Below are positions 1 to 64,000 of a stretch of 64,000 nt of DNA, piece by piece; the first letter of the stretch is position 1; every line of letters begins with the position of its first letter. Source of the stretch: a virus (lineage: Duplodnaviria > Heunggongvirae > Uroviricota > Caudoviricetes); IMG/VR virus record IMGVR_UViG_3300029705_000023, positions 109,563 through 173,562 of that record, one strand, 5' to 3'. The notes under the pieces were generated by a model, which saw only the letters and a program-made list of their open reading frames with translations, did not search any database and was not told the origin of the DNA. The position numbers were made by a program, and so were the translations under genes.

Positions 1-252
1 TGCATCCGGCTTCCGCGTCCCGCCGGTGAGACGGTCTCCCTCCCGGCGCACATTACGCCTCAACAGGTCGGGCTGGAGAGTTCCGTCTCCGTAGAAGCCG
101 ACACCCTTTTCGAACTTGAGAGTCAGTCCATACGTGTCAGCGAGGGTGACACTCTGATATGGATCCTGCGCCGTCCGGCTTCCGCCTCCTATGCTTCGGA
201 TGTTGGGCTGGTCCGTATGACAGGCATTTTGAATTCAGGAGATATTTCATGA
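1..252 (+). CDS. Hypothetical phage structural protein, C-terminal fragment (gene runs off left edge)
   Basis: Frame 1 is open from nt 1 to the TGA at 250-252. That stop overlaps the ATG (249-251) of the next gene as ATGA, a typical translational-coupling junction. Confidence 0.4.
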   Translation, partial: CIRLPRPAGETVSLPAHITPQQVGLESSVSVEADTLFELESQSIRVSEGDTLIWILRRPASASYASDVGLVRMTGILNSGDIS

Positions 253-1238
253 TAGGCTTATGGAATGTCAACTGGCTGAACCAGAACTCGCAGCGTTCCT
301 ACCCGCTCTCGGACGCAGGCGATAAATGCTCCAGCCTGAGTCCGGATGTCCGTATCCCGGATGACTTTCTTCTGGCGCTTCGGCTTTCGGTGCATACCGG
401 GCACGATGTCCGCCCGGAGAAGTTTTTTCTGAAGTCGCTGGTCGTTTCTCCTGCCGGATGCACAGTTGCTTTTGGTTATGACGACGGGACCGAGTTCGGT
501 CAGGATGCTGCGGTGTGCAGCCTTTCCGCTTCGGAAGAGATCCAGAACTGCCGCCTTTCCGGAGTAGGAAACTTCGAGGATGCCGTTGGCTATGCGGCAT
601 TTAACGGGCAGTGTCCTCTTCTGCGTTCTTTGTCCGGTTACTACTCTTTCTATCCAGCCTCTTCTTATGTCGAGCAGGATTGTGTCGTGCCGATGCTTCG
701 CGGGGTCTCTTCCGTGCGGGTCAGTGACGGGACTTCCGTTTCGGAGCGGTACTACGGCGACATTGAGATTGTTGAGGGGAGTAATGTGCAGATACTTACC
801 GAGCCGACTTCAGACGGCGCGAAGATCATCATTAACGCGCTGGATACTTCCGGATTCAGTACGACGGATGATAAAGACTGTATTTGCGATCTGAACAAAG
901 AAGATATTCCGATCACCAGTATCGGAGGCGCCTATCCGGGCGCGGACGGTTCGGTGAATTTTGTCGGTTCCGGCTGTCTGGCGATCACCGGCTCTGGAAA
1001 TACGCTGACCTTCTCGGACACCTGCGCGGAACCGGACTGCGGCTGTACGGAATTGGAATCGCTGGCGGCTTCCATAAAGGAGATGGAAGACGGCATTGCC
1101 GGACTGAACCGCTTTCTGGAATCGCTGTATGAAGTCCTCTTAAGTACCAACGCTGCGGTAACGAGCAGCAATAAAGGCGGCGGCTGTTCGACCACTTTGA
1201 CAGACCCCGCATCCCTTCCCGAGATCATACCCTACTGA
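249..1238 (+). CDS. Hypothetical tail/baseplate-associated protein (329 aa)
   Basis: The ORF-track ORF 159..1238 is trimmed to ATG 249, which has an AGGAG 8 nt upstream and an ATGA overlap with the upstream gene. The N-terminus (NWLNQNSQRSYP) shares a motif with the 108-aa protein at 24403..24729. Confidence 0.5.
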   Translation: MIGLWNVNWLNQNSQRSYPLSDAGDKCSSLSPDVRIPDDFLLALRLSVHTGHDVRPEKFFLKSLVVSPAGCTVAFGYDDGTEFGQDAAVCSLSASEEIQNCRLSGVGNFEDAVGYAAFNGQCPLLRSLSGYYSFYPASSYVEQDCVVPMLRGVSSVRVSDGTSVSERYYGDIEIVEGSNVQILTEPTSDGAKIIINALDTSGFSTTDDKDCICDLNKEDIPITSIGGAYPGADGSVNFVGSGCLAITGSGNTLTFSDTCAEPDCGCTELESLAASIKEMEDGIAGLNRFLESLYEVLLSTNAAVTSSNKGGGCSTTLTDPASLPEIIPY

Positions 1239-1263
1239 TCTGTTATTAATAGCGTAAGTTATA

Positions 1264-1290
1264 CCGCCGGCATATTCGGCGGTTTTTTAT
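1264..1290 (+). terminator. Rho-independent terminator after 249..1238
   Basis: Hairpin CCGCCG-gcatatt-CGGCGG followed by TTTTTTATT. Confidence 0.55.
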
Positions 1291-1382
1291 TATAAAATCA
1301 GATTCTCATCTGCCGACCTCTTGAAACTTTTGTTAAATGTATTATAATGATTATATATGTTTGAAAATAGTCGAGGTGTATC

Positions 1383-2657
1383 ATGCTTAAGTCGATTCGA
1401 CTGGAAAATGTGGGTCCGACGCCCGCGTTAGCACTGGAATTTGGCTCCAGATTAAATATATTTACAGGGGATAATGGGCTGGGGAAATCCTTCCTTTTGG
1501 ATATAGTATGGTTTACTCTGACCCGTTCCTGGCCGGCGGAAGTAAATCCGCGCATAACATCTGGCTTTCCGGCGAGGCTGCACACTCCAGGGGAGCCGGC
1601 AAAGATACATTTTTCAATGAAGTCGGATCGCATTCGCAGCGGAGAATACACTTATCGTGAAGATGCCTGGGTACCCAAGACCGGACGTCCTCATATGCCT
1701 GGACTGGTTGTCTATGCACACGTAGACGGTAGTTTCTCTGTATGGGATCCCATGAAAAATTACTGGCAGGATGACGACAGAGAGCGCAGGCTTCTGCGAA
1801 CGCGTGCCTTCGTTTTTTCCCCAAGAGACGTGTGGCAGGGGTTAGGTACCAAAACTGTACGATACTGTAATGGCCTGCTGCAGGACGTTTACGATTGGCA
1901 AAAAGACGCAGACTGGAAGATCAGCATTTTTAATGAGATTCTGGAGATCCTTTCTCCGGCGGACTGTATCTTGAGACTGGGGACTCCTGCGAAAATGTCC
2001 GTGATGGATACACGCAACATCCCCACACTCGTAATGCCGTATGGCGAGGTTTCCGTACAGCTGGCATCTGCGGGGATTCGACGAATTCTATCCTTGGCAT
2101 ATCTTCTGACGTGGACTTTGACGGAGCATGACAGGAACAGCAAACTTCTCGGAAAGGACCCAGTGAGACAGGTCACTTTTCTTATGGATGAAGTCGAAGC
2201 GCACTTACACCCGCAGTGGCAGAGAAAGATCCTGAATGGACTGCTGGCGGTCTCCGCAAAGACTCTCTCGTCTCCGCTTCAGATCCAATACTTTTTGGCT
2301 ACGCACTCTCCGCTGGTCATGACGTCCTTGGAACCCGTGTTCGACGCCGCAGCCGACAAGTGGTTTGATTTTGAATTAGGAGCAGATGGCGCAGTATACG
2401 TTACAGCAGAGACTTTTGAGAAAAAAGGGGACGCGAATCAGTGGCTTCAGAGTGAGGCGTTTGATCTGGATTCCACGTACTCACTTGAAACGTCTGCAGT
2501 CATGTCCCGTATGCGGGAATTGATCAACGCGCCTTTAGTAGACCCGTCCGCAGTCAAGGAGCAGTATCAGGAGCTTCTTCGCGTGCTGCCGGTAAACGAT
2601 ACGTTTCTACTTCGGCTTCAGGCTGTTTGTGCTGCGAAAGGAATTGCTTTGATATGA
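1383..2657 (+). CDS. ptuA: Septu PtuA-like ABC/SMC-type AAA_21 ATPase (424 aa)
   Basis: N-terminal Walker A GDNGLGKS. Walker B/D-loop LMDEVEAHLHPQWQ and H-loop LATHSP are present. GAGGTG RBS. Stop overlaps the start of the downstream HNH-like gene (ATGA). Confidence 0.6.
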   Translation: MLKSIRLENVGPTPALALEFGSRLNIFTGDNGLGKSFLLDIVWFTLTRSWPAEVNPRITSGFPARLHTPGEPAKIHFSMKSDRIRSGEYTYREDAWVPKTGRPHMPGLVVYAHVDGSFSVWDPMKNYWQDDDRERRLLRTRAFVFSPRDVWQGLGTKTVRYCNGLLQDVYDWQKDADWKISIFNEILEILSPADCILRLGTPAKMSVMDTRNIPTLVMPYGEVSVQLASAGIRRILSLAYLLTWTLTEHDRNSKLLGKDPVRQVTFLMDEVEAHLHPQWQRKILNGLLAVSAKTLSSPLQIQYFLATHSPLVMTSLEPVFDAAADKWFDFELGADGAVYVTAETFEKKGDANQWLQSEAFDLDSTYSLETSAVMSRMRELINAPLVDPSAVKEQYQELLRVLPVNDTFLLRLQAVCAAKGIALI

Positions 2658-3268
2658 TACCTGTACATCCCCAGCCGGAACCTGTTCATTTTGATACGGA
2701 AGTACGCAAGAAAGGAAGTTTGTGGCTGCTGGAAAATCCGGACGCAAAGTCCGAGAAATTGCCTCCGTACTGGCGGAAGGTCAACGAAGCGTTGTGGAGT
2801 GCGTACGGAGGGGTGTGTGCCTACCTCGCGGTATATTTTGAATTCGTGACCGGTGCCTCTACAACAGACCATTTTATCCCTAAGTCGGTAGAGCCGTCAT
2901 TGGCTTATGAGTGGAGTAATTACCGGCTATCCTCTTTGGGGGCAAACAGGCGAAAGGGTGTGTCTGTAATATTGGACCCGTTTGACCTGGAATCAGAATC
3001 CTTCTTTCTGGATATTCTGACGGGAGCAGTGTACCCCAATCCTGAAAAGGCACCGGACTATAAACATAGATGTGAGGAGACGATCCAGACATTAGGACTG
3101 AACGATGCGAGGTGCATCAGTATGCGGTTGGAACATATCCAACAGTATCTTACTTGCGTAGTCTCCGAGGCGTACCTTCAGGCAAAGTCGCCTTTTGTCT
3201 ATTACGAGCTTCGACGACAGCGGGTGGTACCTGTCGCCGCGGTACCTCCGGAAGTGTTTACATTATGA
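2654..3268 (+). CDS. ptuB: Septu PtuB-like HNH-family nuclease partner (204 aa; TIGR02646-like)
   Basis: Start ATG 2654 overlaps the ptuA stop. Motif CAYLAVYFEFVTGASTTDHFIPKS...WSNYRLSSLGANRRKG resembles the degenerate HNH family paired with AAA_21 ATPases. The 3' end overlaps the convergent baseplate gene by 6 nt. Confidence 0.5.
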   Translation: MIPVHPQPEPVHFDTEVRKKGSLWLLENPDAKSEKLPPYWRKVNEALWSAYGGVCAYLAVYFEFVTGASTTDHFIPKSVEPSLAYEWSNYRLSSLGANRRKGVSVILDPFDLESESFFLDILTGAVYPNPEKAPDYKHRCEETIQTLGLNDARCISMRLEHIQQYLTCVVSEAYLQAKSPFVYYELRRQRVVPVAAVPPEVFTL

Positions 3269-4786
3269 TTTAGTATTGTACTTTACCGTCACATTCCGCG
3301 TATAGAAGACGGTCGTGCGGGAAGTGATCCCTTGTTCCGGGACGTAGGGTACGGAGAGCTTTTGAGAGGCAGCGTCGCGGTAGTTTTGTCCGGCGGGTCC
3401 CCAGGTTTCTGAGGTAAGGTGGATGCTGTCGATCTGCTGTCCGTCCGCGAGCAAAGGATGAAGAACGCGAATGAGTTCTGAGGTCAAAATGTATCCCGTA
3501 AAGCCGGTGCTGTCGATGTAGTTGGCTGCCGCGTGCTGAAGTTCCTCTTCGTTTCCAGCGTCTTTGGACAGTTGAAGCGTGACGGAGACCCAACAAGGGT
3601 AGGCGGATCGAACAAGCGCGTCTTCCGAGACCGGCATCAGAGCGCGGTCGTCAAAGATCTCCTGCGCGGTATGGACGTCCTTCTGTCCGGCGAAGGTAAT
3701 ATCGAAAGTTTTTGTGTCACCGACGTTTCCGGTAAGTGCTTCATCTTCGGTCTGAAAGCGCAGGTGGAGGATCTGTCCGGCAGTGAATCCGATCCCGCCG
3801 ATGACCGTCTGTTCTGAGATCGGCCATGTGCGGTTTTCCAATGATGCCTGCACGGCTCGATAGCAGCCCGGACAGACTTCTGCAGGAACGGTGACTTCCC
3901 ACTGTTCCAGACCGTTTCGGATACCGGTAAACATGGCCGGCAAAGGTACTGTTTGATATTCCAGCGCCGTTTTGACGTAAAGGTCCGCTTTTCCGCCGAC
4001 GGAGACAGGGAAGATCGTAAGCTGATCCCGTGTCATCTCCTCATCGCCGAATCCGATCACGGACAGGCCGGTTAGTGTGTCGATCTTCTGTCGCAGCAGC
4101 GCGGCTATCTGGAACCGGTTTCCCCAGCAGGGGGTAGCCATTCCTTCTGCCAGACGGCTGATCATGGCGGTGTTGCTTTCCTCATCTCTTCCCGGTGTGA
4201 AGTCCTCTGCGGCCCACGCAGCCGTGACGGTTCCCAGATCAGTCAACAGCGTATCCCCTGCGGTAACAGGAGTCAGTATACCGGCGGTCTCTGCGGTCAC
4301 AGAGACATTGTACAAAAAAGTACCGTCTTTTGCCGGTGTCAGCCGCGGTGTCTGATTCGATGTTGTGCTGCACACGACGACTGCTTCATTGACACGGTAG
4401 GTATCCGTTCCGAAAGTGAAGCGGGTGTCGCTGGGGATCAGGATCGCCAGATCGCGCTCGAACTGGAGCGTTACGGTTCCGGCCGTGAACATGGACCCTT
4501 TGCGGGAGACATTGTAGTTGGAGAGGATCTTATCAACGACGCTCTCATCAGCCAGCGTCGGGTCCTGCGTTACGGCAAGCAGACTTTGAGCGGACTTGTA
4601 GCGGTCCAGTTCTGCGGAGGTCTTGGCTGACAGGATGGCGTGCAGGTAGAGCACGATGTCATGCAGTGCGCCTTTAGACACATCCAGCTCCGGCAGAGCC
4701 TCCTGCAGCAGCTGTGCCAGAAGCGTCTGTTTCTGTGCCACTGCTTCCGGAGTGAGTGTGTCCAGATTCTTCAGTTCGATACTCAT
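3263..4786 (-). CDS. Baseplate J-like (gp6/gpJ family) wedge protein (507 aa)
   Basis: N-terminal pattern (DVSKGALHDIVLYLHAILSAKTSAELDRYKSAQSLL...VSRKGSMFTAGTVTLQF) matches the baseplate-J consensus (Asp-x-x-x-Gly-Ser...variation...ATGTVTF). Stop overlaps the next gene start (ATGA). Confidence 0.5.
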   Translation of the reverse strand: MSIELKNLDTLTPEAVAQKQTLLAQLLQEALPELDVSKGALHDIVLYLHAILSAKTSAELDRYKSAQSLLAVTQDPTLADESVVDKILSNYNVSRKGSMFTAGTVTLQFERDLAILIPSDTRFTFGTDTYRVNEAVVVCSTTSNQTPRLTPAKDGTFLYNVSVTAETAGILTPVTAGDTLLTDLGTVTAAWAAEDFTPGRDEESNTAMISRLAEGMATPCWGNRFQIAALLRQKIDTLTGLSVIGFGDEEMTRDQLTIFPVSVGGKADLYVKTALEYQTVPLPAMFTGIRNGLEQWEVTVPAEVCPGCYRAVQASLENRTWPISEQTVIGGIGFTAGQILHLRFQTEDEALTGNVGDTKTFDITFAGQKDVHTAQEIFDDRALMPVSEDALVRSAYPCWVSVTLQLSKDAGNEEELQHAAANYIDSTGFTGYILTSELIRVLHPLLADGQQIDSIHLTSETWGPAGQNYRDAASQKLSVPYVPEQGITSRTTVFYTRNVTVKYNTKS

Positions 4787-5505
4787 ACTCGCTTGATCTC
4801 CAATCCGCTTTCTGTTGTGTTGATCTGTACTCTTGTCCCTGCTGCGGTTCCCGGACGCATTCCAAAGACCAGATGACCATAGGCATCTGAATGAACGTGG
4901 TTGATACTTTTCAGGCAGACCTGCGGTTCCAGTTCTCCTGCGCAGTTTGCTCTTTTATGAAGTACTTCTCCCATCATATCGATCCGGATCACATTGTTTC
5001 CCATATGCCGCAGGTAGAGCCCGTCCGCCCCGACCAGCCAGACATCGCCGTGCATGGAGTCCTGTCCGGTCCCCAGCGAGGATGCGCCAATGACGCGGGA
5101 AGGTGTGTTGCACCGGGCTGCAAAGGATGCGGCTTCAGGATAAAAGGTGTATTCTCCCGTCTCGATGGAGGCCAGCCAGTTGAGCCGTACCTTTTCCGAA
5201 ACGAGGCAGCCCATTCTTCTTTTGCGGTCATTCTGAAAGTAAAGCACATCCGGTATTGCCGTGCGGTCCAGTTCGCAGGAGGCGCTGTCAGCCTCCGACG
5301 TAACGGTCAGGACGATACGATTGTTCTGTACCTGGATCCTGGAAAGGTACGGCATTCCTTCCGGGAAACAAAGCCCCGCATCCAAAAAAATATTCTCCGG
5401 AATCACCAGCGTTCCGGTTACATCAGTCAGGGTCGCCGTATCCATGAACGGATACCGGGTCTTCTCATACTGGTCCCTGAATTCCTGAAAAATTACTCTT
5501 GGCAT
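4783..5505 (-). CDS. Hypothetical baseplate-associated protein (241 aa)
   Basis: Trimmed from ORF 4783..5676 to ATG 5505, which has GGAG 6 nt upstream. ATGA overlap with the baseplate J-like gene. Confidence 0.45.
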   Translation of the reverse strand: MPRVIFQEFRDQYEKTRYPFMDTATLTDVTGTLVIPENIFLDAGLCFPEGMPYLSRIQVQNNRIVLTVTSEADSASCELDRTAIPDVLYFQNDRKRRMGCLVSEKVRLNWLASIETGEYTFYPEAASFAARCNTPSRVIGASSLGTGQDSMHGDVWLVGADGLYLRHMGNNVIRIDMMGEVLHKRANCAGELEPQVCLKSINHVHSDAYGHLVFGMRPGTAAGTRVQINTTESGLEIKRV

Positions 5506-5602
5506 AAGATCTCCTTCAGGCTGCAGTATACGCAACTTTTTCCGCATCTCCAACTTTTGGACGAAAGGCTTTTCGGAGGTAGGATACGGCAAAGGAGAGC
5601 AT

Positions 5603-5983
5603 ATGAAAAACACATTCAGAATACGGGATGACCAGAGCATCTGGAACAAAAGCACGCTGGCGCACTTTCTGGACAATCGCCCGATCAGCTTTGGAGAGCC
5701 GTCTCAGGACGATCTTCCGGAAACGGTCGTACCGCTGGAACTTTTGCGCGGACTGACGGGGCAGCATCTTTCGATCGTGCGCATAAAGGATTCTGCCGAA
5801 ACGCAGGACCTCTTCGCATTTCTGCCTTTGCTGAAGCATCTGGTGCCGGCCGGAAAGCAGCTGATCGTGTTCCGGGAGCTGGAACCCTCGGAAGACCGGA
5901 CGGAGCTCTCCTTCTTTGAAACGGACTTCATTGCGGAAGTCCTTGATGCAGAAGACAGACTTTCAGGAGCGGTGCACGAATGA
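5603..5983 (+). CDS. Hypothetical protein (126 aa)
   Basis: AAGGAG RBS 6 nt upstream of ATG 5603. Stop TGA overlaps ATG of the next gene (ATGA). Confidence 0.5.
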   Translation: MKNTFRIRDDQSIWNKSTLAHFLDNRPISFGEPSQDDLPETVVPLELLRGLTGQHLSIVRIKDSAETQDLFAFLPLLKHLVPAGKQLIVFRELEPSEDRTELSFFETDFIAEVLDAEDRLSGAVHE

Positions 5984-7680
5984 TCGAACGCTGTATTAAA
6001 ACGAATCTCGGAAATAACCTGCTGAATATTGATGTGGTGGAGTACACCACGATGTTTCCGGGTGAGAGCAAGGCGGTCAACGTACCCAAAGGCGATTACC
6101 GGAATTTTGTAGGCGAGGATCTCTGTACACCGATCGAAGGCGTTACCGAGAGTATCGAGATCCCTGCCGTGCCGCGCGTGGATCCGATGGCTCCAACAGC
6201 CAGTACGATACCGATCCCGGAGGCAGTCATTGCTTCGATCCTTCCCTGCGAGCAGGAAGGCTATTATCCTTGCCCTGAGATCTACCTCTACAACACGCTT
6301 CTGGACCCGGAAGATGAGGGAGATCAGGAGACCTTTGAGAAGTACGCGGAGGATGATCAGGTCATTCCTGTGAAGTGGGAAACGGAGGATATTGAGCTGG
6401 AAGGGGAACTTCTGGTGAAGCTGGACGCGCAGTCTGTCTGCTGCTGTGAAGCTATCGAGAATGAGGATCCGGAGGACCATATCGATATGTTTCAGATCCA
6501 GGGCTGGCGTCCGGGAAGCGGCTGCGTTCGCCGAAGGGAATACAAACTGCGCGCGGTCCCGATCAATGAAACACCTTGCTACAGCGTGCATCAGCTGGTG
6601 CTGGACTGGGAAGACAAGATCTGCGGCAAGAAAGTGGATGAAGGCACGGAGCCGCTGATGCCGCCGGAGTTCCAGATCCAGCAGGAAGACTTGCAGAGTA
6701 AAGAGCTTTTCTCGACAGAGGAGCCTTTTTCTGTAATTTTGGGTCCTTTTACGAAGATCCTTGGAGACGGGACGGGCCAGGAGTCTACACTTACATTTCC
6801 GCATATGCAGTATACGATCGACTGCGGCAGAACGACAGTGGAAGAAGTCGGCTCCAGCTCCATTTCTCTGGGGAAGATCGACTACAGCCGGCTTATTAAC
6901 GTGCCGGAGCATTACGCGAAACCGATCGTAAACTCTCCCTGCGAGTGCTTCTACGCTTATGACATTTACTACGGCGCGGAAGCAGTTGGGCGAGTCATCA
7001 ATGAAAATCTGGAAGTTTATGCGGACGGCGAAGGCGGGTACCTGTGCCCTACGACAGGAATTTTACGGCTTACGAATGTGACGCAAACGGAAACTGGAGC
7101 TGTCTGTCCGACCGAGTACAACCTGGAGTTCCGCTGCGGAAGACTGGTATCCTGGGAACCGTATACTCAAGCACCGCCTACCGTACTGACGACGGAAACG
7201 GTCTCAAACGTTACGGCCTCGGACAATATCCTGACGCTTAAACGAGACGAACTGGAATTCTGCGGCGGCATCTATACCGACAAAAATCCGGCATCTGACA
7301 TCAAGGCCGTGTTCACCCTGGAAAAGGAAGAGGCGTCAGGAACTGAAAAAACGTTAGAGACAAGTATGGCGGGTGCCGGCGCGTTTGATTTAGATTGCGA
7401 GCTGTCGCTTACCTACACTGCGGAAGAGATCGAGATCCCGGTAGGCAGTCCTACGATAGAAGGCTGCACCTTAACCTGGGAGACCAGAACGCTGAAGGTG
7501 ATCACCGGTGTTGCTTTGAAGGCAGACGGTGTCGGCTTTGGTGAAAATGGAAATACTGTAAGGCTGACAGCTTCCGGCATACTTGCGGCGCACAAGCACA
7601 CGGTAGAACTGCCCGCGCAGGGTGAACACACGCACAAAATCGTGATCAACGTGCAGAAGGAGGAGCAGGAAAATGCCTGA
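5980..7680 (+). CDS. Hypothetical acidic, Cys-containing virion protein (566 aa)
   Basis: Long acidic ORF with Cys clusters (CCCEAIENE). Translationally coupled at both ends. The antisense ORF 5704..6912 is Arg-rich and judged spurious. Confidence 0.55.
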   Translation: MIERCIKTNLGNNLLNIDVVEYTTMFPGESKAVNVPKGDYRNFVGEDLCTPIEGVTESIEIPAVPRVDPMAPTASTIPIPEAVIASILPCEQEGYYPCPEIYLYNTLLDPEDEGDQETFEKYAEDDQVIPVKWETEDIELEGELLVKLDAQSVCCCEAIENEDPEDHIDMFQIQGWRPGSGCVRRREYKLRAVPINETPCYSVHQLVLDWEDKICGKKVDEGTEPLMPPEFQIQQEDLQSKELFSTEEPFSVILGPFTKILGDGTGQESTLTFPHMQYTIDCGRTTVEEVGSSSISLGKIDYSRLINVPEHYAKPIVNSPCECFYAYDIYYGAEAVGRVINENLEVYADGEGGYLCPTTGILRLTNVTQTETGAVCPTEYNLEFRCGRLVSWEPYTQAPPTVLTTETVSNVTASDNILTLKRDELEFCGGIYTDKNPASDIKAVFTLEKEEASGTEKTLETSMAGAGAFDLDCELSLTYTAEEIEIPVGSPTIEGCTLTWETRTLKVITGVALKADGVGFGENGNTVRLTASGILAAHKHTVELPAQGEHTHKIVINVQKEEQENA

Positions 7681-8140
7681 ACTGGATCTGCGGAATATCT
7701 GTCCTGAAGGAAACATCACCTTTAATGGAGAGGTGATCGACTGCGGGTGTGAAGAGCAGGAATGCTACAGCAGAGGAATGACGTGCGGCTGCTGCGGAAA
7801 TTTCTCGTACCTGGACAAGTCCGTGACTTGGTCGGATTTTACTGCTGGGCTGGTTTCCTGTCCCATTGAAGGCTGTGGGAAGACAACTAAAGGTCAACCC
7901 CCCGTTGCCCTGGACTGCTCCTCTCCGGCAGTCAGTGATGCGTACTCTACGTTTCATGAGTTTGGATCTGGTGTGTGTCGTGGACTGAACCGAAACTCCG
8001 GATACTATGAAATGTTCGACGATGCCTGCGAGGCCCTACAGCACTGTGACGCGGATACGATACTGGATTGGTGCGGGAACAGGCTCAGTGATGCGGACGT
8101 CGAGTGGTGCAGACGTCAAGCGATGCAGACAATAGAATGA
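7673..8140 (+). CDS. Cys-rich hypothetical protein (155 aa, 15 Cys)
   Basis: ATG 7673 overlaps the upstream stop by 8 nt. Many CxC/CxxC motifs. Confidence 0.5.
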   Translation: MPELDLRNICPEGNITFNGEVIDCGCEEQECYSRGMTCGCCGNFSYLDKSVTWSDFTAGLVSCPIEGCGKTTKGQPPVALDCSSPAVSDAYSTFHEFGSGVCRGLNRNSGYYEMFDDACEALQHCDADTILDWCGNRLSDADVEWCRRQAMQTIE

Positions 8141-8146
8141 GGGTCT

Positions 8147-8506
8147 ATGAATTGTAATTTTCAACAGCGGGATGAAAAGTATGCGGTCTGCACTGCCTGC
8201 GGCAGAAAGATCCGCGCTCATTTGGTGGGTCACGTCGCGGTAAAATGCCGCGGTACATCGAAACCTTCTCTCTTAAATCAGGCGGCGAACTACGCGAAAG
8301 CGGTCACGCAGCATGTTTTAACAGGAAGTCAGACAAGGACAGACGAGGAAGTCTCCGAGCTGATGCAGCTGTGTGAGTCCTGTGAACACTATGACCAGCA
8401 GATCGGACGGTGCGGCGTCTGCGGCTGCCGGTGCAATAAAAGCAAAAGCGCGTGGCTCAACAAGCTGAGAATGGCTTCCCAGCATTGCCCGAAAGGAAAA
8501 TGGTAA
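8147..8506 (+). CDS. Cys-rich zinc-ribbon-like protein (119 aa)
   Basis: GAGGG RBS. Motifs CTACGRK...CESCEHY...CGVCGCRC. Confidence 0.45.
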   Translation: MNCNFQQRDEKYAVCTACGRKIRAHLVGHVAVKCRGTSKPSLLNQAANYAKAVTQHVLTGSQTRTDEEVSELMQLCESCEHYDQQIGRCGVCGCRCNKSKSAWLNKLRMASQHCPKGKW

Positions 8507-9180
8507 TGACAGATAAATGTGTGAAAAACCCGACTTCGGTCGAAGAACTTTTTTCGGCGTGGGATGCTCCGGAGGATATGACTTCCCGCTGGGAGTGCCC
8601 GGATACCCGCTGGCAAAGTTCTCCCAGTGCTCTCACAGACCTGATCGCACAGATCTTACAGCAATACTTTTCGGATCCGCTTAACTTCACGAATGATGAG
8701 CTTCGTGCCCTGATCCAGTCGCAGAAGCCCTTTGTGACGCAGATGACGCACATCGATCCGAAGAATGCCGGACAGCTTCCAAAGATCGCGGTGGAGTTCA
8801 CCGGTTCTCAGCAGGATGAACGACGATTTGGTCGTGATAATCAGATAGACTATAATATCCGCAACAGTACTGGAACCTTCTTTACCGTCTGGCGTGTTCA
8901 GCTGCGCGTTGACATCATTGCTAAAAACAAACGGGAGGCGATCCTGTTGGGTGAGTCCGTCTGTCGGCTGTTCAACCATCATCGGACGACTGTCATGCAG
9001 ATGCTCGCAGCGTATGATCTTGTTATTTCCCAGTTCCAGGGAGCTCAGGTTCTGGGAGAGGACGCAGCCAACGGTTTCCAGACCAGTCTTGGTCTGGTGA
9101 TCACCGCGCCGGATAAATGGTATCTCTCAGAAGCAGCTCCAAGACTCAAACGTATCAGTAACTCTATATATAGGGAATAA
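8500..9180 (+). CDS. Hypothetical sheath-proximal protein (227 aa)
   Basis: Trimmed from ORF 8452..9180. ATG 8500 and ATG 8506 both follow AAAGGAAAA and overlap the upstream stop, so the start is ambiguous. Ends 2 nt before the sheath gene. Confidence 0.45.
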   Translation: MVMTDKCVKNPTSVEELFSAWDAPEDMTSRWECPDTRWQSSPSALTDLIAQILQQYFSDPLNFTNDELRALIQSQKPFVTQMTHIDPKNAGQLPKIAVEFTGSQQDERRFGRDNQIDYNIRNSTGTFFTVWRVQLRVDIIAKNKREAILLGESVCRLFNHHRTTVMQMLAAYDLVISQFQGAQVLGEDAANGFQTSLGLVITAPDKWYLSEAAPRLKRISNSIYRE

Positions 9181-9182
9181 TT

Positions 9183-12179
9183 ATGGCTTATGTAAAACCT
9201 CAAGTGCTGGTGTTCCAGGAGTTCACCAACGCGGCAGCCTCTATCGCTGCAGACCTCCCTGCCTGGATCGTCGGGCAAAATGCCGAGATCCATGAACGCG
9301 GCGAGGCAGTGGTGGGGGACTACGCGGACTATCGCGGAAGCAACGTGGATACGGTCCTTCCGAATCTCTCTGCAGGAAGCAAGGTCGAGGAGGATTCGGT
9401 ACATATTTACGTCGATGACGCTCTCATTCAGTATTGTGAGATTCCGGCGGCAGATACGGCAGCGGAGGATGCTGTGTATGCTTACTGCATGACAGAAGCT
9501 CCGAATCAGCTGGTCTTCAATAACTTCAATGTAAAGGAGAACGGCAATTTTGCCCGTGCAGCTGAACTTGGAACTCGTGATGTGCAGATCGGTGATACGA
9601 TCCGCATCTCTGGTTACGGTGCCGCGGTAGCAGGTGCTTCTGAGTGTGCCGAAGTTTCTTTCGATACCCGGGTCGTGGATTTTGCGGTGACGGTCGCAGA
9701 CAGTACGATCATGGATCCGGCACGGAAGACTAACAAGGCAGGAACTTCTACGGCTTCCTGCTCGATCGCGTCCGCAGAACTGGGAACATATACTGGTTCT
9801 CTTGCGGAAGAGCATTATCAGGTATACGTAGACAAGAACAGCCTGACGTACTGGGTCGCTTCCGCATCCGATACGGATAACTACCCGTCGAGTGCTGCAG
9901 CTATTCAGCAGCGGGATGGTAAATACATCTTCAAGATCGGAACTCAGGGAATGACCGCTTCGATCGCTGAGGCGGATCTTACTGGTGACTTCACTGTCTC
10001 TGTAACCAGTGGAACTTCAACTGCCTCGAATACGCCGTTCCGCACGGACCTTTACACCGGTCCGTATGAAGGCATCACACTGTCTGGCGAATACGATCCG
10101 CTTCCGACCGGTTTCCTGTCGCAGGTATACAAGATCACGGTCACTGGAAAGCATAACACGACTGCCTGTTCCAATCTGGAACTGCGCATCATCTCCGAAA
10201 GCGGTCTGGACAACCAGTACAAGGTACAGGCTCTTTCGGACGGAAGCGGCAATTTCACATTCAACGTGACTGGTGATGGAAATGTTACCGCGACGCTCAC
10301 GGCAGAAGCCTTCGCGAACGTTACCGTCGGAACGCAGTGGGCCTACACGCTCACCGGCGCGTACAATCCGGCGAAACTTGTCGTGGATAAAGAGAAATCC
10401 AACTACAGCGGTGACGAGGATACCCTGTATATTATCAGCTGCATTTCCGGCGGCGAGATCACTACAGAGAGCACGGCGGAAAAGGCGCCTGTTCTTGCGT
10501 ATCAGACACTTTCCGGCTCCGACTACCGTTCTGGGATCACAGTGGCGAAGGCAGGGCAGGCTATTGAAACAGCTTTGGGCTTGAACTTCTCTTTTGAAGC
10601 CGGGCAGATCGCGTTGAATGAGACCTGGATCGTTCGGGTCCTTTCCGGAAAAAATACGGAAGTGCGTGCCCTGGTCCTGAGTGACTCTTTGCCGCAGGAG
10701 ATCCAGACGACTTCTGAGATCATTCCGATCGGCGTGAAGTTCTGTGTTGTTCGTGATGTGGAACTGACAGAGGGTGTAGAGATCGACGGTACACAGCTTA
10801 AGATCGACACGCTTACTGCGAAAGTACACCTGGAAGAATTCCAGAGTATCTCCGGGCAGCTGATCGACCTCCAGATCCTTAGCGGCACTATCTCGGCTGC
10901 CTATCGTGAATGGGTAGCGGACGGTGTTGCTTCGATCAACTGGATCGCATCGATCAATGAACTGGAAGCCATTCCTGGGCCTTTGACTCCGGATAATCCG
11001 CTGAAGTATGCCCTTTACAAGGCGCTTTCCAACTCCAACGGCAGTCCGGTAGCGTATACCAATGTGCAGGACGATACGCAGGATGGCTGGGCGGAAGCCT
11101 TTGGTGCCGCTTCCGGTTCCCGCGAAGTCTATGCACTGGCTCCGATCACGCAGGATATTAATATCCTGAAGTTAGCGGCGGCTGCCGTTCAGCAGGATTC
11201 TAATGAAGAGACCTGCGCCTGGAAGATCTGCTATCTCAACACAGCCGTTCCGGACAAGATCCAGGTCGTGGGACGAGATACCAGCTTCGACGGCAACTCC
11301 GTGATCGCGCTTATGAATACGAAGGGTCTGGTACAGATCACGTCGAAGTATCAGGCGAAGGCGAATGCTTCACTGGAAAGTGTAAAACCGGGCGATATTG
11401 TAAAGTTCTACACGGGCTTTAATTTTACGGAATATGTGATCGACAGTGTCTCCGGGGATACATTCAAAGTACAGAATCCTCCCGCAGCAGGAATCGTCGT
11501 TCCGTCGATTATCGAGATCGAACATACGCTTACGAAGAATGAGCAGGTCGAGTATATTGCGAATATTGCACAGAGTTTCGCGCATCGGCGTGTGAACTTC
11601 ATCTGGCCGGATGCGGTTAGTGAGGGGACGTACACACTTCCGGGAAGTATGCTTTGCGCGGCGGTTGCAGGACTCGCATCCGGTGTACTCCCGCATCAGG
11701 GACTGACCCGTGTCGCTGTTGCCGGATTTGACGGGCTGCTTCATACAGCCGGCTACTTTACAGAAACACAGCTGAATACGCTGGCAGAAGCAGGCGTCTG
11801 GATCGTGGTCCGTGATGACGACGGTACGATCTACACACGGCATGCCCGAACGACAGATGCTACGAGTTTGACTTATGCAGAAGAAATGATCACACGTAAC
11901 GTGGACCACATTTCCTTCGCGATCCGTCAGCTTCTGGAACCGTACATTGGCGTAACGAACGTAACGGACGAGACGATCGGGAATATCCGAACGCGTTTGC
12001 TTTACTACCTGATGCACATCAGTGAGAACAGCTATTCGGCCGTCGGTCCTCAGCTTACCTGGTACCAGATCGTAGACATTTCGCAGGATCCTCTGCTTCT
12101 GGACCGCATCAATGTGATCGTCTCCGGTACAGTACCGAAAGCGGTCAATAATATTGAATTCCACATTCAGGCTGGCTGA
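9183..12179 (+). CDS. Tail sheath protein, unusually large (998 aa)
   Basis: The C-terminal region (TQLNTLAEAGVWIVVRDDDGTIYTRHARTT...ITRNVDHISFAIRQLLEP) resembles the conserved sheath C-terminal domain (LYQEAINP...G.VLYGDKT...INVRRLF). It is followed by a tube-like gene. AGGGA RBS. Confidence 0.55.
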   Translation: MAYVKPQVLVFQEFTNAAASIAADLPAWIVGQNAEIHERGEAVVGDYADYRGSNVDTVLPNLSAGSKVEEDSVHIYVDDALIQYCEIPAADTAAEDAVYAYCMTEAPNQLVFNNFNVKENGNFARAAELGTRDVQIGDTIRISGYGAAVAGASECAEVSFDTRVVDFAVTVADSTIMDPARKTNKAGTSTASCSIASAELGTYTGSLAEEHYQVYVDKNSLTYWVASASDTDNYPSSAAAIQQRDGKYIFKIGTQGMTASIAEADLTGDFTVSVTSGTSTASNTPFRTDLYTGPYEGITLSGEYDPLPTGFLSQVYKITVTGKHNTTACSNLELRIISESGLDNQYKVQALSDGSGNFTFNVTGDGNVTATLTAEAFANVTVGTQWAYTLTGAYNPAKLVVDKEKSNYSGDEDTLYIISCISGGEITTESTAEKAPVLAYQTLSGSDYRSGITVAKAGQAIETALGLNFSFEAGQIALNETWIVRVLSGKNTEVRALVLSDSLPQEIQTTSEIIPIGVKFCVVRDVELTEGVEIDGTQLKIDTLTAKVHLEEFQSISGQLIDLQILSGTISAAYREWVADGVASINWIASINELEAIPGPLTPDNPLKYALYKALSNSNGSPVAYTNVQDDTQDGWAEAFGAASGSREVYALAPITQDINILKLAAAAVQQDSNEETCAWKICYLNTAVPDKIQVVGRDTSFDGNSVIALMNTKGLVQITSKYQAKANASLESVKPGDIVKFYTGFNFTEYVIDSVSGDTFKVQNPPAAGIVVPSIIEIEHTLTKNEQVEYIANIAQSFAHRRVNFIWPDAVSEGTYTLPGSMLCAAVAGLASGVLPHQGLTRVAVAGFDGLLHTAGYFTETQLNTLAEAGVWIVVRDDDGTIYTRHARTTDATSLTYAEEMITRNVDHISFAIRQLLEPYIGVTNVTDETIGNIRTRLLYYLMHISENSYSAVGPQLTWYQIVDISQDPLLLDRINVIVSGTVPKAVNNIEFHIQAG

Positions 12180-12245
12180 TATATTTAAGAGACAATGCCG
12201 GGCGGTCTGTTGCCAGTTCGCCCGGACTTTCAAGGAGAATCATAT

Positions 12246-12947
12246 ATGGCAGAGAATTCCATTATCGTACCGGGAACCGGGTTCGAGTGGGGCAACAGCG
12301 TTACAGGGTCGTGCGTTGTGATCAAGATCACAACGCGCAATCGAGCGGGAACCGGAAATGCACAGAACTTGCTCCAGGGCCTGGTGGCTCAGCAGGTCCA
12401 GGCCCAGATCCAGAAATCCACGAAGCAGCTGTATGAGGTAGGTACCACCAACTACTACCTGGTCGAAGGACGTCCTCAAGGCACAGGTACAATTCAGCAT
12501 GTGTTGGGTCCGAATACGAAAGACATCTGGGAAAGCATTGAAGGCTTTGCTAACGTTTGTAACGCTACGGATCTTGAGGTGAGTTCTACCGGCTGTACCT
12601 GCAGAGACACGGAGACGACGGCCAGTGCTGTTATGTTCGTCGGCGGGCTTCTGAACTCCATGCAGGTGTCTGCAAACGCGCAGGACTTCGTACTGATGAG
12701 CAATCTTGGCTTTATGTTCTTTGACCTGCAAAAGACAGAACCCTCAGCCCCAGCCCAGAATAACAACGCAGGGAACCACGCAGGGAACAACGCGGGGAAC
12801 AACGCAGGGAACAACGCGGGGAACAACGCAGGGAACAACGCGGGGAACAACGCGGGTGACAACAACGCGAGGGGGGACAACGCGGAGGCACTGAATCAGC
12901 AGATGCAGGGAGTGAATAGAGACAACGCGGCGGTACTGAATCGGTAG
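12246..12947 (+). CDS. Tail tube-like protein with low-complexity C-terminal repeat tail (233 aa)
   Basis: Trimmed to ATG 12246 with AAGGAG 8 nt upstream. Position immediately after the sheath. The C-terminus carries (AGNN)n repeats. Confidence 0.35.
   Translation: MAENSIIVPGTGFEWGNSVTGSCVVIKITTRNRAGTGNAQNLLQGLVAQQVQAQIQKSTKQLYEVGTTNYYLVEGRPQGTGTIQHVLGPNTKDIWESIEGFANVCNATDLEVSSTGCTCRDTETTASAVMFVGGLLNSMQVSANAQDFVLMSNLGFMFFDLQKTEPSAPAQNNNAGNHAGNNAGNNAGNNAGNNAGNNAGNNAGDNNARGDNAEALNQQMQGVNRDNAAVLNR
12768..12872 (+). repeat. 12-nt tandem repeat (gggaacaacgcR) x about 8, coding for AGNN repeats
   Basis: Direct reading of near-identical 12-mers inside 12246..12947. Confidence 0.7.
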
Positions 12948-13075
12948 ATGCAGGGGGGGCGAACAACGCGCAGGAGCTGAACCGGCGAATGCAGGCGCTG
13001 CCAGGGGTGTAGATATGACGCAGCCTGAGGGCGGCGGCAACGGTTTCTTGCCGGAAGGGGTCGGCTTCTAATAGT

Positions 13076-13537
13076 CTAACCTGTTTTCATCTTTCTAACT
13101 TTCTTTGCCTGTTCGATCATTCCGGACGGGTAATCTTTCATAAACTTGTCATAGAGTCCATTGGTCTCTATGACATTTTCATTATATCCGTGTGCCAGCA
13201 GGCGAGGCACAGTTGTATGTCTTAACAGGAACGCACGTTCACTGGCACTGATTTGTCCTGCCTGAAAGCGCAGCGCGGCAATTTCACCTGCCAGACCTCC
13301 TCCGCCTTTCAGCTGATCCAGATATTCTTTTTGCAGTTTCTCCGTATCAAAGCGTTTGCTGTGATATTCTCGTACGGAGTACTTTTCGGAGGGAACATAC
13401 CAGCCGCGGGCTCCAGTTTCCTGTATGCTTTTCTGATTCTCCTGAGCTTGTTTTGAGCGAGTTTCCAGCCATTGTGTGAAGTTTTCATTCAAATACTGCA
13501 TGTCATCCTCCAAATAAATCGTAGCGGGAGTCATCAT
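13076..13537 (-). CDS. Hypothetical protein (153 aa; alternative start at 13501 giving 141 aa)
   Basis: Overlaps the sigma-factor gene end. The internal ATG 13501 is preceded by GGAGGA, but the spacing is only 4 nt. Confidence 0.4.
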   Translation of the reverse strand: MMTPATIYLEDDMQYLNENFTQWLETRSKQAQENQKSIQETGARGWYVPSEKYSVREYHSKRFDTEKLQKEYLDQLKGGGGLAGEIAALRFQAGQISASERAFLLRHTTVPRLLAHGYNENVIETNGLYDKFMKDYPSGMIEQAKKVRKMKTG

Positions 13538-14258
13538 TCAGCTGGTCATAAATCTTTTTCTTATGCTGACTGACCGCAGCCTGTGAGATCTTCAAACTTT
13601 GCGCGATTTCTGAAGGTGTCATGACTGGCTGTCCGTGCATCCCGAGCATTCTTTCCATCACAGCTTTCTGCCGATCAGGAAGACTGTCGTAGACGTATTC
13701 CTGCCAGGCTGCTTCTGCTTTATCTTCACCGAGAATGTTTCCATGCAGATACATACTGTTTCCGGTATCGCTGTTATTAATAGACGACTCATATATAGGT
13801 CCTCCAAAGGACGTCCATTTCTGAATGTTTTTCAAAGGGATCCCGGTTCTATCCGCGATCTCCATCATGGACGGGAACCTGCCGAGCTCGTCAGTCAGTT
13901 CCTTTTCAGCTTCTGCAATAGCTCTCTGTCCCAGAGCCATGCGTTCCGGGATCTGAATAATATTTTGCTCTGCTCCGACAACTCGATGTAGTCCGCGCAT
14001 TTGTCCATAGAGATAATTTTTAACGTTAGATGTTTCCGGATCGTACTTGCGCATGTAGGCCATGGCCATCATGTTGGCTTTTGCACGAAGTACCTGATTA
14101 GAAGGAGATCCTCCCGCCGCCAGAATAGCATGGTCGATCCACGGCTGGATCTTTTTTAATAGTGCCGCATTGTTTTCCGGGGAGTTCCAGTCACTCTTCC
14201 ATTGAACGTATACATCCTGAAGTTCGGGCTCGAGCATCATGCTGTTTTTTCCTTGCAA
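13503..14258 (-). CDS. Phage-encoded sigma-70 family sigma factor (251 aa)
   Basis: Region 2/3-like YLYGQMRGLHRVV...IQIPERM (compare YATWWIRQAI...IRIPVHM). Region 4.2-like HTH TPSEIAQSLKISQAAVSQHKKKIYDQL. AAGGA RBS. Confidence 0.7.
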   Translation of the reverse strand: MQGKNSMMLEPELQDVYVQWKSDWNSPENNAALLKKIQPWIDHAILAAGGSPSNQVLRAKANMMAMAYMRKYDPETSNVKNYLYGQMRGLHRVVGAEQNIIQIPERMALGQRAIAEAEKELTDELGRFPSMMEIADRTGIPLKNIQKWTSFGGPIYESSINNSDTGNSMYLHGNILGEDKAEAAWQEYVYDSLPDRQKAVMERMLGMHGQPVMTPSEIAQSLKISQAAVSQHKKKIYDQLNDDSRYDLFGG

Positions 14259-15898
14259 TAAAGTGAGGCTTCTGTATAGTCTGCCCGCCAGGCATCTTCA
14301 TATAGCAGCGTTGTTATTCCGTTTGTTTCCTGCCGCAGCTCGTCAGTCCGCAGATTATTAATAACATAGCGGGTACTGACGCTGCTGCTTGTGATCTCAC
14401 AGGTCACAAACTGGATCGTGCCGTAGACAAAGCCGGTGTCCCGTGTTTGCAGATCGGCGGTCGGCAGAGGGATTGCGACTATATCTCCGGGAACGAGATC
14501 CAGCTTCAAAGGAGTTTTCACAGAGATCGAGAAGTCCTTCGTCATCTCCTGCAGGTAGCAGGTGTTTACGAATGCCTGACACAACTGATCCAGGGAAGAG
14601 ACCTGTACTGCCGACGATGCCGCCTCTTCTGCCTTTTTTACTGCTTCTCTGGAGGCAAAGGACAGAGTGGCTGGACGCTGTCCTGTAAAAGTATTATACT
14701 GACTTTGCAGCATGTCTGCCAACCAGCCGGGCATAAAGCATCCTTTCAGCACTCCCGGCTTCAACTCCTGCGGGCAGCGGAATGTGGTCAGTTCTGCGTC
14801 TGCGGACACGCCGGGAATGGGCTTACTGACTCCTTCGACGTCACGGACAGCCAGGATCATACCGCCAAGTACCGTGTTTGTCAGGCGGCGGTATTGAAAC
14901 TGAGTAATCATGTTTAACGGGATCACACGGGACTGCTTCGGGTGTACTCCCAGTCCAAACCCTGGAACGATATACCCTTTGTTCACTGTAGGTACCAGCC
15001 CGAGGCCAAGTGCCGGCAGTAACAGTGAGATCAGTTTCTGCCAGATAGTCACACCGATGCAGGCGCTGTAATCGAGAGCGCTGATCCAGTTTGCCATACC
15101 TCTTCGCAGAGCCTCCTGCGCTGGTGTATCGGGTATGAGTGAATTCGGTAGCGTGCCATACTGCTCGCAGTCGATCTTCTCAAGTGCAGTGCGTGTACAG
15201 TTTAACAGATCCTTTGAGACATAGCCCGGGTCTGTCTTTTTCAGTGTAGCTACATCATCCAGTGTGCTCAGCAGGAGGTTTTTAAGTGCCTGACCCGGAT
15301 GACTTAGCTTCGTGGAACGCAGTTTCGCAGCAGCTTGCTCCGCAGCACTCCACGCGACTGCGTCCGGCAGTCCTGCGGAAATATTCGGTTCGGTATTGTT
15401 TATACGGAAGAGAGTGTTGCAGGAAAGGTCCCCTGGGTTTTCCGGGGAACTCAACCGGTGCAGTACCGGAAAAATATGCAGGTCTGCCAGCCAATGTGTC
15501 AGGTGCAGGGTATGCTGCCCCGTAGACACGCCCAGTGCCGATGTCCATCCGATTATGTAGCCCTTAAAGAGACACAGAACTTCCCCTGAGTCCGTGCTGG
15601 GTAATCCTTCCAGAGAATGACTGCTTTCAAGACAAACCGCGACAGGTGTCCGCTGAGCATAGGCGGCACGAAGAGCACTCTGTGACTCGTCAGCGTAGCT
15701 GCATGGCTGTGTGGGGTCTGTGATTTTGATCCCGGCCGGTACCCGCAGGACTAGGGATGGGATCATGTTGACAGCATAAACGATTTGTGCGCCAACAGCT
15801 TCTCCAAGTTCGTTTCCGAGTTTTCTATCCGCGACCGCGCCGTCCCCTGCCAATGTCCAGATGGTAAGCCGCAGATTGGAAAAATGCAGTTCACTCAT
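14237..15898 (-). CDS. Hypothetical virion/structural protein (553 aa)
   Basis: Long ORF in the minus-strand structural operon, with overlapping junctions to both neighbouring genes. Confidence 0.5.
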   Translation of the reverse strand: MSELHFSNLRLTIWTLAGDGAVADRKLGNELGEAVGAQIVYAVNMIPSLVLRVPAGIKITDPTQPCSYADESQSALRAAYAQRTPVAVCLESSHSLEGLPSTDSGEVLCLFKGYIIGWTSALGVSTGQHTLHLTHWLADLHIFPVLHRLSSPENPGDLSCNTLFRINNTEPNISAGLPDAVAWSAAEQAAAKLRSTKLSHPGQALKNLLLSTLDDVATLKKTDPGYVSKDLLNCTRTALEKIDCEQYGTLPNSLIPDTPAQEALRRGMANWISALDYSACIGVTIWQKLISLLLPALGLGLVPTVNKGYIVPGFGLGVHPKQSRVIPLNMITQFQYRRLTNTVLGGMILAVRDVEGVSKPIPGVSADAELTTFRCPQELKPGVLKGCFMPGWLADMLQSQYNTFTGQRPATLSFASREAVKKAEEAASSAVQVSSLDQLCQAFVNTCYLQEMTKDFSISVKTPLKLDLVPGDIVAIPLPTADLQTRDTGFVYGTIQFVTCEITSSSVSTRYVINNLRTDELRQETNGITTLLYEDAWRADYTEASLYCKEKTA

Positions 15899-16350
15899 GC
15901 TCTGACTCCAACCAGTTCCAGCCGAAACGTGTCCAGATCTTCCTGAACGGAAGATACATTACGGGTGCATTTGATAAGGTAGACCCTGTATGTTATGCCG
16001 TTGAGCAGCATTTTGAACCAGCTCTTTAGTGTACCAGATTTGGACTGTGAGTAGAGTTCCATCAGCGGATCGGAGGTGCCGTCTGACTCAGAGCAGGCGT
16101 CGTAACAGGTCACACCGGATAACGTGATCCTTTCTGGTTTATCCCCGGCAGTGTACATATAAATGTCATTGCCAAGCGTAGACATCGTAACGTTGTTTTC
16201 TGCACTGGCTATGGATATATCCAGCACCATCAGATTATACCCCTGACGCAGGTCAGGATCACCCAGCTGAAAGGTTACGGCGGTACCGACCTTATTCTCA
16301 CTACGTACACCGGCTCCGCGTTTTGTTTGTTGTATGACACTGCTAGACAT
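15895..16350 (-). CDS. Hypothetical structural protein (151 aa)
   Basis: Trimmed to ATG 16350, which overlaps the upstream stop by 8 nt (ATGTCTAG). ATGA overlap with the downstream gene. Confidence 0.45.
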   Translation of the reverse strand: MSSSVIQQTKRGAGVRSENKVGTAVTFQLGDPDLRQGYNLMVLDISIASAENNVTMSTLGNDIYMYTAGDKPERITLSGVTCYDACSESDGTSDPLMELYSQSKSGTLKSWFKMLLNGITYRVYLIKCTRNVSSVQEDLDTFRLELVGVRA

Positions 16351-19300
16351 TTCCGGCAATCTCCGCTCTAAGGTCCTTGGTATTGGCGATAACGACACGT
16401 ATTGAATTATCCTCTGCCTGGAATTTAGCCACCAGGTCGCGAATACCTGAGCCCAGCAGACTGGTTATCGCTTCGGCAGTCCCGGGGGCTGTCTCTACTG
16501 CAGGGACCACGGGTGAGTTTTTCTCTGACGCAGGCGATGCCTCTGAAGGAGGTGTACCTGTAGATCCAGCAGAGGACTTGGGTGCTGCAGTTTCGGTACC
16601 CGATACCAGAGCAGGATCCGATGCCGACTCAGCTCTAGCTTTAACATGTTCTTTAGCTTCCGCGTTAGAAAGGGTCCGTATAGCCTTCAATAATGCCACG
16701 GCGGACTGTTTGTCTCCATTTGCCCACGTTTCCGCTAAAGCGGGAAGTTTTTCTGCGGTAAGGGACGAGAGCTCGGTAAAAAGTGCAGCTTCAACCTCTC
16801 CACGGGACAGATTATTGGTCGAAATGCCCAGATCACTGGCGAGATTTTTGACCTGCTTATCACTAAGGTTCTCCGGATCTGTTACCCCGAACAGGAGCTG
16901 CAGCATTTCTTTGGAGCTCTTCTGGATACTGGCACCGAAGAGAATCGTCTGCAAGCCTGCTTGTGTATTCGTTTCAGCAAGTAAGCCTTGAATCTGTTTT
17001 TCGTTCAGCCCATAACCTTTTCCTTTTAGCAGATTGGCTGCAAACGTGAGGATCCCTCCCTCGGCATCTAATGCGGCCTGCAAGGTACTATTCTCCGGGA
17101 GCGGCAGGATTCTGCTCAGGTGCGCCTCCATCGCGATCCGCCGACTGGCTGCGTCATCAAGAGCACGGGTGTAGTCGAAAGATTCCAGCGTCATGTTTGC
17201 CAGCCCTGTAACTGCCCGCATGCCTTGTTCCACACCGATCGCATTGACTACCAGCTGATCACCTTCAAGTGCATCTATCACGTCGTTCTGACCTGCGTTT
17301 TGCAGCCGTGTGCGCTCCCGAGGGGTGAGTTCCCGTTTGTTAGAAAGCAGCTCTTTAATATCCTGAGAGGTAAAGCCAGTGCTTATGAGTGCGGTGGCGG
17401 CATCGATCGCGGCAGTCTTCTGATCTTTGGAAACTCTGCCTTCCAGAGCTTTTTCCCATTCGTAACGGGCAGCGTCTCCTGTCATATTTTCGAGTACATT
17501 CCACTGGTTGGAGGTGCGGTGTGCCGTCATAGCGGCAGCCTGACTATCCGCGGCGGACAGACTATTACGAATAGCCTGCTGCCCCCCGCGAGTGAAGTGG
17601 GAATCAAAGGATTCAGAGCTATACCCTGCATTCATCCAGCGGTCTCGCAGCGTTTCCCGCTCGGCAATAAGCTGGTAGTCGTCCTTTGTACCTTGTCCGG
17701 AGCGGATACGTTTTGCGGTCTCTGCGAGACCGAGTTTCTGGAGTGTGGCTTCGTCCTGACTTAGGATCCAGGCGGCGTTTTCCATATAGTCCGAGGCAAA
17801 GATCCTGGAAGCGACTTGTGCGGACTGTGCCATACTGCGATTTGGATCGAAATCCGTGGAACTTCCGGAGTGCATATTACTGTAGTGCAGCATTTGAGCA
17901 AATTCCGTAGCCCTTCCAATTTCTTCGGAGGACACGCCCAGCTTTTGCAGCTGCTGTCCTACTGCCTGTGCTATGGAGACAGTGCGTTCCAGCGTTATAT
18001 CATTAGCCTGCGTCCAGCGTATGTTCCTGCTGGCTTGTTCTGCTGCATTTTCAGCATTCAAATTCGTGCTTCCAAGCAGTTGTGCGAACTGTTGCGCGGC
18101 TTCAAGTTCCTGACCAGGCTTGAAGAATTTATCGAAGTCCGACAACCCTTGTGCAGCTGTCTGGATGGCACTTAAATCCCGAAGCCGTTCAGCGACATCT
18201 GTTTCCAACGCAGCACCGCCTGCAAATGCAATAATTTTCTGAGCTGCATGCTTTCTAGCCCGCTCTGCTGCGGATGTGCCTGACTCCTGGGCATACTGTC
18301 GTAGCAGCTGTACGGCGTCGGTATCTGATGGTGCCCGGGTTATCTCGGATAGTAAGTCTCGTACTGCCTGCGCAGAGGCTTCTTTTGCGGATGTTACTTC
18401 GTTCTCCGCGATATTGGAAGACGTTCTTCCCTTATCTTCAGGCAAATTTTTCCATTCGTCCTCTGTGATGAGCTTTCCTTCTGCATCGTAGTAACGCATA
18501 ACGAAGTTCTCATCTTTGAGTGTACCGTCGTCGTTATATAGCTTATCACCATGAAAGTTGTTAGCATCCAGCATATCTGAAAGCACTGCACTTTCGATCT
18601 GACGTGTGAACTGTTTTTTCTGCGCTTCAGAGAGCCGTTTGATCCCGCGAAGGACATCCGTATCTCCCCGAAGCACATAGCGGTCTGTCTGAAGTCCTGT
18701 GTTGCGCATAACCGTGAGGGCTTCTTGATAGTCTGCTGCTTTTGCCCACGCGTTTTCCCGGGTAGGTCCTGCGGCTGCCAGCTGTGCGAACTGTCCGAAC
18801 ATCAGCATGGCTTCAGTAGACAGGGAACCGTCTACCGCTGTATCATAAAGTCCTGCGTAGTCCCCGTGGGGTCCTACAAACAAAGAGGAAGCCATTTCGT
18901 CTATGTTTTGCAGGATCTGCTTGTATTCAGGCTTCGTGGCCGCGATCTGCGTCAGCATCTGCTGCCGCAGCGCCTTTGTCATAGGGCTGTTATAGATCTG
19001 AACGATTTGCCGGGCAGTGTCGTCATGCAGATCGATATTCAGTTTTTTTGCCAGCTGCTGGATATTACGCATTCCGGCTTGTGTCTGCCGTTCCGATACA
19101 TCACCTAGGGCTTCTGCGCGGTTCCAGACGAGCATTCGATTCAAAATCTGCTCATCCAGGGCTGTACTGGTGTTGTATCTGGATTCCAGTGAAAAGAGTT
19201 CGCCGAAGGCATTTTTTACGTCACCTGCCATGCTGCCGAACCAGCTGCCTACACCGAGCAGGGTATCGTAGCCTGTGCCAAACGTACTGTGCGCCGTATC

Positions 19301-20431
19301 TGCGATCCATTGCGCAGGCACACGTAAAAAGGAAGGCAGTGCGTCAATACCTGACTCTACTGCTGCTTTCGAGAAGTCTACTTTTTTATTGTTATCTTTT
19401 GCCCACTTATTCAGGTTGCCGATCAGTGTGCGGGCACCCTTCATCGGATCCTGAAGTGCTTCGGGAGTGTAGACGTCGGCCAGCTGATTCAGGAATTCTT
19501 CGTTTTTCATTCCATTCGTCTGCGCCAGTGTATGCAGACGAGTGAAAGTCTGACTTACATTGTCTCCGAAAAAAGCCATCGGGATCGTATCCAGCAACAG
19601 CTGCGACGCATACTGTTTCTGATGCTTTGTTCGATAGTCGCCGTACTCCTTGTGGTTTAACCAGTCGCTATTCCCGTGCGTCAACTCGGCTATCTGCTCA
19701 TCGAGGTGCGGCACAATGGCAGCCAGAACACGAAGCGGATTGTCCGAAAGCTGAGAGGGCAGCATATTAACATCCACGCCTGCCCGTCGGACGGCCGTGA
19801 ACAATAAGGACTCTGGCATAATTCCATCGGGTAGATCCTCAAGCTCGTCATTAAGCATTTCGAAAACCTGACGTGGCTGTTCGGGCAGCGACGACAGCAG
19901 GTTTTCTATTACGCGGGGCCGCCAGTCATTTATTACGTGGGGCAACTGGTCCTTGATCTTAGATGCTTTGGCCTTAGCTTGAGCTATGGTAGCCTCGAAC
20001 GAGGCTGCAGACGTTGAAGGTTTATTATCGGGTTTTGTGTTCTCTGCCGAGGGGGCCGGCTCAACCGAGGGCTGTAACTTGTCAGAGGAAATAGACATAT
20101 CCGCAGGAGAGCCGGCAGTATCGCCCTCCGGCATGCCCTGTACCGGCTCATCCGATACAGATAGATCAAGCTCATCACTGTCGGCATTGCGCAAATCAAC
20201 ACCTTGCGCAGTGGCCTCCGCTTGGACAGTCGAGTCATCGAGTGCCTTTTGAATAGCAGTAACACCCCGGACGAGGTCCAGGGTATCTTCATCACATTGC
20301 GACACTGCCTCTATAAACGCAGTAATTTCGTCCGGAGTGGCATCCCCGTTGTTAATCTTAACTGCCCGTTCATTAATCTGTGTCAGCGTCAGTTTTTGTG
20401 TGTCGTCCTGCTGTGCCATATACCTGTTCAT
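16343..20431 (-). CDS. Very large alpha-helical protein (1362 aa), possibly tape-measure-like or internal virion protein
   Basis: 4.1-kb ORF, rich in A/Q/E/L with predicted long helices. No enzymatic motif recognised. Its position next to tail genes suggests a tape-measure protein, but this is unverified. Confidence 0.45.
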   Translation of the reverse strand: MNRYMAQQDDTQKLTLTQINERAVKINNGDATPDEITAFIEAVSQCDEDTLDLVRGVTAIQKALDDSTVQAEATAQGVDLRNADSDELDLSVSDEPVQGMPEGDTAGSPADMSISSDKLQPSVEPAPSAENTKPDNKPSTSAASFEATIAQAKAKASKIKDQLPHVINDWRPRVIENLLSSLPEQPRQVFEMLNDELEDLPDGIMPESLLFTAVRRAGVDVNMLPSQLSDNPLRVLAAIVPHLDEQIAELTHGNSDWLNHKEYGDYRTKHQKQYASQLLLDTIPMAFFGDNVSQTFTRLHTLAQTNGMKNEEFLNQLADVYTPEALQDPMKGARTLIGNLNKWAKDNNKKVDFSKAAVESGIDALPSFLRVPAQWIADTAHSTFGTGYDTLLGVGSWFGSMAGDVKNAFGELFSLESRYNTSTALDEQILNRMLVWNRAEALGDVSERQTQAGMRNIQQLAKKLNIDLHDDTARQIVQIYNSPMTKALRQQMLTQIAATKPEYKQILQNIDEMASSLFVGPHGDYAGLYDTAVDGSLSTEAMLMFGQFAQLAAAGPTRENAWAKAADYQEALTVMRNTGLQTDRYVLRGDTDVLRGIKRLSEAQKKQFTRQIESAVLSDMLDANNFHGDKLYNDDGTLKDENFVMRYYDAEGKLITEDEWKNLPEDKGRTSSNIAENEVTSAKEASAQAVRDLLSEITRAPSDTDAVQLLRQYAQESGTSAAERARKHAAQKIIAFAGGAALETDVAERLRDLSAIQTAAQGLSDFDKFFKPGQELEAAQQFAQLLGSTNLNAENAAEQASRNIRWTQANDITLERTVSIAQAVGQQLQKLGVSSEEIGRATEFAQMLHYSNMHSGSSTDFDPNRSMAQSAQVASRIFASDYMENAAWILSQDEATLQKLGLAETAKRIRSGQGTKDDYQLIAERETLRDRWMNAGYSSESFDSHFTRGGQQAIRNSLSAADSQAAAMTAHRTSNQWNVLENMTGDAARYEWEKALEGRVSKDQKTAAIDAATALISTGFTSQDIKELLSNKRELTPRERTRLQNAGQNDVIDALEGDQLVVNAIGVEQGMRAVTGLANMTLESFDYTRALDDAASRRIAMEAHLSRILPLPENSTLQAALDAEGGILTFAANLLKGKGYGLNEKQIQGLLAETNTQAGLQTILFGASIQKSSKEMLQLLFGVTDPENLSDKQVKNLASDLGISTNNLSRGEVEAALFTELSSLTAEKLPALAETWANGDKQSAVALLKAIRTLSNAEAKEHVKARAESASDPALVSGTETAAPKSSAGSTGTPPSEASPASEKNSPVVPAVETAPGTAEAITSLLGSGIRDLVAKFQAEDNSIRVVIANTKDLRAEIAGNV

Positions 20432-20744
20432 ACGCCTGTTTTAGACGTTCATAAGGGTTGTCGGTTTCTTCGTCTTCTATCTCCGGCAGGTGCAGCATTT
20501 TCAGCAGTAATGCTCGATTATGCCGCAGCCGCGCGTAGTTTTTCTTTCTGGAGTCTTCATCCGCCATTACCGTGGAAATAACACAGTGGAGTGCGGAATG
20601 CGCCGCTGCGGTTGCTTGATTCAGACGGTACAATTCCTCGATAATAAGTTTCAGCCTTGTAAAGTAATTCGGTCCGACTGCCGCGAAGTTGAACCTTCCG
20701 GTAGCCGCTGCCTGCAGGATCATGCCGAAGTCGGACCGTGCCAA
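20373..20744 (-). CDS. Hypothetical protein (123 aa)
   Basis: ORF overlapping both neighbours within the minus-strand operon. Confidence 0.35.
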   Translation of the reverse strand: MARSDFGMILQAAATGRFNFAAVGPNYFTRLKLIIEELYRLNQATAAAHSALHCVISTVMADEDSRKKNYARLRHNRALLLKMLHLPEIEDEETDNPYERLKQAYEQVYGTAGRHTKTDADTD

Positions 20745-21778
20745 AAATCCTTATCATACAACTCCTGCTGCAGACGGATGAGCAGCCGGTTAAACTCCTT
20801 CCAGTGTTCTATAAGCTCCTGCTGAAGCTCTACAGAGGTGATCATTCGGTTGTACCACTTCTCCATGAAATATTCCAGCCTCGTATGTGTTGTATCCGGG
20901 TTGAACTCGAAACTCCATACTGACGGAACTACAGGGGCGGTCAACTGAACTTCTGGTGCGTATTGGATCGCTTTCAGCGAGAGAGCAGTGTGATACTGAT
21001 TAAACTTCCGGTTCGCGACAGGGATGATATTCAGTTTCTGTTCCTGCTGCTCCTTGGAAAAGAGCTCAATAAACAATTCCTCCTCTTCAGAAGACGAGGT
21101 CTTGAAAGTCACCTGGCACAGCCCGCCCCAGCAGGAATAGGTTTTGGTGAATGCAGGCCCGCCAAGAACATAAACAAGGTACGCTCTCTGATCACTGAGG
21201 TCCAGTTCCGCAGGTGTATACTCCTGACTCAGGTTCCATTTGCAGCAGGGGCATACTGCGGGAGGCAGTTGTGCGTTATTAATAGCAAGAGGTGAGGGCT
21301 TTGGTTCTTCCAGTTCTTCCAGTTCTTCCTCTAATTCTTCCTCCGATGCTTCATCTTCCAGAATACGGGCTTCTGACTGGATCCGGTCTACTTCTGCCTG
21401 AATTGCGGCTTCTTTGATCTGACGCATTACTCCCTGGTCTTCATCAGTGATCCGGAACTGATCTCCGAGACTCTCTTCTGCGGCTGTCAGGGCATTTTCT
21501 TTCTCCTGGATCTTCCGCACGGCACTCTGTAGAGTCAGCAGTACTTCCGGGTGTTTCAGAGCCGCTCTTACACTGTCCGGACGGGATGGGAGTCCCAATG
21601 TCTGAAACACTGCTCCGAAATATTCCGGAAGCTGCCCGGGAATAGCTCCGCCTTCTTTCCAGCCGACTTCTTTCAGGCTTTCACGTACCCATGCTCCGGC
21701 GGTTGCCCGCAGCGACACCGGCTTCTGTATGTCAAGGATCTTGTGAAGATTCAGCAAATCAGCATTCATACTTTCCAT
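20720..21778 (-). CDS. Hypothetical protein with acidic EEELEEELEELEE tract and CPCC motif (352 aa)
   Basis: ORF in the structural operon. No family recognised. Confidence 0.45.
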   Translation of the reverse strand: MESMNADLLNLHKILDIQKPVSLRATAGAWVRESLKEVGWKEGGAIPGQLPEYFGAVFQTLGLPSRPDSVRAALKHPEVLLTLQSAVRKIQEKENALTAAEESLGDQFRITDEDQGVMRQIKEAAIQAEVDRIQSEARILEDEASEEELEEELEELEEPKPSPLAINNAQLPPAVCPCCKWNLSQEYTPAELDLSDQRAYLVYVLGGPAFTKTYSCWGGLCQVTFKTSSSEEEELFIELFSKEQQEQKLNIIPVANRKFNQYHTALSLKAIQYAPEVQLTAPVVPSVWSFEFNPDTTHTRLEYFMEKWYNRMITSVELQQELIEHWKEFNRLLIRLQQELYDKDFWHGPTSA

Positions 21779-21790
21779 AAATCACTCCTG

Positions 21791-24406
21791 TTAAAGTACC
21801 TTCCAGGTATCTAAATTTTTGATCTCCGGCTTATTATACTGGGGATCCTTGTACTCCGCAACCGGCTCATTTCCAGACCATCTTTGCTTTGGTAGCCCTC
21901 TGGAAGTAAGATTGGAATCCTGAGTCACAAGGCACGGTTTTTCTTTGAGATACTTTTTACCCGGATAAGGATGTTCTCCTTTTCCAGAAGAGGTAGTTAC
22001 TGTCGTTTCTGTCCATGTCTCTATACCGGAGCTGCAGATAAGCTGCCAGTTGTCTGCGTAGATGTAGAAAGATTCAGGAAGATCCAGTTCCTCGTCTGTT
22101 CGAAAACTGAAGCCGGCACCAGTCAGGACTTCGGAATATCCGGGACGCCCTTTGTCATAGAATTGGGATTGAACGATACCAGAGCGGTTTTTCTGCTGCG
22201 CTTGTACGTTTTCTGATTCAATACGGGTTTGCGCTTGTCGCAGCCGTGTATCAAACGCGGCAGCGGTCTCGTCCTTCAGCGGAGAAACGTAGATTTTGGT
22301 GACGGCGTCTTTCGTATACACGTGCGTGCCGGAATAGAATCCGCCTCCGGCGTCTACCTGCTTTTGAAAGGTACCGCTGCCGTTGCATAGGAGCTGTCCA
22401 GGCAGCGTGTGCTGATCTTTCAGGGATTCCTGCACCGCTTCTACACGCCCAGCTTCAAAATCGCCCCAGTTAAGCGCGTGCCGTGTCTTGATAAAATCCA
22501 GCTTCTCTGTACTTTGTGTAAAAAGTCTTCCGCGTCCGGCATCCAGCATCATCCCGCCGCCTTGCCCCTCGACCCCTGCTCTTGCGAAGACAGTATTCGC
22601 CAGCATAGAGAGAGTACCTTTTGCCGTTTTAATAACGACACCGCCGGTCTCGATTTGTTCTCCCGCGCTAGTGAAATCCATGGATCCCCGCCCTTTACTT
22701 TCGATCACGACACCGGATCGGGAACCTTCATTACCTCCGAGAAGCTCCAGATTTTTTTCCGCTTTTATGCGAACAGAACCTTTTGTAGTTGTGAGGTCTG
22801 CGTGTTTTCGTGTCCTTAAATTTAAGTCGCGCCCGGACCATATCTGTGTGTCTTTCCCTGATCGGATCCAGATCCCGCCCGGTGCGGAGATGGTTATCTG
22901 CCCTCCGGACATCCGTAATTCTGAACCATATCCATCTTGAAGCACGACCCCTCCATCCGGAAGGAGATGCAGCCCTGCCTCCGCCGGAGTATACTTCTGT
23001 TCTGTGTTTTCCAGCCGCGTAGACCAGTCCGCAGGGTAGTCAATCAGCTGGCGAGAGTGCAGTTCTTTTATTTTTTTGGACAGATCCCAGACTGGCGTAT
23101 CCTTTATTACATCCCGTATCTCCGGTACATACCACTCTTTTCGATGGAAAAGAAGGGGTGCGACAAGTTTATAGTTCAGGGTGTAGGCTGCATAATCCCG
23201 AATCCCCATCAGGCTCTGCATCAGCTTTGAAGTATCCGTCGCAGTAAAGTCCGGCTCGCCCTTAATCACTATCTGGGCATGTGTGAAGTCGTAATTGTCT
23301 CTGGTATCGCCTTTAAGTGGGTCTTCGGTAAGCTCGATTCGTTGTATAGAAGGAAGGACACCTCGCTTGGTAATCGAGATACCTTTGGACGACTCAATAC
23401 TGAGGAAACCGTCACTGTGCTGAGCGATTCGGGAAAGTGCCTTTTGATCTGGTTCCTTTTTGCCATATTCCGCTACCTTACTATCCGCAGGCGGTGCCAG
23501 GATCCACGATTGTTTTCCCTGCCCCAGCCAGCCGCCAAGTTCTATAACGCGATGAAAAGGTTTCGCTTGCTGTACGACCGGCTCTGTGAATGAGCGGGCA
23601 TCATTGTGCAGATCCATCCACTTCTCATTAAATTCAACAATATCAGAGGACGGTTTGTGGTAGTAGCCAAAAGATTCCCAGGGGTTTAAGCAGTGACCCG
23701 AGTATTCAATATATTCCCCATGATCGTTTAATTGTTCCTCATAGCTTCCAGAGGTAATTTTCTGATAGTTGATCCCGGCTATTCTGAGCAGGGAATCGTC
23801 GCGGAAGGCCCAGAGACCGGTTGCGTCATTCACAGACATCAAAGTCATGAAAGGATCCAGAAACAGTTTAGGCCCTGCGGGGGAGCCAACATAGAATTCA
23901 CCTGCGTCGTACCTCTGCACCGGCATACCATGTGTCCAGCGCGGAAGATATGAATTGGGGTCCAGACTATAAAGCGACTTTTGGAAAGCCTCCTCACGCC
24001 GAAAGTTTTCAGAGTGCGTGATCAGAGTACGCAGATCCGCGTCGTTATATCGGGACCGTTCCCCGTATTTCCCCAGAATGACTGCATCGAGCATATCTGT
24101 TTGACAGGCGAGCAATACCAGATCTCCAGGACAATACCCAGGCGAACATTGTACCATACCTCCGGTTGTCATGAGCGGATGCGCAATACGAATACCATTT
24201 TGCGCAGTATTTACCTTGTAGATATTTTCACCCAGACATGCGTCTGCTATCGTTCCAATACACAAGATCATACCGTTGTTTCTGAAAGAAAATTCACGCA
24301 TTCGACTTTGCCCGGCAGGATCCTTGGGAATATCCCCGGGCGGGAGCATCCCGGAAAGCTGCGTGAAGTTCTCGAAGCAATAGTTGGCAAATTCCTGTAG
24401 ATTCAT
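21791..24406 (-). CDS. Large tail/baseplate protein with beta-helix-like repeats (871 aa), candidate hub/spike or host-recognition protein
   Basis: Trimmed to ATG 24406 (ATGA overlap with the upstream gene). Glycine-rich repetitive beta-strand segments (GGVVLQDGYGSELRMSGGQITISAPGGIWIRSGKD...GSVRIKAEKNLELLGGNEGSRSGVVIESKG). Confidence 0.5.
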   Translation of the reverse strand: MNLQEFANYCFENFTQLSGMLPPGDIPKDPAGQSRMREFSFRNNGMILCIGTIADACLGENIYKVNTAQNGIRIAHPLMTTGGMVQCSPGYCPGDLVLLACQTDMLDAVILGKYGERSRYNDADLRTLITHSENFRREEAFQKSLYSLDPNSYLPRWTHGMPVQRYDAGEFYVGSPAGPKLFLDPFMTLMSVNDATGLWAFRDDSLLRIAGINYQKITSGSYEEQLNDHGEYIEYSGHCLNPWESFGYYHKPSSDIVEFNEKWMDLHNDARSFTEPVVQQAKPFHRVIELGGWLGQGKQSWILAPPADSKVAEYGKKEPDQKALSRIAQHSDGFLSIESSKGISITKRGVLPSIQRIELTEDPLKGDTRDNYDFTHAQIVIKGEPDFTATDTSKLMQSLMGIRDYAAYTLNYKLVAPLLFHRKEWYVPEIRDVIKDTPVWDLSKKIKELHSRQLIDYPADWSTRLENTEQKYTPAEAGLHLLPDGGVVLQDGYGSELRMSGGQITISAPGGIWIRSGKDTQIWSGRDLNLRTRKHADLTTTKGSVRIKAEKNLELLGGNEGSRSGVVIESKGRGSMDFTSAGEQIETGGVVIKTAKGTLSMLANTVFARAGVEGQGGGMMLDAGRGRLFTQSTEKLDFIKTRHALNWGDFEAGRVEAVQESLKDQHTLPGQLLCNGSGTFQKQVDAGGGFYSGTHVYTKDAVTKIYVSPLKDETAAAFDTRLRQAQTRIESENVQAQQKNRSGIVQSQFYDKGRPGYSEVLTGAGFSFRTDEELDLPESFYIYADNWQLICSSGIETWTETTVTTSSGKGEHPYPGKKYLKEKPCLVTQDSNLTSRGLPKQRWSGNEPVAEYKDPQYNKPEIKNLDTWKVL

Positions 24407-24729
24407 CGCACACCTCCAAACACACAAAAGCCGTTCCAGGCCTCATTGTCCATATTCCAGACGCACTGGCTTTCTTCCGAGTCCGGAACCCGGAAGGTCA
24501 GCGTACTGCGAAGCGGTCCGCTGAAAGCGGAGGTCATGAAAGTGTAGAGCCGGAAGCCGTCACCTGTGTGTTTCTGGTGGAGCCATACTTCCGGGTTTTC
24601 GAATTCCGGGTTCACGATAAAGAAACGGGCATCAAGGATCTCATCAGGTCTCAGGCCGGAAGCCTCCGGATTTTCCTGAAACGGATAACTTCGATGACTG
24701 TTTGCGGTGTTCCAGTCTGAAATAGCCAT
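24403..24729 (-). CDS. Small baseplate-associated protein (108 aa)
   Basis: Trimmed to ATG 24729 with AAGGAG 5 nt upstream. The N-terminus (DWNTANSHRSYPFQ) shares a motif with the protein at 249..1238. Confidence 0.45.
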   Translation of the reverse strand: MAISDWNTANSHRSYPFQENPEASGLRPDEILDARFFIVNPEFENPEVWLHQKHTGDGFRLYTFMTSAFSGPLRSTLTFRVPDSEESQCVWNMDNEAWNGFCVFGGVR

Positions 24730-24811
24730 AATTCTCCTTTTGCTGCGGATAAAAGTTTCAGGTATACTACGGGAAATGTAACACACAGCTACCTTTTTGA
24801 CAAGGATATGA

Positions 24812-25528
24812 ATGATGCCTTATAACTACAGAAACTTGAATCAATGGTATCAGCCGATGGCTTATCGCGGTTATAAGCAGGCAGCGTCTGCTCCCATGCC
24901 TATGGATCCGGCCATGATGGGCGGTGCTCCGCCTATGGATCCGGCGATGATGGGCGGTGCTCCACCTATGGACCCCGCCATGATGGGTGGTGCTCCGCCT
25001 ATGGATCCTGCCATGATGGGCGGTGCTCCGCCTATGGATCCGGCGATGATGGGCGGTGCCCCTCCGATGGATCCGGCTGCCGCGATGGGACTTCCGCCGT
25101 CCGCTCCGCCTCCGGGAGGAGATCCGGCTGCCGCGGGAGGAGATCCTGCCGCCGCGGATGCCGGCGGGAAGAAGAGTAAAAAGCAGCAGAGTGATGAAAC
25201 GATGCAGCAGATCCTCACCGCCCTGTACAACATGCAGGTCCAGCTGGCTGTGTTGATGAAAGCCGTTGGTGCAGAGATCCCGCCGGAAGTTCTGATCATG
25301 CCTCCGGGTGCCGGCGGTCCGGACATCTCGCAGCCGATTCCGAAGATGGTGGACCTTGGAGGCGGCGGAGAAGCGGCTCCGGAAGCGGCTGCCGAAGGTG
25401 CTCCTCCAGTCGTGGAACCGGGCGGCGAACCGCAGATCGGTGGTGAAATGCCCAAGACAGGAAGCCTGAAAGATATTCTCTTCAGACGTGATTCTTTACG
25501 GGATATTCTGTTCTCTTACGGCTACTAA
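24812..25528 (+). CDS. Pro/Met/Gly-rich protein with six tandem PMDPAMMGGAP repeats (238 aa)
   Basis: ORF with AAGGA upstream. Repeat-containing N-terminal half, then a conserved-looking helical segment (MQQILTALYNMQVQLAVLMKAV). Confidence 0.5.
   Translation: MMPYNYRNLNQWYQPMAYRGYKQAASAPMPMDPAMMGGAPPMDPAMMGGAPPMDPAMMGGAPPMDPAMMGGAPPMDPAMMGGAPPMDPAAAMGLPPSAPPPGGDPAAAGGDPAAADAGGKKSKKQQSDETMQQILTALYNMQVQLAVLMKAVGAEIPPEVLIMPPGAGGPDISQPIPKMVDLGGGGEAAPEAAAEGAPPVVEPGGEPQIGGEMPKTGSLKDILFRRDSLRDILFSYGY
24898..25095 (+). repeat. 33-nt tandem repeat x6 (ccgcctatggatccggcSatgatgggcggtgct)
   Basis: Direct reading of six near-identical 33-mers, in frame within 24812..25528. Confidence 0.8.
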
Positions 25529-25530
25529 GA

Positions 25531-25568
25531 AAAAAAGGGCGGTCTTCTGTGACCGCCCGGTCTTTTAT
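25531..25568. terminator. Bidirectional rho-independent terminator between convergent genes
   Basis: AAAAAA-GGGCGGTC-ttctgt-GACCGCCC-GGTCTTTTAT. A-run and T-run flank the hairpin. Confidence 0.6.
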
Positions 25569-25574
25569 AGCTTT

Positions 25575-26318
25575 CTAAAATGGCTCTGTTGTACCGCATA
25601 GACCTGCGGCCGCGAGCCATCGATCGATCTCTACTTCCGTTAGCCGTGAAGACACGGGCTCAGGGTACAGATGGTTATTTCGTCCGCATGAATCCGCCCA
25701 GCACAGATCCCGAATGAACACGAGCGCCATTGGGTCACAGACGCTGCCGGACAGTACATACGAAGCCCACATGCGGACCTCTTTTTGGGAGGTCCCGCTC
25801 AGTGCGCTCCAACGCTGCCGTATTGGACGGCTGTTTTGGAAATATTCCTGAAGCGTTTCCGGCGGAACAAGCTCCTTCAACCCGGCTTCCGGATCCTGAA
25901 GCCAGTCCTCTGGAAGCTGAAACATAGCCCGAAGGTATTCAGCTGCGAAAGACAGGGGCAATTCCTCGTTGTCCTGATATTTCCGCAGAAACCGTTGACC
26001 AAGCAAAAAACCTGTCAGATCCAGAATCGGAAGTCCTCGGGCTCGGTCGAGCAGTGCTTGAAGATTACGGACTTTTTCTTCTTTGAACGCAGCCCGCAGT
26101 CGGGTCGGCTCCGGGAGGATGAGCCCAGCGGAGGAGGCAAGCGGTTGACGCAGCCAGGATCTACATTGCTTCACTTCACAGGACCACCGCTTCTGCCCTT
26201 CCAGCGTATACTCCTCTTCCGGATACGGGCGATACAGCTCCCTCAGAAAACCGGACGCCATCTGCAGTGCAATAGATGTAAACGTATCCCGATCCAGATC
26301 GTTAGTCCTGGAACACAT
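25575..26318 (-). CDS. Hypothetical protein (247 aa); paralog of 26745..27482
   Basis: Shares LQEYFQNSRPIRQRWSALS versus LRPYYERHQETLERWNSLS with the 245-aa protein. Confidence 0.45.
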   Translation of the reverse strand: MCSRTNDLDRDTFTSIALQMASGFLRELYRPYPEEEYTLEGQKRWSCEVKQCRSWLRQPLASSAGLILPEPTRLRAAFKEEKVRNLQALLDRARGLPILDLTGFLLGQRFLRKYQDNEELPLSFAAEYLRAMFQLPEDWLQDPEAGLKELVPPETLQEYFQNSRPIRQRWSALSGTSQKEVRMWASYVLSGSVCDPMALVFIRDLCWADSCGRNNHLYPEPVSSRLTEVEIDRWLAAAGLCGTTEPF

Positions 26319-26401
26319 AATTAACTCCTTTTGTTCTTTCTCCCCTCTCTACTCAAGAAACAGAGATTCCCGTCCGATAGACTGAATAGCTAAAACTGTA
26401 C

Positions 26402-26836
26402 TTGAATGAAAGGGATTATATGGGTTCATCTCTTAAGCGCGACGTTCGTTCGCTAAAATCGGTATTACGTGAAGTGTATAAAACTTCGTGCGGCACGGAC
26501 CGGGCATTAGATCTTGCTGCTCTGACGACACGTCTACAAGTACTGGAAGGATACTCCGTGGAGGCAGTAGCGGAGACAGTGAGTCTGTTAATTTCCAGCG
26601 GATGTTTGGAGCACAAGCTCTATGGTATAAATACACCTGTGGCGGATGCGCCCGATGGAAAGGGGCATTTCTCCAGGGGTCACAGTATTCTTCGCTGTAC
26701 CGAGCGGGGGTTGGTCTTGCTTGGCATATGCACGGATGCGCATATTAATCAACTCTGTGACGTTGAAACAGACCAGGAGGCTGTCCAGCAGATCCTTGTA
26801 TGGACGCACAGGGAGGAAACAGAAAACCACAGCTAA
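26402..26836 (+). CDS. Hypothetical protein (144 aa)
   Basis: ORF between the two paralogs. Weak RBS. 3' end overlaps the convergent gene by about 90 nt, so one of the two ends is uncertain. Confidence 0.35.
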   Translation: MNERDYMGSSLKRDVRSLKSVLREVYKTSCGTDRALDLAALTTRLQVLEGYSVEAVAETVSLLISSGCLEHKLYGINTPVADAPDGKGHFSRGHSILRCTERGLVLLGICTDAHINQLCDVETDQEAVQQILVWTHREETENHS

Positions 26837-27482
26837 GCAGCAGTTCTTTGGTACTTGCGTAATCCCACGGCGCAGCGCTGCCCAGGAATTTCTTCCGAAG
26901 CTCCATTCCGGCATTCTTGTCGATCACCTCGAGATCTTCCGCTGCAGCGATCAGGCGTTCCGTTCCTGTTTGATCTCGAAACCAGGTGCCGGGTATTTCC
27001 TCTCCGGCTGTAAGACAGGCTTCTGCGAGCAGGCGGGTAAACCTGCTGTCAAGGTTCCATAGAAGATCCCGGTAGTCATCAGAAGACAACGAATTCCACC
27101 TTTCCAGTGTCTCCTGATGTCTTTCGTAATAGGGGCGCAGCTGTTTCAACACGGAATACTCTGGAATGTCCTTCCGTAAGAATGTATCTGGAGGCAGCAC
27201 AAGCGCGATGCGTGTCCATTCTGCTATATGTTCTACAGCGGGTGTTTCCGAAGAGAGGATCCAGCTTAAGTGTCTTCCGAAATTAGGGTATGCTGCGTGG
27301 ATCGTACCGTAAGATCGGTGGATCCAGTGGATCTGCTGTGATGCTTCTGCCCCAAATTCACGTTTAGAGAGGCTTCCGTCGTCCAGCACCTGCGACTGGT
27401 ATTTCTGTATCAGGCTCAACCCAAGCAGTATTCGGATCTTCTCTACATCCTCTGGAAAACGCCGATTCCTGTCCGTAATCAT
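26745..27482 (-). CDS. Hypothetical protein (245 aa); paralog of 25575..26318
   Basis: See paralog motif above. The C-terminal 30 aa are low-complexity and may be read-through. Confidence 0.45.
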   Translation of the reverse strand: MITDRNRRFPEDVEKIRILLGLSLIQKYQSQVLDDGSLSKREFGAEASQQIHWIHRSYGTIHAAYPNFGRHLSWILSSETPAVEHIAEWTRIALVLPPDTFLRKDIPEYSVLKQLRPYYERHQETLERWNSLSSDDYRDLLWNLDSRFTRLLAEACLTAGEEIPGTWFRDQTGTERLIAAAEDLEVIDKNAGMELRKKFLGSAAPWDYASTKELLLSCGFLFPPCASIQGSAGQPPGLFQRHRVD

Positions 27483-27565
27483 CCGGGCTCCTTTCTGAGA
27501 TTGCTTATTAATAACTCTTCATTATAATAAGCGAAAACACATCCTGCGCAAGAGGAGGACTTGTT

Positions 27566-27760
27566 ATGCTTTATTTGGGAACTATCATCTTTACGGCAGC
27601 GGTTCTTATTCAATTCAGGAGAGTTTATATGCAGTATCAGACCCAATTTAAGGCACCGTCACAGACGGAAACAGAAGCGAGGTCCGCGAGCTCCGGCAGA
27701 GGCGGGCGAAGGTCCAGCTCAGCGTGCTCGCACAGCCTCGGGGAGAGGAGCAGCCTCTGA
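27566..27760 (+). CDS. Small hydrophobic N-terminal protein (64 aa)
   Basis: Strong RBS AGAGGAGG 6 nt upstream of ATG. TATAAT-like box at about 27520. Ends at the operator-like repeats. Confidence 0.35.
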   Translation: MLYLGTIIFTAAVLIQFRRVYMQYQTQFKAPSQTETEARSASSGRGGRRSSSACSHSLGERSSL

Positions 27761-27767
27761 TACCGGA

Positions 27768-27847
27768 GTCTATTGCTCAAATTTTGTGATTTTTTGAGCA
27801 ATAGACTGTTCTTATGCACAAATTTTTCGATTTTTTGAGCAATAGAC
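27768..27847. promoter_or_regulatory. Operator-like repeat set: 14-mer GTCTATTGCTCAAA (27768-27781), its reverse complement TTTGAGCAATAGAC (27793-27806) forming an 11-bp-spaced palindrome, and a third direct copy (27834-27847)
   Basis: Read directly. Extended 19-mer GATTTTTTGAGCAATAGAC occurs twice (27788-27806, 27829-27847). Confidence 0.55.
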
Positions 27848-28139
27848 CGGGAGCTGCCCGGGCACGGTTCTCACAAGATGGAGGCCGTGTTTCTTTTTTA
27901 GCTGTCACAGTCTGCCGCCTGTCTTAATATGCCGGTAACAGATCCATACCCAAGACTACATAATCGCAGTGGCCTGTGCCGCCCCAGTAAGACGATAATA
28001 AACCGCCTCTACCTGCCCTTTTCCTTGCAGACCTCGACGATTTCTGCCGGTTTATGTCCGGACGCTAAACTTTCTCCTCTATTCATCCGAACAATTAGAC
28101 GGTATGCTGTGAAACATTTGGTCTAAGCAAGGAGCTGAC

Positions 28140-28559
28140 ATGCTGAACCGGAACAGGTGTCTTTTGAAATTGTTACTATCATACGCTGACTACAGCAATT
28201 CGATTACAGAGTATCTGGTTGATGAGACAGAGATACCCTTCGATCCGCAGACGGTACGCAGTCATCTGGAATGGCTGGAGCTGCGCGGGTACACAGTCCG
28301 CTCCCCGGTAAAAGAACCTGTATATCGATCATCCTCTGAAAATAGGTGCGGCTGCTACCGAATCAGTCCGCTTACGGAGCGTGGTGAAGAGTACCTGCGG
28401 CAGCTCAAGCGAAACTGGCTGCGCAGGTTTCTAGAAGCGGCACCGGACTCAACACTCTGGCTTCTCGTCCTCCGGATACTTGAACTGGTAGGGGCCGCGA
28501 CGATCCTGGGCGAGTATCTCGTCCCGATGTTCCATTATATAGAGCGCGTCTTCAAATAG
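28140..28559 (+). CDS. PadR-like winged-helix transcriptional regulator (139 aa)
   Basis: AAGGAG RBS. wHTH pattern (SITEYLVDETEIPFDPQTVRSHLEWLELRGYTVRS...YRISPLTERGEEYL). Confidence 0.45.
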   Translation: MLNRNRCLLKLLLSYADYSNSITEYLVDETEIPFDPQTVRSHLEWLELRGYTVRSPVKEPVYRSSSENRCGCYRISPLTERGEEYLRQLKRNWLRRFLEAAPDSTLWLLVLRILELVGAATILGEYLVPMFHYIERVFK

Positions 28560-28682
28560 GCGGTTTATGTACCACCCGGCCGTCCTGAATTCGTGACACA
28601 GATCCGCTGTGATCTTTTTCCGCAGCCAGCAGCTGTAGCACCAGTTACCAAATGCGAGGGCGATAAGTATCAGGTTCATCAT
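28449..28682 (-). CDS. Small membrane protein (77 aa), possible holin-like
   Basis: N-terminal transmembrane segment (LILIALAFGNWCYSCWL). Overlaps convergent gene 28140..28559 by 110 nt, so one of the two is probably mis-delimited. Confidence 0.25.
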   Translation of the reverse strand: MMNLILIALAFGNWCYSCWLRKKITADLCHEFRTAGWYINRLFEDALYIMEHRDEILAQDRRGPYQFKYPEDEKPEC

Positions 28683-28881
28683 TCTGTCCCTCCTCCGTGC
28701 CTTTTGCTAAAAAGTCCGCCTCCGCGCGGCCAAGTCTTCTCTCGGTATCCCGCACCATCGCGCGTGTCCTGCCGGAGATCCTGTGCAAGTTGGCGTGCAG
28801 TCCGCGATTTTTCCAGAACGACAGAAGGATAAACACCAGACACAGGATCTGGCCCCATTCCACATGATAGTCCATAACCAT
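28645..28881 (-). CDS. Small membrane protein (78 aa)
   Basis: Transmembrane segment (ILCLVFILLSFW). Confidence 0.25.
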   Translation of the reverse strand: MVMDYHVEWGQILCLVFILLSFWKNRGLHANLHRISGRTRAMVRDTERRLGRAEADFLAKGTEEGQNDEPDTYRPRIW

Positions 28882-29010
28882 TACCTCCTAAAAATACCTT
28901 CTGTTCTATAATGGACTGCCGGAGTCTCTTGTCAAGTTGTCTGTGCTGCTTCTCTTAAAAACCGGGATTCAGGCAATCTTATCTGTCTGTCTTGCCAGTA
29001 ACGCTGTTGT

Positions 29011-30186
29011 TCATTCAGAACTCCTTTGGCGGACGTCGACCAGCATTAGAAAATCTGCTACAGACATAAGCCACTTCTGCTGTATAGTTTTGTATGAATG
29101 ATGAATGGCACGCGGAACAACGAGCTGCAGGTTCCTCTGCTGCATTTCCTCCGTTTGTGATATACTGATCGCACCTTCCAGTGTCAGGAGATGTTTATGC
29201 TGAATACGGTCCGCCTCCGCGAGAACCTGTCTCCAGCGGTCTTTACAGGTACTCTTCGCTCCGAGCATTGTCAAACACTTTGTCGGGAAGTCAGAGTTTT
29301 TGTATTCCTCAATACCTGGAAAAATAAAATCCGGTTTAGACTTGTTCTCGGTAACAGGTGCACGGGTATAACGCAGTCCCCTATCCGTCAGCAGGCATTC
29401 AAAATGGTTCTCCAGTGCGAATCCGACGCGCGACTTTCTTCTATTGTGTACAGATAACGAAAATTGAATAAACTCATCCGTAGTCGAAAATCCGTGTTGA
29501 ATACGTTTTTTTACCAGACAGTCTTCCAGTGTACGGAACAAACTCTCTTCACGCTCCATCCACGCCATCAGGACACTATCCGGGTCATCCCGGGAGTCCA
29601 CGTCAGGGAGCGTGCTTCGTGCGTATTCAGAAAATGTTTTGGTACGCGGAAAGGTTCCCCGAAAACGTGCCAGCATATCATCTAAACAGGCGTCTGTCTC
29701 GCTGGGTAGCGTAATGCCGATCTGTTCCAGAATACTGCGCGTGACCCACTCTATTTGGCGATTCGCTGGTTTGTATTGTGATTCCTTATCTAGTCCGAGC
29801 ATCCACCGCAGCTGCGTATCGATTAAGGTATCCGCAGGTACCAGAAGAATCAAAACAGACTGGTTCGGCAGTATCCCAAAAAAGAGAGAGTCTCCTGCGC
29901 TCATTCTGTCGGTCACAGGGTTTGTCTCATAAAAAAGCCGGTATTCCGAGCGGCTGGGATGCTTTTCGCGGGCATCGTACCAGGTTACGTTTCCAGAGGA
30001 GGATGCCTGGATTCCGTCATCGGTAACATAAAGGTATACAGCCGACAGCTGTCTGCGCTCATTACCCAGCACTGCACGCATGGTAGCCACGCCGTTGAAC
30101 TCGTGCTGGCGGCAGGACCTATCGCCTGCTTCGCCCGATACAACCGACTTAACGAGTGCGCCGCGGATATACTGTTCCAGTTTCAT
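29011..30186 (-). CDS. EcoRII-family type II restriction endonuclease (391 aa)
   Basis: Trimmed to ATG 30186 (ATGA overlap with the MTase stop). The C-terminal half aligns by eye with EcoRII: [29 protein letters not shown]...[11 protein letters not shown]...[36 protein letters not shown]...LQLVVP versus EFIALANSVSNRRKSRAGKSLELHLEHLF...NKKPDFLFPS...[36 protein letters not shown]...VRLVVP. Confidence 0.8.
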
Positions 30187-31127
30187 GTCAGTCTCCTTAC
30201 GATCCTTTCGGCTATCTGTGCTATAAGCGGCACAACAACGGAATTGCCGAACTGCTTGTACGCACGAGTGTCCGACACTGGAATCACAAAGGAGTCTGGA
30301 AACCCCATAAGTCTGGCACACTCTCGAGGGGTCAGTCTGCGCGGGTTCCTTCCGCCGTCCTGGGGGATAAGGATCTCCGAACCGTCCTTATAATATCGGG
30401 CACTCAGCGTCCGGGTCACACCATCCAGATCTGCCAGTCCATAGCCGAAGCCGTTCCCGGCCGCTCTATGCTTTTCTGCATAGCCCTGAAGGTAGGACCA
30501 GAGTTTATCTGTAAGTGTATACTTCGGATCAACTTCCGTATCAAGAATATCCCGCACTTTCGGCTTCGGGGTGCACGGTACAAGATCAAAGTTGAATACA
30601 GGCTCTCCTTCACGAAAACCAACGATCACGATACGCTCCCGGTGCTGCGGCACAAACAGCTGTCCATCGAGCACCTGATAAAACACGCGGTACCCCAGGT
30701 CCTGCAATGAGTCGAGGATGACTCGAAATGTATTTCCTCGATCATGACTTTTCAGGTTCTTCACATTTTCCAGCATAAACGCTCGAGGTTTTTTCTCTTT
30801 CAGGATACGGCAGACATCGAAAAACAGTGTTCCCTGCGTCTCATCCTCAAAACCGGTAGCACGCCCCAGACTATTCTTCTTAGAGACGCCTGCGATGGAA
30901 AACGGTTGGCATGGGAAACCACCTGTCAGGATCTCATGATCCGGAATATCCGCTGAGCAAACCTTTGTAATATCCCCGTCCGGCAGCTCCCCAAAATTCG
31001 CCTGATAGGTTTTTTGAGCATATGTGTCCCACTCACTGGAGTAGACGCACTGACATCCAGCCTGTTCGAAGCCCAGTCTGATACCGCCGATCCCGGCAAA
31101 TAAATCGATAAATGTAAGTTTCTTCAT
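30183..31127 (-). CDS. dcm: DNA (cytosine-5)-methyltransferase, Dcm/M.EcoRII-like (314 aa)
   Basis: Motif I FAGIGG, motif [11 protein letters not shown], motif VI ENV, motif X QFGNSV. Confidence 0.9.
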
Positions 31128-31278
31128 AATTCCTCCTGATTCATGAGATTATAGTAAACTGCGAGCCGGCTGTCAATAGGTCTTTTTTGCTAGGAGTATC
31201 TATAGCGGACTGTCTTGACAGTCATACCGTCTCTCTTAATATACTGATAGCATAGATGTAGTGAGTAAAGGAGGAGAT

Positions 31279-31560
31279 ATGAGAGAATCTTTTTGCGGGC
31301 TGGTGTGCGCCTTGCGGGAAAAAGGGTTTGACGAGCGGAAGAGGGGGCCTTACGGTACTGCGCTGGTCTCCTGTCGTCCGTTCGGGAAAAAGCTGACGGT
31401 TTCTCTGGACCGCGCGGACGACTACAGTCTTGCGATCCAGGCGCACCGCTTCGGGACGCCTATATCCTTTACAGGGGAGCTGGCAGGCAGTAAGATCCGG
31501 GACCCGGCGGACATCAGGATCGTGCAGGATATTTCTGGTTTGGAAGACCTTTTTAATTAG
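31279..31560 (+). CDS. Hypothetical protein (93 aa)
   Basis: Trimmed to ATG 31279 with AAGGAGGA RBS. Ends 11 nt before the SPFH gene. Confidence 0.4.
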   Translation: MRESFCGLVCALREKGFDERKRGPYGTALVSCRPFGKKLTVSLDRADDYSLAIQAHRFGTPISFTGELAGSKIRDPADIRIVQDISGLEDLFN

Positions 31561-31571
31561 GAGATTCGATA

Positions 31572-32447
31572 ATGGATGATGATGTGAAACAGGTTTTGCG
31601 GCAGGTACTTTGCCGCGGCAAATGGCTCGGTTTAGTCCTTCTTCTGGCGGTCGTGCTGTGGTCCGGTGTCACGATAGTGCCGCCCGGGCATTCCGGCGTT
31701 GTCGTGAGGCTCGGCGAAGTACAGCCGGAACCGCTGGCGGAGGGGGTCCATCTGGTGATACCGTTCGTGACCAGTGTGAAAATGAGCAGCGTACAGACCC
31801 AGCTGTGCGAGGTGAACTCGGAAGGGTCCACAAAGGATCTGCAGATCGTTTCCACCACACTGGCCTTGAACTACGCGCTTGCACGTGAGCAGACGCCGGC
31901 GCTCTTTCAGACCGTTGGCGTGGATTATCAGAGTAAGATCATCGTACCGGCAGTCATGGAGGTCTTCAAGTCTCAGACTGCCCGCTACACGGCCGAGGAG
32001 CTGGTCACAAAGCGCGAGGAACTCTCACAGGCGATCCGTACTGCGCTGGAAGAGCGGCTCTGTGCTCGCGGATTGCGGGTAGAGGCCATATCCCTGACGG
32101 ATTTCCGGTTCTCCCGGACTTTCGATGAGGCGGTCGAGCAGAAGATCGCGGCGGAACAGGCGGCGCTGACGGCGAAAAATGAACTTGAGAAGATCCGGGT
32201 AGAGGCCGAGAAAACAGTCGTGACCGCGCAGGGCGAAGCGGATGCGGCTAAAGCCAGAGCCGAAGGCGAGGCGGAGGCTGTACGGATCAAGACCGAGGCC
32301 GAAGCGGAGGCGGTCCGGCAGCTGGGGACAGCACTGAAAGAAAACCAGCCTGTCCTTTACTATGAGGGACTCCGCAAGTGGGACGGGCAGCTTCCGACAC
32401 ACATTCTCGGAACTCCGCCTGTTCCGACGTTCGAGACGTCAAAATAA
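31572..32447 (+). CDS. SPFH/band-7 (prohibitin/HflK-C-like) membrane protein (291 aa)
   Basis: N-terminal transmembrane segment (WLGLVLLLAVVLW), then an SPFH core and an Ala/Glu-rich coiled-coil tail (EAEKTVVTAQGEADAAKARAEGEAEAVRIKTEAEAEAVRQ). AGGAG RBS. Confidence 0.8.
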   Translation: MDDDVKQVLRQVLCRGKWLGLVLLLAVVLWSGVTIVPPGHSGVVVRLGEVQPEPLAEGVHLVIPFVTSVKMSSVQTQLCEVNSEGSTKDLQIVSTTLALNYALAREQTPALFQTVGVDYQSKIIVPAVMEVFKSQTARYTAEELVTKREELSQAIRTALEERLCARGLRVEAISLTDFRFSRTFDEAVEQKIAAEQAALTAKNELEKIRVEAEKTVVTAQGEADAAKARAEGEAEAVRIKTEAEAEAVRQLGTALKENQPVLYYEGLRKWDGQLPTHILGTPPVPTFETSK

Positions 32448-32463
32448 GACGAGCACCCTGTTT

Positions 32464-32495
32464 GCGGAAGGGAGAACCCCTTCCGCTTTTTTATT
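32464..32495 (+). terminator. Rho-independent terminator after the SPFH gene
   Basis: GCGGAAGGG-agaac-CCCTTCCGC-TTTTTTATT. Confidence 0.7.
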
Positions 32496-32655
32496 AATAT
32501 GTCAGATATAAGGGGGAAAATATGAATTATACGCTGAAGGTCTGCGGGATGGGTCGAATCGAGGAGTACGATGACTAGCGTAAGTAAAGAAGAGCATGTC
32601 CGATCATATTCTGTAGTCAATACCTTAAAAAGGGACATTTTTGCGGGAAGCCCCA

Positions 32656-32684
32656 TTGACAAACGGCATATTATCCTGTAAGAT
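32656..32684 (+). promoter_or_regulatory. Sigma-70-like promoter (TTGACA-17-TAAGAT) upstream of the orphan ATPase gene
   Basis: TTGACA 32656-32661, 17-nt spacer, TAAGAT 32679-32684, 40 nt upstream of ATG 32725. Confidence 0.4.
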
Positions 32685-32724
32685 GGTAGCACTGTCGTAC
32701 CTTACTTACTGAATGGAGTTTGAG

Positions 32725-33939
32725 ATGATCACACGCCTGACCGTAGAAAACTTTGGTCCAATTCGAAAATGTGAACTTGAATTTGGCGATTTAACTGTCG
32801 TTGTCGGACCGCAGGCCAGCGGTAAGAGTCTTCTGCTGCAGCTTTATCATTTTTTGGAAGATGCCGAGGCGGTCTACCAGCTCTACCGGCGGAATAATTG
32901 TGACTGGCGGGATGTCTCCGATGCAGTGCTGGCAACGAAACTTTTCCATGAGCTGTACTTCGGAGAAGGACTATCTTCGCTTATGCTCTCGTCTGAATCC
33001 CAAAAGATCCGGACAGACGGCAGGGTTCAGGATCTTCAGCAGCTGATTCTGAAGAAATCTGAACAAAAGAATACTTCCGCTTTCTATATTCCGGCGCAGC
33101 GTACACTTGCGTTTCAGAACGGATGGCCTCGACAGTTTTCTTCCTATGCGTTTGGAACGCCCTTTTCCCTAAGATTTTTCAGTGAGACACTTTGGAATCT
33201 TGTTGATTCCTTTGCCGCGGAAGCATCACACTCTCTGTTTCCGGTAGAAAAGCGGCTCAAGCAGGAATTTCGCAGGAACATCGATCAGTCAATTTACTGG
33301 GGGGCTTCCGTTCAAATACACAAAGACGCGAACACTGGAGCTAAAAGTATTCAGCTGGCACAGAAAGACAGCCGTGGCATCGGGTACAATGCGTGGTCGT
33401 CCGGTCAGCGTGAGTTTACGCCTTTGTTGCTGGGATGCTATCACCTTATGCCGCCCCGGCAGAAGCGAAAGTGCGAGAGGATCCACACGGTCATTATTGA
33501 AGAACCCGAGATGGGACTGCATCCTCAGGCGATCGTCAGTTTCTTTCAGCTTGTGCTCGAGCTGCTCTGGAGAAACTACCGTATCATTCTATCGACACAC
33601 TCCGATGTGATCCTGAATCTTGTCTGGGCACTGGTGAACCTGCAGAAGCTGCATCATAAAAATCCGGATTGCGGATATACTGCCTTCACTGATATATTCA
33701 GCCTGCCAAGGAAAAAACCGATTCTTGCGGTTTTTAACTCGATCATTCGAAAGTCCTTCAGGACATATTCCTTCAGCCATCTAAAAGATGGTGTTACACT
33801 TCAGGACATCTCAACGCTGGATCCCGCTTCTGCTGACCAGACTATCTCCGGCTGGGGAGGACTTACCGGAATTACCGATAAGGTCGTCTCCATTATTGGA
33901 CAGAACTATGCGGAGGAGGGGTATGAAGATGGAGTTTGA
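32725..33939 (+). CDS. Orphan ABC/SMC-type AAA_21 ATPase (404 aa)
   Basis: Trimmed to ATG 32725 (GGAG 8 nt upstream). Walker A GPQASGKS. Q-loop FYIPAQRT. Walker B/D-loop HTVIIEEPEMGLHPQA. H-loop ILSTHSD. No fused nuclease domain recognised. Confidence 0.7.
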   Translation: MITRLTVENFGPIRKCELEFGDLTVVVGPQASGKSLLLQLYHFLEDAEAVYQLYRRNNCDWRDVSDAVLATKLFHELYFGEGLSSLMLSSESQKIRTDGRVQDLQQLILKKSEQKNTSAFYIPAQRTLAFQNGWPRQFSSYAFGTPFSLRFFSETLWNLVDSFAAEASHSLFPVEKRLKQEFRRNIDQSIYWGASVQIHKDANTGAKSIQLAQKDSRGIGYNAWSSGQREFTPLLLGCYHLMPPRQKRKCERIHTVIIEEPEMGLHPQAIVSFFQLVLELLWRNYRIILSTHSDVILNLVWALVNLQKLHHKNPDCGYTAFTDIFSLPRKKPILAVFNSIIRKSFRTYSFSHLKDGVTLQDISTLDPASADQTISGWGGLTGITDKVVSIIGQNYAEEGYEDGV

Positions 33940-34133
33940 GAAAGTGATTGCCTCTGCCGGACTCCGGTATCACTCTGGACTCCAGGCAATGCCGGGTAAA
34001 GACCGGCAAAGGATTCAGGTGGTGAAGGATTAATAAAACGAACGCTGAAATCGCAAAAATGGTAGATGTTTGAGTACAGACAATTTAAGTATGAGCAAGA
34101 CAAAAACCACAATATTAAAAATTTTTAGACGTG

Positions 34134-34337
34134 ATGAACGTCCCCCGTTTTTGCCCTAAATGTAAACGTGAAATAGACATGCCAATTATATGGGGTTGCG
34201 GCTGGGACCTGAATTCGTTCGGAGTGCACCCGTGCCCGAATTGCGGCTATAGCGGATATTTAGAAACCGTAACGGGTGAAGATGGAGATGGAACTGTTTG
34301 GCAATATGACTATTCAGAACCGGAACCGGAGGAATAA
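34134..34337 (+). CDS. Small zinc-ribbon protein (67 aa)
   Basis: FCPKCKRE...HPCPNCGYSGY. The ORF-track start is GTG 34131, but ATG 34134 is more likely. Weak RBS. Confidence 0.35.
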   Translation: MNVPRFCPKCKREIDMPIIWGCGWDLNSFGVHPCPNCGYSGYLETVTGEDGDGTVWQYDYSEPEPEE

Positions 34338-34339
34338 AA

Positions 34340-34597
34340 ATGAGAGAATCATACGAGTATTTATTAAAACCTTGTCCGATGTGCGGGTCACATCGTTTGG
34401 TAGTAGAAAGAGATGAAAAGAATCAGGACAAAGTGGCAATCGTTTGCCAGAAATGTTATTGCCAGACGATGTTTTCCGGTTTTTATCCGGATATTGTCGC
34501 TAGATGGAACAGCCGAACAAACGACAAAGGTGAGGCGAATATCAGACCATGTACACCACCACCAAAGCACCAACCCGGACATTGGCGCGCTTGGTAA
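34340..34597 (+). CDS. Lar-family restriction-alleviation-like zinc-ribbon protein (85 aa)
   Basis: LKPCPMCGSH...VAIVCQKCYCQT...PDIVARWNSR matches the Lar_restr_allev pattern (LKPCPFCG...C..C...A..AWNRR). GGAGG RBS. Starts 2 nt after the upstream stop. Confidence 0.55.
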   Translation: MRESYEYLLKPCPMCGSHRLVVERDEKNQDKVAIVCQKCYCQTMFSGFYPDIVARWNSRTNDKGEANIRPCTPPPKHQPGHWRAW

Positions 34598-34941
34598 GCA
34601 CAGAACATCATAATCGCTGCGATTGCAGGCGTTGAAGGACCGCTGCCCCGTCTGAAACTGGAATAACAAACACGGGCAAACAGGATTTCCAACTGATTTT
34701 CTCGGATACTGGACACGACGGCTGTTCCCGGTATAATAAAGCAGCTGCAGTCGATCGCATACCTCGGCGCAAGGCAGAAGGCTCTGTGCATCGCGTACAA
34801 CCTGTCTGCCCTCTGTGCCTTCCAGGAAAATTTGAACTTTCTGTAACACCCGCCCGTTCTTTTTTACAGGACCCCCTTGAAGTTTTTCGGGGATGTGGTT
34901 TAATGAAGAAAAAGAACGAATTTTACAGAAAGGAACCGAAA

Positions 34942-35466
34942 ATGTATTACCTCTCGATCCTCGGCAAAGATATGGGACCGTTCACCCTCGAAGAACTTCA
35001 GGAGCTCGCAAAACAGGGAAGATTGTCCGAGGATACCATCGTTAAAGTCGATGGAAAAACGATGAAGGCCGGGGAGGTCGAGGGGGTGAGAGTTTTGTTT
35101 GAGCTGCTAGAGAAGAAGACTCTTAACAAAACGAAAAATAGTCCGAGTGCTGAAAGGTTGGTAGACTGGCTACTCTTTGGATGGTTGTGTATAACATTAT
35201 TGGGAGCCTTTGTGCTCTTATGGCCTACGGCAATTCTTCGTTTGATCTACTTTATCGTATCTTTTCTAAATTGTCTGAGCTTTATTGATAAAAAAGTGCG
35301 AATTAATACGATTTGTACTCTTCTGGTACTGGATGTGCTTCTGCTGATATTCGGGGTAAGTATGCGTCTCGGCACTATTACAGACTTTTTAGTCGTGAGT
35401 ATTCCAGGGGCCGCTTATACTGCAATTACTGCCGCCTTTATTGTTTCTCTCAGGAAGCGGCTCTAA
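34942..35466 (+). CDS. DUF4339 (GYF-like)-type N-terminal domain plus multi-pass membrane protein (174 aa)
   Basis: MYYLSILGKDMGPFTLEELQELAKQGRLSEDTIV matches the DUF4339 N-terminus. AAAGGA RBS 8 nt upstream. The ORF track extends to GTG 34786; ATG 34903 is an alternative start. TGGACA-18-TATAAT promoter-like box at 34709-34738. Confidence 0.45.
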   Translation: MYYLSILGKDMGPFTLEELQELAKQGRLSEDTIVKVDGKTMKAGEVEGVRVLFELLEKKTLNKTKNSPSAERLVDWLLFGWLCITLLGAFVLLWPTAILRLIYFIVSFLNCLSFIDKKVRINTICTLLVLDVLLLIFGVSMRLGTITDFLVVSIPGAAYTAITAAFIVSLRKRL

Positions 35467-35493
35467 TTTGAACCGCTTCCAAAGGACAAATGT

Positions 35494-36987
35494 TTATTCA
35501 CCAGAGTTGTCCGGAGTGTATGGTATGCGCCATGCCGGACTTCCATCCCCATACGGATCGTAACCGAGTGTCTCGTTGTCAAACATGCCCCACGTCGAAA
35601 ATGTACGTGAGTTGGCATGTTGTTTTAGCCGCTCTTTGGCAGCTGCAGAGCGGTCAAGTAAATGAGCCTGATTCGGGTCTAATGAGGTATTAGCTACCAG
35701 AGCAGCTACTTCTGACAATTCCATCGGTTTCTGAAGATTCCAGTAACCGCCGCCTTCCTTGTACCAGGTGTAATCGGCAGGGTTATTTGTCAATTCTCCC
35801 TTCGGGTAAGCATACACAATGTATCCTCCCAGTGGCCGTGTCTCATCTGTAACCCAGTAGGCATGATGATCTCTTGCGAGGGGATTGCCAGCAGAAGGGT
35901 AAGGTTTCACAAATCCATAGTAACGCATCTGACCATTCTGCATTTCTCCGCCGAGCTGTCCTACACCTGTGCCAATGAAAGGAGTTTTATCATATGTTGC
36001 TTTTGCGGCGAAATCTTTTTCAGCCGGCAGCCGTTCTTGTCCATCTTCAGTCCAAACGCCGCCTTTGTCATCTACACGAGTACCTGTTTTTCCAGGAACA
36101 GATATGCCCTTCAGACCTTGTTCTACTATTTCATAAACAGGCTTGCCTTTTTCATCGGATCTGACGACCTGAACGTTTCCGGAATCCACATCTTCCTGTG
36201 TGACGGGTGTTCCGTCTTCCAGCATACCGACGGGTGTGCCAGCCGCCAGCCCTGCATCCCATGCTTTCTGTTTTTTGAGGAAGTCATCATATTCCGTTTT
36301 ATTCGCGTTCCACTGATTGTACCCGGAGAGTCCGCCGATACCGGCACCTACGCCGCCTCCGAGCATCAGCCACGGCGCGAGACCGCCCTGTCCGCCCGTT
36401 AAGGCGTAACCGCCAAGTCCGCCTAAAAGACCAACTCCAAGACCCGTAAGCGCGTTGGACTGGAACGTCGGGTCCGACCAGATCGATTCCGCCAGTGTCC
36501 CTTTGGTCCACTCCGGTCTTTTACCGTGGTCTTTACGATAGGCTTCCAGATGAGCTTCTGCCGGATTTGCGGGGGTAGTCGGTTCTTGAGGGGCGGCGGT
36601 GGTCTCGGACGGTCCTGCAGATCCGGCTGTGTCCGCAACCGGCGCAGGGCCTACAGGCGCTGTCCCAGCGGTAGGCTGTGTTGTGGGACGGGATGCCGCA
36701 GGAGTCACGCGGGCTGCGGGAGGCAGCTCTCCCGGTTCCCAGCGCCGAAACTGCCCGGCAGGATTAGCGTGTACTATTTCGAGAGGTTCCTCTCCATAGC
36801 GGGTATCACGCTGGATCCCATGCGGCGAATAAGTTATTCGCCAAGTTTTGCTCGGATCGGTCTTGTCTGTAAGGAGGCGTCCTGACACACTTCCTTCACT
36901 GGGGAGCATGAATTGCATCAAGCGGGCATAGCGGGGATCTGTGCTTAGCATGTAGTTGGTAGTGTACCTGGTGCCATCCTCCTGCAT
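35494..36987 (-). CDS. Gly-rich membrane-segment protein with Pro/Ala-rich linker (497 aa); probably the 3' part of a frameshift-interrupted gene
   Basis: Long ORF. The upstream ORF (36945..37312) overlaps it by 43 nt and ends in a junk-like tail. Confidence 0.45.
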   Translation of the reverse strand: MQEDGTRYTTNYMLSTDPRYARLMQFMLPSEGSVSGRLLTDKTDPSKTWRITYSPHGIQRDTRYGEEPLEIVHANPAGQFRRWEPGELPPAARVTPAASRPTTQPTAGTAPVGPAPVADTAGSAGPSETTAAPQEPTTPANPAEAHLEAYRKDHGKRPEWTKGTLAESIWSDPTFQSNALTGLGVGLLGGLGGYALTGGQGGLAPWLMLGGGVGAGIGGLSGYNQWNANKTEYDDFLKKQKAWDAGLAAGTPVGMLEDGTPVTQEDVDSGNVQVVRSDEKGKPVYEIVEQGLKGISVPGKTGTRVDDKGGVWTEDGQERLPAEKDFAAKATYDKTPFIGTGVGQLGGEMQNGQMRYYGFVKPYPSAGNPLARDHHAYWVTDETRPLGGYIVYAYPKGELTNNPADYTWYKEGGGYWNLQKPMELSEVAALVANTSLDPNQAHLLDRSAAAKERLKQHANSRTFSTWGMFDNETLGYDPYGDGSPAWRIPYTPDNSGE

Positions 36988-37312
36988 TTCCGGGATTTCC
37001 AGCAGGAGACCCCGTTTTTATCTGCCATGTGTTGCAGATGTGTCGCGTTCGCAATCTCAGGGATTATTTTACGCATCTCCTCCGTAATCGGTACACTGCG
37101 TGACACGCCAGCACGGTTTAGATACGGCGGCACTGCTGGATTAGCTACAGGCTTACTAGCTACAGGCTGAGCAGACGGTGCTGCTGGACCAGCTGCAGGC
37201 GGAGCAGGCTGGGCTGCCTCTGCTTTTGTTTCTGGGTTCGGGGAGCTACTCGCTTCCGCTGCCAGTTTCATCATCCGTTCGCATTCGTACAATTCCTGTA
37301 ATAATTTTCTCA
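36945..37312 (-). pseudogene. 5' fragment of an interrupted gene (122 aa from MRKLLQELYECERMM), separated from 35494..36987 by a 1-nt frame offset near an A5/G4 run
   Basis: In the downstream ORF's frame there is a TAA at 37018-37020. A single indel between 36945 and 37017 (for example in gataaaaacgggg) would fuse the two ORFs. Confidence 0.3.
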
Positions 37313-37513
37313 TGAGTTTCTTCCTTAAACAGGTTATGGTTTGCAAATCCGGATAGGAGTATAGCAGAAAATTGGAAATAATCGAAAATTTCTGAAACTT
37401 TCTGTAACGGTCTGACGTTATTAATAATAGAGACTTAAAAACCAGCGTCTTTTGGGGCATATAACAGGACGTAAGGTTTTATTTTGGAACTTTTTCAGAA
37501 AAGGAGAATTGAG

Positions 37514-37909
37514 ATGAAAGAGAAAGTTTTGAAAGCGTTGTGGTGGGCGTGGATGCTGCTGCCGATCGGTCTGGCGTGTTTTGTGCTGCCGATCCCGTGT
37601 TTTGGGGTGTGGGTTTTAATTACGACCGGAGATCCAGAGGCATTGATTCTTTTAATGCCGGTCATCTTCTCTGGAGTAATGTATGCCTTCTATCGATATG
37701 CTGTCCGGTGTTCCAGTTTCATCGCGCTGCATGGGGCTGCATGGAATCTTGTGGCATGGCTTCAGCTGTCTATTTTTGTAAAATACATTGCAGATACCGT
37801 AGGACCTGCTGCGTTCACTGCGGGTACAGGGTGGGGAATACTCGGAGAACTGCTCGTACTCGGAGGACTGCAATGTATTTTGTGGCTCATTTTGAAGATC
37901 GTCCGATAG
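37514..37909 (+). CDS. Multi-pass membrane protein (132 aa)
   Basis: Trimmed to ATG 37514 with AAAGGAGAA RBS. Four hydrophobic helices. Confidence 0.45.
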   Translation: MKEKVLKALWWAWMLLPIGLACFVLPIPCFGVWVLITTGDPEALILLMPVIFSGVMYAFYRYAVRCSSFIALHGAAWNLVAWLQLSIFVKYIADTVGPAAFTAGTGWGILGELLVLGGLQCILWLILKIVR

Positions 37910-37929
37910 CCTGCAAAGGCGTATATCTA

Positions 37930-38328
37930 TCAGCGGGACGGGGTATAATTATTGGGCATTGGAAATGCCATATTATACCACGTTGGATTTTCCAAAGAAC
38001 CTAATCCGGCACGAAGCCAATCTCCCGGCTGATACCAGCGTGTACTGTTGTAGCCTTCCTGCTGCCAGGCTCTTAGCTTCTTCTGATGGTCGGTCAGTTC
38101 ACCGCGTTGCCGGGCTGTCGCGTTGCTGCCGTTATCCAACATTTCAAGCATATCATATTTGTCTTCAGGGCTGGGACGGGATACACGGCTGTTGTCTGCC
38201 GTTTGGGGCTTAGGCTTGGAGGGACCAAACCAGCCAGCCCGTTTCTGCATCATTCTCTGTTCCCGGATCAGTCTCGCGACGGTCGCGTACTTTCGTAACT
38301 GCTCGGCGGCAGCTCGTTTGTTGAGCAT
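37930..38328 (-). CDS. Hypothetical protein (132 aa)
   Basis: ORF convergent to 37514..37909. No family recognised. Confidence 0.35.
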   Translation of the reverse strand: MLNKRAAAEQLRKYATVARLIREQRMMQKRAGWFGPSKPKPQTADNSRVSRPSPEDKYDMLEMLDNGSNATARQRGELTDHQKKLRAWQQEGYNSTRWYQPGDWLRAGLGSLENPTWYNMAFPMPNNYTPSR

Positions 38329-38450
38329 ATAATATCTCCTGTAAAAAAAGGGTAACTGTTAATCTTGAAATAATATAACCCGGTTTCACGTTTATGCGAA
38401 ACCGTGTTTCTTTTTTAGGTGTCAGAAGTACTTAAACGAGTCTTTGAGGC

Positions 38451-38472
38451 ATATATATATATATATATATAT
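38451..38472. repeat. (AT)11 dinucleotide microsatellite in a divergent intergenic region
   Basis: atatatatatatatatatatat, immediately followed by TTGACT. Confidence 0.9.
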
Positions 38473-38531
38473 TGACTACAAAGAGGCTACGTGTTGCCGC
38501 CTCGAAAAATTTTTTATGAAAGGAATTAGTT

Positions 38532-38993
38532 ATGTTCAAAAATGCAGTCATTCGTTTCGTTGCACAGGTTCTGTTCACGTTGTATACCGGCGTTGTGGTG
38601 TGCATGCTCGCGATGGCGGCACACAGTGTCATCATCACGTATGCGTATATGCAGTGGGAACCGGCTATCGCTGCCATGATCCCGGCGGTAGGGATCCTCG
38701 GGATCATGGCAGCCAATACGGTATATCGCCTGTGGGTTCTCCTTAAAAGAAACCCGCGAGAAAAGTATTATCTTATGGAGGTGTTTGACATTGGAATGTT
38801 GAGCACGCTGTCTTTCCAACTGATGGCGCTGAGTGCCATGGTGCTGTTTTGTTCCTGGTTGTTTCCAGGCGGCACGGTCACGCTTCACGTGCTGGGCGCA
38901 GAGCAGCGCATATATCTGGAAAAAATGTACTGCGCAGGTACAGGAAATTACAGCCTAACAAGAAAAGAACGGTGTGAGCGTTCTTTTTTTTAG
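38532..38993 (+). CDS. Multi-pass membrane protein (153 aa)
   Basis: AAAGGA RBS 9 nt upstream. Hydrophobic helices throughout. Confidence 0.45.
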   Translation: MFKNAVIRFVAQVLFTLYTGVVVCMLAMAAHSVIITYAYMQWEPAIAAMIPAVGILGIMAANTVYRLWVLLKRNPREKYYLMEVFDIGMLSTLSFQLMALSAMVLFCSWLFPGGTVTLHVLGAEQRIYLEKMYCAGTGNYSLTRKERCERSFF

Positions 38994-39061
38994 CTTTTAC
39001 AACGTTTCCCAGAAATTTTCTGAAATAGCTGTAACAGTCCGCCGTTATATAAATAGACAGG

Positions 39062-39466
39062 CTAGAATACCTGATTCAGTCCGTCCGGGCAGATGACTTG
39101 CTGATGGGTATAGTCGTAAATTGGCTGCGGTTCTTTTGAAGGTCTGCGTCCCAGCTGTTCGGTTGCTTCCCGGGGTGAAGGCAGGAGATTCGGAGCCGAT
39201 CGCAAGGTTGCATATGCCGCTGCCAGTGCCTGACGCTCCAATTGTTGGAGAAGGTCCCGCTTTTCCTGTTCGCGCGTGGGATTAATGAGCAGATCCGGGA
39301 GATCACGTACCTCCTTGCTGTCCAGTATTGCGGACAGGCGCGTATCGACGGCTTTCTCGGCTTCCGGTGTCATGGGGATCCGGGAGCGAAGTCCGTTCAG
39401 CACTGCGGAAACGGCTTGATCCGGGATATTTACTACTGGCAGACGTGGACTGGAAGATAGATACAT
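39062..39466 (-). CDS. Hypothetical protein (134 aa)
   Basis: ORF only. No recognisable family. Confidence 0.3.
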   Translation of the reverse strand: MYLSSSPRLPVVNIPDQAVSAVLNGLRSRIPMTPEAEKAVDTRLSAILDSKEVRDLPDLLINPTREQEKRDLLQQLERQALAAAYATLRSAPNLLPSPREATEQLGRRPSKEPQPIYDYTHQQVICPDGLNQVF

Positions 39467-39607
39467 TCCGGGAAGTTCTCAAATCGTACGCTCTGAACGG
39501 TATTTCCCGAGGTCTTGGTAAGCACTGTATTTGTGCTATCTCAATTTCAAGTGTACACTAAGGCATTCGGTTGCGAAACAAGTTAGTTGCAAAGTAAAGG
39601 AGGACAC

Positions 39608-39958
39608 ATGGGCACCTACCTGGTAAAAGAGGCAGCTTACCAACAGCTGACCAAACTGGCACAGGCTGTCGATATTATTCGGCAAGTTAAACGGGCAGAG
39701 AAAAATAAAATACGTATGGACGATAAAACAACCTGGATGCAGGATACACCGTTTAGAGAGTACCTTGTATACAGTCCCGGACCAGACCGAATGCGCCCTA
39801 AGAAAATGACTCCATCTAACTATGCCGTAGTGTACATGCCGTTCGAGCCGAAGGGGCAGCAATTCCGTCTAGCGACTTCTGCCGATATGCACCTGCCGGT
39901 TGCGGACCCAGTCCAGCTTAGAAAGTCGCTAGAAGCACAGGAACTCAAGGCGCGGTAG
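39608..39958 (+). CDS. Hypothetical protein (116 aa)
   Basis: Trimmed to ATG 39608 with AAAGGAGGA RBS. Confidence 0.45.
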   Translation: MGTYLVKEAAYQQLTKLAQAVDIIRQVKRAEKNKIRMDDKTTWMQDTPFREYLVYSPGPDRMRPKKMTPSNYAVVYMPFEPKGQQFRLATSADMHLPVADPVQLRKSLEAQELKAR

Positions 39959-40361
39959 CCGTCCGTTCTTTTGGACACAGGAACAGCATTGAAGTGAGAA
40001 GTGTCTTTTGTGAGATGTACAGAAGCGCAAAGATCTCCGGATTACTAAAACCATGAAGATCCAGTTCGTGATTAATACTGAATACTGCCCAGTGCATTCG
40101 ATGGATTGCCAGATCCATCATAAACAGAATGGTTAGGGCAGTGCACAGGTGAAACTTTCTGAATCGTACCAGCACGTAAGCCAGCCCCAGATTTATGCCG
40201 CACATGAAAAACAGCATACAGGTAAGCTCAAGGTCAATATCCAGCACACAGGTGTCAAACGGGTCTGTGAGCACTTCAAACAGAAGTGCCAATATGTAAA
40301 TAAGTACGCCTAAATTCAGCCAGCAAAGGGCTTGTACCCCTTTATGAATCCAGATTCTCAT
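39945..40361 (-). CDS. Multi-pass membrane protein (138 aa)
   Basis: Trimmed to ATG 40361 with AAAGGTGG RBS. Hydrophobic helices. Confidence 0.45.
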   Translation of the reverse strand: MRIWIHKGVQALCWLNLGVLIYILALLFEVLTDPFDTCVLDIDLELTCMLFFMCGINLGLAYVLVRFRKFHLCTALTILFMMDLAIHRMHWAVFSINHELDLHGFSNPEIFALLYISQKTLLTSMLFLCPKERTATAP

Positions 40362-40494
40362 ATTATGTGCCACCTTTCTGAAAAACAACTTTCCCCAAAA
40401 ACACGCTAAATAATATATATACGCATAGACGCTTAAATGGTTCAGCCGTCATAATATTGTAGCTAATATTATGACGGTTGTTACTATTGTCTCT

Positions 40495-41520
40495 TTATTT
40501 TTGGTCTTTATGCCTCTTTATCTGCCGGTCGATCTGCTCGTTGGTATTGATGCAGGTTATTTTCACATCCGGGTGCTGCCGGTGCCAGACCGTGAAGAGC
40601 TCATGCGCGAAAGGCTGCATCAGCTCGTCGATGCCGTCGAAGTCGAGGATGACTTCCGTTTTACCCTCAAAATTGACGGCGAGCCGCCGGGCTGCGGAAC
40701 GGGCGATCAGCGTGCTTCCGGTCAGAGAGATCTTCTTCAGCGGAACGATCACACGGAAGAAGCCGTCATCCGGATTGGCGTGCGGAGCGCCTTCCAGAGT
40801 CCTTTGCGTGTTGCGGTGTGTACGAAAAACGACCTTTGTTCCTTTTGGGGGAGAATGGTCGTCTTCCTGACAGATGCCGGTCAGCTGCTCCGGGTCGCGC
40901 GTAAAAAGCAGTCCATCGGACCAGATACGCAGGGAGTCCGCGAGGATAGCTGAGTTGTAGATCCCCTGTCCTCCGTGGTTTTCCGGAGCACTTGTAAAAC
41001 CGCCGGGAAAGAGCTGGGCGAGAGCTGCCTGCAAAGTGATTTCCGAGTTCAGGACCTCCGAAAAGTGTTTCTGGATACGGCGGAATATCCCGATCCCGTC
41101 ATCCTGGATCAGGCAGACAATATCCACAGGGGAAACACGTACTGTCACGGTGATCTTTTTAGCGGAAGCATGCTCCAGCGCGTTGTTCAGAAGTTCCAGA
41201 AAGTTATGGACGAAGCTGTTAAACGCTCTTTTGGGAAACCCCTGAACGTCCGCCAGGAAGTAATTGAAAACCGCCTCCTCGTCCATCTGGAGTTTCTTCT
41301 GTGTCAGAACTTCCGTATGCTCCCGGTAGACCAGTCTCCAGCCGGTTTCGTCCTTTCGCAGGAAGCCCTCTTCCGCGAGACGTTTCAGGTATTTTTGCAC
41401 AGTAGCTCTGGATACCTGAAAAGTCTCCTGCACTTTTTTGGAAAAATTGACTTCATTCCGACAGATCTGCTCAAGGATATACTGCCGAAGTTCTTCGCGT
41501 TTTTTGACTGAAAGCGACAT
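40495..41520 (-). CDS. HTH plus GHKL (HATPase_c) plus C-terminal STAS-like (DUF4325-like) regulator (341 aa)
   Basis: N-terminal HTH (VSRATVQKYLKRLAEEGFL). GHKL N-box LLNNALEHA. G1 box IQDDGIGI. G2-like GGQGIY. C-terminal roughly 90 aa resemble a STAS-like partner-switch domain. AAGGGGG RBS. Confidence 0.55.
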   Translation of the reverse strand: MSLSVKKREELRQYILEQICRNEVNFSKKVQETFQVSRATVQKYLKRLAEEGFLRKDETGWRLVYREHTEVLTQKKLQMDEEAVFNYFLADVQGFPKRAFNSFVHNFLELLNNALEHASAKKITVTVRVSPVDIVCLIQDDGIGIFRRIQKHFSEVLNSEITLQAALAQLFPGGFTSAPENHGGQGIYNSAILADSLRIWSDGLLFTRDPEQLTGICQEDDHSPPKGTKVVFRTHRNTQRTLEGAPHANPDDGFFRVIVPLKKISLTGSTLIARSAARRLAVNFEGKTEVILDFDGIDELMQPFAHELFTVWHRQHPDVKITCINTNEQIDRQIKRHKDQK

Positions 41521-41571
41521 AACACACCCCCTTTGTAAACTTAAATCATTATACCATGCAATTTAAGAAAA

Positions 41572-41988
41572 TCAAGAGGGGGCAGATAAATCAGCGGAGC
41601 ATTCCAGACTTCCTTCCTGATCTTTCCTGAATTCCTGCTTAACTTCTTCCGACGGTTCCGGGACTGGAAAGTGCTCCAGTTCGTAGGTTTCTGCCTTGAT
41701 CGACAGGTCCAGAAGTTCCGATATATCTTCTGCGTCTTCCGAATCTTTCATCAGGACTTCGATCCGGTCCATCATTTTCTTGTATTCGTCGGCGGTTATT
41801 TTATTACTCGGATGGGTTTCCAAATCAGCCAGCCTTTCTGTAAATTCTTCGATCAGATACCTCCTGGATCTCTGTTCCAGCTCCATACGGCGCTGAAGTT
41901 TTTTGAGTTCCTCGTCCATCTGTGTGACTTTGCGGTTAAGCTGTTCAAGACTTATATCCTGCGTTTCACGGCTTCGTCCAAAAAACAT
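41572..41988 (-). CDS. Coiled-coil protein (138 aa)
   Basis: AGGAGA RBS. Heptad-rich (LEQLNRKVTQMDEELKKLQRRMELEQRSRRYLIEEF). Confidence 0.4.
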   Translation of the reverse strand: MFFGRSRETQDISLEQLNRKVTQMDEELKKLQRRMELEQRSRRYLIEEFTERLADLETHPSNKITADEYKKMMDRIEVLMKDSEDAEDISELLDLSIKAETYELEHFPVPEPSEEVKQEFRKDQEGSLECSADLSAPS

Positions 41989-41997
41989 TTTGTAGTC

Positions 41998-42030
41998 TCC
42001 TATAAAAACGGGACAGCATTCACTGTCCCT
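41998..42030 (-). terminator. Rho-independent terminator following the 41-codon ORF on the minus strand
   Basis: On the minus strand: GGACAG-tgaatg-CTGTCC-CGTTTTTAT, 8 nt after the TAG. Confidence 0.5.
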
Positions 42031-42037
42031 ATGTGCT

Positions 42038-42163
42038 CTATTTCGTTACCTTGAAGGTCTGACGTTCCTTGAACTCTTCCTGTTTGCCGCGGTTCCAGTT
42101 GGCAACAGGGCGGTAGTAGCCGCAGACGCGGGAGTAACGTTCACAAGGTTGATTGCAGGGCAT
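42038..42163 (-). CDS. Orphan 41-aa ORF encoding an NrdD-type glycyl-radical C-terminal motif (MPCNQPCERYSRVCGYYRPVANWNRGKQEEFKERQTFKVTK)
   Basis: Not in the ORF track because it is under 60 aa. ATG 42163 is preceded by GGAGGAG. Matches the anaerobic ribonucleotide reductase C-terminus (RRVCGYLGSPDARPFNAGKQEEVKRRVKH) including the radical glycine. Has its own terminator and a divergent promoter region. Confidence 0.45.
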   Translation of the reverse strand: MPCNQPCERYSRVCGYYRPVANWNRGKQEEFKERQTFKVTK

Positions 42164-42315
42164 AAGCTCCTCCTGTGGGTTAAGGGTTGAAAAAGTCTGT
42201 CCATTTTATCGAAAACAGCGTTTTCTGACAAATCCGGTTTCTTTGAAAAAACCTGAAACTGATATATAGTAAGCCGGATGGGCAGGTTGTCAAGTTATTA
42301 ATAACAGGAGGTTTT

Positions 42316-42825
42316 ATGCGAGGCGAGATCACGCTCTGGAAGGAAGATCCAGAGGGAAAAATCATATTCTGGAAATCTGAAAATCAGATCCAGGACGGGC
42401 ATACGGCGGTCCTTGCCGCGATGCTGGCTGGTGAGGAAAAAGCCGGGATCAATACGATCTATCTGGAATTTGAGAATACATCCGGAGAAGTCACTCCCGT
42501 AAGTTTCAGCACAGCGGAAGGGGCGGAATACTTCACAGGGTTGACTGGTTCCGCGGATTTTGTGCGAAAGCCTATCGAGATCAAGCCGGTCAGAAATGAC
42601 GATAATTCCGTGACATTCTCGGCGGTCTTCGGCAATGAGACCGGGTTTCACGGACTGCCTTTCGGCGGAACAGGTGTCACGTCCAAAGTCTGCGGCGCGG
42701 CGCTGGTCATGGCGGTTTCAGACGATCAGACGCAGGATATTGTCTTCGCACGAAAGAACTACGATCCTGTAAAAGTAAAGACGACCGAGCAGATGTACAT
42801 CTCGTGGACTATTTATCTGGACTAA
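42316..42825 (+). CDS. Hypothetical tail-fibre-module protein (169 aa)
   Basis: AGGAGG RBS. First gene of the plus-strand fibre block. Confidence 0.45.
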   Translation: MRGEITLWKEDPEGKIIFWKSENQIQDGHTAVLAAMLAGEEKAGINTIYLEFENTSGEVTPVSFSTAEGAEYFTGLTGSADFVRKPIEIKPVRNDDNSVTFSAVFGNETGFHGLPFGGTGVTSKVCGAALVMAVSDDQTQDIVFARKNYDPVKVKTTEQMYISWTIYLD

Positions 42826-42904
42826 GTTTGGTCAGAGCAGGGTGCTCCGTTAAAATGCGGGGGTTTCAGACACCAGCCGCGTTCTACTTTAAGAAAGGAA
42901 ATAC

Positions 42905-43702
42905 ATGGCAGTTACCACTTACACAAATCAGAATCTCACGCTTATTCGGGAAGACGGAAGCGATCCTACCGGATCAGGCGGAAAGATCATCAACGACAAC
43001 TTTAAGAAGATCGACGAGGCTCTGTTTTCCGGAACTTCTGCGATCGTGGAGTACGCCCGAAACGCAAACTACGCCAACACTGCGAGTTATGCGAGTTACG
43101 CGAATTACGCTTACTCCTGTTCCCATGGAAGCGGCGGAAGCGGCGGAGCCGGCGGATACGCCAGTCTACCCGGATATGCAGATCCCTGGTATTCCTACCC
43201 GTATGCCAGCAACGACGTCTATAAGCCAATTTCGATATGGGGCAGCCAGACCAGTACATACGTTTACTCTACCGGCTCCGGATATTCCGCAAGCGGAGGA
43301 GCCTCATTCGCCTGTGTCCCTCCGTTCGGCCCCTTCTCCCTGCGTGCAAATATGGTCTTCTATCGCTCGGCCGATTTTCAGTCCGCGATCTTTGCAGATG
43401 TGCTCATCTTTGGATGGAATTTGGAGATAGCCTCGGTAAAGATCCTGCATTCCTACAAAATTGACGGGAGCGACGTAGAAGTCACGGGGCACAGATCATT
43501 ATACATGCCCAGCTTTAACCCGTCTATAGGCGCAGAGATCGTCGGCGGCATGCTGCAGTTCGGAGCGCACGACGGCACATACGATGGGACGTTTTTTATT
43601 CACGCGCGTGTTGAGAATACATTCCCAGGAACAGGTGACAACGGCTCCTTCTACTCGGGTGCTCTCAGCTCACACGACTCTCTCGCCGGCTCTTCATCCT
43701 GA
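42905..43702 (+). CDS. Tail fibre-like protein (265 aa)
   Basis: N-terminus YTNQNLTLIRE...GGKIINDNFKKIDEAL resembles the conserved tail-fibre N-terminal motif (N..N.NKIE.GI). Gly/Ser/Tyr-rich C-terminal half. Confidence 0.5.
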   Translation: MAVTTYTNQNLTLIREDGSDPTGSGGKIINDNFKKIDEALFSGTSAIVEYARNANYANTASYASYANYAYSCSHGSGGSGGAGGYASLPGYADPWYSYPYASNDVYKPISIWGSQTSTYVYSTGSGYSASGGASFACVPPFGPFSLRANMVFYRSADFQSAIFADVLIFGWNLEIASVKILHSYKIDGSDVEVTGHRSLYMPSFNPSIGAEIVGGMLQFGAHDGTYDGTFFIHARVENTFPGTGDNGSFYSGALSSHDSLAGSSS

Positions 43703-43765
43703 CCTGAGCGGGAAGAATCGGGCAGTCTCCTTTCTCCAAACAGCTCATAGCTAGAAAGAACTTTC

Positions 43766-44527
43766 ATGATTTACGTAATTTCTCATGACGACGAAAAATT
43801 TCAGGCTTTCCAGGACCGTCTGGGAGCCGTATTGACAGAGATCCCGGACATCGAGCGGATCAATATTACGCCGGAAAACAACACGGAAGAAGTTCCGAAA
43901 TGGTGGATGGCTCTGCCGGACCGCTGGGCTTTGTGCTGCGCCATCAAAACCGCCCTGCAGATGGCGATGGACCGCGGCGAGGACTGCGAGCTTTATGAGC
44001 AGGATGCGGTTTTTGCCGAGGATTTCGAAACGCGCCGGGAAGCCTTTCTTGCGGCTCTTCCTGAAGATTGGAACATGGCGTATTTCGGCGGACAGTGCCT
44101 TGCGCTGAACTTTTATCCCTTGAAAGAGGTTGAAGGGAATGACGCCGTGCTCCTTTGCAAAAATGCCCATCGAAACCACGCCTGGGTCTGTCGGCATTCC
44201 TTCATTCCAAGACTATTGGAATGGCTGGAAGGTGAACGCTGGCCGAGCCGTCATACGACCGACTGGCGCATTGGCTATCTTCAGATGAAAGACGACGTGC
44301 ACGTCTACATCCCGAAAGCGGGCTGGATAGCGGGGCAGGCCGGCGGCTTTTCGGATCTGGATCGGATCGAGCGTCCGGAACGGTGGTGGCACTTCACCCC
44401 GGAGGAACGCGCGGCGGAACAGAAGCTCTGGATGGAGTTTGATGAACAAAAGCGTGTGGAGGCCGAGAAGAAGCGCTTCGAAGAGTGGAAGAAGAAGCAG
44501 GAAGAAAAGGCAGCCGCGAACGAGTAA
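43766..44527 (+). CDS. Glycosyltransferase family 25-like protein (253 aa)
   Basis: N-terminus MIYVISHDDEKFQAFQDRL resembles the GT25 start (YVISL...eRR). Lys/Glu-rich C-terminal helix. Confidence 0.35.
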   Translation: MIYVISHDDEKFQAFQDRLGAVLTEIPDIERINITPENNTEEVPKWWMALPDRWALCCAIKTALQMAMDRGEDCELYEQDAVFAEDFETRREAFLAALPEDWNMAYFGGQCLALNFYPLKEVEGNDAVLLCKNAHRNHAWVCRHSFIPRLLEWLEGERWPSRHTTDWRIGYLQMKDDVHVYIPKAGWIAGQAGGFSDLDRIERPERWWHFTPEERAAEQKLWMEFDEQKRVEAEKKRFEEWKKKQEEKAAANE

Positions 44528-44623
44528 TACTTTTCATTGAGATCCAAATGAGGGAGGGACAAAAATCAAAAAAGGTTCCTCCCTCAATGCCGTTACACTA
44601 TTAAACCCTGAAAGGTTCTCTAT

Positions 44624-47600
44624 ATGGCATCCTATGCTAACCTTAACTTAAATGACTATGCCGGTCTGACGAAGGAGGACTATGCGCAGATGGCGCTTTC
44701 CGGCACGGATTCCGGTTCAGGTTCCGGTTCTGACACGGGGACCGGTTCCGGAGCGTGTCTCTGGACGGAAGCGCTGATCCAGTCGCTTCAGAGCTCGATC
44801 GCGAACCTTGAAACGAAAATGGATTCGCTTTCTTCGGACGTTGCGGCTTTGAAGACCTATGGCGACACACACTGGAAGACCGCGAACGTTTCTGCTTTGG
44901 CAACTTCTGCGGCTTTGACTTCTGCGAAGGATGTAATTCTCGCAGAGTGTGCAACTGCGGAAGGTTTCGCAACTTCCGAGGAGTTGGAAGCGGCCAAAAG
45001 TACCCTCTACGACAAGCTGGATTCCGACCTGAACAGCATCCGCATCGACTGCAGGACCGCGGAAGGTTTCGCAACTCCGGCGGATGTTACATATGCGAAA
45101 AATGTGATCCTTGAAAGCATTGAAAGCATTCCGGAAACGGATCTTTCCAAAGTCGCGAAGATCGACGACGTGAAAAACCTTGCGAAAGAGTCCACGGTCC
45201 AGACATTGGCGACCTCGGAAGGTCTCACACTTGCGAAGGATGCGATCCTCGCAGGGTGTGCAACGGCCGAAGGTTTCGCGACGCCGGCGGATGTTACATC
45301 TGCGAAGGATGCCATCCTTGCGAACATGAACACTTCGATCGGTTCCGTACCTGCGCAGGTGTGGAACTATGGGAAAGATGAAACCGAGGAACTTTCCACA
45401 GTTCGCGAACTTTCCAGCTTCACCGAGGCGTCTCTTTCGGGACTTGCGACTTCGGAACAGGTTGCAGACCTTGCGAAAGAAGCGACCCTTAACGAAGTTG
45501 CGAAGTTCACAGGAATTGCAAGGTCTACAGAAATTACATCCGCGCGGGATGCGATCCTCAACGAAATGGATACTCTGGCGACTGCGGTAAGTGCCCAGGA
45601 CATTAAAACTGTTTCGGATGAGATCAAGGCGGCGGTTACGAACATTTCCGGAAGTGTGAATACCATTTCAGGTTACACAGATGAACTGGAAGGAATGGTC
45701 GGCGAACTGCGGACTTCCGTCAATGATCTTCCCACCGCGAATAATATTGCTTCCGCAGTGTGGAACTTCGGGAACAGTACAGGTTCCGAAACTTCCACAG
45801 TTCGCGAACTTACGAACTTCCCGATGGTCGACATCTCCGGACTTGCGAAAGTCTCCGACGTTGCCGACCTGGCGACGATGGAATACGTCCAGACATTGGC
45901 AACTTCGGAAGGTCTGACACTCGCGAAGAATGCCATTCTCGAACAGTGCGCAACTGCCGAAGGTTTCGCAGTTCCCGCAGATATTACATCTTCCCAGAAT
46001 GTCATCCTCCAGAAGATCGACAACATCCCGACTGTGGATCTCGACGGGATCGCGAAGACGACGGATCTGAACGATCTGGCGAGAGAGACGACTCTGGAAA
46101 ACGCACAAAGTGCGCTGGCTGCACAACTTACCGAGGTTGGAAAGTTCAACGGAATCGCAAAGGCTGCGGATGTTCAGGCTGCCCAGAATGCTATTGTGGC
46201 GGAATGCGCAACGGCTGCGGGTTTCGCAACTCCGTCAGATGTGACACTTGCGGCAGATGCGCTGCCTGCGAAGGTTTGGAACTATGGGAAAGACGAAACC
46301 GAAGAGCTTTCCGAAATTCGCGAACTTACCAACTTCACCGAATCGTCTCTTTCCCAGCTTGCGAAGTCTTCCGAACTTGACGCACTTGCGAAGGATGCGA
46401 CCGTTGCGAAGGAAGCAACTGTTCAGGAAGTTGCGAAGTTTACGGGAATTGCAACGCTGGAAAGTGTGACACTTGCGAAGGATGCCATTCTCGCGGACTG
46501 CAAAACCGCCGAAGGTTTCGCAACTCCGGCAGACATCACAGCTTCCCGGAATGTCATCGTCGGGAAGATCGAAAGTATTCCGACGGTGGATCTTTCCGAA
46601 CTCGCGAAATCTTCCGAACTTTCAACTCTCGCGAAAGAAGCGACTGTTCAGACATTGGCCACTTCTGCGGCTTTAACTTCTGCGAAAGATGACATTCTTC
46701 TGGAAATTGAAAGCATTCCGGCTGTTGATCTTTCCGAAGTTGCTAAGTCTTCCGAACTTTCAACTCTCGCGAAAGAAGCAACTCTCACCGAAGTCGGCAG
46801 GTTCACCGGATTGGCTACTTCCGAAGGTTTGACCTCTGCCAAAGATGCGATTCTCGCGCAATGTGCGACTGCGGAAGGTTTCGCAGCTCCCGCAGATATT
46901 ACTTCCGCGAAGAATGAAATTCTCACGAAGATTGAAGGCATCCCGACGGTTGATCTTTCCGAAGTTGCGAAATCTGCTGAACTTGAAACTCTCGCCAGGG
47001 AAGCAACGGTTCAGACATTGGCAACTTCCGCAGGTTTGAACTCTGTCCAGAATGCCATCCTCACGGAAATGGAAACTCTGGCGACTGCCGTAACCGCTCA
47101 GGATATTAAAGCTGTTTCGGATGAAATCAAATCGGCCGTAACTTCCATTTCTGGAAATGTTCAAACGATTTCCGGCTACACAGATGAACTGGAAGGAATG
47201 GTCGGCGAACTGCGAACTTCCGTAAGTGATCTTCCTTCGGCGGGTAATATTGCTGAAAAGGTTTGGAACTACGGAAATAATGAAACTTCCGAAACCTCCA
47301 ATGTCCGCGAACTTTCAGCTTTCCCGATGGTTGACATTTCCGGCCTTGCGAAATCTTCCGAACTTGAAACTCTCGCGAAGTCTGCACAGTTTGAAGGGAT
47401 CGCAACACTGGAAAGTGTCACATCTGCGAAGAATGACATTCTCACCGGAATTGAAAGTATCCCGGCTGTTGATCTCTCCGAAGTTGCGAAGTCTGCTGAA
47501 CTTTCAACTCTTGCGAAAGAAGCGACTGTTCAGACATTGGCTACTTCTGAAGGTTTAACTTCTGCGAAGAATGCAATTCTGGAAAGCATTGAAAGTATCC

Positions 47601-50600
47601 CGGCTGTTGATCTCTCCGAAGTTGCGAAGTCTGCTGAACTTTCAACTCTTGCGAAAGAAGCGACTGTTCAGACATTGGCTACTTCTGAAGGTTTGACAGC
47701 TGCCGAAGCCGCCATTCTCGACAGCATTGAAGCCATCCCGACTGTGGATCTTTCAGCCGTTGCGAAATCCTCCGAACTTGAACCTCTTGCGAAAGAAGCA
47801 ACCGTCCAGACATTGGCTACTCCGGCAGATATTACTTCCGCGAAGAATGAAATTCTGGAAAGCATTGAAGCCATTCCGGAAACGGATCTCTCCGAAGTTG
47901 CGAAATCTTCCGAACTTTCAACTCTGGCGAAGGAAGCAACGGTTCAAACATTGGCAACTTCCGAAGGTTTAACTTCTGCAAAGAATGAAATTCTGGAAAG
48001 CATTGAAGCCATTCCGGAAGCTGACCTCTCCGAAATTGCGAAATCCTCTGAACTTTCAACTCTCGCGAAGTCTGCGCAGTTTGAAGGACTGGCTACTCTG
48101 GAAAGTGTGAATTCCGCGAAGAATGAAATTCTCGCAGGAATTGAAAACATTCCGGAAGTCGATCTCTCAGCGGTTGCGAAGTCTTCCGAACTTGAAACTC
48201 TCGCCAAAGAAGCGACTCTCACCGAAGTTGCGAAGTTCACAGGATTGGCTACTTCCGCGAGTTTGAACTCTGTGAAAGATGAACTCATCCAGAAATGCGC
48301 AACTGCCGAAGGTTTCGCAACTCCGCAGGATATTACTTCCGCGAAGAATGCGATTCTGGAAAGCATTGAAGCCATTCCGGAAACGGATCTCTCGCAGGTT
48401 GCGAAATCCGCGGAACTTGAAACTCTGGCGACATTGGCATCTGTCCAGAATGCGAATACTTCGCTGAGTGCGAAACTTGGTGAGATCGAAAAGTTCACCG
48501 GACTGGCAACCTCCGCAGATGTTACGGCTTCCCGGAATGTTATCATTCAGAAAATTGAAAGTATTCCGGAAGCTGATCTTTCCGAAGTCGCGAAATCTTC
48601 CGAACTTGAAACTCTCGCCAAGGAAGCAACTGTCCAGACATTGGCAACTTCCGAAGGTTTGAACTCTGTCCAGAATGTCATCCTCACGGAAATGGAAACT
48701 CTGGCAAGTGCGGTAACCGCTCAGGATATTAAAACTGTTTCGGATGAGATTAAGACAGCTGTTACAAATATCAACTCTTCCGTGGGTGAGATCGCTGAGG
48801 ATGTTGAAACTGTCAAAGGTTACACAGATGAATTGGAATCACTGGTTCAGGGAATTCCAACTTCCGGAAACATTGCGTCCGCGGTCTGGTCGCATACTTC
48901 CAGAGATCTCACACGCTACGAAGTTGCCGATCTTTCCGAAGTTGCTAAATCTTCCGAACTTTCCATTCTCGCCAAGGAAGTAACGGTCCAGACATTGGCT
49001 ACTTCTGAAGGTTTAACTTCCGCGAAGAATGCGATTCTGGAAAGCATTGAAGCCATTCCGGAAACAGATCTTTCGGCAGTTGCGAAATCTGCGGAACTTG
49101 AAACTCTCGCGAAAGAAGCAACTGTTCAGACTCTCGCTGCTTCCGAAGGTTTGAACTCTGCGAAGAGTGAAATTCTCACGAAGATTGAAAGTATCCCAAC
49201 TGTGGATCTTTCGGCAATTGCGAAGTCTTCCGAACTTTCCATTCTCGCCAAAGAAGCAACGGTCCAAACATTGGCTACTTCTGAAGGTTTAACTTCCGTG
49301 AAGAATGAAATTCTCACGAAATGCGCAACTGCCGCAGGTTTCGCAGTTCCGGCAGATATTGATTCTGCGAAGAATGAAATTCTGGAAAGCATTGAAGGTA
49401 TCCCGACTGTCGATCTCTCCGAAGTTGCTAAATCTGCTGAGCTTGAAACTCTCGCCACATTGGAAAGTGTCCAGAATGCGAACACTTCCTTAAGTGCGAA
49501 ACTTGACGAAGTCGGCAGGTTCACAGGGATCGCAACTTCCGCAGATGTTACGGCTTCCCGGAATGTCATCGTTCAGAAAATTGAAAGTATCCCGGAAGCC
49601 GATCTTTCCGAAGTTGCGAAATCCAGCGAACTTTCAACTCTCGCCAGAGTCTCCGACCTGGAAACATTGGCAACGCTGGAAAGTGTCACATCTGCGAAGA
49701 ATGACATTCTCACCGGAATTGAAAGTATCCCGACTGTGGATCTTTCCGAAGTCGCGAAATCTACGGAACTGAACATTCTGGCGAAAGAAGCAACTGTTCA
49801 GACATTGGCAACTTCTGAAAGTCTGGATTCTGTCAAGGATGAACTCATTCAGAAATGCGCAACTGCCGCAGGGTTCGCAACTCCGGCAGATATTACTTCT
49901 GCCCAGAATGTCATCGTTCAGAAGATCGAAAGCATTCCGGAAGCTGATCTCTCCGAAGTCGCCAAGTCTTCCGAACTTTCAACTCTGGCGACATTGGAAG
50001 CTGTCCAGAATGTGAACACTTCACTGGATGCGAAACTCACCGAAGTCGGCAAGTTCACCGGATTGGCTACTTCCGAAGGTTTAACTTCTGCGAAGAATGA
50101 GATTCTCGCGGAAATTGAAAGTATCCCGACTGTGGATCTTTCTGAGGTTGCGAAATCTGCGGAACTTGAACCTCTCGCGAAGAGTGCACAGTTTGAAGGA
50201 TTGGCAACTCTGGAAAGTGTGGATTCCGCGAAAGATTCCATTCTCGATGAAATGGAAACTCTCGCGACAGCTGTTACTGCGCAGGATATTAAAACTGTCT
50301 CGAATGAGATTAAGACAGCCGTTTCGACCATTAATCTTTCGGTGGATTCCATTCTCGCGGATGTTCAAACCATCGAAGGTTACACAGATGAACTGGAAGG
50401 AATGGTCCAGAACCTTCCAACTTCCAAAGGGATCGCGGAAGCGGTTTGGAACTTTGGAAACATGGAAGGTTCGGAAACTTCCAATGTCCGCGAACTTTCA
50501 AACTTCCCGATGGTCGATATTTCAGGACTTGCGAAAGTCTCTGACGTTGAAAACCTCGCGAAAGAAGCAACTGTTCAGACATTGGCGACTTCTGAAAGTT

Positions 50601-53600
50601 TGAACTCCGCGAAGAATGAAATTCTGGAAAGCATTGAAAGCATTCCGGAAGCTGATCTTTCCGAAGTTGCGAAGTCTTCCGAACTTGAACCTTTGGCGAA
50701 AGAAGCAACTCTCAACGAAGTCGGCAGGTTCGCCGGACTGGCAACTTCCGCGGAATTGAACTCTGTGAAGGATACAGTTATTAATAACATTGAAAGTATC
50801 CCGACTGTCGATCTCTCCGAAGTTGCGAAGTCTTCCGAACTTGAACCTCTGGCGAAAGAAGCAACTCTCACTGAAGTCGGCAGGTTCACCGGACTGGCAA
50901 CTTCTGAAAATGTCACATCCGCACAGAATGCCATTCTCGCGGAAATATCCAACCTTCCGGATATTGAAACGGTCCAGGGATGGAATTCGGAACTGGATGA
51001 AAAACTTTCCGAGATCAGCAAGTTCACCGGACTGGCAACTTCCGCCAATGTGGAAGCTGCGCAGAGTGTCATTCTCGCAGGAATTGAAAGTATTCCGGAA
51101 ACGGATCTCTCGCAGGTCGCGAAATCTTCCGAACTTTCAACTCTGGCGACATTGGAAAGTGTTCAGAATGTGAATTCCAAACTGAATGTCATTCCTGCGG
51201 AAGTGTGGAATTACGGAAACGCTGAAGGTTCCGAAACTTCCAATGTTCGTGAACTTTCAACTTTCCCGATGGTTGACATTTCCGAGCTTGCGAAATCTTC
51301 GGAACTTGAACCTCTTGCCAAGGAAGCAACTCTTAACGAAGCTGCGAAGTTCACAGGATTGGCTACTTCCGCCAATGTGGAAGCTGCGCAGAGTGCCATT
51401 CTCGCCGGAATTGAAAGCATTCCGGAAGCTGATCTTTCCGAAGTTGCGAAATCTTCTGAACTTGAACCTCTCGCGAAGAGTGCACAGTTCGCGAACATGG
51501 CAACTCTGGAAAGTGTCGAATCCGCGAAGAACGCGATCCTTGAACAGTGCGCAACGGCTGAAGGGTTCGCAACTCCGGCAGATATTACTTCCGCGAAGAA
51601 TGAAATCCTCACAGGAATTGAAGCCATTCCGGAAACGGATCTCTCGGCAGTTGCGAAGTCCGCGGAACTTGAACCTCTCGCCACTTTGGAATCTGTCCAG
51701 AATGTGAACACTTCACTGAGTGCGAAACTGGGTGAGATCGAAAAGTTCACCGGATTGGCAACCTCCGCAGATGTTACTTCCGCGAAGGATGCGGTCCTTG
51801 CCGGAATTCAGACTTCCGAAAATGCTCTTTCTTCGGAACTTGAACCTCTTGCGAAGGAAGTAACTCTCGCGAATGTGAATACTTCCGTAACTTCCATACC
51901 TTCCGAAGTGTGGAACTTCGGCGGAAGCCATGCCTATCGAACAGTTCAGACCGATGGAATTCAGATCGAAGGAAACATTTCCGCAAGTGTTGATAATGCG
52001 GCGATCGCAAAAGAAGTCTGGAGTTACACTTCCAGAAGTTTGAATTCTCTGAAGGTCTCCGCTTCTTCCTCGATCGCATCTTCTGCCGAACTTGAAACTC
52101 TTGCGACAGGCACAGGTCTGGAAGATGTGAAACTTCTGGTGAGTAAGATACCGACCACAGTTCTCACTGCCGCAGACATTGCGCCTCTGGCAACATTGGA
52201 AAGTGTGGAAGGTATGGCCACTTCCGAAGGTTTAACTTCCGTGAAGAATGAAATTCTCACGAAATGCAAAACCGCGGAAGGTTTCGCAGTTCCGGCAGAT
52301 ATTGATTCTGCGAAGAATGAAATTCTCACGAAGATTGAAGGTATCCCGACTGTGGATCTTTCCGAAGTTGCGAAGTCTTCCGAACTTGAACCTCTGGCGA
52401 AAGAAGCAACTGTTCAGACATTGGCAACTTCCGAAGGTTTGAACTCTGTTCAGAATGTCATTTCCGCGAAGATCGAAAGTATTCCGGAAACAGATCTCTC
52501 GGCAGTTGCGAAATCTGCGGAACTTGAAACGCTCGCGACCCTGGAATCTGTCCGGAATGTGAATTCCAGGCTGGATACCATCCCTGCGGAAGTGTGGAAT
52601 TATGGAAACATGGAAGGTTCTGAAACTTCTACAGTTCGCGAACTTTCCAGCTTCCCGATGGTTGACATTTCGGAACTTGCGAAGTCTTCCGAACTTGAAC
52701 CTCTCGCGAAGTCTGCACAGTTTGAAGGGATCGCTACTTTGGCAAGTGTTGATTCCGCAAAGGATGAAATTCTCGCAGGAATTGAAAGTATCCCGGAGGC
52801 TGATCTTTCCGAAGTTGCTAAATCTGCGGAACTTTCAACTCTCGCGAAAGAGGCAACGGTCCAGACATTGGCTACTTCCGAAGGTTTGAACGCTGCTCAG
52901 AATGCTATTGTCCAGAAGATCGAAAGTATCCCGACTGTGGATCTTTCCGAAGTTGCGAAGTCTGCTGAACTTGAACTTCTGGCGAAAGAAGCAACTGTCC
53001 AGACATTGGCAACTTCTGAAGGTTTAACTTCCGCGAAGAATGCGATTCTGGAAAGCATTGAAAGTATTCCGGAAGCTGATCTTTCCGAAGTCGCGAAATC
53101 TTCCGAACTTGAACCTTTGGCGAAAGAAGCGACTGTCCAGACATTGGCAACTTCTGAAGGTTTAACTTCCGCGAAGAATGAAATTCTCGCCGGAATTGAA
53201 AGCATTCCGGAAACGGATCTTTCCGAAGTTGCGAAGTCTGCCGAACTTGAAACTCTCGCCACTTTGGAATCTGTCCAGAATGTGAACACCTCCTTAAGTG
53301 CGAAACTCAACGAAGTCGGCAAGTTCACAGGATTGGCAACTTCCGAAGGTTTAACTTCCGCGAAGAATGAAATTCTGGAAAGCATTGAAAGTATTCCGGA
53401 AACGGATCTTTCCGAAGTCGCGAAATCTTCCGAACTTTCAACTCTCGCGAAGGAAGCGACTCTGGCGAATGTGAACACATCCGTAAGTGCGATACCTGCG
53501 GAAGTGTGGAACTTTGGCGGATCGTACACTTACCGAACGGTTCAGGCTGACGGAGTGAAGATCGAAGGCGAAGTTTCCGCAAGTGTGGACGTTGCGGAGA

Positions 53601-56600
53601 TCGTCAATTCTGTCTGGAATTATCCTTCCGCGTCTGTCATTTCCGGAACGATGGGATCTTCCGTCACTTCTACACTTTCTCAGGTTGGAACTCTGGCGAC
53701 AAGTGAATCTCTGGCAAATGTGAAATCGGCCGTGGATGCCATTCCGACCGACATTTCCCATCTCGCGAAAGAAGCAACTGTCCAGACATTGGCCACTTCC
53801 GCAGCTTTAACTTCTGCGAAGGATGACATTCTCGCGAAGATCGAAAGTATTCCGGAAACAGATCTCTCGGCAGTTGCGAAATCTGCGGAACTTGAAACTC
53901 TCGCGAAGTCTTCACAGTTTGAAGGATTGGCGACTCTGGAAAGTGTGGATTCTGCCCAGAATGCTATCGTTCAGAAGATCGAAAGCATTCCGGAAACGGA
54001 TCTCTCCGAAGTTGCCAAGTCTTCCGAACTTGAAACTCTCGCGACACTGGAATCTGTCCAGAATGTGAATACTTCGCTGAGTGCGAAACTTGATGAAGTC
54101 GGCAAGTTCACCGGACTGGCTACTTCCGAAGGTTTAACTTCTGCGAAGAATGAAATTCTGGAAAGCATTGAAAGTATTCCGGAAACGGATCTCTCCGAAG
54201 TTGCGAAATCCTCTGAACTTGAAACTCTCGCGAAGTCTTCACAGTTTGAAGGATTGGCAACGCTGGAAAGTGTGGATTCTGCGAAAGATTCCATCATTCA
54301 GAAGATCGAAAGCATTCCGGAAACGGATCTTTCGGCAGTTGCGAAATCTGCGGAACTTGAAACTCTCGCCAGAGTCTCCGATCTGGAAACATTGGCAACG
54401 CTGGAAAGTGTCACATCCGCGAAAGATGAAATTCTCGCAGGAATTGAAGGTATTCCGGAAGCTGATCTTTCCGAAGTTGCGAAGTCTTCCGAACTTTCAA
54501 CTCTGGCGACATTGGAAAGTGTCCAGAATGTGAATACTTCCGTGAATGCGATACCTTCCGAAGTGTGGAATTTCGGCGAAAGCGCAAACGATCGGCAGGT
54601 TTATGCCGCCGGAGTTTCTATCTCCGGAAATGTTTCGATCGACTCGGATGCTATTGCTGAAAAGGTTTGGAATTACGGAAACATGGAAGGTTCCGAAACG
54701 TCTACAGTCCGCGAACTTTCAACTTTCCCGATGGTCGACATCTCCGAACTTGCGAAAGTCTCCGACGTTGAAAACCTCGCAAAAGAAGCAACTGTCCAGA
54801 CATTGGCGACTTCCGCAGCTTTAACTTCCGCGAAAGATGACATTCTCGCGCAATGCAAAACTGCCGCAGGATTTGCGACTCCGGCAGATGTGGAAACGGC
54901 GAAGAATGAAATTCTCGCGGAAATGGAAACTTCCGAAACTTCCATTCTTGGGAAAGTTGAAAAGCTCCCGACATCTTCTACTATCGCGAAAGCGGTATGG
55001 GATGAAAGTTTGACTTCTCACACCCTGACAGGTTCGGCAGGTTCCGCACTTTCCGGAACTGCGACATCTGTCAGTGCTGAAAACATCCAGAGCATGACTT
55101 CCGCGATCCAGACTTCGGTCGCAAAGATCCAGACTTCGGCGAACAACATCGCGGAAGATGTGGATCTTATCGAAGGTTACACCGATGAACTGGAGGGAAT
55201 GGTCCAGAACCTTCCGACTTCCGAAAATATCGCATCTTCTGTCTGGTCTGCATCCAAACGGGAATTGACACGCTACGAAGTTGCCGATGTTTCCAAACTG
55301 GCCACTTCTGAAGGTTTAACTTCTGCGAAGAATGAAATTCTGGAAAGCATTGAAAGTATTCCGGAAACAGATCTCTCGGCCGTTGCGAAATCTTCTGAAC
55401 TTTCAACTCTCGCGACGTTGGAAAGTATTCAGAATGTGAATACTTCCGTAAACGCGATACCTGAAAAAGTGTGGAATTACGGAAATGTTGAAGGTTCTGA
55501 AACTTCCAATGTCCGCGAACTTTCAGCTTTCCCGCTGGTCGACATTTCGGAACTTGCGAAATCTTCGGAACTTGAACCTCTCGCCACTCTGGAATCTGTC
55601 CAGAATGTGAATACTTCGCTGAGTGCGAAACTTGATGAAGTCGGCAAGTTCACAGGAATTGCAACTTCGGAAGAGTTGAACTCTGCGCAGAGTTCCATTC
55701 TCACGAAGATCGAAGCCATCCCAACTGCGGATCTCTCGACAGTTGCGAAATCTTCCGAGCTTTCAACTCTCGCGAAAGAAGCAACTGTTCAGACATTGGC
55801 TACTTCCGAAGGTTTAACTTCCGCGAAGAATGAAATCCTCACAGGAATTGAAAACATTCCAGAAACGGATCTTTCAGCGATTGCTAAATCTTCTGAACTT
55901 GAAACTCTGGCAAAGAGTGCACAGTTTGAAGGATTGGCAACGCTGGAAAGTGTCAACACTGCGAAGAATGAAATTCTCGCCGGAATCGAAAGTATCCCGA
56001 CTGTGGATCTCTCGGCAGTTGCTAAGTCTTCGGAACTTTCAACTCTCGCCAAAGAAGCAACTCTCAACAAAGTCGGCAAGTTCACAGGATTGGCTACTTC
56101 CGAAGGTTTGAACTCTGTGAAAGATGAAATCCTCACAGAAATTGAAAGCATTCCGGCTGTTGATCTCTCCGAAGTTGCTAAATCTTCCGAACTTGAAACT
56201 CTCGCGAAAGAAGCAACTCTCACCGAAGTCGGCAAGTTCACCGGATTGGCTACTTCCGAAGGTTTGAACTCTGCTAAGAGTGAAATTCTCGCGGAAATTG
56301 GAAGTATCCCGACTGTCGATCTTTCCGAAGTTGCGAAATCTTCCGAACTTGAACCTCTCGCGACATTGGAAAGTGTCCAGAGTGTGAAAGATGCCGTGGA
56401 TGGAACTCCTGCCAAAGTATGGAATTACGGAGGAAACTACACTTACCGAACAGTTCAGGCTGACGGAGTGACCATCGAAGGCGAAGTTTCAGCCAATGTC
56501 AATAACGCGGAAATTGCCAAAGAAGTTTGGAATTATGGAAACGAATCCGGAACTGTTTCAGGACTTCGCGAACTTTCAAACTTCCCGCTGGTCGATATTT

Positions 56601-59600
56601 CAGGACTTGCGAAATCTTCGGAACTTGAAACTCTCGCCAGAGTCTCTGATCTGGAAGGATTGGCCACTTCCGCAGCTTTAACTTCCGCGAAGAATGAAAT
56701 TCTGGAAGGAATTGAAAGCATTCCGGAAACGGATCTCTCCGAAGTTGCGAAATCCGCGGAACTTTCGACTCTCGCCAAGGTTTCCGACCTGGAAACATTG
56801 GCAACTCTGGAAAGTGTCACATCCGCGAAAGATGCCATTCTCACCGGAATTGAAAGCATTCCGGAAACAGATCTCTCGCAGGTTGCGAAGTCTTCCGAAC
56901 TTTCAATTCTCGCAAAAGAAGCAACGGTCCAGACATTGGCCACTTCCGCAGCTTTAACTTCTGCGAAGGATGACATTCTTGCGGAAATTGAAAGTATCCC
57001 GACTGTGGATCTTTCCGAAGTTGCGAAATCTGCGGAACTTTCAACTCTCGCGAAAGTTTCTGATCTGGAAACTTTGGCAACTCTGGAAAGTGTTGATTCT
57101 GCCCAGAGTTCCATTCTCGCGAAGATCGAAAGTATTCCGACTGTGGATCTTTCCGAAGTTGCGAAATCTGCGGAACTTTCAACTCTGGCGAAAGAGGAAA
57201 CTCTCACCGAAGTCGGCAAGTTCACCGGATTGGCAACTTCTGAAAATGTCACTTCCGCGCAGAATGCCATTCTCAACAAGTTGAACTCCTCGCTGAATGT
57301 GGATCTCTCAACAGTTGCGAAGAAGACCGACCTTGCGGCTCTGGCGAAAGAGGAAACTCTCGGAACATTGGCAACTCCGGCAGATATTACTTCCGCGCAG
57401 AATGCCATCGTCCAGAAGATCAACAGTATCCCGACTGTCGATCTCTCGGCAGTTGCGAAATCCGCGGAACTTGAAACTCTCGCGAAAGTTTCCGACCTGG
57501 AAGGATTGGCAACTCTGGCAAGTGTCGATTCCGCGAAGAATGAAATTCTCACGGAAATGGAAAACATCCCGACTGTGGATATTTCCGGACTCGCTACTTC
57601 CGCGCAGGTCGAGAATATCGCGAAGGTCTCCGATCTGGCCGGGTTGGCGACTTCCGAAGGTGTGGAAACTGCCGTGAATGCGGTACCTGAAAAGGTGTGG
57701 AACTATGGCGAGGATTACACTTCCCGAAGTGTGAAAGCCAACGGCGTTTCACTCGAAAGTTCGGAACTTACTGTGAATATTGACTCTGCCGAAATTGCAA
57801 ACCGCGTCTGGTCGAATACTTCCAGAACATTGACTTCCGGCGAGAATATCGACCTCTCCGGATTGGCGACCTCCGAAGGTGTGGAAGCTGCGAAGGATGC
57901 CATTCTCGCAGAGTGCAAAACGGCCGAAGGTTTCGCTACTCCGGCGGATGTGAAAGCCTCCGAAAATGCCATCCTTTCCGAAATGGAAACGCTGGCAACC
58001 GCGGTATCCGCCCAGGACATCAAAACCATTTCGGATGAAATCAAGTCGGCCGTTACGAACATCTCCGAAAGTGTGCATACCATCGAAGGCTACACAGATG
58101 AGCTGGAATCGCTTGTTCAGGGAGTTCCCACTTCCGGAAACATTGCATCAGCCGTCTGGTCGCACACTTCCAGAGATCTCACACGCTACGAAGTTGCGGA
58201 TCTCTCCGAAGTTGCGAAGAAGGGCGACCTTGCAGATCTCGCGAAAGTCTCCGACCTTGCGGACGTTGCGAAGTCTGCGGACCTTGAAAACGTCGCGAAA
58301 GTCACCGACCTTGCAGACCTTGCGAAGGTTTCCGACCTTGCAGACCTTGCGAAGGTTTCCAACCTTGCGGACCTTGCGACCTCCGAAGGTCTCACACTTG
58401 CGAAGGATGCCATTCTTGCAGGGTGTAAAACTGCCGAAGGTTTCGCGACGCCGGCGGATGTGGAACTTGCCGTCGATGCCATTCCTGAAAAGGTGTGGAA
58501 CTTCGGCGAGAATTCCAACTCGCGAACTGTGAAAGCCGAAGGCGTTTCGCTCGAAACTTCAGAACTTACGGTCGAAGTCGATTCCGCGAAGATCGCACAG
58601 GCTGTCTGGTCGAATACTTCCAGAACCTTGACTTCCAGCGAAAATATCGATTTCCCGGAATTCAACACCTCGGATCTTGCGAAAGTCACTGACCTTGAAG
58701 ACCTTGCGAAGGTCTCCGATCTGACGGGCATTGCGACCTCTGCGGATGTGGAAGCTGCGAAGGATGCCATTCTCGCGAAGTGTGAAACTCCGGAAGGTCT
58801 CGCAACCGCTGCGGATGTGGAATCTGCGAAGGATGAAATTCTCGCAGGGTGCAAGACTGCGGAAGGTTTCGCAACCGCTGCGGATGTGAAAGCCTCCGAG
58901 GAAGTCATCCTCGCGAAGCTGAACACTTCGCTCGATGTCGATCTCTCCGACGTCGCGAAGAAGGACGACCTTACCGACCTCGCGAAGAAGGAAGACCTCG
59001 CCGGATTGGCGACCTCCGAAAGTGTGAATGCTGCGCAGAATGCCATCCTTCAGAAGATCGACGATCTGCCGAAGCAGGAAACCTCCGGAGATGGGGAAGG
59101 GACGGTAACTGTCGATCCTGCCGAGATCGCAAACGCTGTCTGGTCGCACACCTCCCGAGAATTAACATCCTACCCGGATGTCAGCCTCGACGGAGTTGCG
59201 AAGTCCGCGGAACTTGCCGACCTCGCGAAGGTTTCCGATCTGGCAGAGATCGCGACCGTCCGGGATGTTCAGCTTGCAAGAGATACGATCCTTGGTAAAC
59301 TGGATACTTCCCTGAATGTCGATACTTCCGAACTTGTGAAACGTTCCGATCTGGAAAACCTCGCGGCAGGAAGAACTCTCGCGGATCTCGCAACGCCGAA
59401 GGATGTGAATATCCAGGTAAATGCGGATGGTCTGAACGTTCCAAACGCCGAGGAAGTCGCAGACGCAGTCTGGAATGCAGAGTCCAGAACGCTGACAGAT
59501 CTGGAAGGTATCGACCTCTCCGGACTGGCGAAGTCAGAAGAACTTGAAAAGCTGGCGAAGGAGTCCACCCTCCAGAGCCTGAGACAGCTCCTGCGTTCGC

Positions 59601-59659
59601 TTCCTCCTGAAAAACGAACCGTTCCAGGTGTGAATATCTCGCAGAGTTTGAAACGTTAG
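44624..59659 (+). CDS. Giant hyper-repetitive fibre/adhesin-like protein (5011 aa, 15,036 nt)
   Basis: Single uninterrupted ORF. About 46-aa, 138-nt modules (DLSEVAKSSELSTLAKEATVQTLATSEGLTSAKNEILESIESIPET) are repeated about 80 times. Longer VWNYG...ETS.VRELS.FPMVDISGLAK and TAVTAQDIKTVSDEIK...YTDELEGMV modules recur every 300-700 aa. The N-terminal 40 aa are shared with the downstream 368-aa paralog. Confidence 0.8.
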   Translation: MASYANLNLNDYAGLTKEDYAQMALSGTDSGSGSGSDTGTGSGACLWTEALIQSLQSSIANLETKMDSLSSDVAALKTYGDTHWKTANVSALATSAALTSAKDVILAECATAEGFATSEELEAAKSTLYDKLDSDLNSIRIDCRTAEGFATPADVTYAKNVILESIESIPETDLSKVAKIDDVKNLAKESTVQTLATSEGLTLAKDAILAGCATAEGFATPADVTSAKDAILANMNTSIGSVPAQVWNYGKDETEELSTVRELSSFTEASLSGLATSEQVADLAKEATLNEVAKFTGIARSTEITSARDAILNEMDTLATAVSAQDIKTVSDEIKAAVTNISGSVNTISGYTDELEGMVGELRTSVNDLPTANNIASAVWNFGNSTGSETSTVRELTNFPMVDISGLAKVSDVADLATMEYVQTLATSEGLTLAKNAILEQCATAEGFAVPADITSSQNVILQKIDNIPTVDLDGIAKTTDLNDLARETTLENAQSALAAQLTEVGKFNGIAKAADVQAAQNAIVAECATAAGFATPSDVTLAADALPAKVWNYGKDETEELSEIRELTNFTESSLSQLAKSSELDALAKDATVAKEATVQEVAKFTGIATLESVTLAKDAILADCKTAEGFATPADITASRNVIVGKIESIPTVDLSELAKSSELSTLAKEATVQTLATSAALTSAKDDILLEIESIPAVDLSEVAKSSELSTLAKEATLTEVGRFTGLATSEGLTSAKDAILAQCATAEGFAAPADITSAKNEILTKIEGIPTVDLSEVAKSAELETLAREATVQTLATSAGLNSVQNAILTEMETLATAVTAQDIKAVSDEIKSAVTSISGNVQTISGYTDELEGMVGELRTSVSDLPSAGNIAEKVWNYGNNETSETSNVRELSAFPMVDISGLAKSSELETLAKSAQFEGIATLESVTSAKNDILTGIESIPAVDLSEVAKSAELSTLAKEATVQTLATSEGLTSAKNAILESIESIPAVDLSEVAKSAELSTLAKEATVQTLATSEGLTAAEAAILDSIEAIPTVDLSAVAKSSELEPLAKEATVQTLATPADITSAKNEILESIEAIPETDLSEVAKSSELSTLAKEATVQTLATSEGLTSAKNEILESIEAIPEADLSEIAKSSELSTLAKSAQFEGLATLESVNSAKNEILAGIENIPEVDLSAVAKSSELETLAKEATLTEVAKFTGLATSASLNSVKDELIQKCATAEGFATPQDITSAKNAILESIEAIPETDLSQVAKSAELETLATLASVQNANTSLSAKLGEIEKFTGLATSADVTASRNVIIQKIESIPEADLSEVAKSSELETLAKEATVQTLATSEGLNSVQNVILTEMETLASAVTAQDIKTVSDEIKTAVTNINSSVGEIAEDVETVKGYTDELESLVQGIPTSGNIASAVWSHTSRDLTRYEVADLSEVAKSSELSILAKEVTVQTLATSEGLTSAKNAILESIEAIPETDLSAVAKSAELETLAKEATVQTLAASEGLNSAKSEILTKIESIPTVDLSAIAKSSELSILAKEATVQTLATSEGLTSVKNEILTKCATAAGFAVPADIDSAKNEILESIEGIPTVDLSEVAKSAELETLATLESVQNANTSLSAKLDEVGRFTGIATSADVTASRNVIVQKIESIPEADLSEVAKSSELSTLARVSDLETLATLESVTSAKNDILTGIESIPTVDLSEVAKSTELNILAKEATVQTLATSESLDSVKDELIQKCATAAGFATPADITSAQNVIVQKIESIPEADLSEVAKSSELSTLATLEAVQNVNTSLDAKLTEVGKFTGLATSEGLTSAKNEILAEIESIPTVDLSEVAKSAELEPLAKSAQFEGLATLESVDSAKDSILDEMETLATAVTAQDIKTVSNEIKTAVSTINLSVDSILADVQTIEGYTDELEGMVQNLPTSKGIAEAVWNFGNMEGSETSNVRELSNFPMVDISGLAKVSDVENLAKEATVQTLATSESLNSAKNEILESIESIPEADLSEVAKSSELEPLAKEATLNEVGRFAGLATSAELNSVKDTVINNIESIPTVDLSEVAKSSELEPLAKEATLTEVGRFTGLATSENVTSAQNAILAEISNLPDIETVQGWNSELDEKLSEISKFTGLATSANVEAAQSVILAGIESIPETDLSQVAKSSELSTLATLESVQNVNSKLNVIPAEVWNYGNAEGSETSNVRELSTFPMVDISELAKSSELEPLAKEATLNEAAKFTGLATSANVEAAQSAILAGIESIPEADLSEVAKSSELEPLAKSAQFANMATLESVESAKNAILEQCATAEGFATPADITSAKNEILTGIEAIPETDLSAVAKSAELEPLATLESVQNVNTSLSAKLGEIEKFTGLATSADVTSAKDAVLAGIQTSENALSSELEPLAKEVTLANVNTSVTSIPSEVWNFGGSHAYRTVQTDGIQIEGNISASVDNAAIAKEVWSYTSRSLNSLKVSASSSIASSAELETLATGTGLEDVKLLVSKIPTTVLTAADIAPLATLESVEGMATSEGLTSVKNEILTKCKTAEGFAVPADIDSAKNEILTKIEGIPTVDLSEVAKSSELEPLAKEATVQTLATSEGLNSVQNVISAKIESIPETDLSAVAKSAELETLATLESVRNVNSRLDTIPAEVWNYGNMEGSETSTVRELSSFPMVDISELAKSSELEPLAKSAQFEGIATLASVDSAKDEILAGIESIPEADLSEVAKSAELSTLAKEATVQTLATSEGLNAAQNAIVQKIESIPTVDLSEVAKSAELELLAKEATVQTLATSEGLTSAKNAILESIESIPEADLSEVAKSSELEPLAKEATVQTLATSEGLTSAKNEILAGIESIPETDLSEVAKSAELETLATLESVQNVNTSLSAKLNEVGKFTGLATSEGLTSAKNEILESIESIPETDLSEVAKSSELSTLAKEATLANVNTSVSAIPAEVWNFGGSYTYRTVQADGVKIEGEVSASVDVAEIVNSVWNYPSASVISGTMGSSVTSTLSQVGTLATSESLANVKSAVDAIPTDISHLAKEATVQTLATSAALTSAKDDILAKIESIPETDLSAVAKSAELETLAKSSQFEGLATLESVDSAQNAIVQKIESIPETDLSEVAKSSELETLATLESVQNVNTSLSAKLDEVGKFTGLATSEGLTSAKNEILESIESIPETDLSEVAKSSELETLAKSSQFEGLATLESVDSAKDSIIQKIESIPETDLSAVAKSAELETLARVSDLETLATLESVTSAKDEILAGIEGIPEADLSEVAKSSELSTLATLESVQNVNTSVNAIPSEVWNFGESANDRQVYAAGVSISGNVSIDSDAIAEKVWNYGNMEGSETSTVRELSTFPMVDISELAKVSDVENLAKEATVQTLATSAALTSAKDDILAQCKTAAGFATPADVETAKNEILAEMETSETSILGKVEKLPTSSTIAKAVWDESLTSHTLTGSAGSALSGTATSVSAENIQSMTSAIQTSVAKIQTSANNIAEDVDLIEGYTDELEGMVQNLPTSENIASSVWSASKRELTRYEVADVSKLATSEGLTSAKNEILESIESIPETDLSAVAKSSELSTLATLESIQNVNTSVNAIPEKVWNYGNVEGSETSNVRELSAFPLVDISELAKSSELEPLATLESVQNVNTSLSAKLDEVGKFTGIATSEELNSAQSSILTKIEAIPTADLSTVAKSSELSTLAKEATVQTLATSEGLTSAKNEILTGIENIPETDLSAIAKSSELETLAKSAQFEGLATLESVNTAKNEILAGIESIPTVDLSAVAKSSELSTLAKEATLNKVGKFTGLATSEGLNSVKDEILTEIESIPAVDLSEVAKSSELETLAKEATLTEVGKFTGLATSEGLNSAKSEILAEIGSIPTVDLSEVAKSSELEPLATLESVQSVKDAVDGTPAKVWNYGGNYTYRTVQADGVTIEGEVSANVNNAEIAKEVWNYGNESGTVSGLRELSNFPLVDISGLAKSSELETLARVSDLEGLATSAALTSAKNEILEGIESIPETDLSEVAKSAELSTLAKVSDLETLATLESVTSAKDAILTGIESIPETDLSQVAKSSELSILAKEATVQTLATSAALTSAKDDILAEIESIPTVDLSEVAKSAELSTLAKVSDLETLATLESVDSAQSSILAKIESIPTVDLSEVAKSAELSTLAKEETLTEVGKFTGLATSENVTSAQNAILNKLNSSLNVDLSTVAKKTDLAALAKEETLGTLATPADITSAQNAIVQKINSIPTVDLSAVAKSAELETLAKVSDLEGLATLASVDSAKNEILTEMENIPTVDISGLATSAQVENIAKVSDLAGLATSEGVETAVNAVPEKVWNYGEDYTSRSVKANGVSLESSELTVNIDSAEIANRVWSNTSRTLTSGENIDLSGLATSEGVEAAKDAILAECKTAEGFATPADVKASENAILSEMETLATAVSAQDIKTISDEIKSAVTNISESVHTIEGYTDELESLVQGVPTSGNIASAVWSHTSRDLTRYEVADLSEVAKKGDLADLAKVSDLADVAKSADLENVAKVTDLADLAKVSDLADLAKVSNLADLATSEGLTLAKDAILAGCKTAEGFATPADVELAVDAIPEKVWNFGENSNSRTVKAEGVSLETSELTVEVDSAKIAQAVWSNTSRTLTSSENIDFPEFNTSDLAKVTDLEDLAKVSDLTGIATSADVEAAKDAILAKCETPEGLATAADVESAKDEILAGCKTAEGFATAADVKASEEVILAKLNTSLDVDLSDVAKKDDLTDLAKKEDLAGLATSESVNAAQNAILQKIDDLPKQETSGDGEGTVTVDPAEIANAVWSHTSRELTSYPDVSLDGVAKSAELADLAKVSDLAEIATVRDVQLARDTILGKLDTSLNVDTSELVKRSDLENLAAGRTLADLATPKDVNIQVNADGLNVPNAEEVADAVWNAESRTLTDLEGIDLSGLAKSEELEKLAKESTLQSLRQLLRSLPPEKRTVPGVNISQSLKR
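47452..47727 (+). repeat. Example of near-identical 138-nt tandem units inside the giant gene (two consecutive copies); similar units occur throughout 45.1-57.6 kb
   Basis: atcccggctgttgatctctccgaagttgcgaagtctgctgaactttcaactcttgcgaaagaagcgactgttcagacattggctacttctgaaggttt occurs twice verbatim. Confidence 0.85.
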
Positions 59660-59673
59660 AAGAATACGAAACC

Positions 59674-59698
59674 GGGGAGCCTTCGGGCTCCCTTTTTC
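59674..59698 (+). terminator. Rho-independent terminator after the giant gene
   Basis: GGGGAGCC-ttcg-GGCTCCC-TTTTTC. Confidence 0.65.
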
Positions 59699-59713
59699 AT
59701 AAGGAGTAACTTT

Positions 59714-60820
59714 ATGGCAACTTACGCAGATCTCGGACTTGAACAGTTCGCGCAGCTTTCAGTCGATGATTTTGTGAACCTTGAATTGAATGAGAGTTCC
59801 GCAGGAACCTGCATCTGGTCGAATACGCTGATCTCCGCGCTTCAAAACGCGATCGGAACCCTTGAAACTAAGATCGATCTGCTTGCCGACGCGATGGTCG
59901 TACTTCAAACCAATCTGCAGACGCATGGAGATTCAAACTGGAAAACAGCGGAAGGTTTTCTGACTTCCTCACCCTCTGCAAATGACATTGCCTCGGAAGT
60001 GTGGAATTACGGAGAAGACTATACTTCACGAACTGTAAAAGCCAACGGAGTTTCTTTGGAAAGCACGGAACTCTCGGTGAATATCGATTCCGCAGAAATC
60101 GCGAACCGTGTCTGGTCGAACACTTCCAGAACTTTGACTTCCGGCGAGAATATCAACTTCCCGGAATTCAACACCTCGGATCTTGCGAAAGCCGAACAGG
60201 TCGAAAACGTCGCGAAAGTTTCCGATCTGGCAGACCTTGCGAAGTCCGCGGAGCTTGCCGACCTTGCGAAGGTCTCCGATCTGTCCGGACTAGCGACTTC
60301 CGCAGGTGTGGAAGCTGCCGCAGATGCTGTACCTGAGAAGGTGTGGAATTACGGCGAAGACTACACCTCCCGAAGTGTGAAAGCGAACGGCGTTTCGCTG
60401 GAAAGTTCCGAACTTACTGTAAACATCGACTCCGCAGAGATCGCAAACCGTGTCTGGTCGAACACATCCAGAACTTTGACTTCCGGCGAGAATATCGATT
60501 TCCCGGAATTCAACACCTCGGATCTCGCGAAGTCTGCCGACCTTGAAGACCTTGCGAAAGTTTCTGACCTTGCAGACCTTGCGAAGTCTGCGGATATTGT
60601 GCAGGTTCAGGAGGATGTTATTAATATCCAAAACACAATGGCAGACGTGTTCCCAAAGATCCTGAATTCCCAACAGCTTCAGGTCGGACTCCTTGGGCAC
60701 TGGAAAGTCGAGGAAGATGTTCTTGTCATTTTCGATGAGAATGGAGACAAAATTTCAGAGATCCTATTGACAAAAGATAAAAAAGGAAATATCATTCAAA
60801 TGGGTTCAACACAGGAGTAA
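59714..60820 (+). CDS. Short paralog of the giant protein (368 aa) with the same N-terminal domain and VWNYGEDYTSR.VKANGVSLES modules
   Basis: AAGGAG RBS. N-terminus MATYADLGLEQFAQLSVDDF compares with MASYANLNLNDYAGLTKEDY. Two internal module copies match the C-terminal modules of the giant protein. Confidence 0.7.
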   Translation: MATYADLGLEQFAQLSVDDFVNLELNESSAGTCIWSNTLISALQNAIGTLETKIDLLADAMVVLQTNLQTHGDSNWKTAEGFLTSSPSANDIASEVWNYGEDYTSRTVKANGVSLESTELSVNIDSAEIANRVWSNTSRTLTSGENINFPEFNTSDLAKAEQVENVAKVSDLADLAKSAELADLAKVSDLSGLATSAGVEAAADAVPEKVWNYGEDYTSRSVKANGVSLESSELTVNIDSAEIANRVWSNTSRTLTSGENIDFPEFNTSDLAKSADLEDLAKVSDLADLAKSADIVQVQEDVINIQNTMADVFPKILNSQQLQVGLLGHWKVEEDVLVIFDENGDKISEILLTKDKKGNIIQMGSTQE

Positions 60821-60904
60821 CCAATGCAAACCCCTTTCACCGCTCACCGCCGCTGGCTTCCAAGCCATGTAAAACCAGTCTTCATCTGGCTTTACAAGCG
60901 GCTC

Positions 60905-61130
60905 CGATACGGAAAGTAACCCAACCCCAAAAGTAACGACCGCAATCCGGAAAGACTCGTAAAATACGGGACGAAATGAAGTTTATACTTTCTATTCCTG
61001 AAGATAATGAGTAGATGCCATTGTGTCTCGTTGCGTAAAAAAGGGACTCTAAGCAAATGAGCAACGGCGTGAAAATGGTCATTTCAAGCCGTTGCAAGGC
61101 AAGGTAACACCTAAAATAACGACTACAATT
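60905..61130. promoter_or_regulatory. Candidate attP / integrase arm-site region: repeated AARGTAAC(G/A)(A/C)C motifs, including AAAGTAACGACCGCAAT (60930-60946) and AAAATAACGACTACAAT (61114-61130)
   Basis: Direct and near-direct repeats in the 300-nt non-coding gap next to the integrase 3' end. Confidence 0.3.
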
Positions 61131-62259
61131 CGAGTGCCTTTTCGAAGTCTTCGTCGGTCGTTTGGATGTAGTACTTCTGACTGATTTCGATTGTGTGACC
61201 AAGCCAGGAAGACACTACGTGAGGAGGGTGTTTCTTTTGAAGTTCGGTGTCACGGGTGGCGCGGAGGCTGTTGAACAGTTTCGGCCACACCGCGATACCG
61301 GCGGCGCGGATACATCTCGTAAAATACTGTGAGTAGCCTTTACCAGCGTCTGAAAACATTCGATCAGATGCCTGGGTAAATGAATGATCACGATATTCTG
61401 CCAGGATCGAGTATATCTCCGGAAATAACGGTATCTCGCGCACACGGTGTTCACCGCGATCCTGCCGCTGTTTGCTGGTCTTCTTTGGCTCGCGGATCTT
61501 GATCCTGCGTCTCTCAAAGTCAATGTCGCCCCACAGCATGAACTGCACCTCAGAAGGTATCCGTATGCCGCCCCAGCGGGCTAGTACCCAAACAGCACGC
61601 ATGGACAGGTCCGGGATCTTTCGCAAGACCTGCCGTGCGATCTCCTCAGTGACATAGAAGTGCTGCTGCTTTTCAGATGACTCTAAACGAAGGACAGCTT
61701 TTTCGAAAGGATTCTTACGCACTTTCCCTTCCGCTACACCGTTGGCATATACCGATTTGATTACGGAGAAGTAGCGCTTTGCCGTCTCTGCCGAGGAACT
61801 TTTCCGTAACTGATCCAGGAACTTTGAAACCTCCTCCGGCGCAGGATGCGCAAGCAGGTCGTTTTTAGACTCTCTATATTGCGCAAGGTGCGATAAAAGA
61901 AACAGTCCGGCACCTCTCCGTATGCTTTTGGTCGCGGGTTTAGGTTCCAGTCCTCTGACAGGGTACGTTTCATACCAGTTCAGAAGCTCCGGCAGAGTAA
62001 CATCGCGCTTGCGCGGTTCAGCAAGCCCAAGCTGCGCGAGCCGGTCGTACAGCGCGGGATTTATCGTCTCCAGTTCTGAAAGCCACGCTCTTGTCTCACG
62101 CGCGATACAGTTATGCTTCCTGCCTGCTTTCAGTTCTTCAATATGCTCCCCGATTACCGCAGCGGTCTTTTTATTCCGAAAGCCGTAAAATTTACGGTAC
62201 ACACCGTCGATTCGGACCTGGACATACCAGGCGTTTCGCAGTTTAATCACAGAGGCCAT
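61123..62259 (-). CDS. int: Tyrosine-type site-specific integrase (378 aa)
   Basis: SAM-like N-terminal domain. Catalytic region LRATRDTEL...WLGHT...KYY (R...HxxR...Y). GGAGGA RBS. Confidence 0.9.
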   Translation of the reverse strand: MASVIKLRNAWYVQVRIDGVYRKFYGFRNKKTAAVIGEHIEELKAGRKHNCIARETRAWLSELETINPALYDRLAQLGLAEPRKRDVTLPELLNWYETYPVRGLEPKPATKSIRRGAGLFLLSHLAQYRESKNDLLAHPAPEEVSKFLDQLRKSSSAETAKRYFSVIKSVYANGVAEGKVRKNPFEKAVLRLESSEKQQHFYVTEEIARQVLRKIPDLSMRAVWVLARWGGIRIPSEVQFMLWGDIDFERRRIKIREPKKTSKQRQDRGEHRVREIPLFPEIYSILAEYRDHSFTQASDRMFSDAGKGYSQYFTRCIRAAGIAVWPKLFNSLRATRDTELQKKHPPHVVSSWLGHTIEISQKYYIQTTDEDFEKALEL

Positions 62260-62452
62260 TGTCTTCCTCCTTTACCGTGTTCAAAGACCGCATCCACTCC
62301 TGAATGTCTGATGGACGAAACCGAACCAGACGTCCCATCAGAACGTATGGAAGCCCGGCAGTTTTTCGGAGAGTATCCACATTCCGAACAGAGCAGGAAA
62401 GACACTTGGCGACTTCTTTTTTGGTCAGCAGCACATTCGTTTCTTCTGTCAT
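62243..62452 (-). CDS. xis: Excisionase/AlpA-like HTH DNA-binding protein (69 aa)
   Basis: Trimmed to ATG 62452 with AAGGAG RBS. LLTKKEVAKCLSCSVRNVDTLRKTAGLPYVLMGRLVRFRPSDIQEWM matches the excisionase-family HTH. Overlaps the integrase start by 17 nt. Confidence 0.65.
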   Translation of the reverse strand: MTEETNVLLTKKEVAKCLSCSVRNVDTLRKTAGLPYVLMGRLVRFRPSDIQEWMRSLNTVKEEDNGLCD

Positions 62453-62734
62453 TGCTTTCTCCTTTTCTTCAAAATGAAAGGGCACAGGACACCGCGTCAT
62501 TGCTTCAGGATCCCTTTCAAACTACCAGATTAATAGACGAAAGTCCGTTCATGTCCATAGTACGTATGAAAATGAGCGGACTTCCGCGCAGAGATGATTT
62601 TCAGATCCTTTAAGTGTACCCAAAATTTATCATCGGCCAAGGCCCACCTGCCTGATTTTTTTGAGATATGGTGAAAAAAAGGTAGACTGTCCGCTGAATG
62701 TGTTATTGATAACCGGAAAGAAGAGGTACTGTTA

Positions 62735-62898
62735 TGGAAAAAAGAGGCGTAGTCCAGCACTTGGCCGATCAGTTTCGCAAGGAAGCAGAAGTCCGAAAAC
62801 CCGACATTACGGACGATCTGGCGAAGGCTGCGGAAAACCGTCTGAAAGGACGCCGTATGAAGAAAACCGCCGCGGAGGCTGCCCGTTATGAGAGATAA
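62735..62898 (+). CDS. Small basic protein (54 aa)
   Basis: Below the ORF-track cutoff. AAGAGGT RBS. Stop overlaps the next ATG. Confidence 0.3.
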
Positions 62899-64000
62899 TC
62901 TCCTGTGGAAGCCGCAAGGCTCGCGAACTCCATTTCTGCCGCAGGGAAAGCACCCGCAGTACGCCCATCCGTTTGAGGATCTGGCGTCTGTCGCGATGCC
63001 GACGAACATTCAGGAAGGCTTGCGATGGGCACAAATACTGGTCTCGACACTGGGGCCGTACCGAAGTGCCCTGCGCCGCGTCGTGGCGTACTGCATCACT
63101 GAACCGGAGATCATCGAGAGCAAGAATTCAGGTTCCGATGCGACCGGCAAGGAGGTAAAGGAGAATTATGAAAAGATCTTCTCAGATGCCTACCTCCAGA
63201 TCTCCCGCGTCGCGCTGGAAAACGGTATGGACCTGCTCACTTACGGCAATGTGTTTCTGAGCGTCTTCAATAAATTTACCCGTTATCTGATCTGTCAGGG
63301 AGAACACGGCAACGGAAAGCCATGCCGTGTTCAGATACCTCTGAAACAGATGCTTGAATATCAGGAAGCGTTCAAGTTTCGTTTTGAGGGCTTCCAGTTC
63401 AAAGCCACGTGTCCTTACTGCGGCTGTACCTCTGTCTGGAAGATCTACGACCAGTACGGAAAATCGATGGAAGACGTGTTCGTCCATCGCTGGAATCCGC
63501 GGGAGCTGGAACTGATCAATGACCCATTCTCGCCGCGTCCGGCAGTGCTTTGGAACATCCCGGCAGACTATATCGCCAAGGTCAAGAAAGCGATCCCGGA
63601 CATGCTCCTGTCCATCCCTGTCGATGTTCTGGATGCTATTCGCGAGAACGGCAAATTCCGCTTCAACGATGAGATGATCCTGCACCTGAAAACCTCCACG
63701 CTGTCCGGGCTGGATCTGGACGGCTGGGGTCTTCCCGGACCGCTGGCCGACTTCCGGCAGGCGTGGCTCTATCAGGTCTGCAACCGCCACACAGAAACGA
63801 CGGCGATGGAAGCCCTGGCTCCAATGCGTATTCTTTCCCCGCCTTCCGGAGGCGCGAACGGCGACCCGCTCTACAAAGGGAACAACATGGGACACTTCCG
63901 GCAGGTCATGCAGAACGCGGTGAATACCAAAAGAAGGGACCCGTCCGCGTGGTTCGTTACGCCGTTCCCGGTCCAGTATCAGTCCGTAGGCGGCGATGCG
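62888..64000 (+). CDS. Large phage protein, 5' part (at least 371 aa; runs off right edge), possibly portal or another head-module protein
   Basis: Frame is open from ATG 62888 to the window end, so it is absent from the ORF track. Contains CQGEHGNGKPC...CPYCGC. The antisense ORF 63182..63895 is judged spurious. A portal assignment is only a guess from position and size. Confidence 0.35.
   Translation, partial: MRDNLLWKPQGSRTPFLPQGKHPQYAHPFEDLASVAMPTNIQEGLRWAQILVSTLGPYRSALRRVVAYCITEPEIIESKNSGSDATGKEVKENYEKIFSDAYLQISRVALENGMDLLTYGNVFLSVFNKFTRYLICQGEHGNGKPCRVQIPLKQMLEYQEAFKFRFEGFQFKATCPYCGCTSVWKIYDQYGKSMEDVFVHRWNPRELELINDPFSPRPAVLWNIPADYIAKVKKAIPDMLLSIPVDVLDAIRENGKFRFNDEMILHLKTSTLSGLDLDGWGLPGPLADFRQAWLYQVCNRHTETTAMEALAPMRILSPPSGGANGDPLYKGNNMGHFRQVMQNAVNTKRRDPSAWFVTPFPVQYQSVGGDA

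Follow-up and report, generated by a model that had tools for sequence, protein, structure and literature searches.

The described systems closest to the locus analyzed here are fibers or filaments of phage necks and heads. T4 fibritin (Wac), the protein of the collar and whiskers, is a segmented α-helical fiber encoded beside neck and head-completion genes. Its N-terminal domain is followed by a helical rod and a small β domain (the foldon) at the C-terminus, and it plays an accessory role in modulating adsorption. Phage phiCbK gp76, a 2,799-aa protein expanded by tandem duplication and encoded near head genes, is a candidate for the flexible ~200-nm head filament proposed to make the first contact with the host; gp76 was not detected in virions (PMC3556154). 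The phi29 gp8.5 protein is a homotrimeric accessory fiber having a stem that forms a repeating helix-turn-helix supercoil rather than a canonical coiled coil (PMC6542822).

The DNA analyzed here is a 64-kb stretch (the window, which contains no Ns) from an uncultivated gut or rumen phage of at least ~187 kb. The phage is contractile-tailed; a baseplate-J wedge protein, a tail sheath, and a DUF2345/VgrG-like protein are encoded within the window and mark it as phage DNA. The distant kin of the sheath are those of 180–187 kb myoviruses, and large terminase, portal, and adaptor genes are present across the same contig family. Short related contigs binned in one Kiritimatiellae MAG and one Planctomycetaceae MAG give a weak indication of the host. 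Two ORFs of the baseplate cluster, at 16343-20431 (1,362 aa) and 14237-15898 (553 aa), are without assignment. Elsewhere in the window a cluster of genes read from one strand encodes, in order, proteins of 169, 265, 253 (GT25-like), 5,011, and 368 aa. Our favored reading, drawn from sequence comparisons and held with modest confidence, is that the 5,011-aa and 368-aa proteins (below, the giant and small proteins) are virion fibers of this large contractile-tailed phage and belong to a family based at the head-tail junction.

The giant gene (44624..59659, + strand) is an uninterrupted ORF of 15,036 nt that occupies 23.5% of the window, confirming the roughly one quarter given in a preliminary description of this DNA. 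Its product consists of an N-terminal domain (type A) and ~67 modules delimited by DLSxxAK, carries 26 VW motifs, and ends in a unique basic tail. The modules of ~46 aa (138 nt) reported in that description were borne out: residue autocorrelation is maximal at lag 46 (0.246; background, 0.088) and has a lesser peak at lag 23, and TRF found 138-nt arrays in the gene. The motif D[LI]SxxAK bounds 67 units, 27 of which are exactly 46 aa long, whereas the others (52, 57, 63, 69, and 75 aa) are 46-aa units with inserted sub-modules. The 46-aa repeat is in turn assembled from 9-aa sub-units. The longer punctuation modules had been said to recur about 20 times, which was not confirmed: 16 of the 26 VW motifs read VWN[YF]G, and AQDIK...YTDELE occurs only five to six times. 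The hydrophobicity spectrum of the giant body has a single sharp peak at 2.875 residues (46/16, power 13.9) and essentially no power at 3.5, 3.6, or 3.667 residues (0.10 at 3.667). The body is neither heptad nor hendecad and lacks coiled-coil periodicity. The hendecad-like pattern suggested earlier is not supported, and we do not place the giant among hendecad (11/3) coiled-coil fibers, since the expected period of ~3.67 residues is absent. Nor was it confirmed that some units are verbatim tandem copies, as had been thought. The 46-aa units show 56–90% nucleotide identity (mean 71%) and a mean amino acid identity of 66%, indicating that they are old and maintained rather than recent copies. 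Exact repeats reach at most 107 nt (47450 versus 47588), the next longest being 66 nt. As defined by TRF, the most homogeneous 138-nt tandem array (47423..48217, + strand, 5.8 copies) contains the 107-nt repeat, and a 27-nt array encoding the 9-aa sequence DLADLAKVS lies at 58225..58379 (+ strand).

The giant protein is rich in Ala (13.8%), Ser (12.3%), Glu (11.1%), Leu (10.9%), and Thr (9.9%), and each of its modules ends in an invariant Ile-Pro. Searches of Pfam gave no family above cut-off and no globular domain, and the PDB contained no sequence relative. Direct reading of the N-terminus gave no signal peptide, and there was no Pfam anchor or secretion domain. A PHROG lacking an annotated function, phrog_30808, matches the W-module and 9-mer region of the giant as well as the small protein, P0007, and P0014 (P numbers denote relatives described below). 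The giant body is predicted, with low confidence, to be all-α. AF2 monomer models were poor (pLDDT 48 and 50) and all-helical except for a few short strands in the W-modules and C-terminal domain of the small protein. They lacked a tertiary fold, as expected if the protein is an obligate oligomer. The 9-aa repeats were rendered as 7-residue helices with breaks between them, again with low confidence.

In the product of the small gene (59714..60820, + strand), a type A N-terminus is joined to two double-W modules and 9-aa repeats, with a "type 2" domain (~40 aa) at the C-terminus. It had been described as a paralog sharing the N-terminus and modules of the giant, and BLASTP confirmed both relationships: the N-termini are homologous across ~85 aa (E=3e-18) and the small protein W-modules match the C-terminal region of the giant (E=5e-63). 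The type A domain (giant aa 1-87; 44624..44884, + strand) was delimited by this BLASTP comparison and by aligning six members of the family (the giant, the small protein, a 213-aa paralog, P0002, P0007, and P0018), in which M1, Y4, L7, L15, L25, C45, W47, and L69 are invariant. It begins with MAxYAxLxLxxYAxL, followed by a variable Gly/Ser linker, the invariant C-x-W, and a ~30-residue hydrophobic stretch of 3-4-3-4 (heptad) spacing, read from the sequence as L55-I59-L62-M66-L69-V73-L76. Heptad spacing is confined to these ~30 residues. In the small protein, AF2 places a helix at aa 37-76 (pLDDT 69-75) and C-terminal strands at aa 330-365 (pLDDT ~70). The type 2 domain is conserved in seven family members; the giant lacks it, and the last ~50 aa of the giant align with neither the type 2 domain nor the adaptor domain discussed below.

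The two double-W modules of the small gene are an internal duplication (~255 nt, 84% identity). A double-W module of the giant (aa 4353-4410, AVPEKVWNYGEDYTSRSVKANGVSLESSELTVNIDSAEIANRVWSNTSRTLTSGENID; 57680..57853, + strand) is identical to aa 205-262 of the small protein at 58 of 58 residues, although the nucleotide sequences differ at 23 of 174 positions (13%), every one a third codon position. This indicates strong purifying selection on the module. Both the W-modules (VWxYG... and IAxxVWxxxxRxLT) and the 9-aa DLxxLAKxx repeats are common to the family. By pattern match only, a consensus scan placed a terminator-like hairpin (GGGGAGCC-TTCG-GGCTCCCT, then a T-run; 59674..59693, + strand) between the giant and small genes, the latter of which is served by an AAGGAG ribosome-binding site of its own. 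The 213-aa paralog, which has a type A N-terminus and a type 2 C-terminus, is encoded in the head module of copies of the phage that lack an integrase island present in the window. There it occupies the position of the fiber gene in relatives and lies downstream of genes for a 265-aa protein paralog and a GT25-like paralog. This third paralog was absent from the preliminary description.

The first gene of the cluster (42316..42825, + strand) is a 169-aa ORF that is predicted as a gene in all related contigs and had no match in Pfam and PHROG searches. The 265-aa protein (42905..43702, + strand) is an orphan and a conserved upstream partner of the fiber genes. Its features are a motif conserved at the N-terminus, TLIxE(N/D)GSDPTGSGGxIINxNFKKID, a Tyr/Ser/Gly-rich stretch, and a C-terminal domain. 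The head module of the phage encodes a 271-aa paralog (37% identity, E=6e-36), and a 224-aa homolog is encoded two genes upstream of P0018, a fiber-adaptor fusion (E=4e-26). The reading of this protein as having a tail-fiber N-terminus found no backing in Pfam, PHROG, or the PDB, and its only seven homologs are all unnamed. The 253-aa protein (43766..44527, + strand), likewise a conserved partner and encoded directly upstream of the fiber genes, is plausibly a GT25-like candidate glycosyltransferase. The protein itself, which had already been called GT25-like, has no direct Pfam match, and the label is carried by a homolog, L029_229 (29% identity, E=6e-26), which matches PF01755 (Glyco_transf_25) at E=1.3e-5 and has a faint precomputed match as well. 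When the family profile was compared with the PDB only procollagen galactosyltransferase 1 (COLGALT1) was returned, at a nonsignificant E=0.35. An alignment inspected for an acidic DxD-like motif gave E72, E78, and D80 as invariant acidic residues. A paralog is encoded in the head module (52% identity) and a homolog directly upstream of P0018 (50% identity).

HMMER, run exhaustively over 1.84 billion proteins, recovered ~20 true relatives, all of 150–830 aa. A tblastn comparison with 50,697 phage records produced no matches. The giant belongs to a small, previously uncharacterized family, and appears to be a 6- to 30-fold internal expansion of an ordinary 150–830 aa member encoded beside the adaptor or fused to it. 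The relatives are located in Mu-like head modules adjoining the head-tail adaptor gene. In the smaller relatives the gene order is TerL, portal, ..., 265-like, GT25-like, fiber, adaptor, MuF, and major capsid protein. In several relatives the adaptor domain (PF07030, phrog_195) is part of the same protein: P0022, P0007, P0008, and P0018 have fiber modules plus a C-terminal Mu Gp36/PF07030 domain. P0022 scores 32.8 bits against PF07030 (cut-off 24.7), P0007 matches phrog_195 at E=1.6e-5, and a separate adaptor, L028_158, does so at E=2e-13. We defined the family by a type A or type B N-terminus (the type A N-terminus swaps with the unrelated type B domain among relatives), by W, GFATPxDV, or 9-aa modules, and by a type 2 or adaptor C-terminus. 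Both the giant and the small protein have the type A N-terminus, W-modules, and 9-aa repeats, and their genes belong next to the adaptor gene in the head module, downstream of 265-like and GT25-like genes. The small protein has one of the defining C-termini and the giant does not. Neither matches PF07030 or phrog_195; such matches are found only in relatives and in the neighboring gene described next. The shared N-terminus had been termed an anchor, a view opposed by P0007, P0008, P0018, and P0022, in which this domain lies at the end opposite the adaptor domain. If this fusion layout is taken literally, the N-terminal domain would be the distal end of the fiber.

In copies of the phage without the island, the small gene and the adaptor gene are convergent immediate neighbors. 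The gene at this site in L017 encodes 165 aa and matches phrog_195 "head-tail adaptor" at E=2.4e-5 and PF07030 weakly; we call it a putative adaptor mainly from the former match. Comparison with island-free contigs showed that the window retains only the displaced 3′ end of this gene next to the small gene (60882..61002, − strand, ~40 codons). The window is identical to L016, L017, and L018 through 61002 and diverges from 61003, the junction of an integrase island that sits between the small gene and the remainder of the adaptor gene. Its tyrosine integrase (61123..62259, − strand; PF00589 and phrog_1) is outside the fiber locus. As the island is an insertion missing from other copies of the phage, the adjacency of an integrase to the fiber genes is secondary.

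Given a repetitive 15-kb gene, we weighed whether the ORF could be a chimeric or collapsed repeat assembly, as might be read from a 100-N gap inside the gene in a related scaffold (L001), from several contigs that end within the gene, and from a contig (L024) having 10 Ns and a split gene call. This we consider barely credible. The same 15,036 nt, 100% identical end to end, were found in two other metagenome assemblies, from independent samples and assemblers (JGI and ENA/MEGAHIT k141). Three further assemblies are 100% identical over a readable 11.1 kb (the 3′ two-thirds of the giant gene plus the small gene), and 5,011-aa gene calls were made in five samples. The frame is open across 15 kb in every complete copy, and the two longest exact repeats are below k=141. 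We conclude that the giant gene is real and its assembly reproducible. The variants differ only by exact in-frame units of 138, 27, and 12 nt. Giant alleles of 5015, 5011, 4965, and 4956 aa were found, together with small protein alleles of 368, 359, 319, and 273 aa in one 90% cluster and of 254, 292, and 406 aa in more distant strains. The indels (138, 27, 27, and 12 nt) all lie within tandem arrays: a one-unit deletion (138 nt, 46 aa) in the 47423..48217 array of two assemblies, ERZ27248306 and ERZ27248351; a 27-nt one-unit deletion at gene interval 13464-13729 (the 58225..58379 array) in ERZ27248306; a 12-nt GSGS expansion at 44731, in the N-terminal domain, in one assembly; and a 27-nt indel near 60559 in the small gene. 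Length variation does occur, as had been predicted, but the allele that is identical across several samples argues against strong instability.

Three other readings accept the gene as real. Capsid-surface head fibers, or a single head filament of the phi29 gp8.5 or phiCbK type, would be bound to the capsid rather than to the adaptor ring. Location in or beside the head morphogenesis module fits this reading, as do the precedent of phiCbK gp76 (PMC3556154), the trimeric phi29 head fibers with their unusual helix-turn-helix stem (PMC6542822), and the low-confidence short helices of the 9-aa repeats. We nevertheless think it unlikely, since the adaptor-domain fusions of several relatives point to the neck rather than the shell and neither gp8.5 nor any PDB chain is similar in sequence. 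A somewhat smaller chance attaches to the proposal that the giant and small proteins are classical tail fibers or receptor-binding proteins of the baseplate, forming an exchangeable long/short pair. They are fibrous and modular with a common N-terminus, end-swapping is typical of tail fibers, and the window contains a baseplate and sheath cluster. That cluster, however, is ~18 kb from the fiber locus with accessory and defense genes between them, and in every relative examined the gene is inside the head module by the adaptor or is fused to it. No tail-fiber, collar, or spike family of Pfam or PHROG was matched, so that we rejected membership in a classical tail fiber or tailspike family, and the 1,362-aa and 553-aa ORFs of the baseplate cluster would be more conventional tail-fiber candidates. 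The earlier judgment that this is not a classical fiber is upheld insofar as the synteny of the family points to the head-tail adaptor rather than the baseplate. Finally, we regard it as quite improbable that the giant is a non-virion protein, whether a moron that supplies the cell surface with an adhesin or a matrix protein, a scaffold, or a protein that is internal or ejected. Accessory genes and the integrase island flank the locus, the 213-aa paralog weakly matches PHROG "scaffolding" (E=0.0015), and P0013, a weak match that carries only 9-aa repeats and is one of the 13 homologs of the small protein, contains hydrophobic segments resembling membrane spans. Against this stand the lack of a signal peptide and of anchor or secretion domains noted above, relatives that are fused to a structural adaptor domain within head modules, and the secondary nature of the integrase adjacency.

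Returning to fibers of the head-tail junction, we picture the giant as a very long, probably oligomeric, and possibly glycosylated fiber near the head-tail joint. The shared N-terminal domain, which includes a short heptad segment, would nucleate the oligomer, probably a trimer. The ~67 short modules, tentatively α-helical and closed by Ile-Pro, would give a segmented, flexible filament with a likely length of 0.35–0.75 µm; note that both oligomeric state and filament shape are guesses. The W-modules that punctuate the filament, being under purifying selection, would be the likeliest interaction sites. Fusions and synteny suggest that the fiber is borne at or near the adaptor ring and that the 213-aa and 368-aa paralogs form short fibers at equivalent sites. 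The conserved GT25-like enzyme may glycosylate the Ser/Thr-rich fibers, its putative substrates. By analogy with T4 whiskers, phi29 head fibers, and the phiCbK head filament, the fiber could provide long-range reversible capture of host cells or of a polysaccharide/mucus matrix before tail engagement. The observed polymorphism in length by whole units would arise where arrays are most uniform, through slippage or unequal recombination.

Among known systems, trimeric autotransporter adhesins resemble the giant in being long modular fibers shuffled from a small lexicon of short modules. They differ in having a YadA-type membrane anchor and a signal peptide, and the giant is set in a phage head module. 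Membership was rejected as there was no anchor domain match and HiaBD2/GIN (PF15403) was matched only in relatives and below threshold (P0023, 21.7 bits versus a cut-off of 25; a precomputed match in P0015). The Mu Gp36/DUF1320 adaptor (PF07030, phrog_195) is linked to the family as the C-terminal domain of fiber relatives and through the adaptor gene that abuts the small gene. The giant and small proteins lack the domain and are its partners or neighbors rather than members. The short helices and breaks of the 9-aa repeats recall phi29 gp8.5, although the AF2 models are too poor for structural comparison; gp8.5 is a 280-aa protein that binds the capsid shell, and no PDB chain matched the giant or small protein. 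The giant, known here from its sequence, shares with phiCbK gp76 its very large size, tandem expansion, and head-gene neighborhood, with no homology detected by tblastn in the 50,697 phage records. Whereas gp76 is Gly/Ala/Pro-rich and predicted to be coil plus β with a ConA-like lectin domain, the giant is Ala/Ser/Glu/Leu/Thr-rich, predicted to be helical, and has no lectin domain. T4 fibritin has no sequence or Pfam relation to the giant or small protein, and we rejected fibritin membership because there is no fibritin Pfam match and heptads occur only in ~30 N-terminal residues. The giant is also ~10 times longer than fibritin and lacks both heptad periodicity in its body (no 3.5-residue power) and a C-terminal β domain. 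The small paralog, however, has the fibritin layout of an N-terminal domain, a helical rod, and a predicted foldon-sized C-terminal β domain, and the accessory, adsorption-modulating role of fibritin is the model for the function proposed for the giant.

The giant gene is a single open frame of 5,011 codons at 44624-59659 on the forward strand, in a window that contains no Ns, and a 368-codon open reading frame lies 3' of it at 59714-60820 (+). The giant protein is rich in Ala (13.8%), Ser (12.3%), Glu (11.1%), Leu (10.9%), and Thr (9.9%). Its residue autocorrelation was highest at lag 46 (0.246 versus a background of 0.088), with a secondary peak at lag 23 and a ripple at lags 3, 6, and 9. 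Tandem Repeats Finder reported 138-nt arrays with 72–84% matches in the giant gene plus 27-nt arrays toward its 3' end and within the small gene. Division of the protein at each D[LI]SxxAK motif delimited 67 units, 27 of which are exactly 46 aa long; the consensus of the 46-aa unit is DLSEVAKSSELETLAKEATVQTLATSESLTSAKNEILAGIESIPEV. The remaining units (52, 57, 63, 69, and 75 aa) consist of the basic unit and a few inserted sub-modules, TLTEVGKFTGLA, CATAEGFATPADITSAKNEIL, TLESVQNVNTSLSAKL, and VWNYGNxEGSETSxVRELSxFPMV. As the units are of one 46-aa type plus inserted sub-modules, the protein is built from a small lexicon of short words, mostly of 9 aa. The preliminary description, which had the longer modules recurring about 20 times, overstated the counts: VWN[YF]G occurs 16 times, all VW motifs together 26 times, and the AQDIK...YTDELE module only five to six times.

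That description also called the residue pattern hendecad-like and some of the nucleotide units verbatim copies, and neither statement was borne out. The hydrophobicity spectrum consists of one very sharp peak at 2.875 residues (46/16), with essentially no power at 3.5, 3.6, or 3.667, and the body of the protein follows neither a heptad nor a hendecad pattern. Exact internal repeats reach at most 107 nt, in adjacent units at 47450 and 47588, and the second longest is 66 nt. Pairs of 46-aa units have a mean nucleotide identity of 71% (range 56–90%) and a mean amino acid identity of 66%. Repeats of 9 and 46 aa with a period of 2.875 match no standard coiled coil and could represent a new fibre fold.

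In exact-protein look-ups, over 20 contigs of JGI, ENA, and Logan assemblies carried the neighbouring genes, and the complete giant gene was rebuilt from overlapping loci for four contigs. All 15,036 nt were 100% identical to the window in JGI 3300023371 and 3300022661, the gene of JGI 3300022601 was 12 nt longer, and that of ENA ERZ27248306 lacked one 138-nt unit and one 27-nt unit. Three further assemblies gave 100% identity across the 11.1 kb retrieved. With the full gene identical in two contigs and 11.1 kb identical in three more, the open reading frame is real and the assembly is reproducible. The 138-nt deletion, seen again in a second assembly, affects the array of greatest uniformity (47423-48217). 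The extra 12 nt, at 44731, expand the N-terminal Gly/Ser linker by GSGS. The expected length variation exists as single-unit changes at the most uniform arrays, but strong recombinational instability is not supported, since the main allele stays stable from sample to sample. One 27-nt unit near 60559 is missing from the small gene of another contig. Small-protein alleles of 368, 359, 319, and 273 aa occur in one 90% cluster, and those of more distant strains (254, 292, and 406 aa) differ by whole W-modules, the repeat modules that contain VW. In a strain about 90% identical (contig L001) the giant gene differs in module content over its 3' third, and its 3' part appears ~800 aa longer; the length of that gene was not relied on, because a 100-N gap lies inside it on that scaffold.

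The kinship proposed for the giant and small proteins holds at both levels. Their first ~85 residues are homologous (E=3e-18), and both double-W modules of the small protein match the C-terminal region of the giant. The common N-terminal domain, which we call type A, runs from MAxYAxLxLxxYAxL through a variable Gly/Ser linker and an invariant C-x-W to a helix with hydrophobic residues in 3-4-3-4 spacing, where AF2 confidence was best (pLDDT 69–75). A 58-aa stretch is identical in the two proteins despite differences at 23 of 174 nucleotides, all in third codon positions, which indicates strong purifying selection rather than recent copying. The last ~40 aa of the small protein (WxVSGxxL...TLTKDxxGNI) form a domain that is common to seven family members and is predicted to be a small beta sheet (AF2, pLDDT about 70), whereas the giant ends in a basic tail. 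Between these genes lies a terminator-like hairpin (59674-59693); a separate ribosome-binding site, AAGGAG, belongs to the small gene.

AF2 monomer models of the small protein (17-sequence alignment, pLDDT 47.7) and of six 46-aa modules (internal-repeat alignment, pLDDT 50.1) were poor, almost wholly helical, and devoid of tertiary packing; the few short strands were confined to the W-modules and C-terminal domain of the small protein. One 16-residue helix (LTSAKNEILESIESI), ended by an invariant Pro, was consistently predicted per 46-aa unit, and the 9-aa repeats (DLxxLAKxx-like) were rendered as 7-residue helices separated by breaks. Absence of packing in these monomers would be expected of a chain that folds only as an oligomer, although it is no proof. 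A Foldseek search of the PDB with the poor small-protein model gave no match at E≤0.001.

Word-indexed searches returned 13 proteins for the small protein and six for residues 1-1000 of the giant. An exhaustive phmmer search of 1.84 billion representatives with giant residues 1-1200 gave 31 matches at E≤1e-3, only six of them at E≤1e-10; the long matches, such as P0019 (an LRR/ROC/TIR protein), were rejected as artefacts of composition and leucine repeats. The true relatives are three-part mosaics of 150–830 aa. Their N-terminus is type A or an unrelated beta-rich domain (type B), their middle contains a few W, GFATPxDV, LTTTTxxVxV, or 9-aa modules, and their C-terminus is either the beta domain that also ends the small protein (type 2) or a Mu Gp36/PF07030 head-tail adaptor domain, with all four combinations of N- and C-terminal types present. 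The adaptor domain was confirmed in the relatives P0022 (32.8 bits, cut-off 24.7) and P0007 (phrog_195, E=1.6e-5). Growth by repeats has been extreme in this family, which spans ~150 to 5,011 aa and in which natural alleles differ by exactly one unit. No relatives of 1,000–5,000 aa were found in a collection that lacks the giant itself and so may not cover relatives above ~5,000 aa. The 5,011-aa protein is called on many contigs yet is absent from both large protein collections searched, apparently through its length. Proteins above ~5,000 aa appear to be missing from these collections, and such genes may be systematically overlooked.

Other searches defined how isolated the family is. Megablast found no counterpart of the locus among INPHARED phages or E. 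coli genomes, tblastn of the small protein and giant residues 1-3000 against 50,697 phage records gave no match, and a scan of IMG/VR with the small protein found no relative. GTDB genomes yielded only two tiny contigs of one Planctomycetaceae MAG. PDB sequence searches with the N-terminal 1,200 aa of the giant, the small protein, the 265-aa protein family, and the type B domain gave nothing significant. The locus defines a family without a Pfam or PDB relative, and gene fusions would place that family at the head-tail adaptor.

The genes of the relatives sit in Mu-like head modules with the order large terminase, portal, several small genes, a 224-aa gene, a 229/235-aa gene, the fibre gene, MuF, and major capsid protein, the fibre gene either forming a fusion with the adaptor or preceding it by a few genes. 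The 224-aa product resembles the 265-aa protein encoded at 42905-43702 (+) and the 229/235-aa product the 253-aa protein encoded at 43766-44527 (+), both upstream of the giant gene. The present phage has a second such cassette in its own head module, outside the window. On the reverse strand of the related contig L017 it comprises genes for a 271-aa protein (37% identical to the 265-aa protein) and a 250-aa protein (52% identical to the 253-aa protein) at 12914-14513, together with a third fibre paralog of 213 aa at 12273-12914, which has a type A N-terminus and a type 2 C-terminus. Genes of 58 and 131 aa follow, and then the adaptor. Given this head-module copy, the 265-253-5011-368 cluster of the window represents a duplication of the cassette, with one of its fibre genes enormously expanded.

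The 265-aa protein, which the preliminary description labeled a tail-fibre N-terminus, had no match in Pfam, PHROG, or the PDB, and the label lacks database support. Its seven homologs are all unnamed, although its conservation as a partner of the fibre genes is clear. The 253-aa protein, described as GT25-like, had no direct Pfam match. Its homolog directly upstream of the gene for P0008, a fibre relative, matches Glyco_transf_25 (E=1.3e-5), and the only PDB match of the family profile, procollagen galactosyltransferase 1, was non-significant (E=0.35). The assignment is plausible but transitive, since it comes through the homolog. The conserved GT25-like partner and a Ser+Thr content of 22% suggest that the giant fibre may be glycosylated, a testable link. 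The GT25-like gene and the giant gene are 96 nt apart, and this spacer contains a 9-bp perfect inverted repeat at 44549-44586 (TGAGGGAGG ... CCTCCCTCA) with a 20-nt A-rich loop, a putative signal that could act in transcript processing or attenuation.

Past the small gene the contigs fall into two arrangements. In L016, L017, and L018 the small gene converges on a gene for a 165-aa head-tail adaptor (phrog_195, E=2.4e-5; PF07030 weak), beyond which lies the rest of the head module, including the large terminase gene (E=7e-25) and a weak candidate portal gene (phrog_113, E=6.5e-4). The window and most other contigs are identical to these through 61002 and then continue with an integrase gene (61123-62259), an HTH_17 protein gene, and further genes. 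Within the 60882-64000 segment of the window, the junction at 61002/61003 falls in the adaptor gene, ~40 codons from its 3' end. This switch point indicates that an integrase-bearing island was inserted and that the fibre locus originally adjoined the adaptor gene. The integrase could instead have marked a prophage end with the fibre genes as cargo; that explanation was rejected, because in the island-free copies the small gene and the adaptor gene are direct neighbours. A tRNA scan found no tRNA gene and hence no tRNA attachment site in the window. The same phage occurs in copies without the island (L016-L018) and with it (L019-L026 and L001-L007). Island genes in related contigs encode a tyrosine integrase, the HTH_17 protein, a 664-aa open reading frame, a D12 methyltransferase, and a 639-aa protein with an RNA_pol_Rpb1_5 match.

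The window also encodes a baseplate-J wedge protein (3263-4786), a sheath-like protein of 998 aa (9183-12179, +), a sigma-factor-like protein (13503-14258), and a DUF2345/VgrG-like protein (21791-24427). Among deposited phages the relatives of the sheath are only 180–187 kb myoviruses (Vibrio phages D181, D148, and D69 and Salmonella phage Arash), at 26–28% identity. The sheath-like protein is unusually long, and its resemblance to known sheaths is limited to the C-terminal 40%; the N-terminal 570 aa gave no match. The longest contig with the fibre locus measures 187,654 bp; those of related strains extend to 189,372 bp. A complete Septu system lies next to the baseplate genes (PtuA, E=3.8e-138, 1383-2657, +; PtuB, E=1.4e-64, 2627-3268, +; PADLOC). 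More defence-type genes occupy the accessory region that separates the tail genes from the fibre locus; the two at 32713-33939 (+) and 29011-30321 (-) encode an ATPase that hits the PDC-M56A candidate system (E=3e-122) and an EcoRII-C type II restriction endonuclease (Pfam, E=4e-69). All related contigs retain, immediately before the fibre cluster and on the other strand (40495-41520), the gene for a 341-aa protein with an N-terminal winged-helix/HTH region, a HATPase_c (histidine-kinase-type ATPase) domain, and a C-terminal STAS-like DUF4325.

Both the fusions and the synteny link the fibre proteins to the head-tail adaptor. The reading with the best support would make the three paralogs accessory fibres at or near the neck, the 5,011-aa protein being an extreme, filamentous version. 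We infer that the giant is not a tape-measure protein, since its gene is not in the module expected for one and a ruler of 5,011 aa would mean a tail of ~750 nm. Taken at face value, the adaptor fusions would make the C-terminus the end at the adaptor and the type A domain the distal end. This contradicts the earlier view of the shared N-terminus as an anchor, but the giant has neither of the two known C-terminal domains. As a fibrous phage appendage protein the giant is of a known kind; we infer its virion location, oligomeric state, fold, glycosylation, and host. The adaptor-linked family was previously undescribed, the size of the giant is unprecedented within it, and its unit-indel polymorphism is natural; the locus is more interesting in this family context than as a stand-alone repeat.

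The fullest version of the neck-fibre reading is one we hold only tentatively and think on balance unlikely to be right in every part. The phage would carry neck fibres of three lengths (213, 368, and 5,011 aa) with one shared N-terminal domain, the longest a filament of about half a micrometre, helical without being a coiled coil (period 2.875), lacking structural precedent, glycosylated by a dedicated GT25-like enzyme, and tuned in length in nature by whole-module slippage. If true, it would be the longest neck-tied phage appendage protein, and both its fibre fold and its module lexicon would be new.

The candidate phiCbK filament protein gp76 has 2,799 aa for about 200 nm (PMC3556154). Scaled by this ratio, the giant filament would be very roughly 0.36 μm long, and a continuous alpha-helix at 0.15 nm per residue would give roughly 0.75 μm. 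Scaling by the T4 fibritin ratio would give roughly 0.55 μm. Accessory fibres (whiskers, head fibres, and head filaments) govern host finding in viscous, polysaccharide-rich habitats such as the gut and rumen. To our knowledge few families of such fibres have been described, and almost none from uncultivated phages of PVC-group bacteria. The likely function of the present fibres would be long-range, reversible capture of host cells or matrix, the same function that has been proposed for the T4 whiskers, the phi29 head fibres, and the phiCbK filament.
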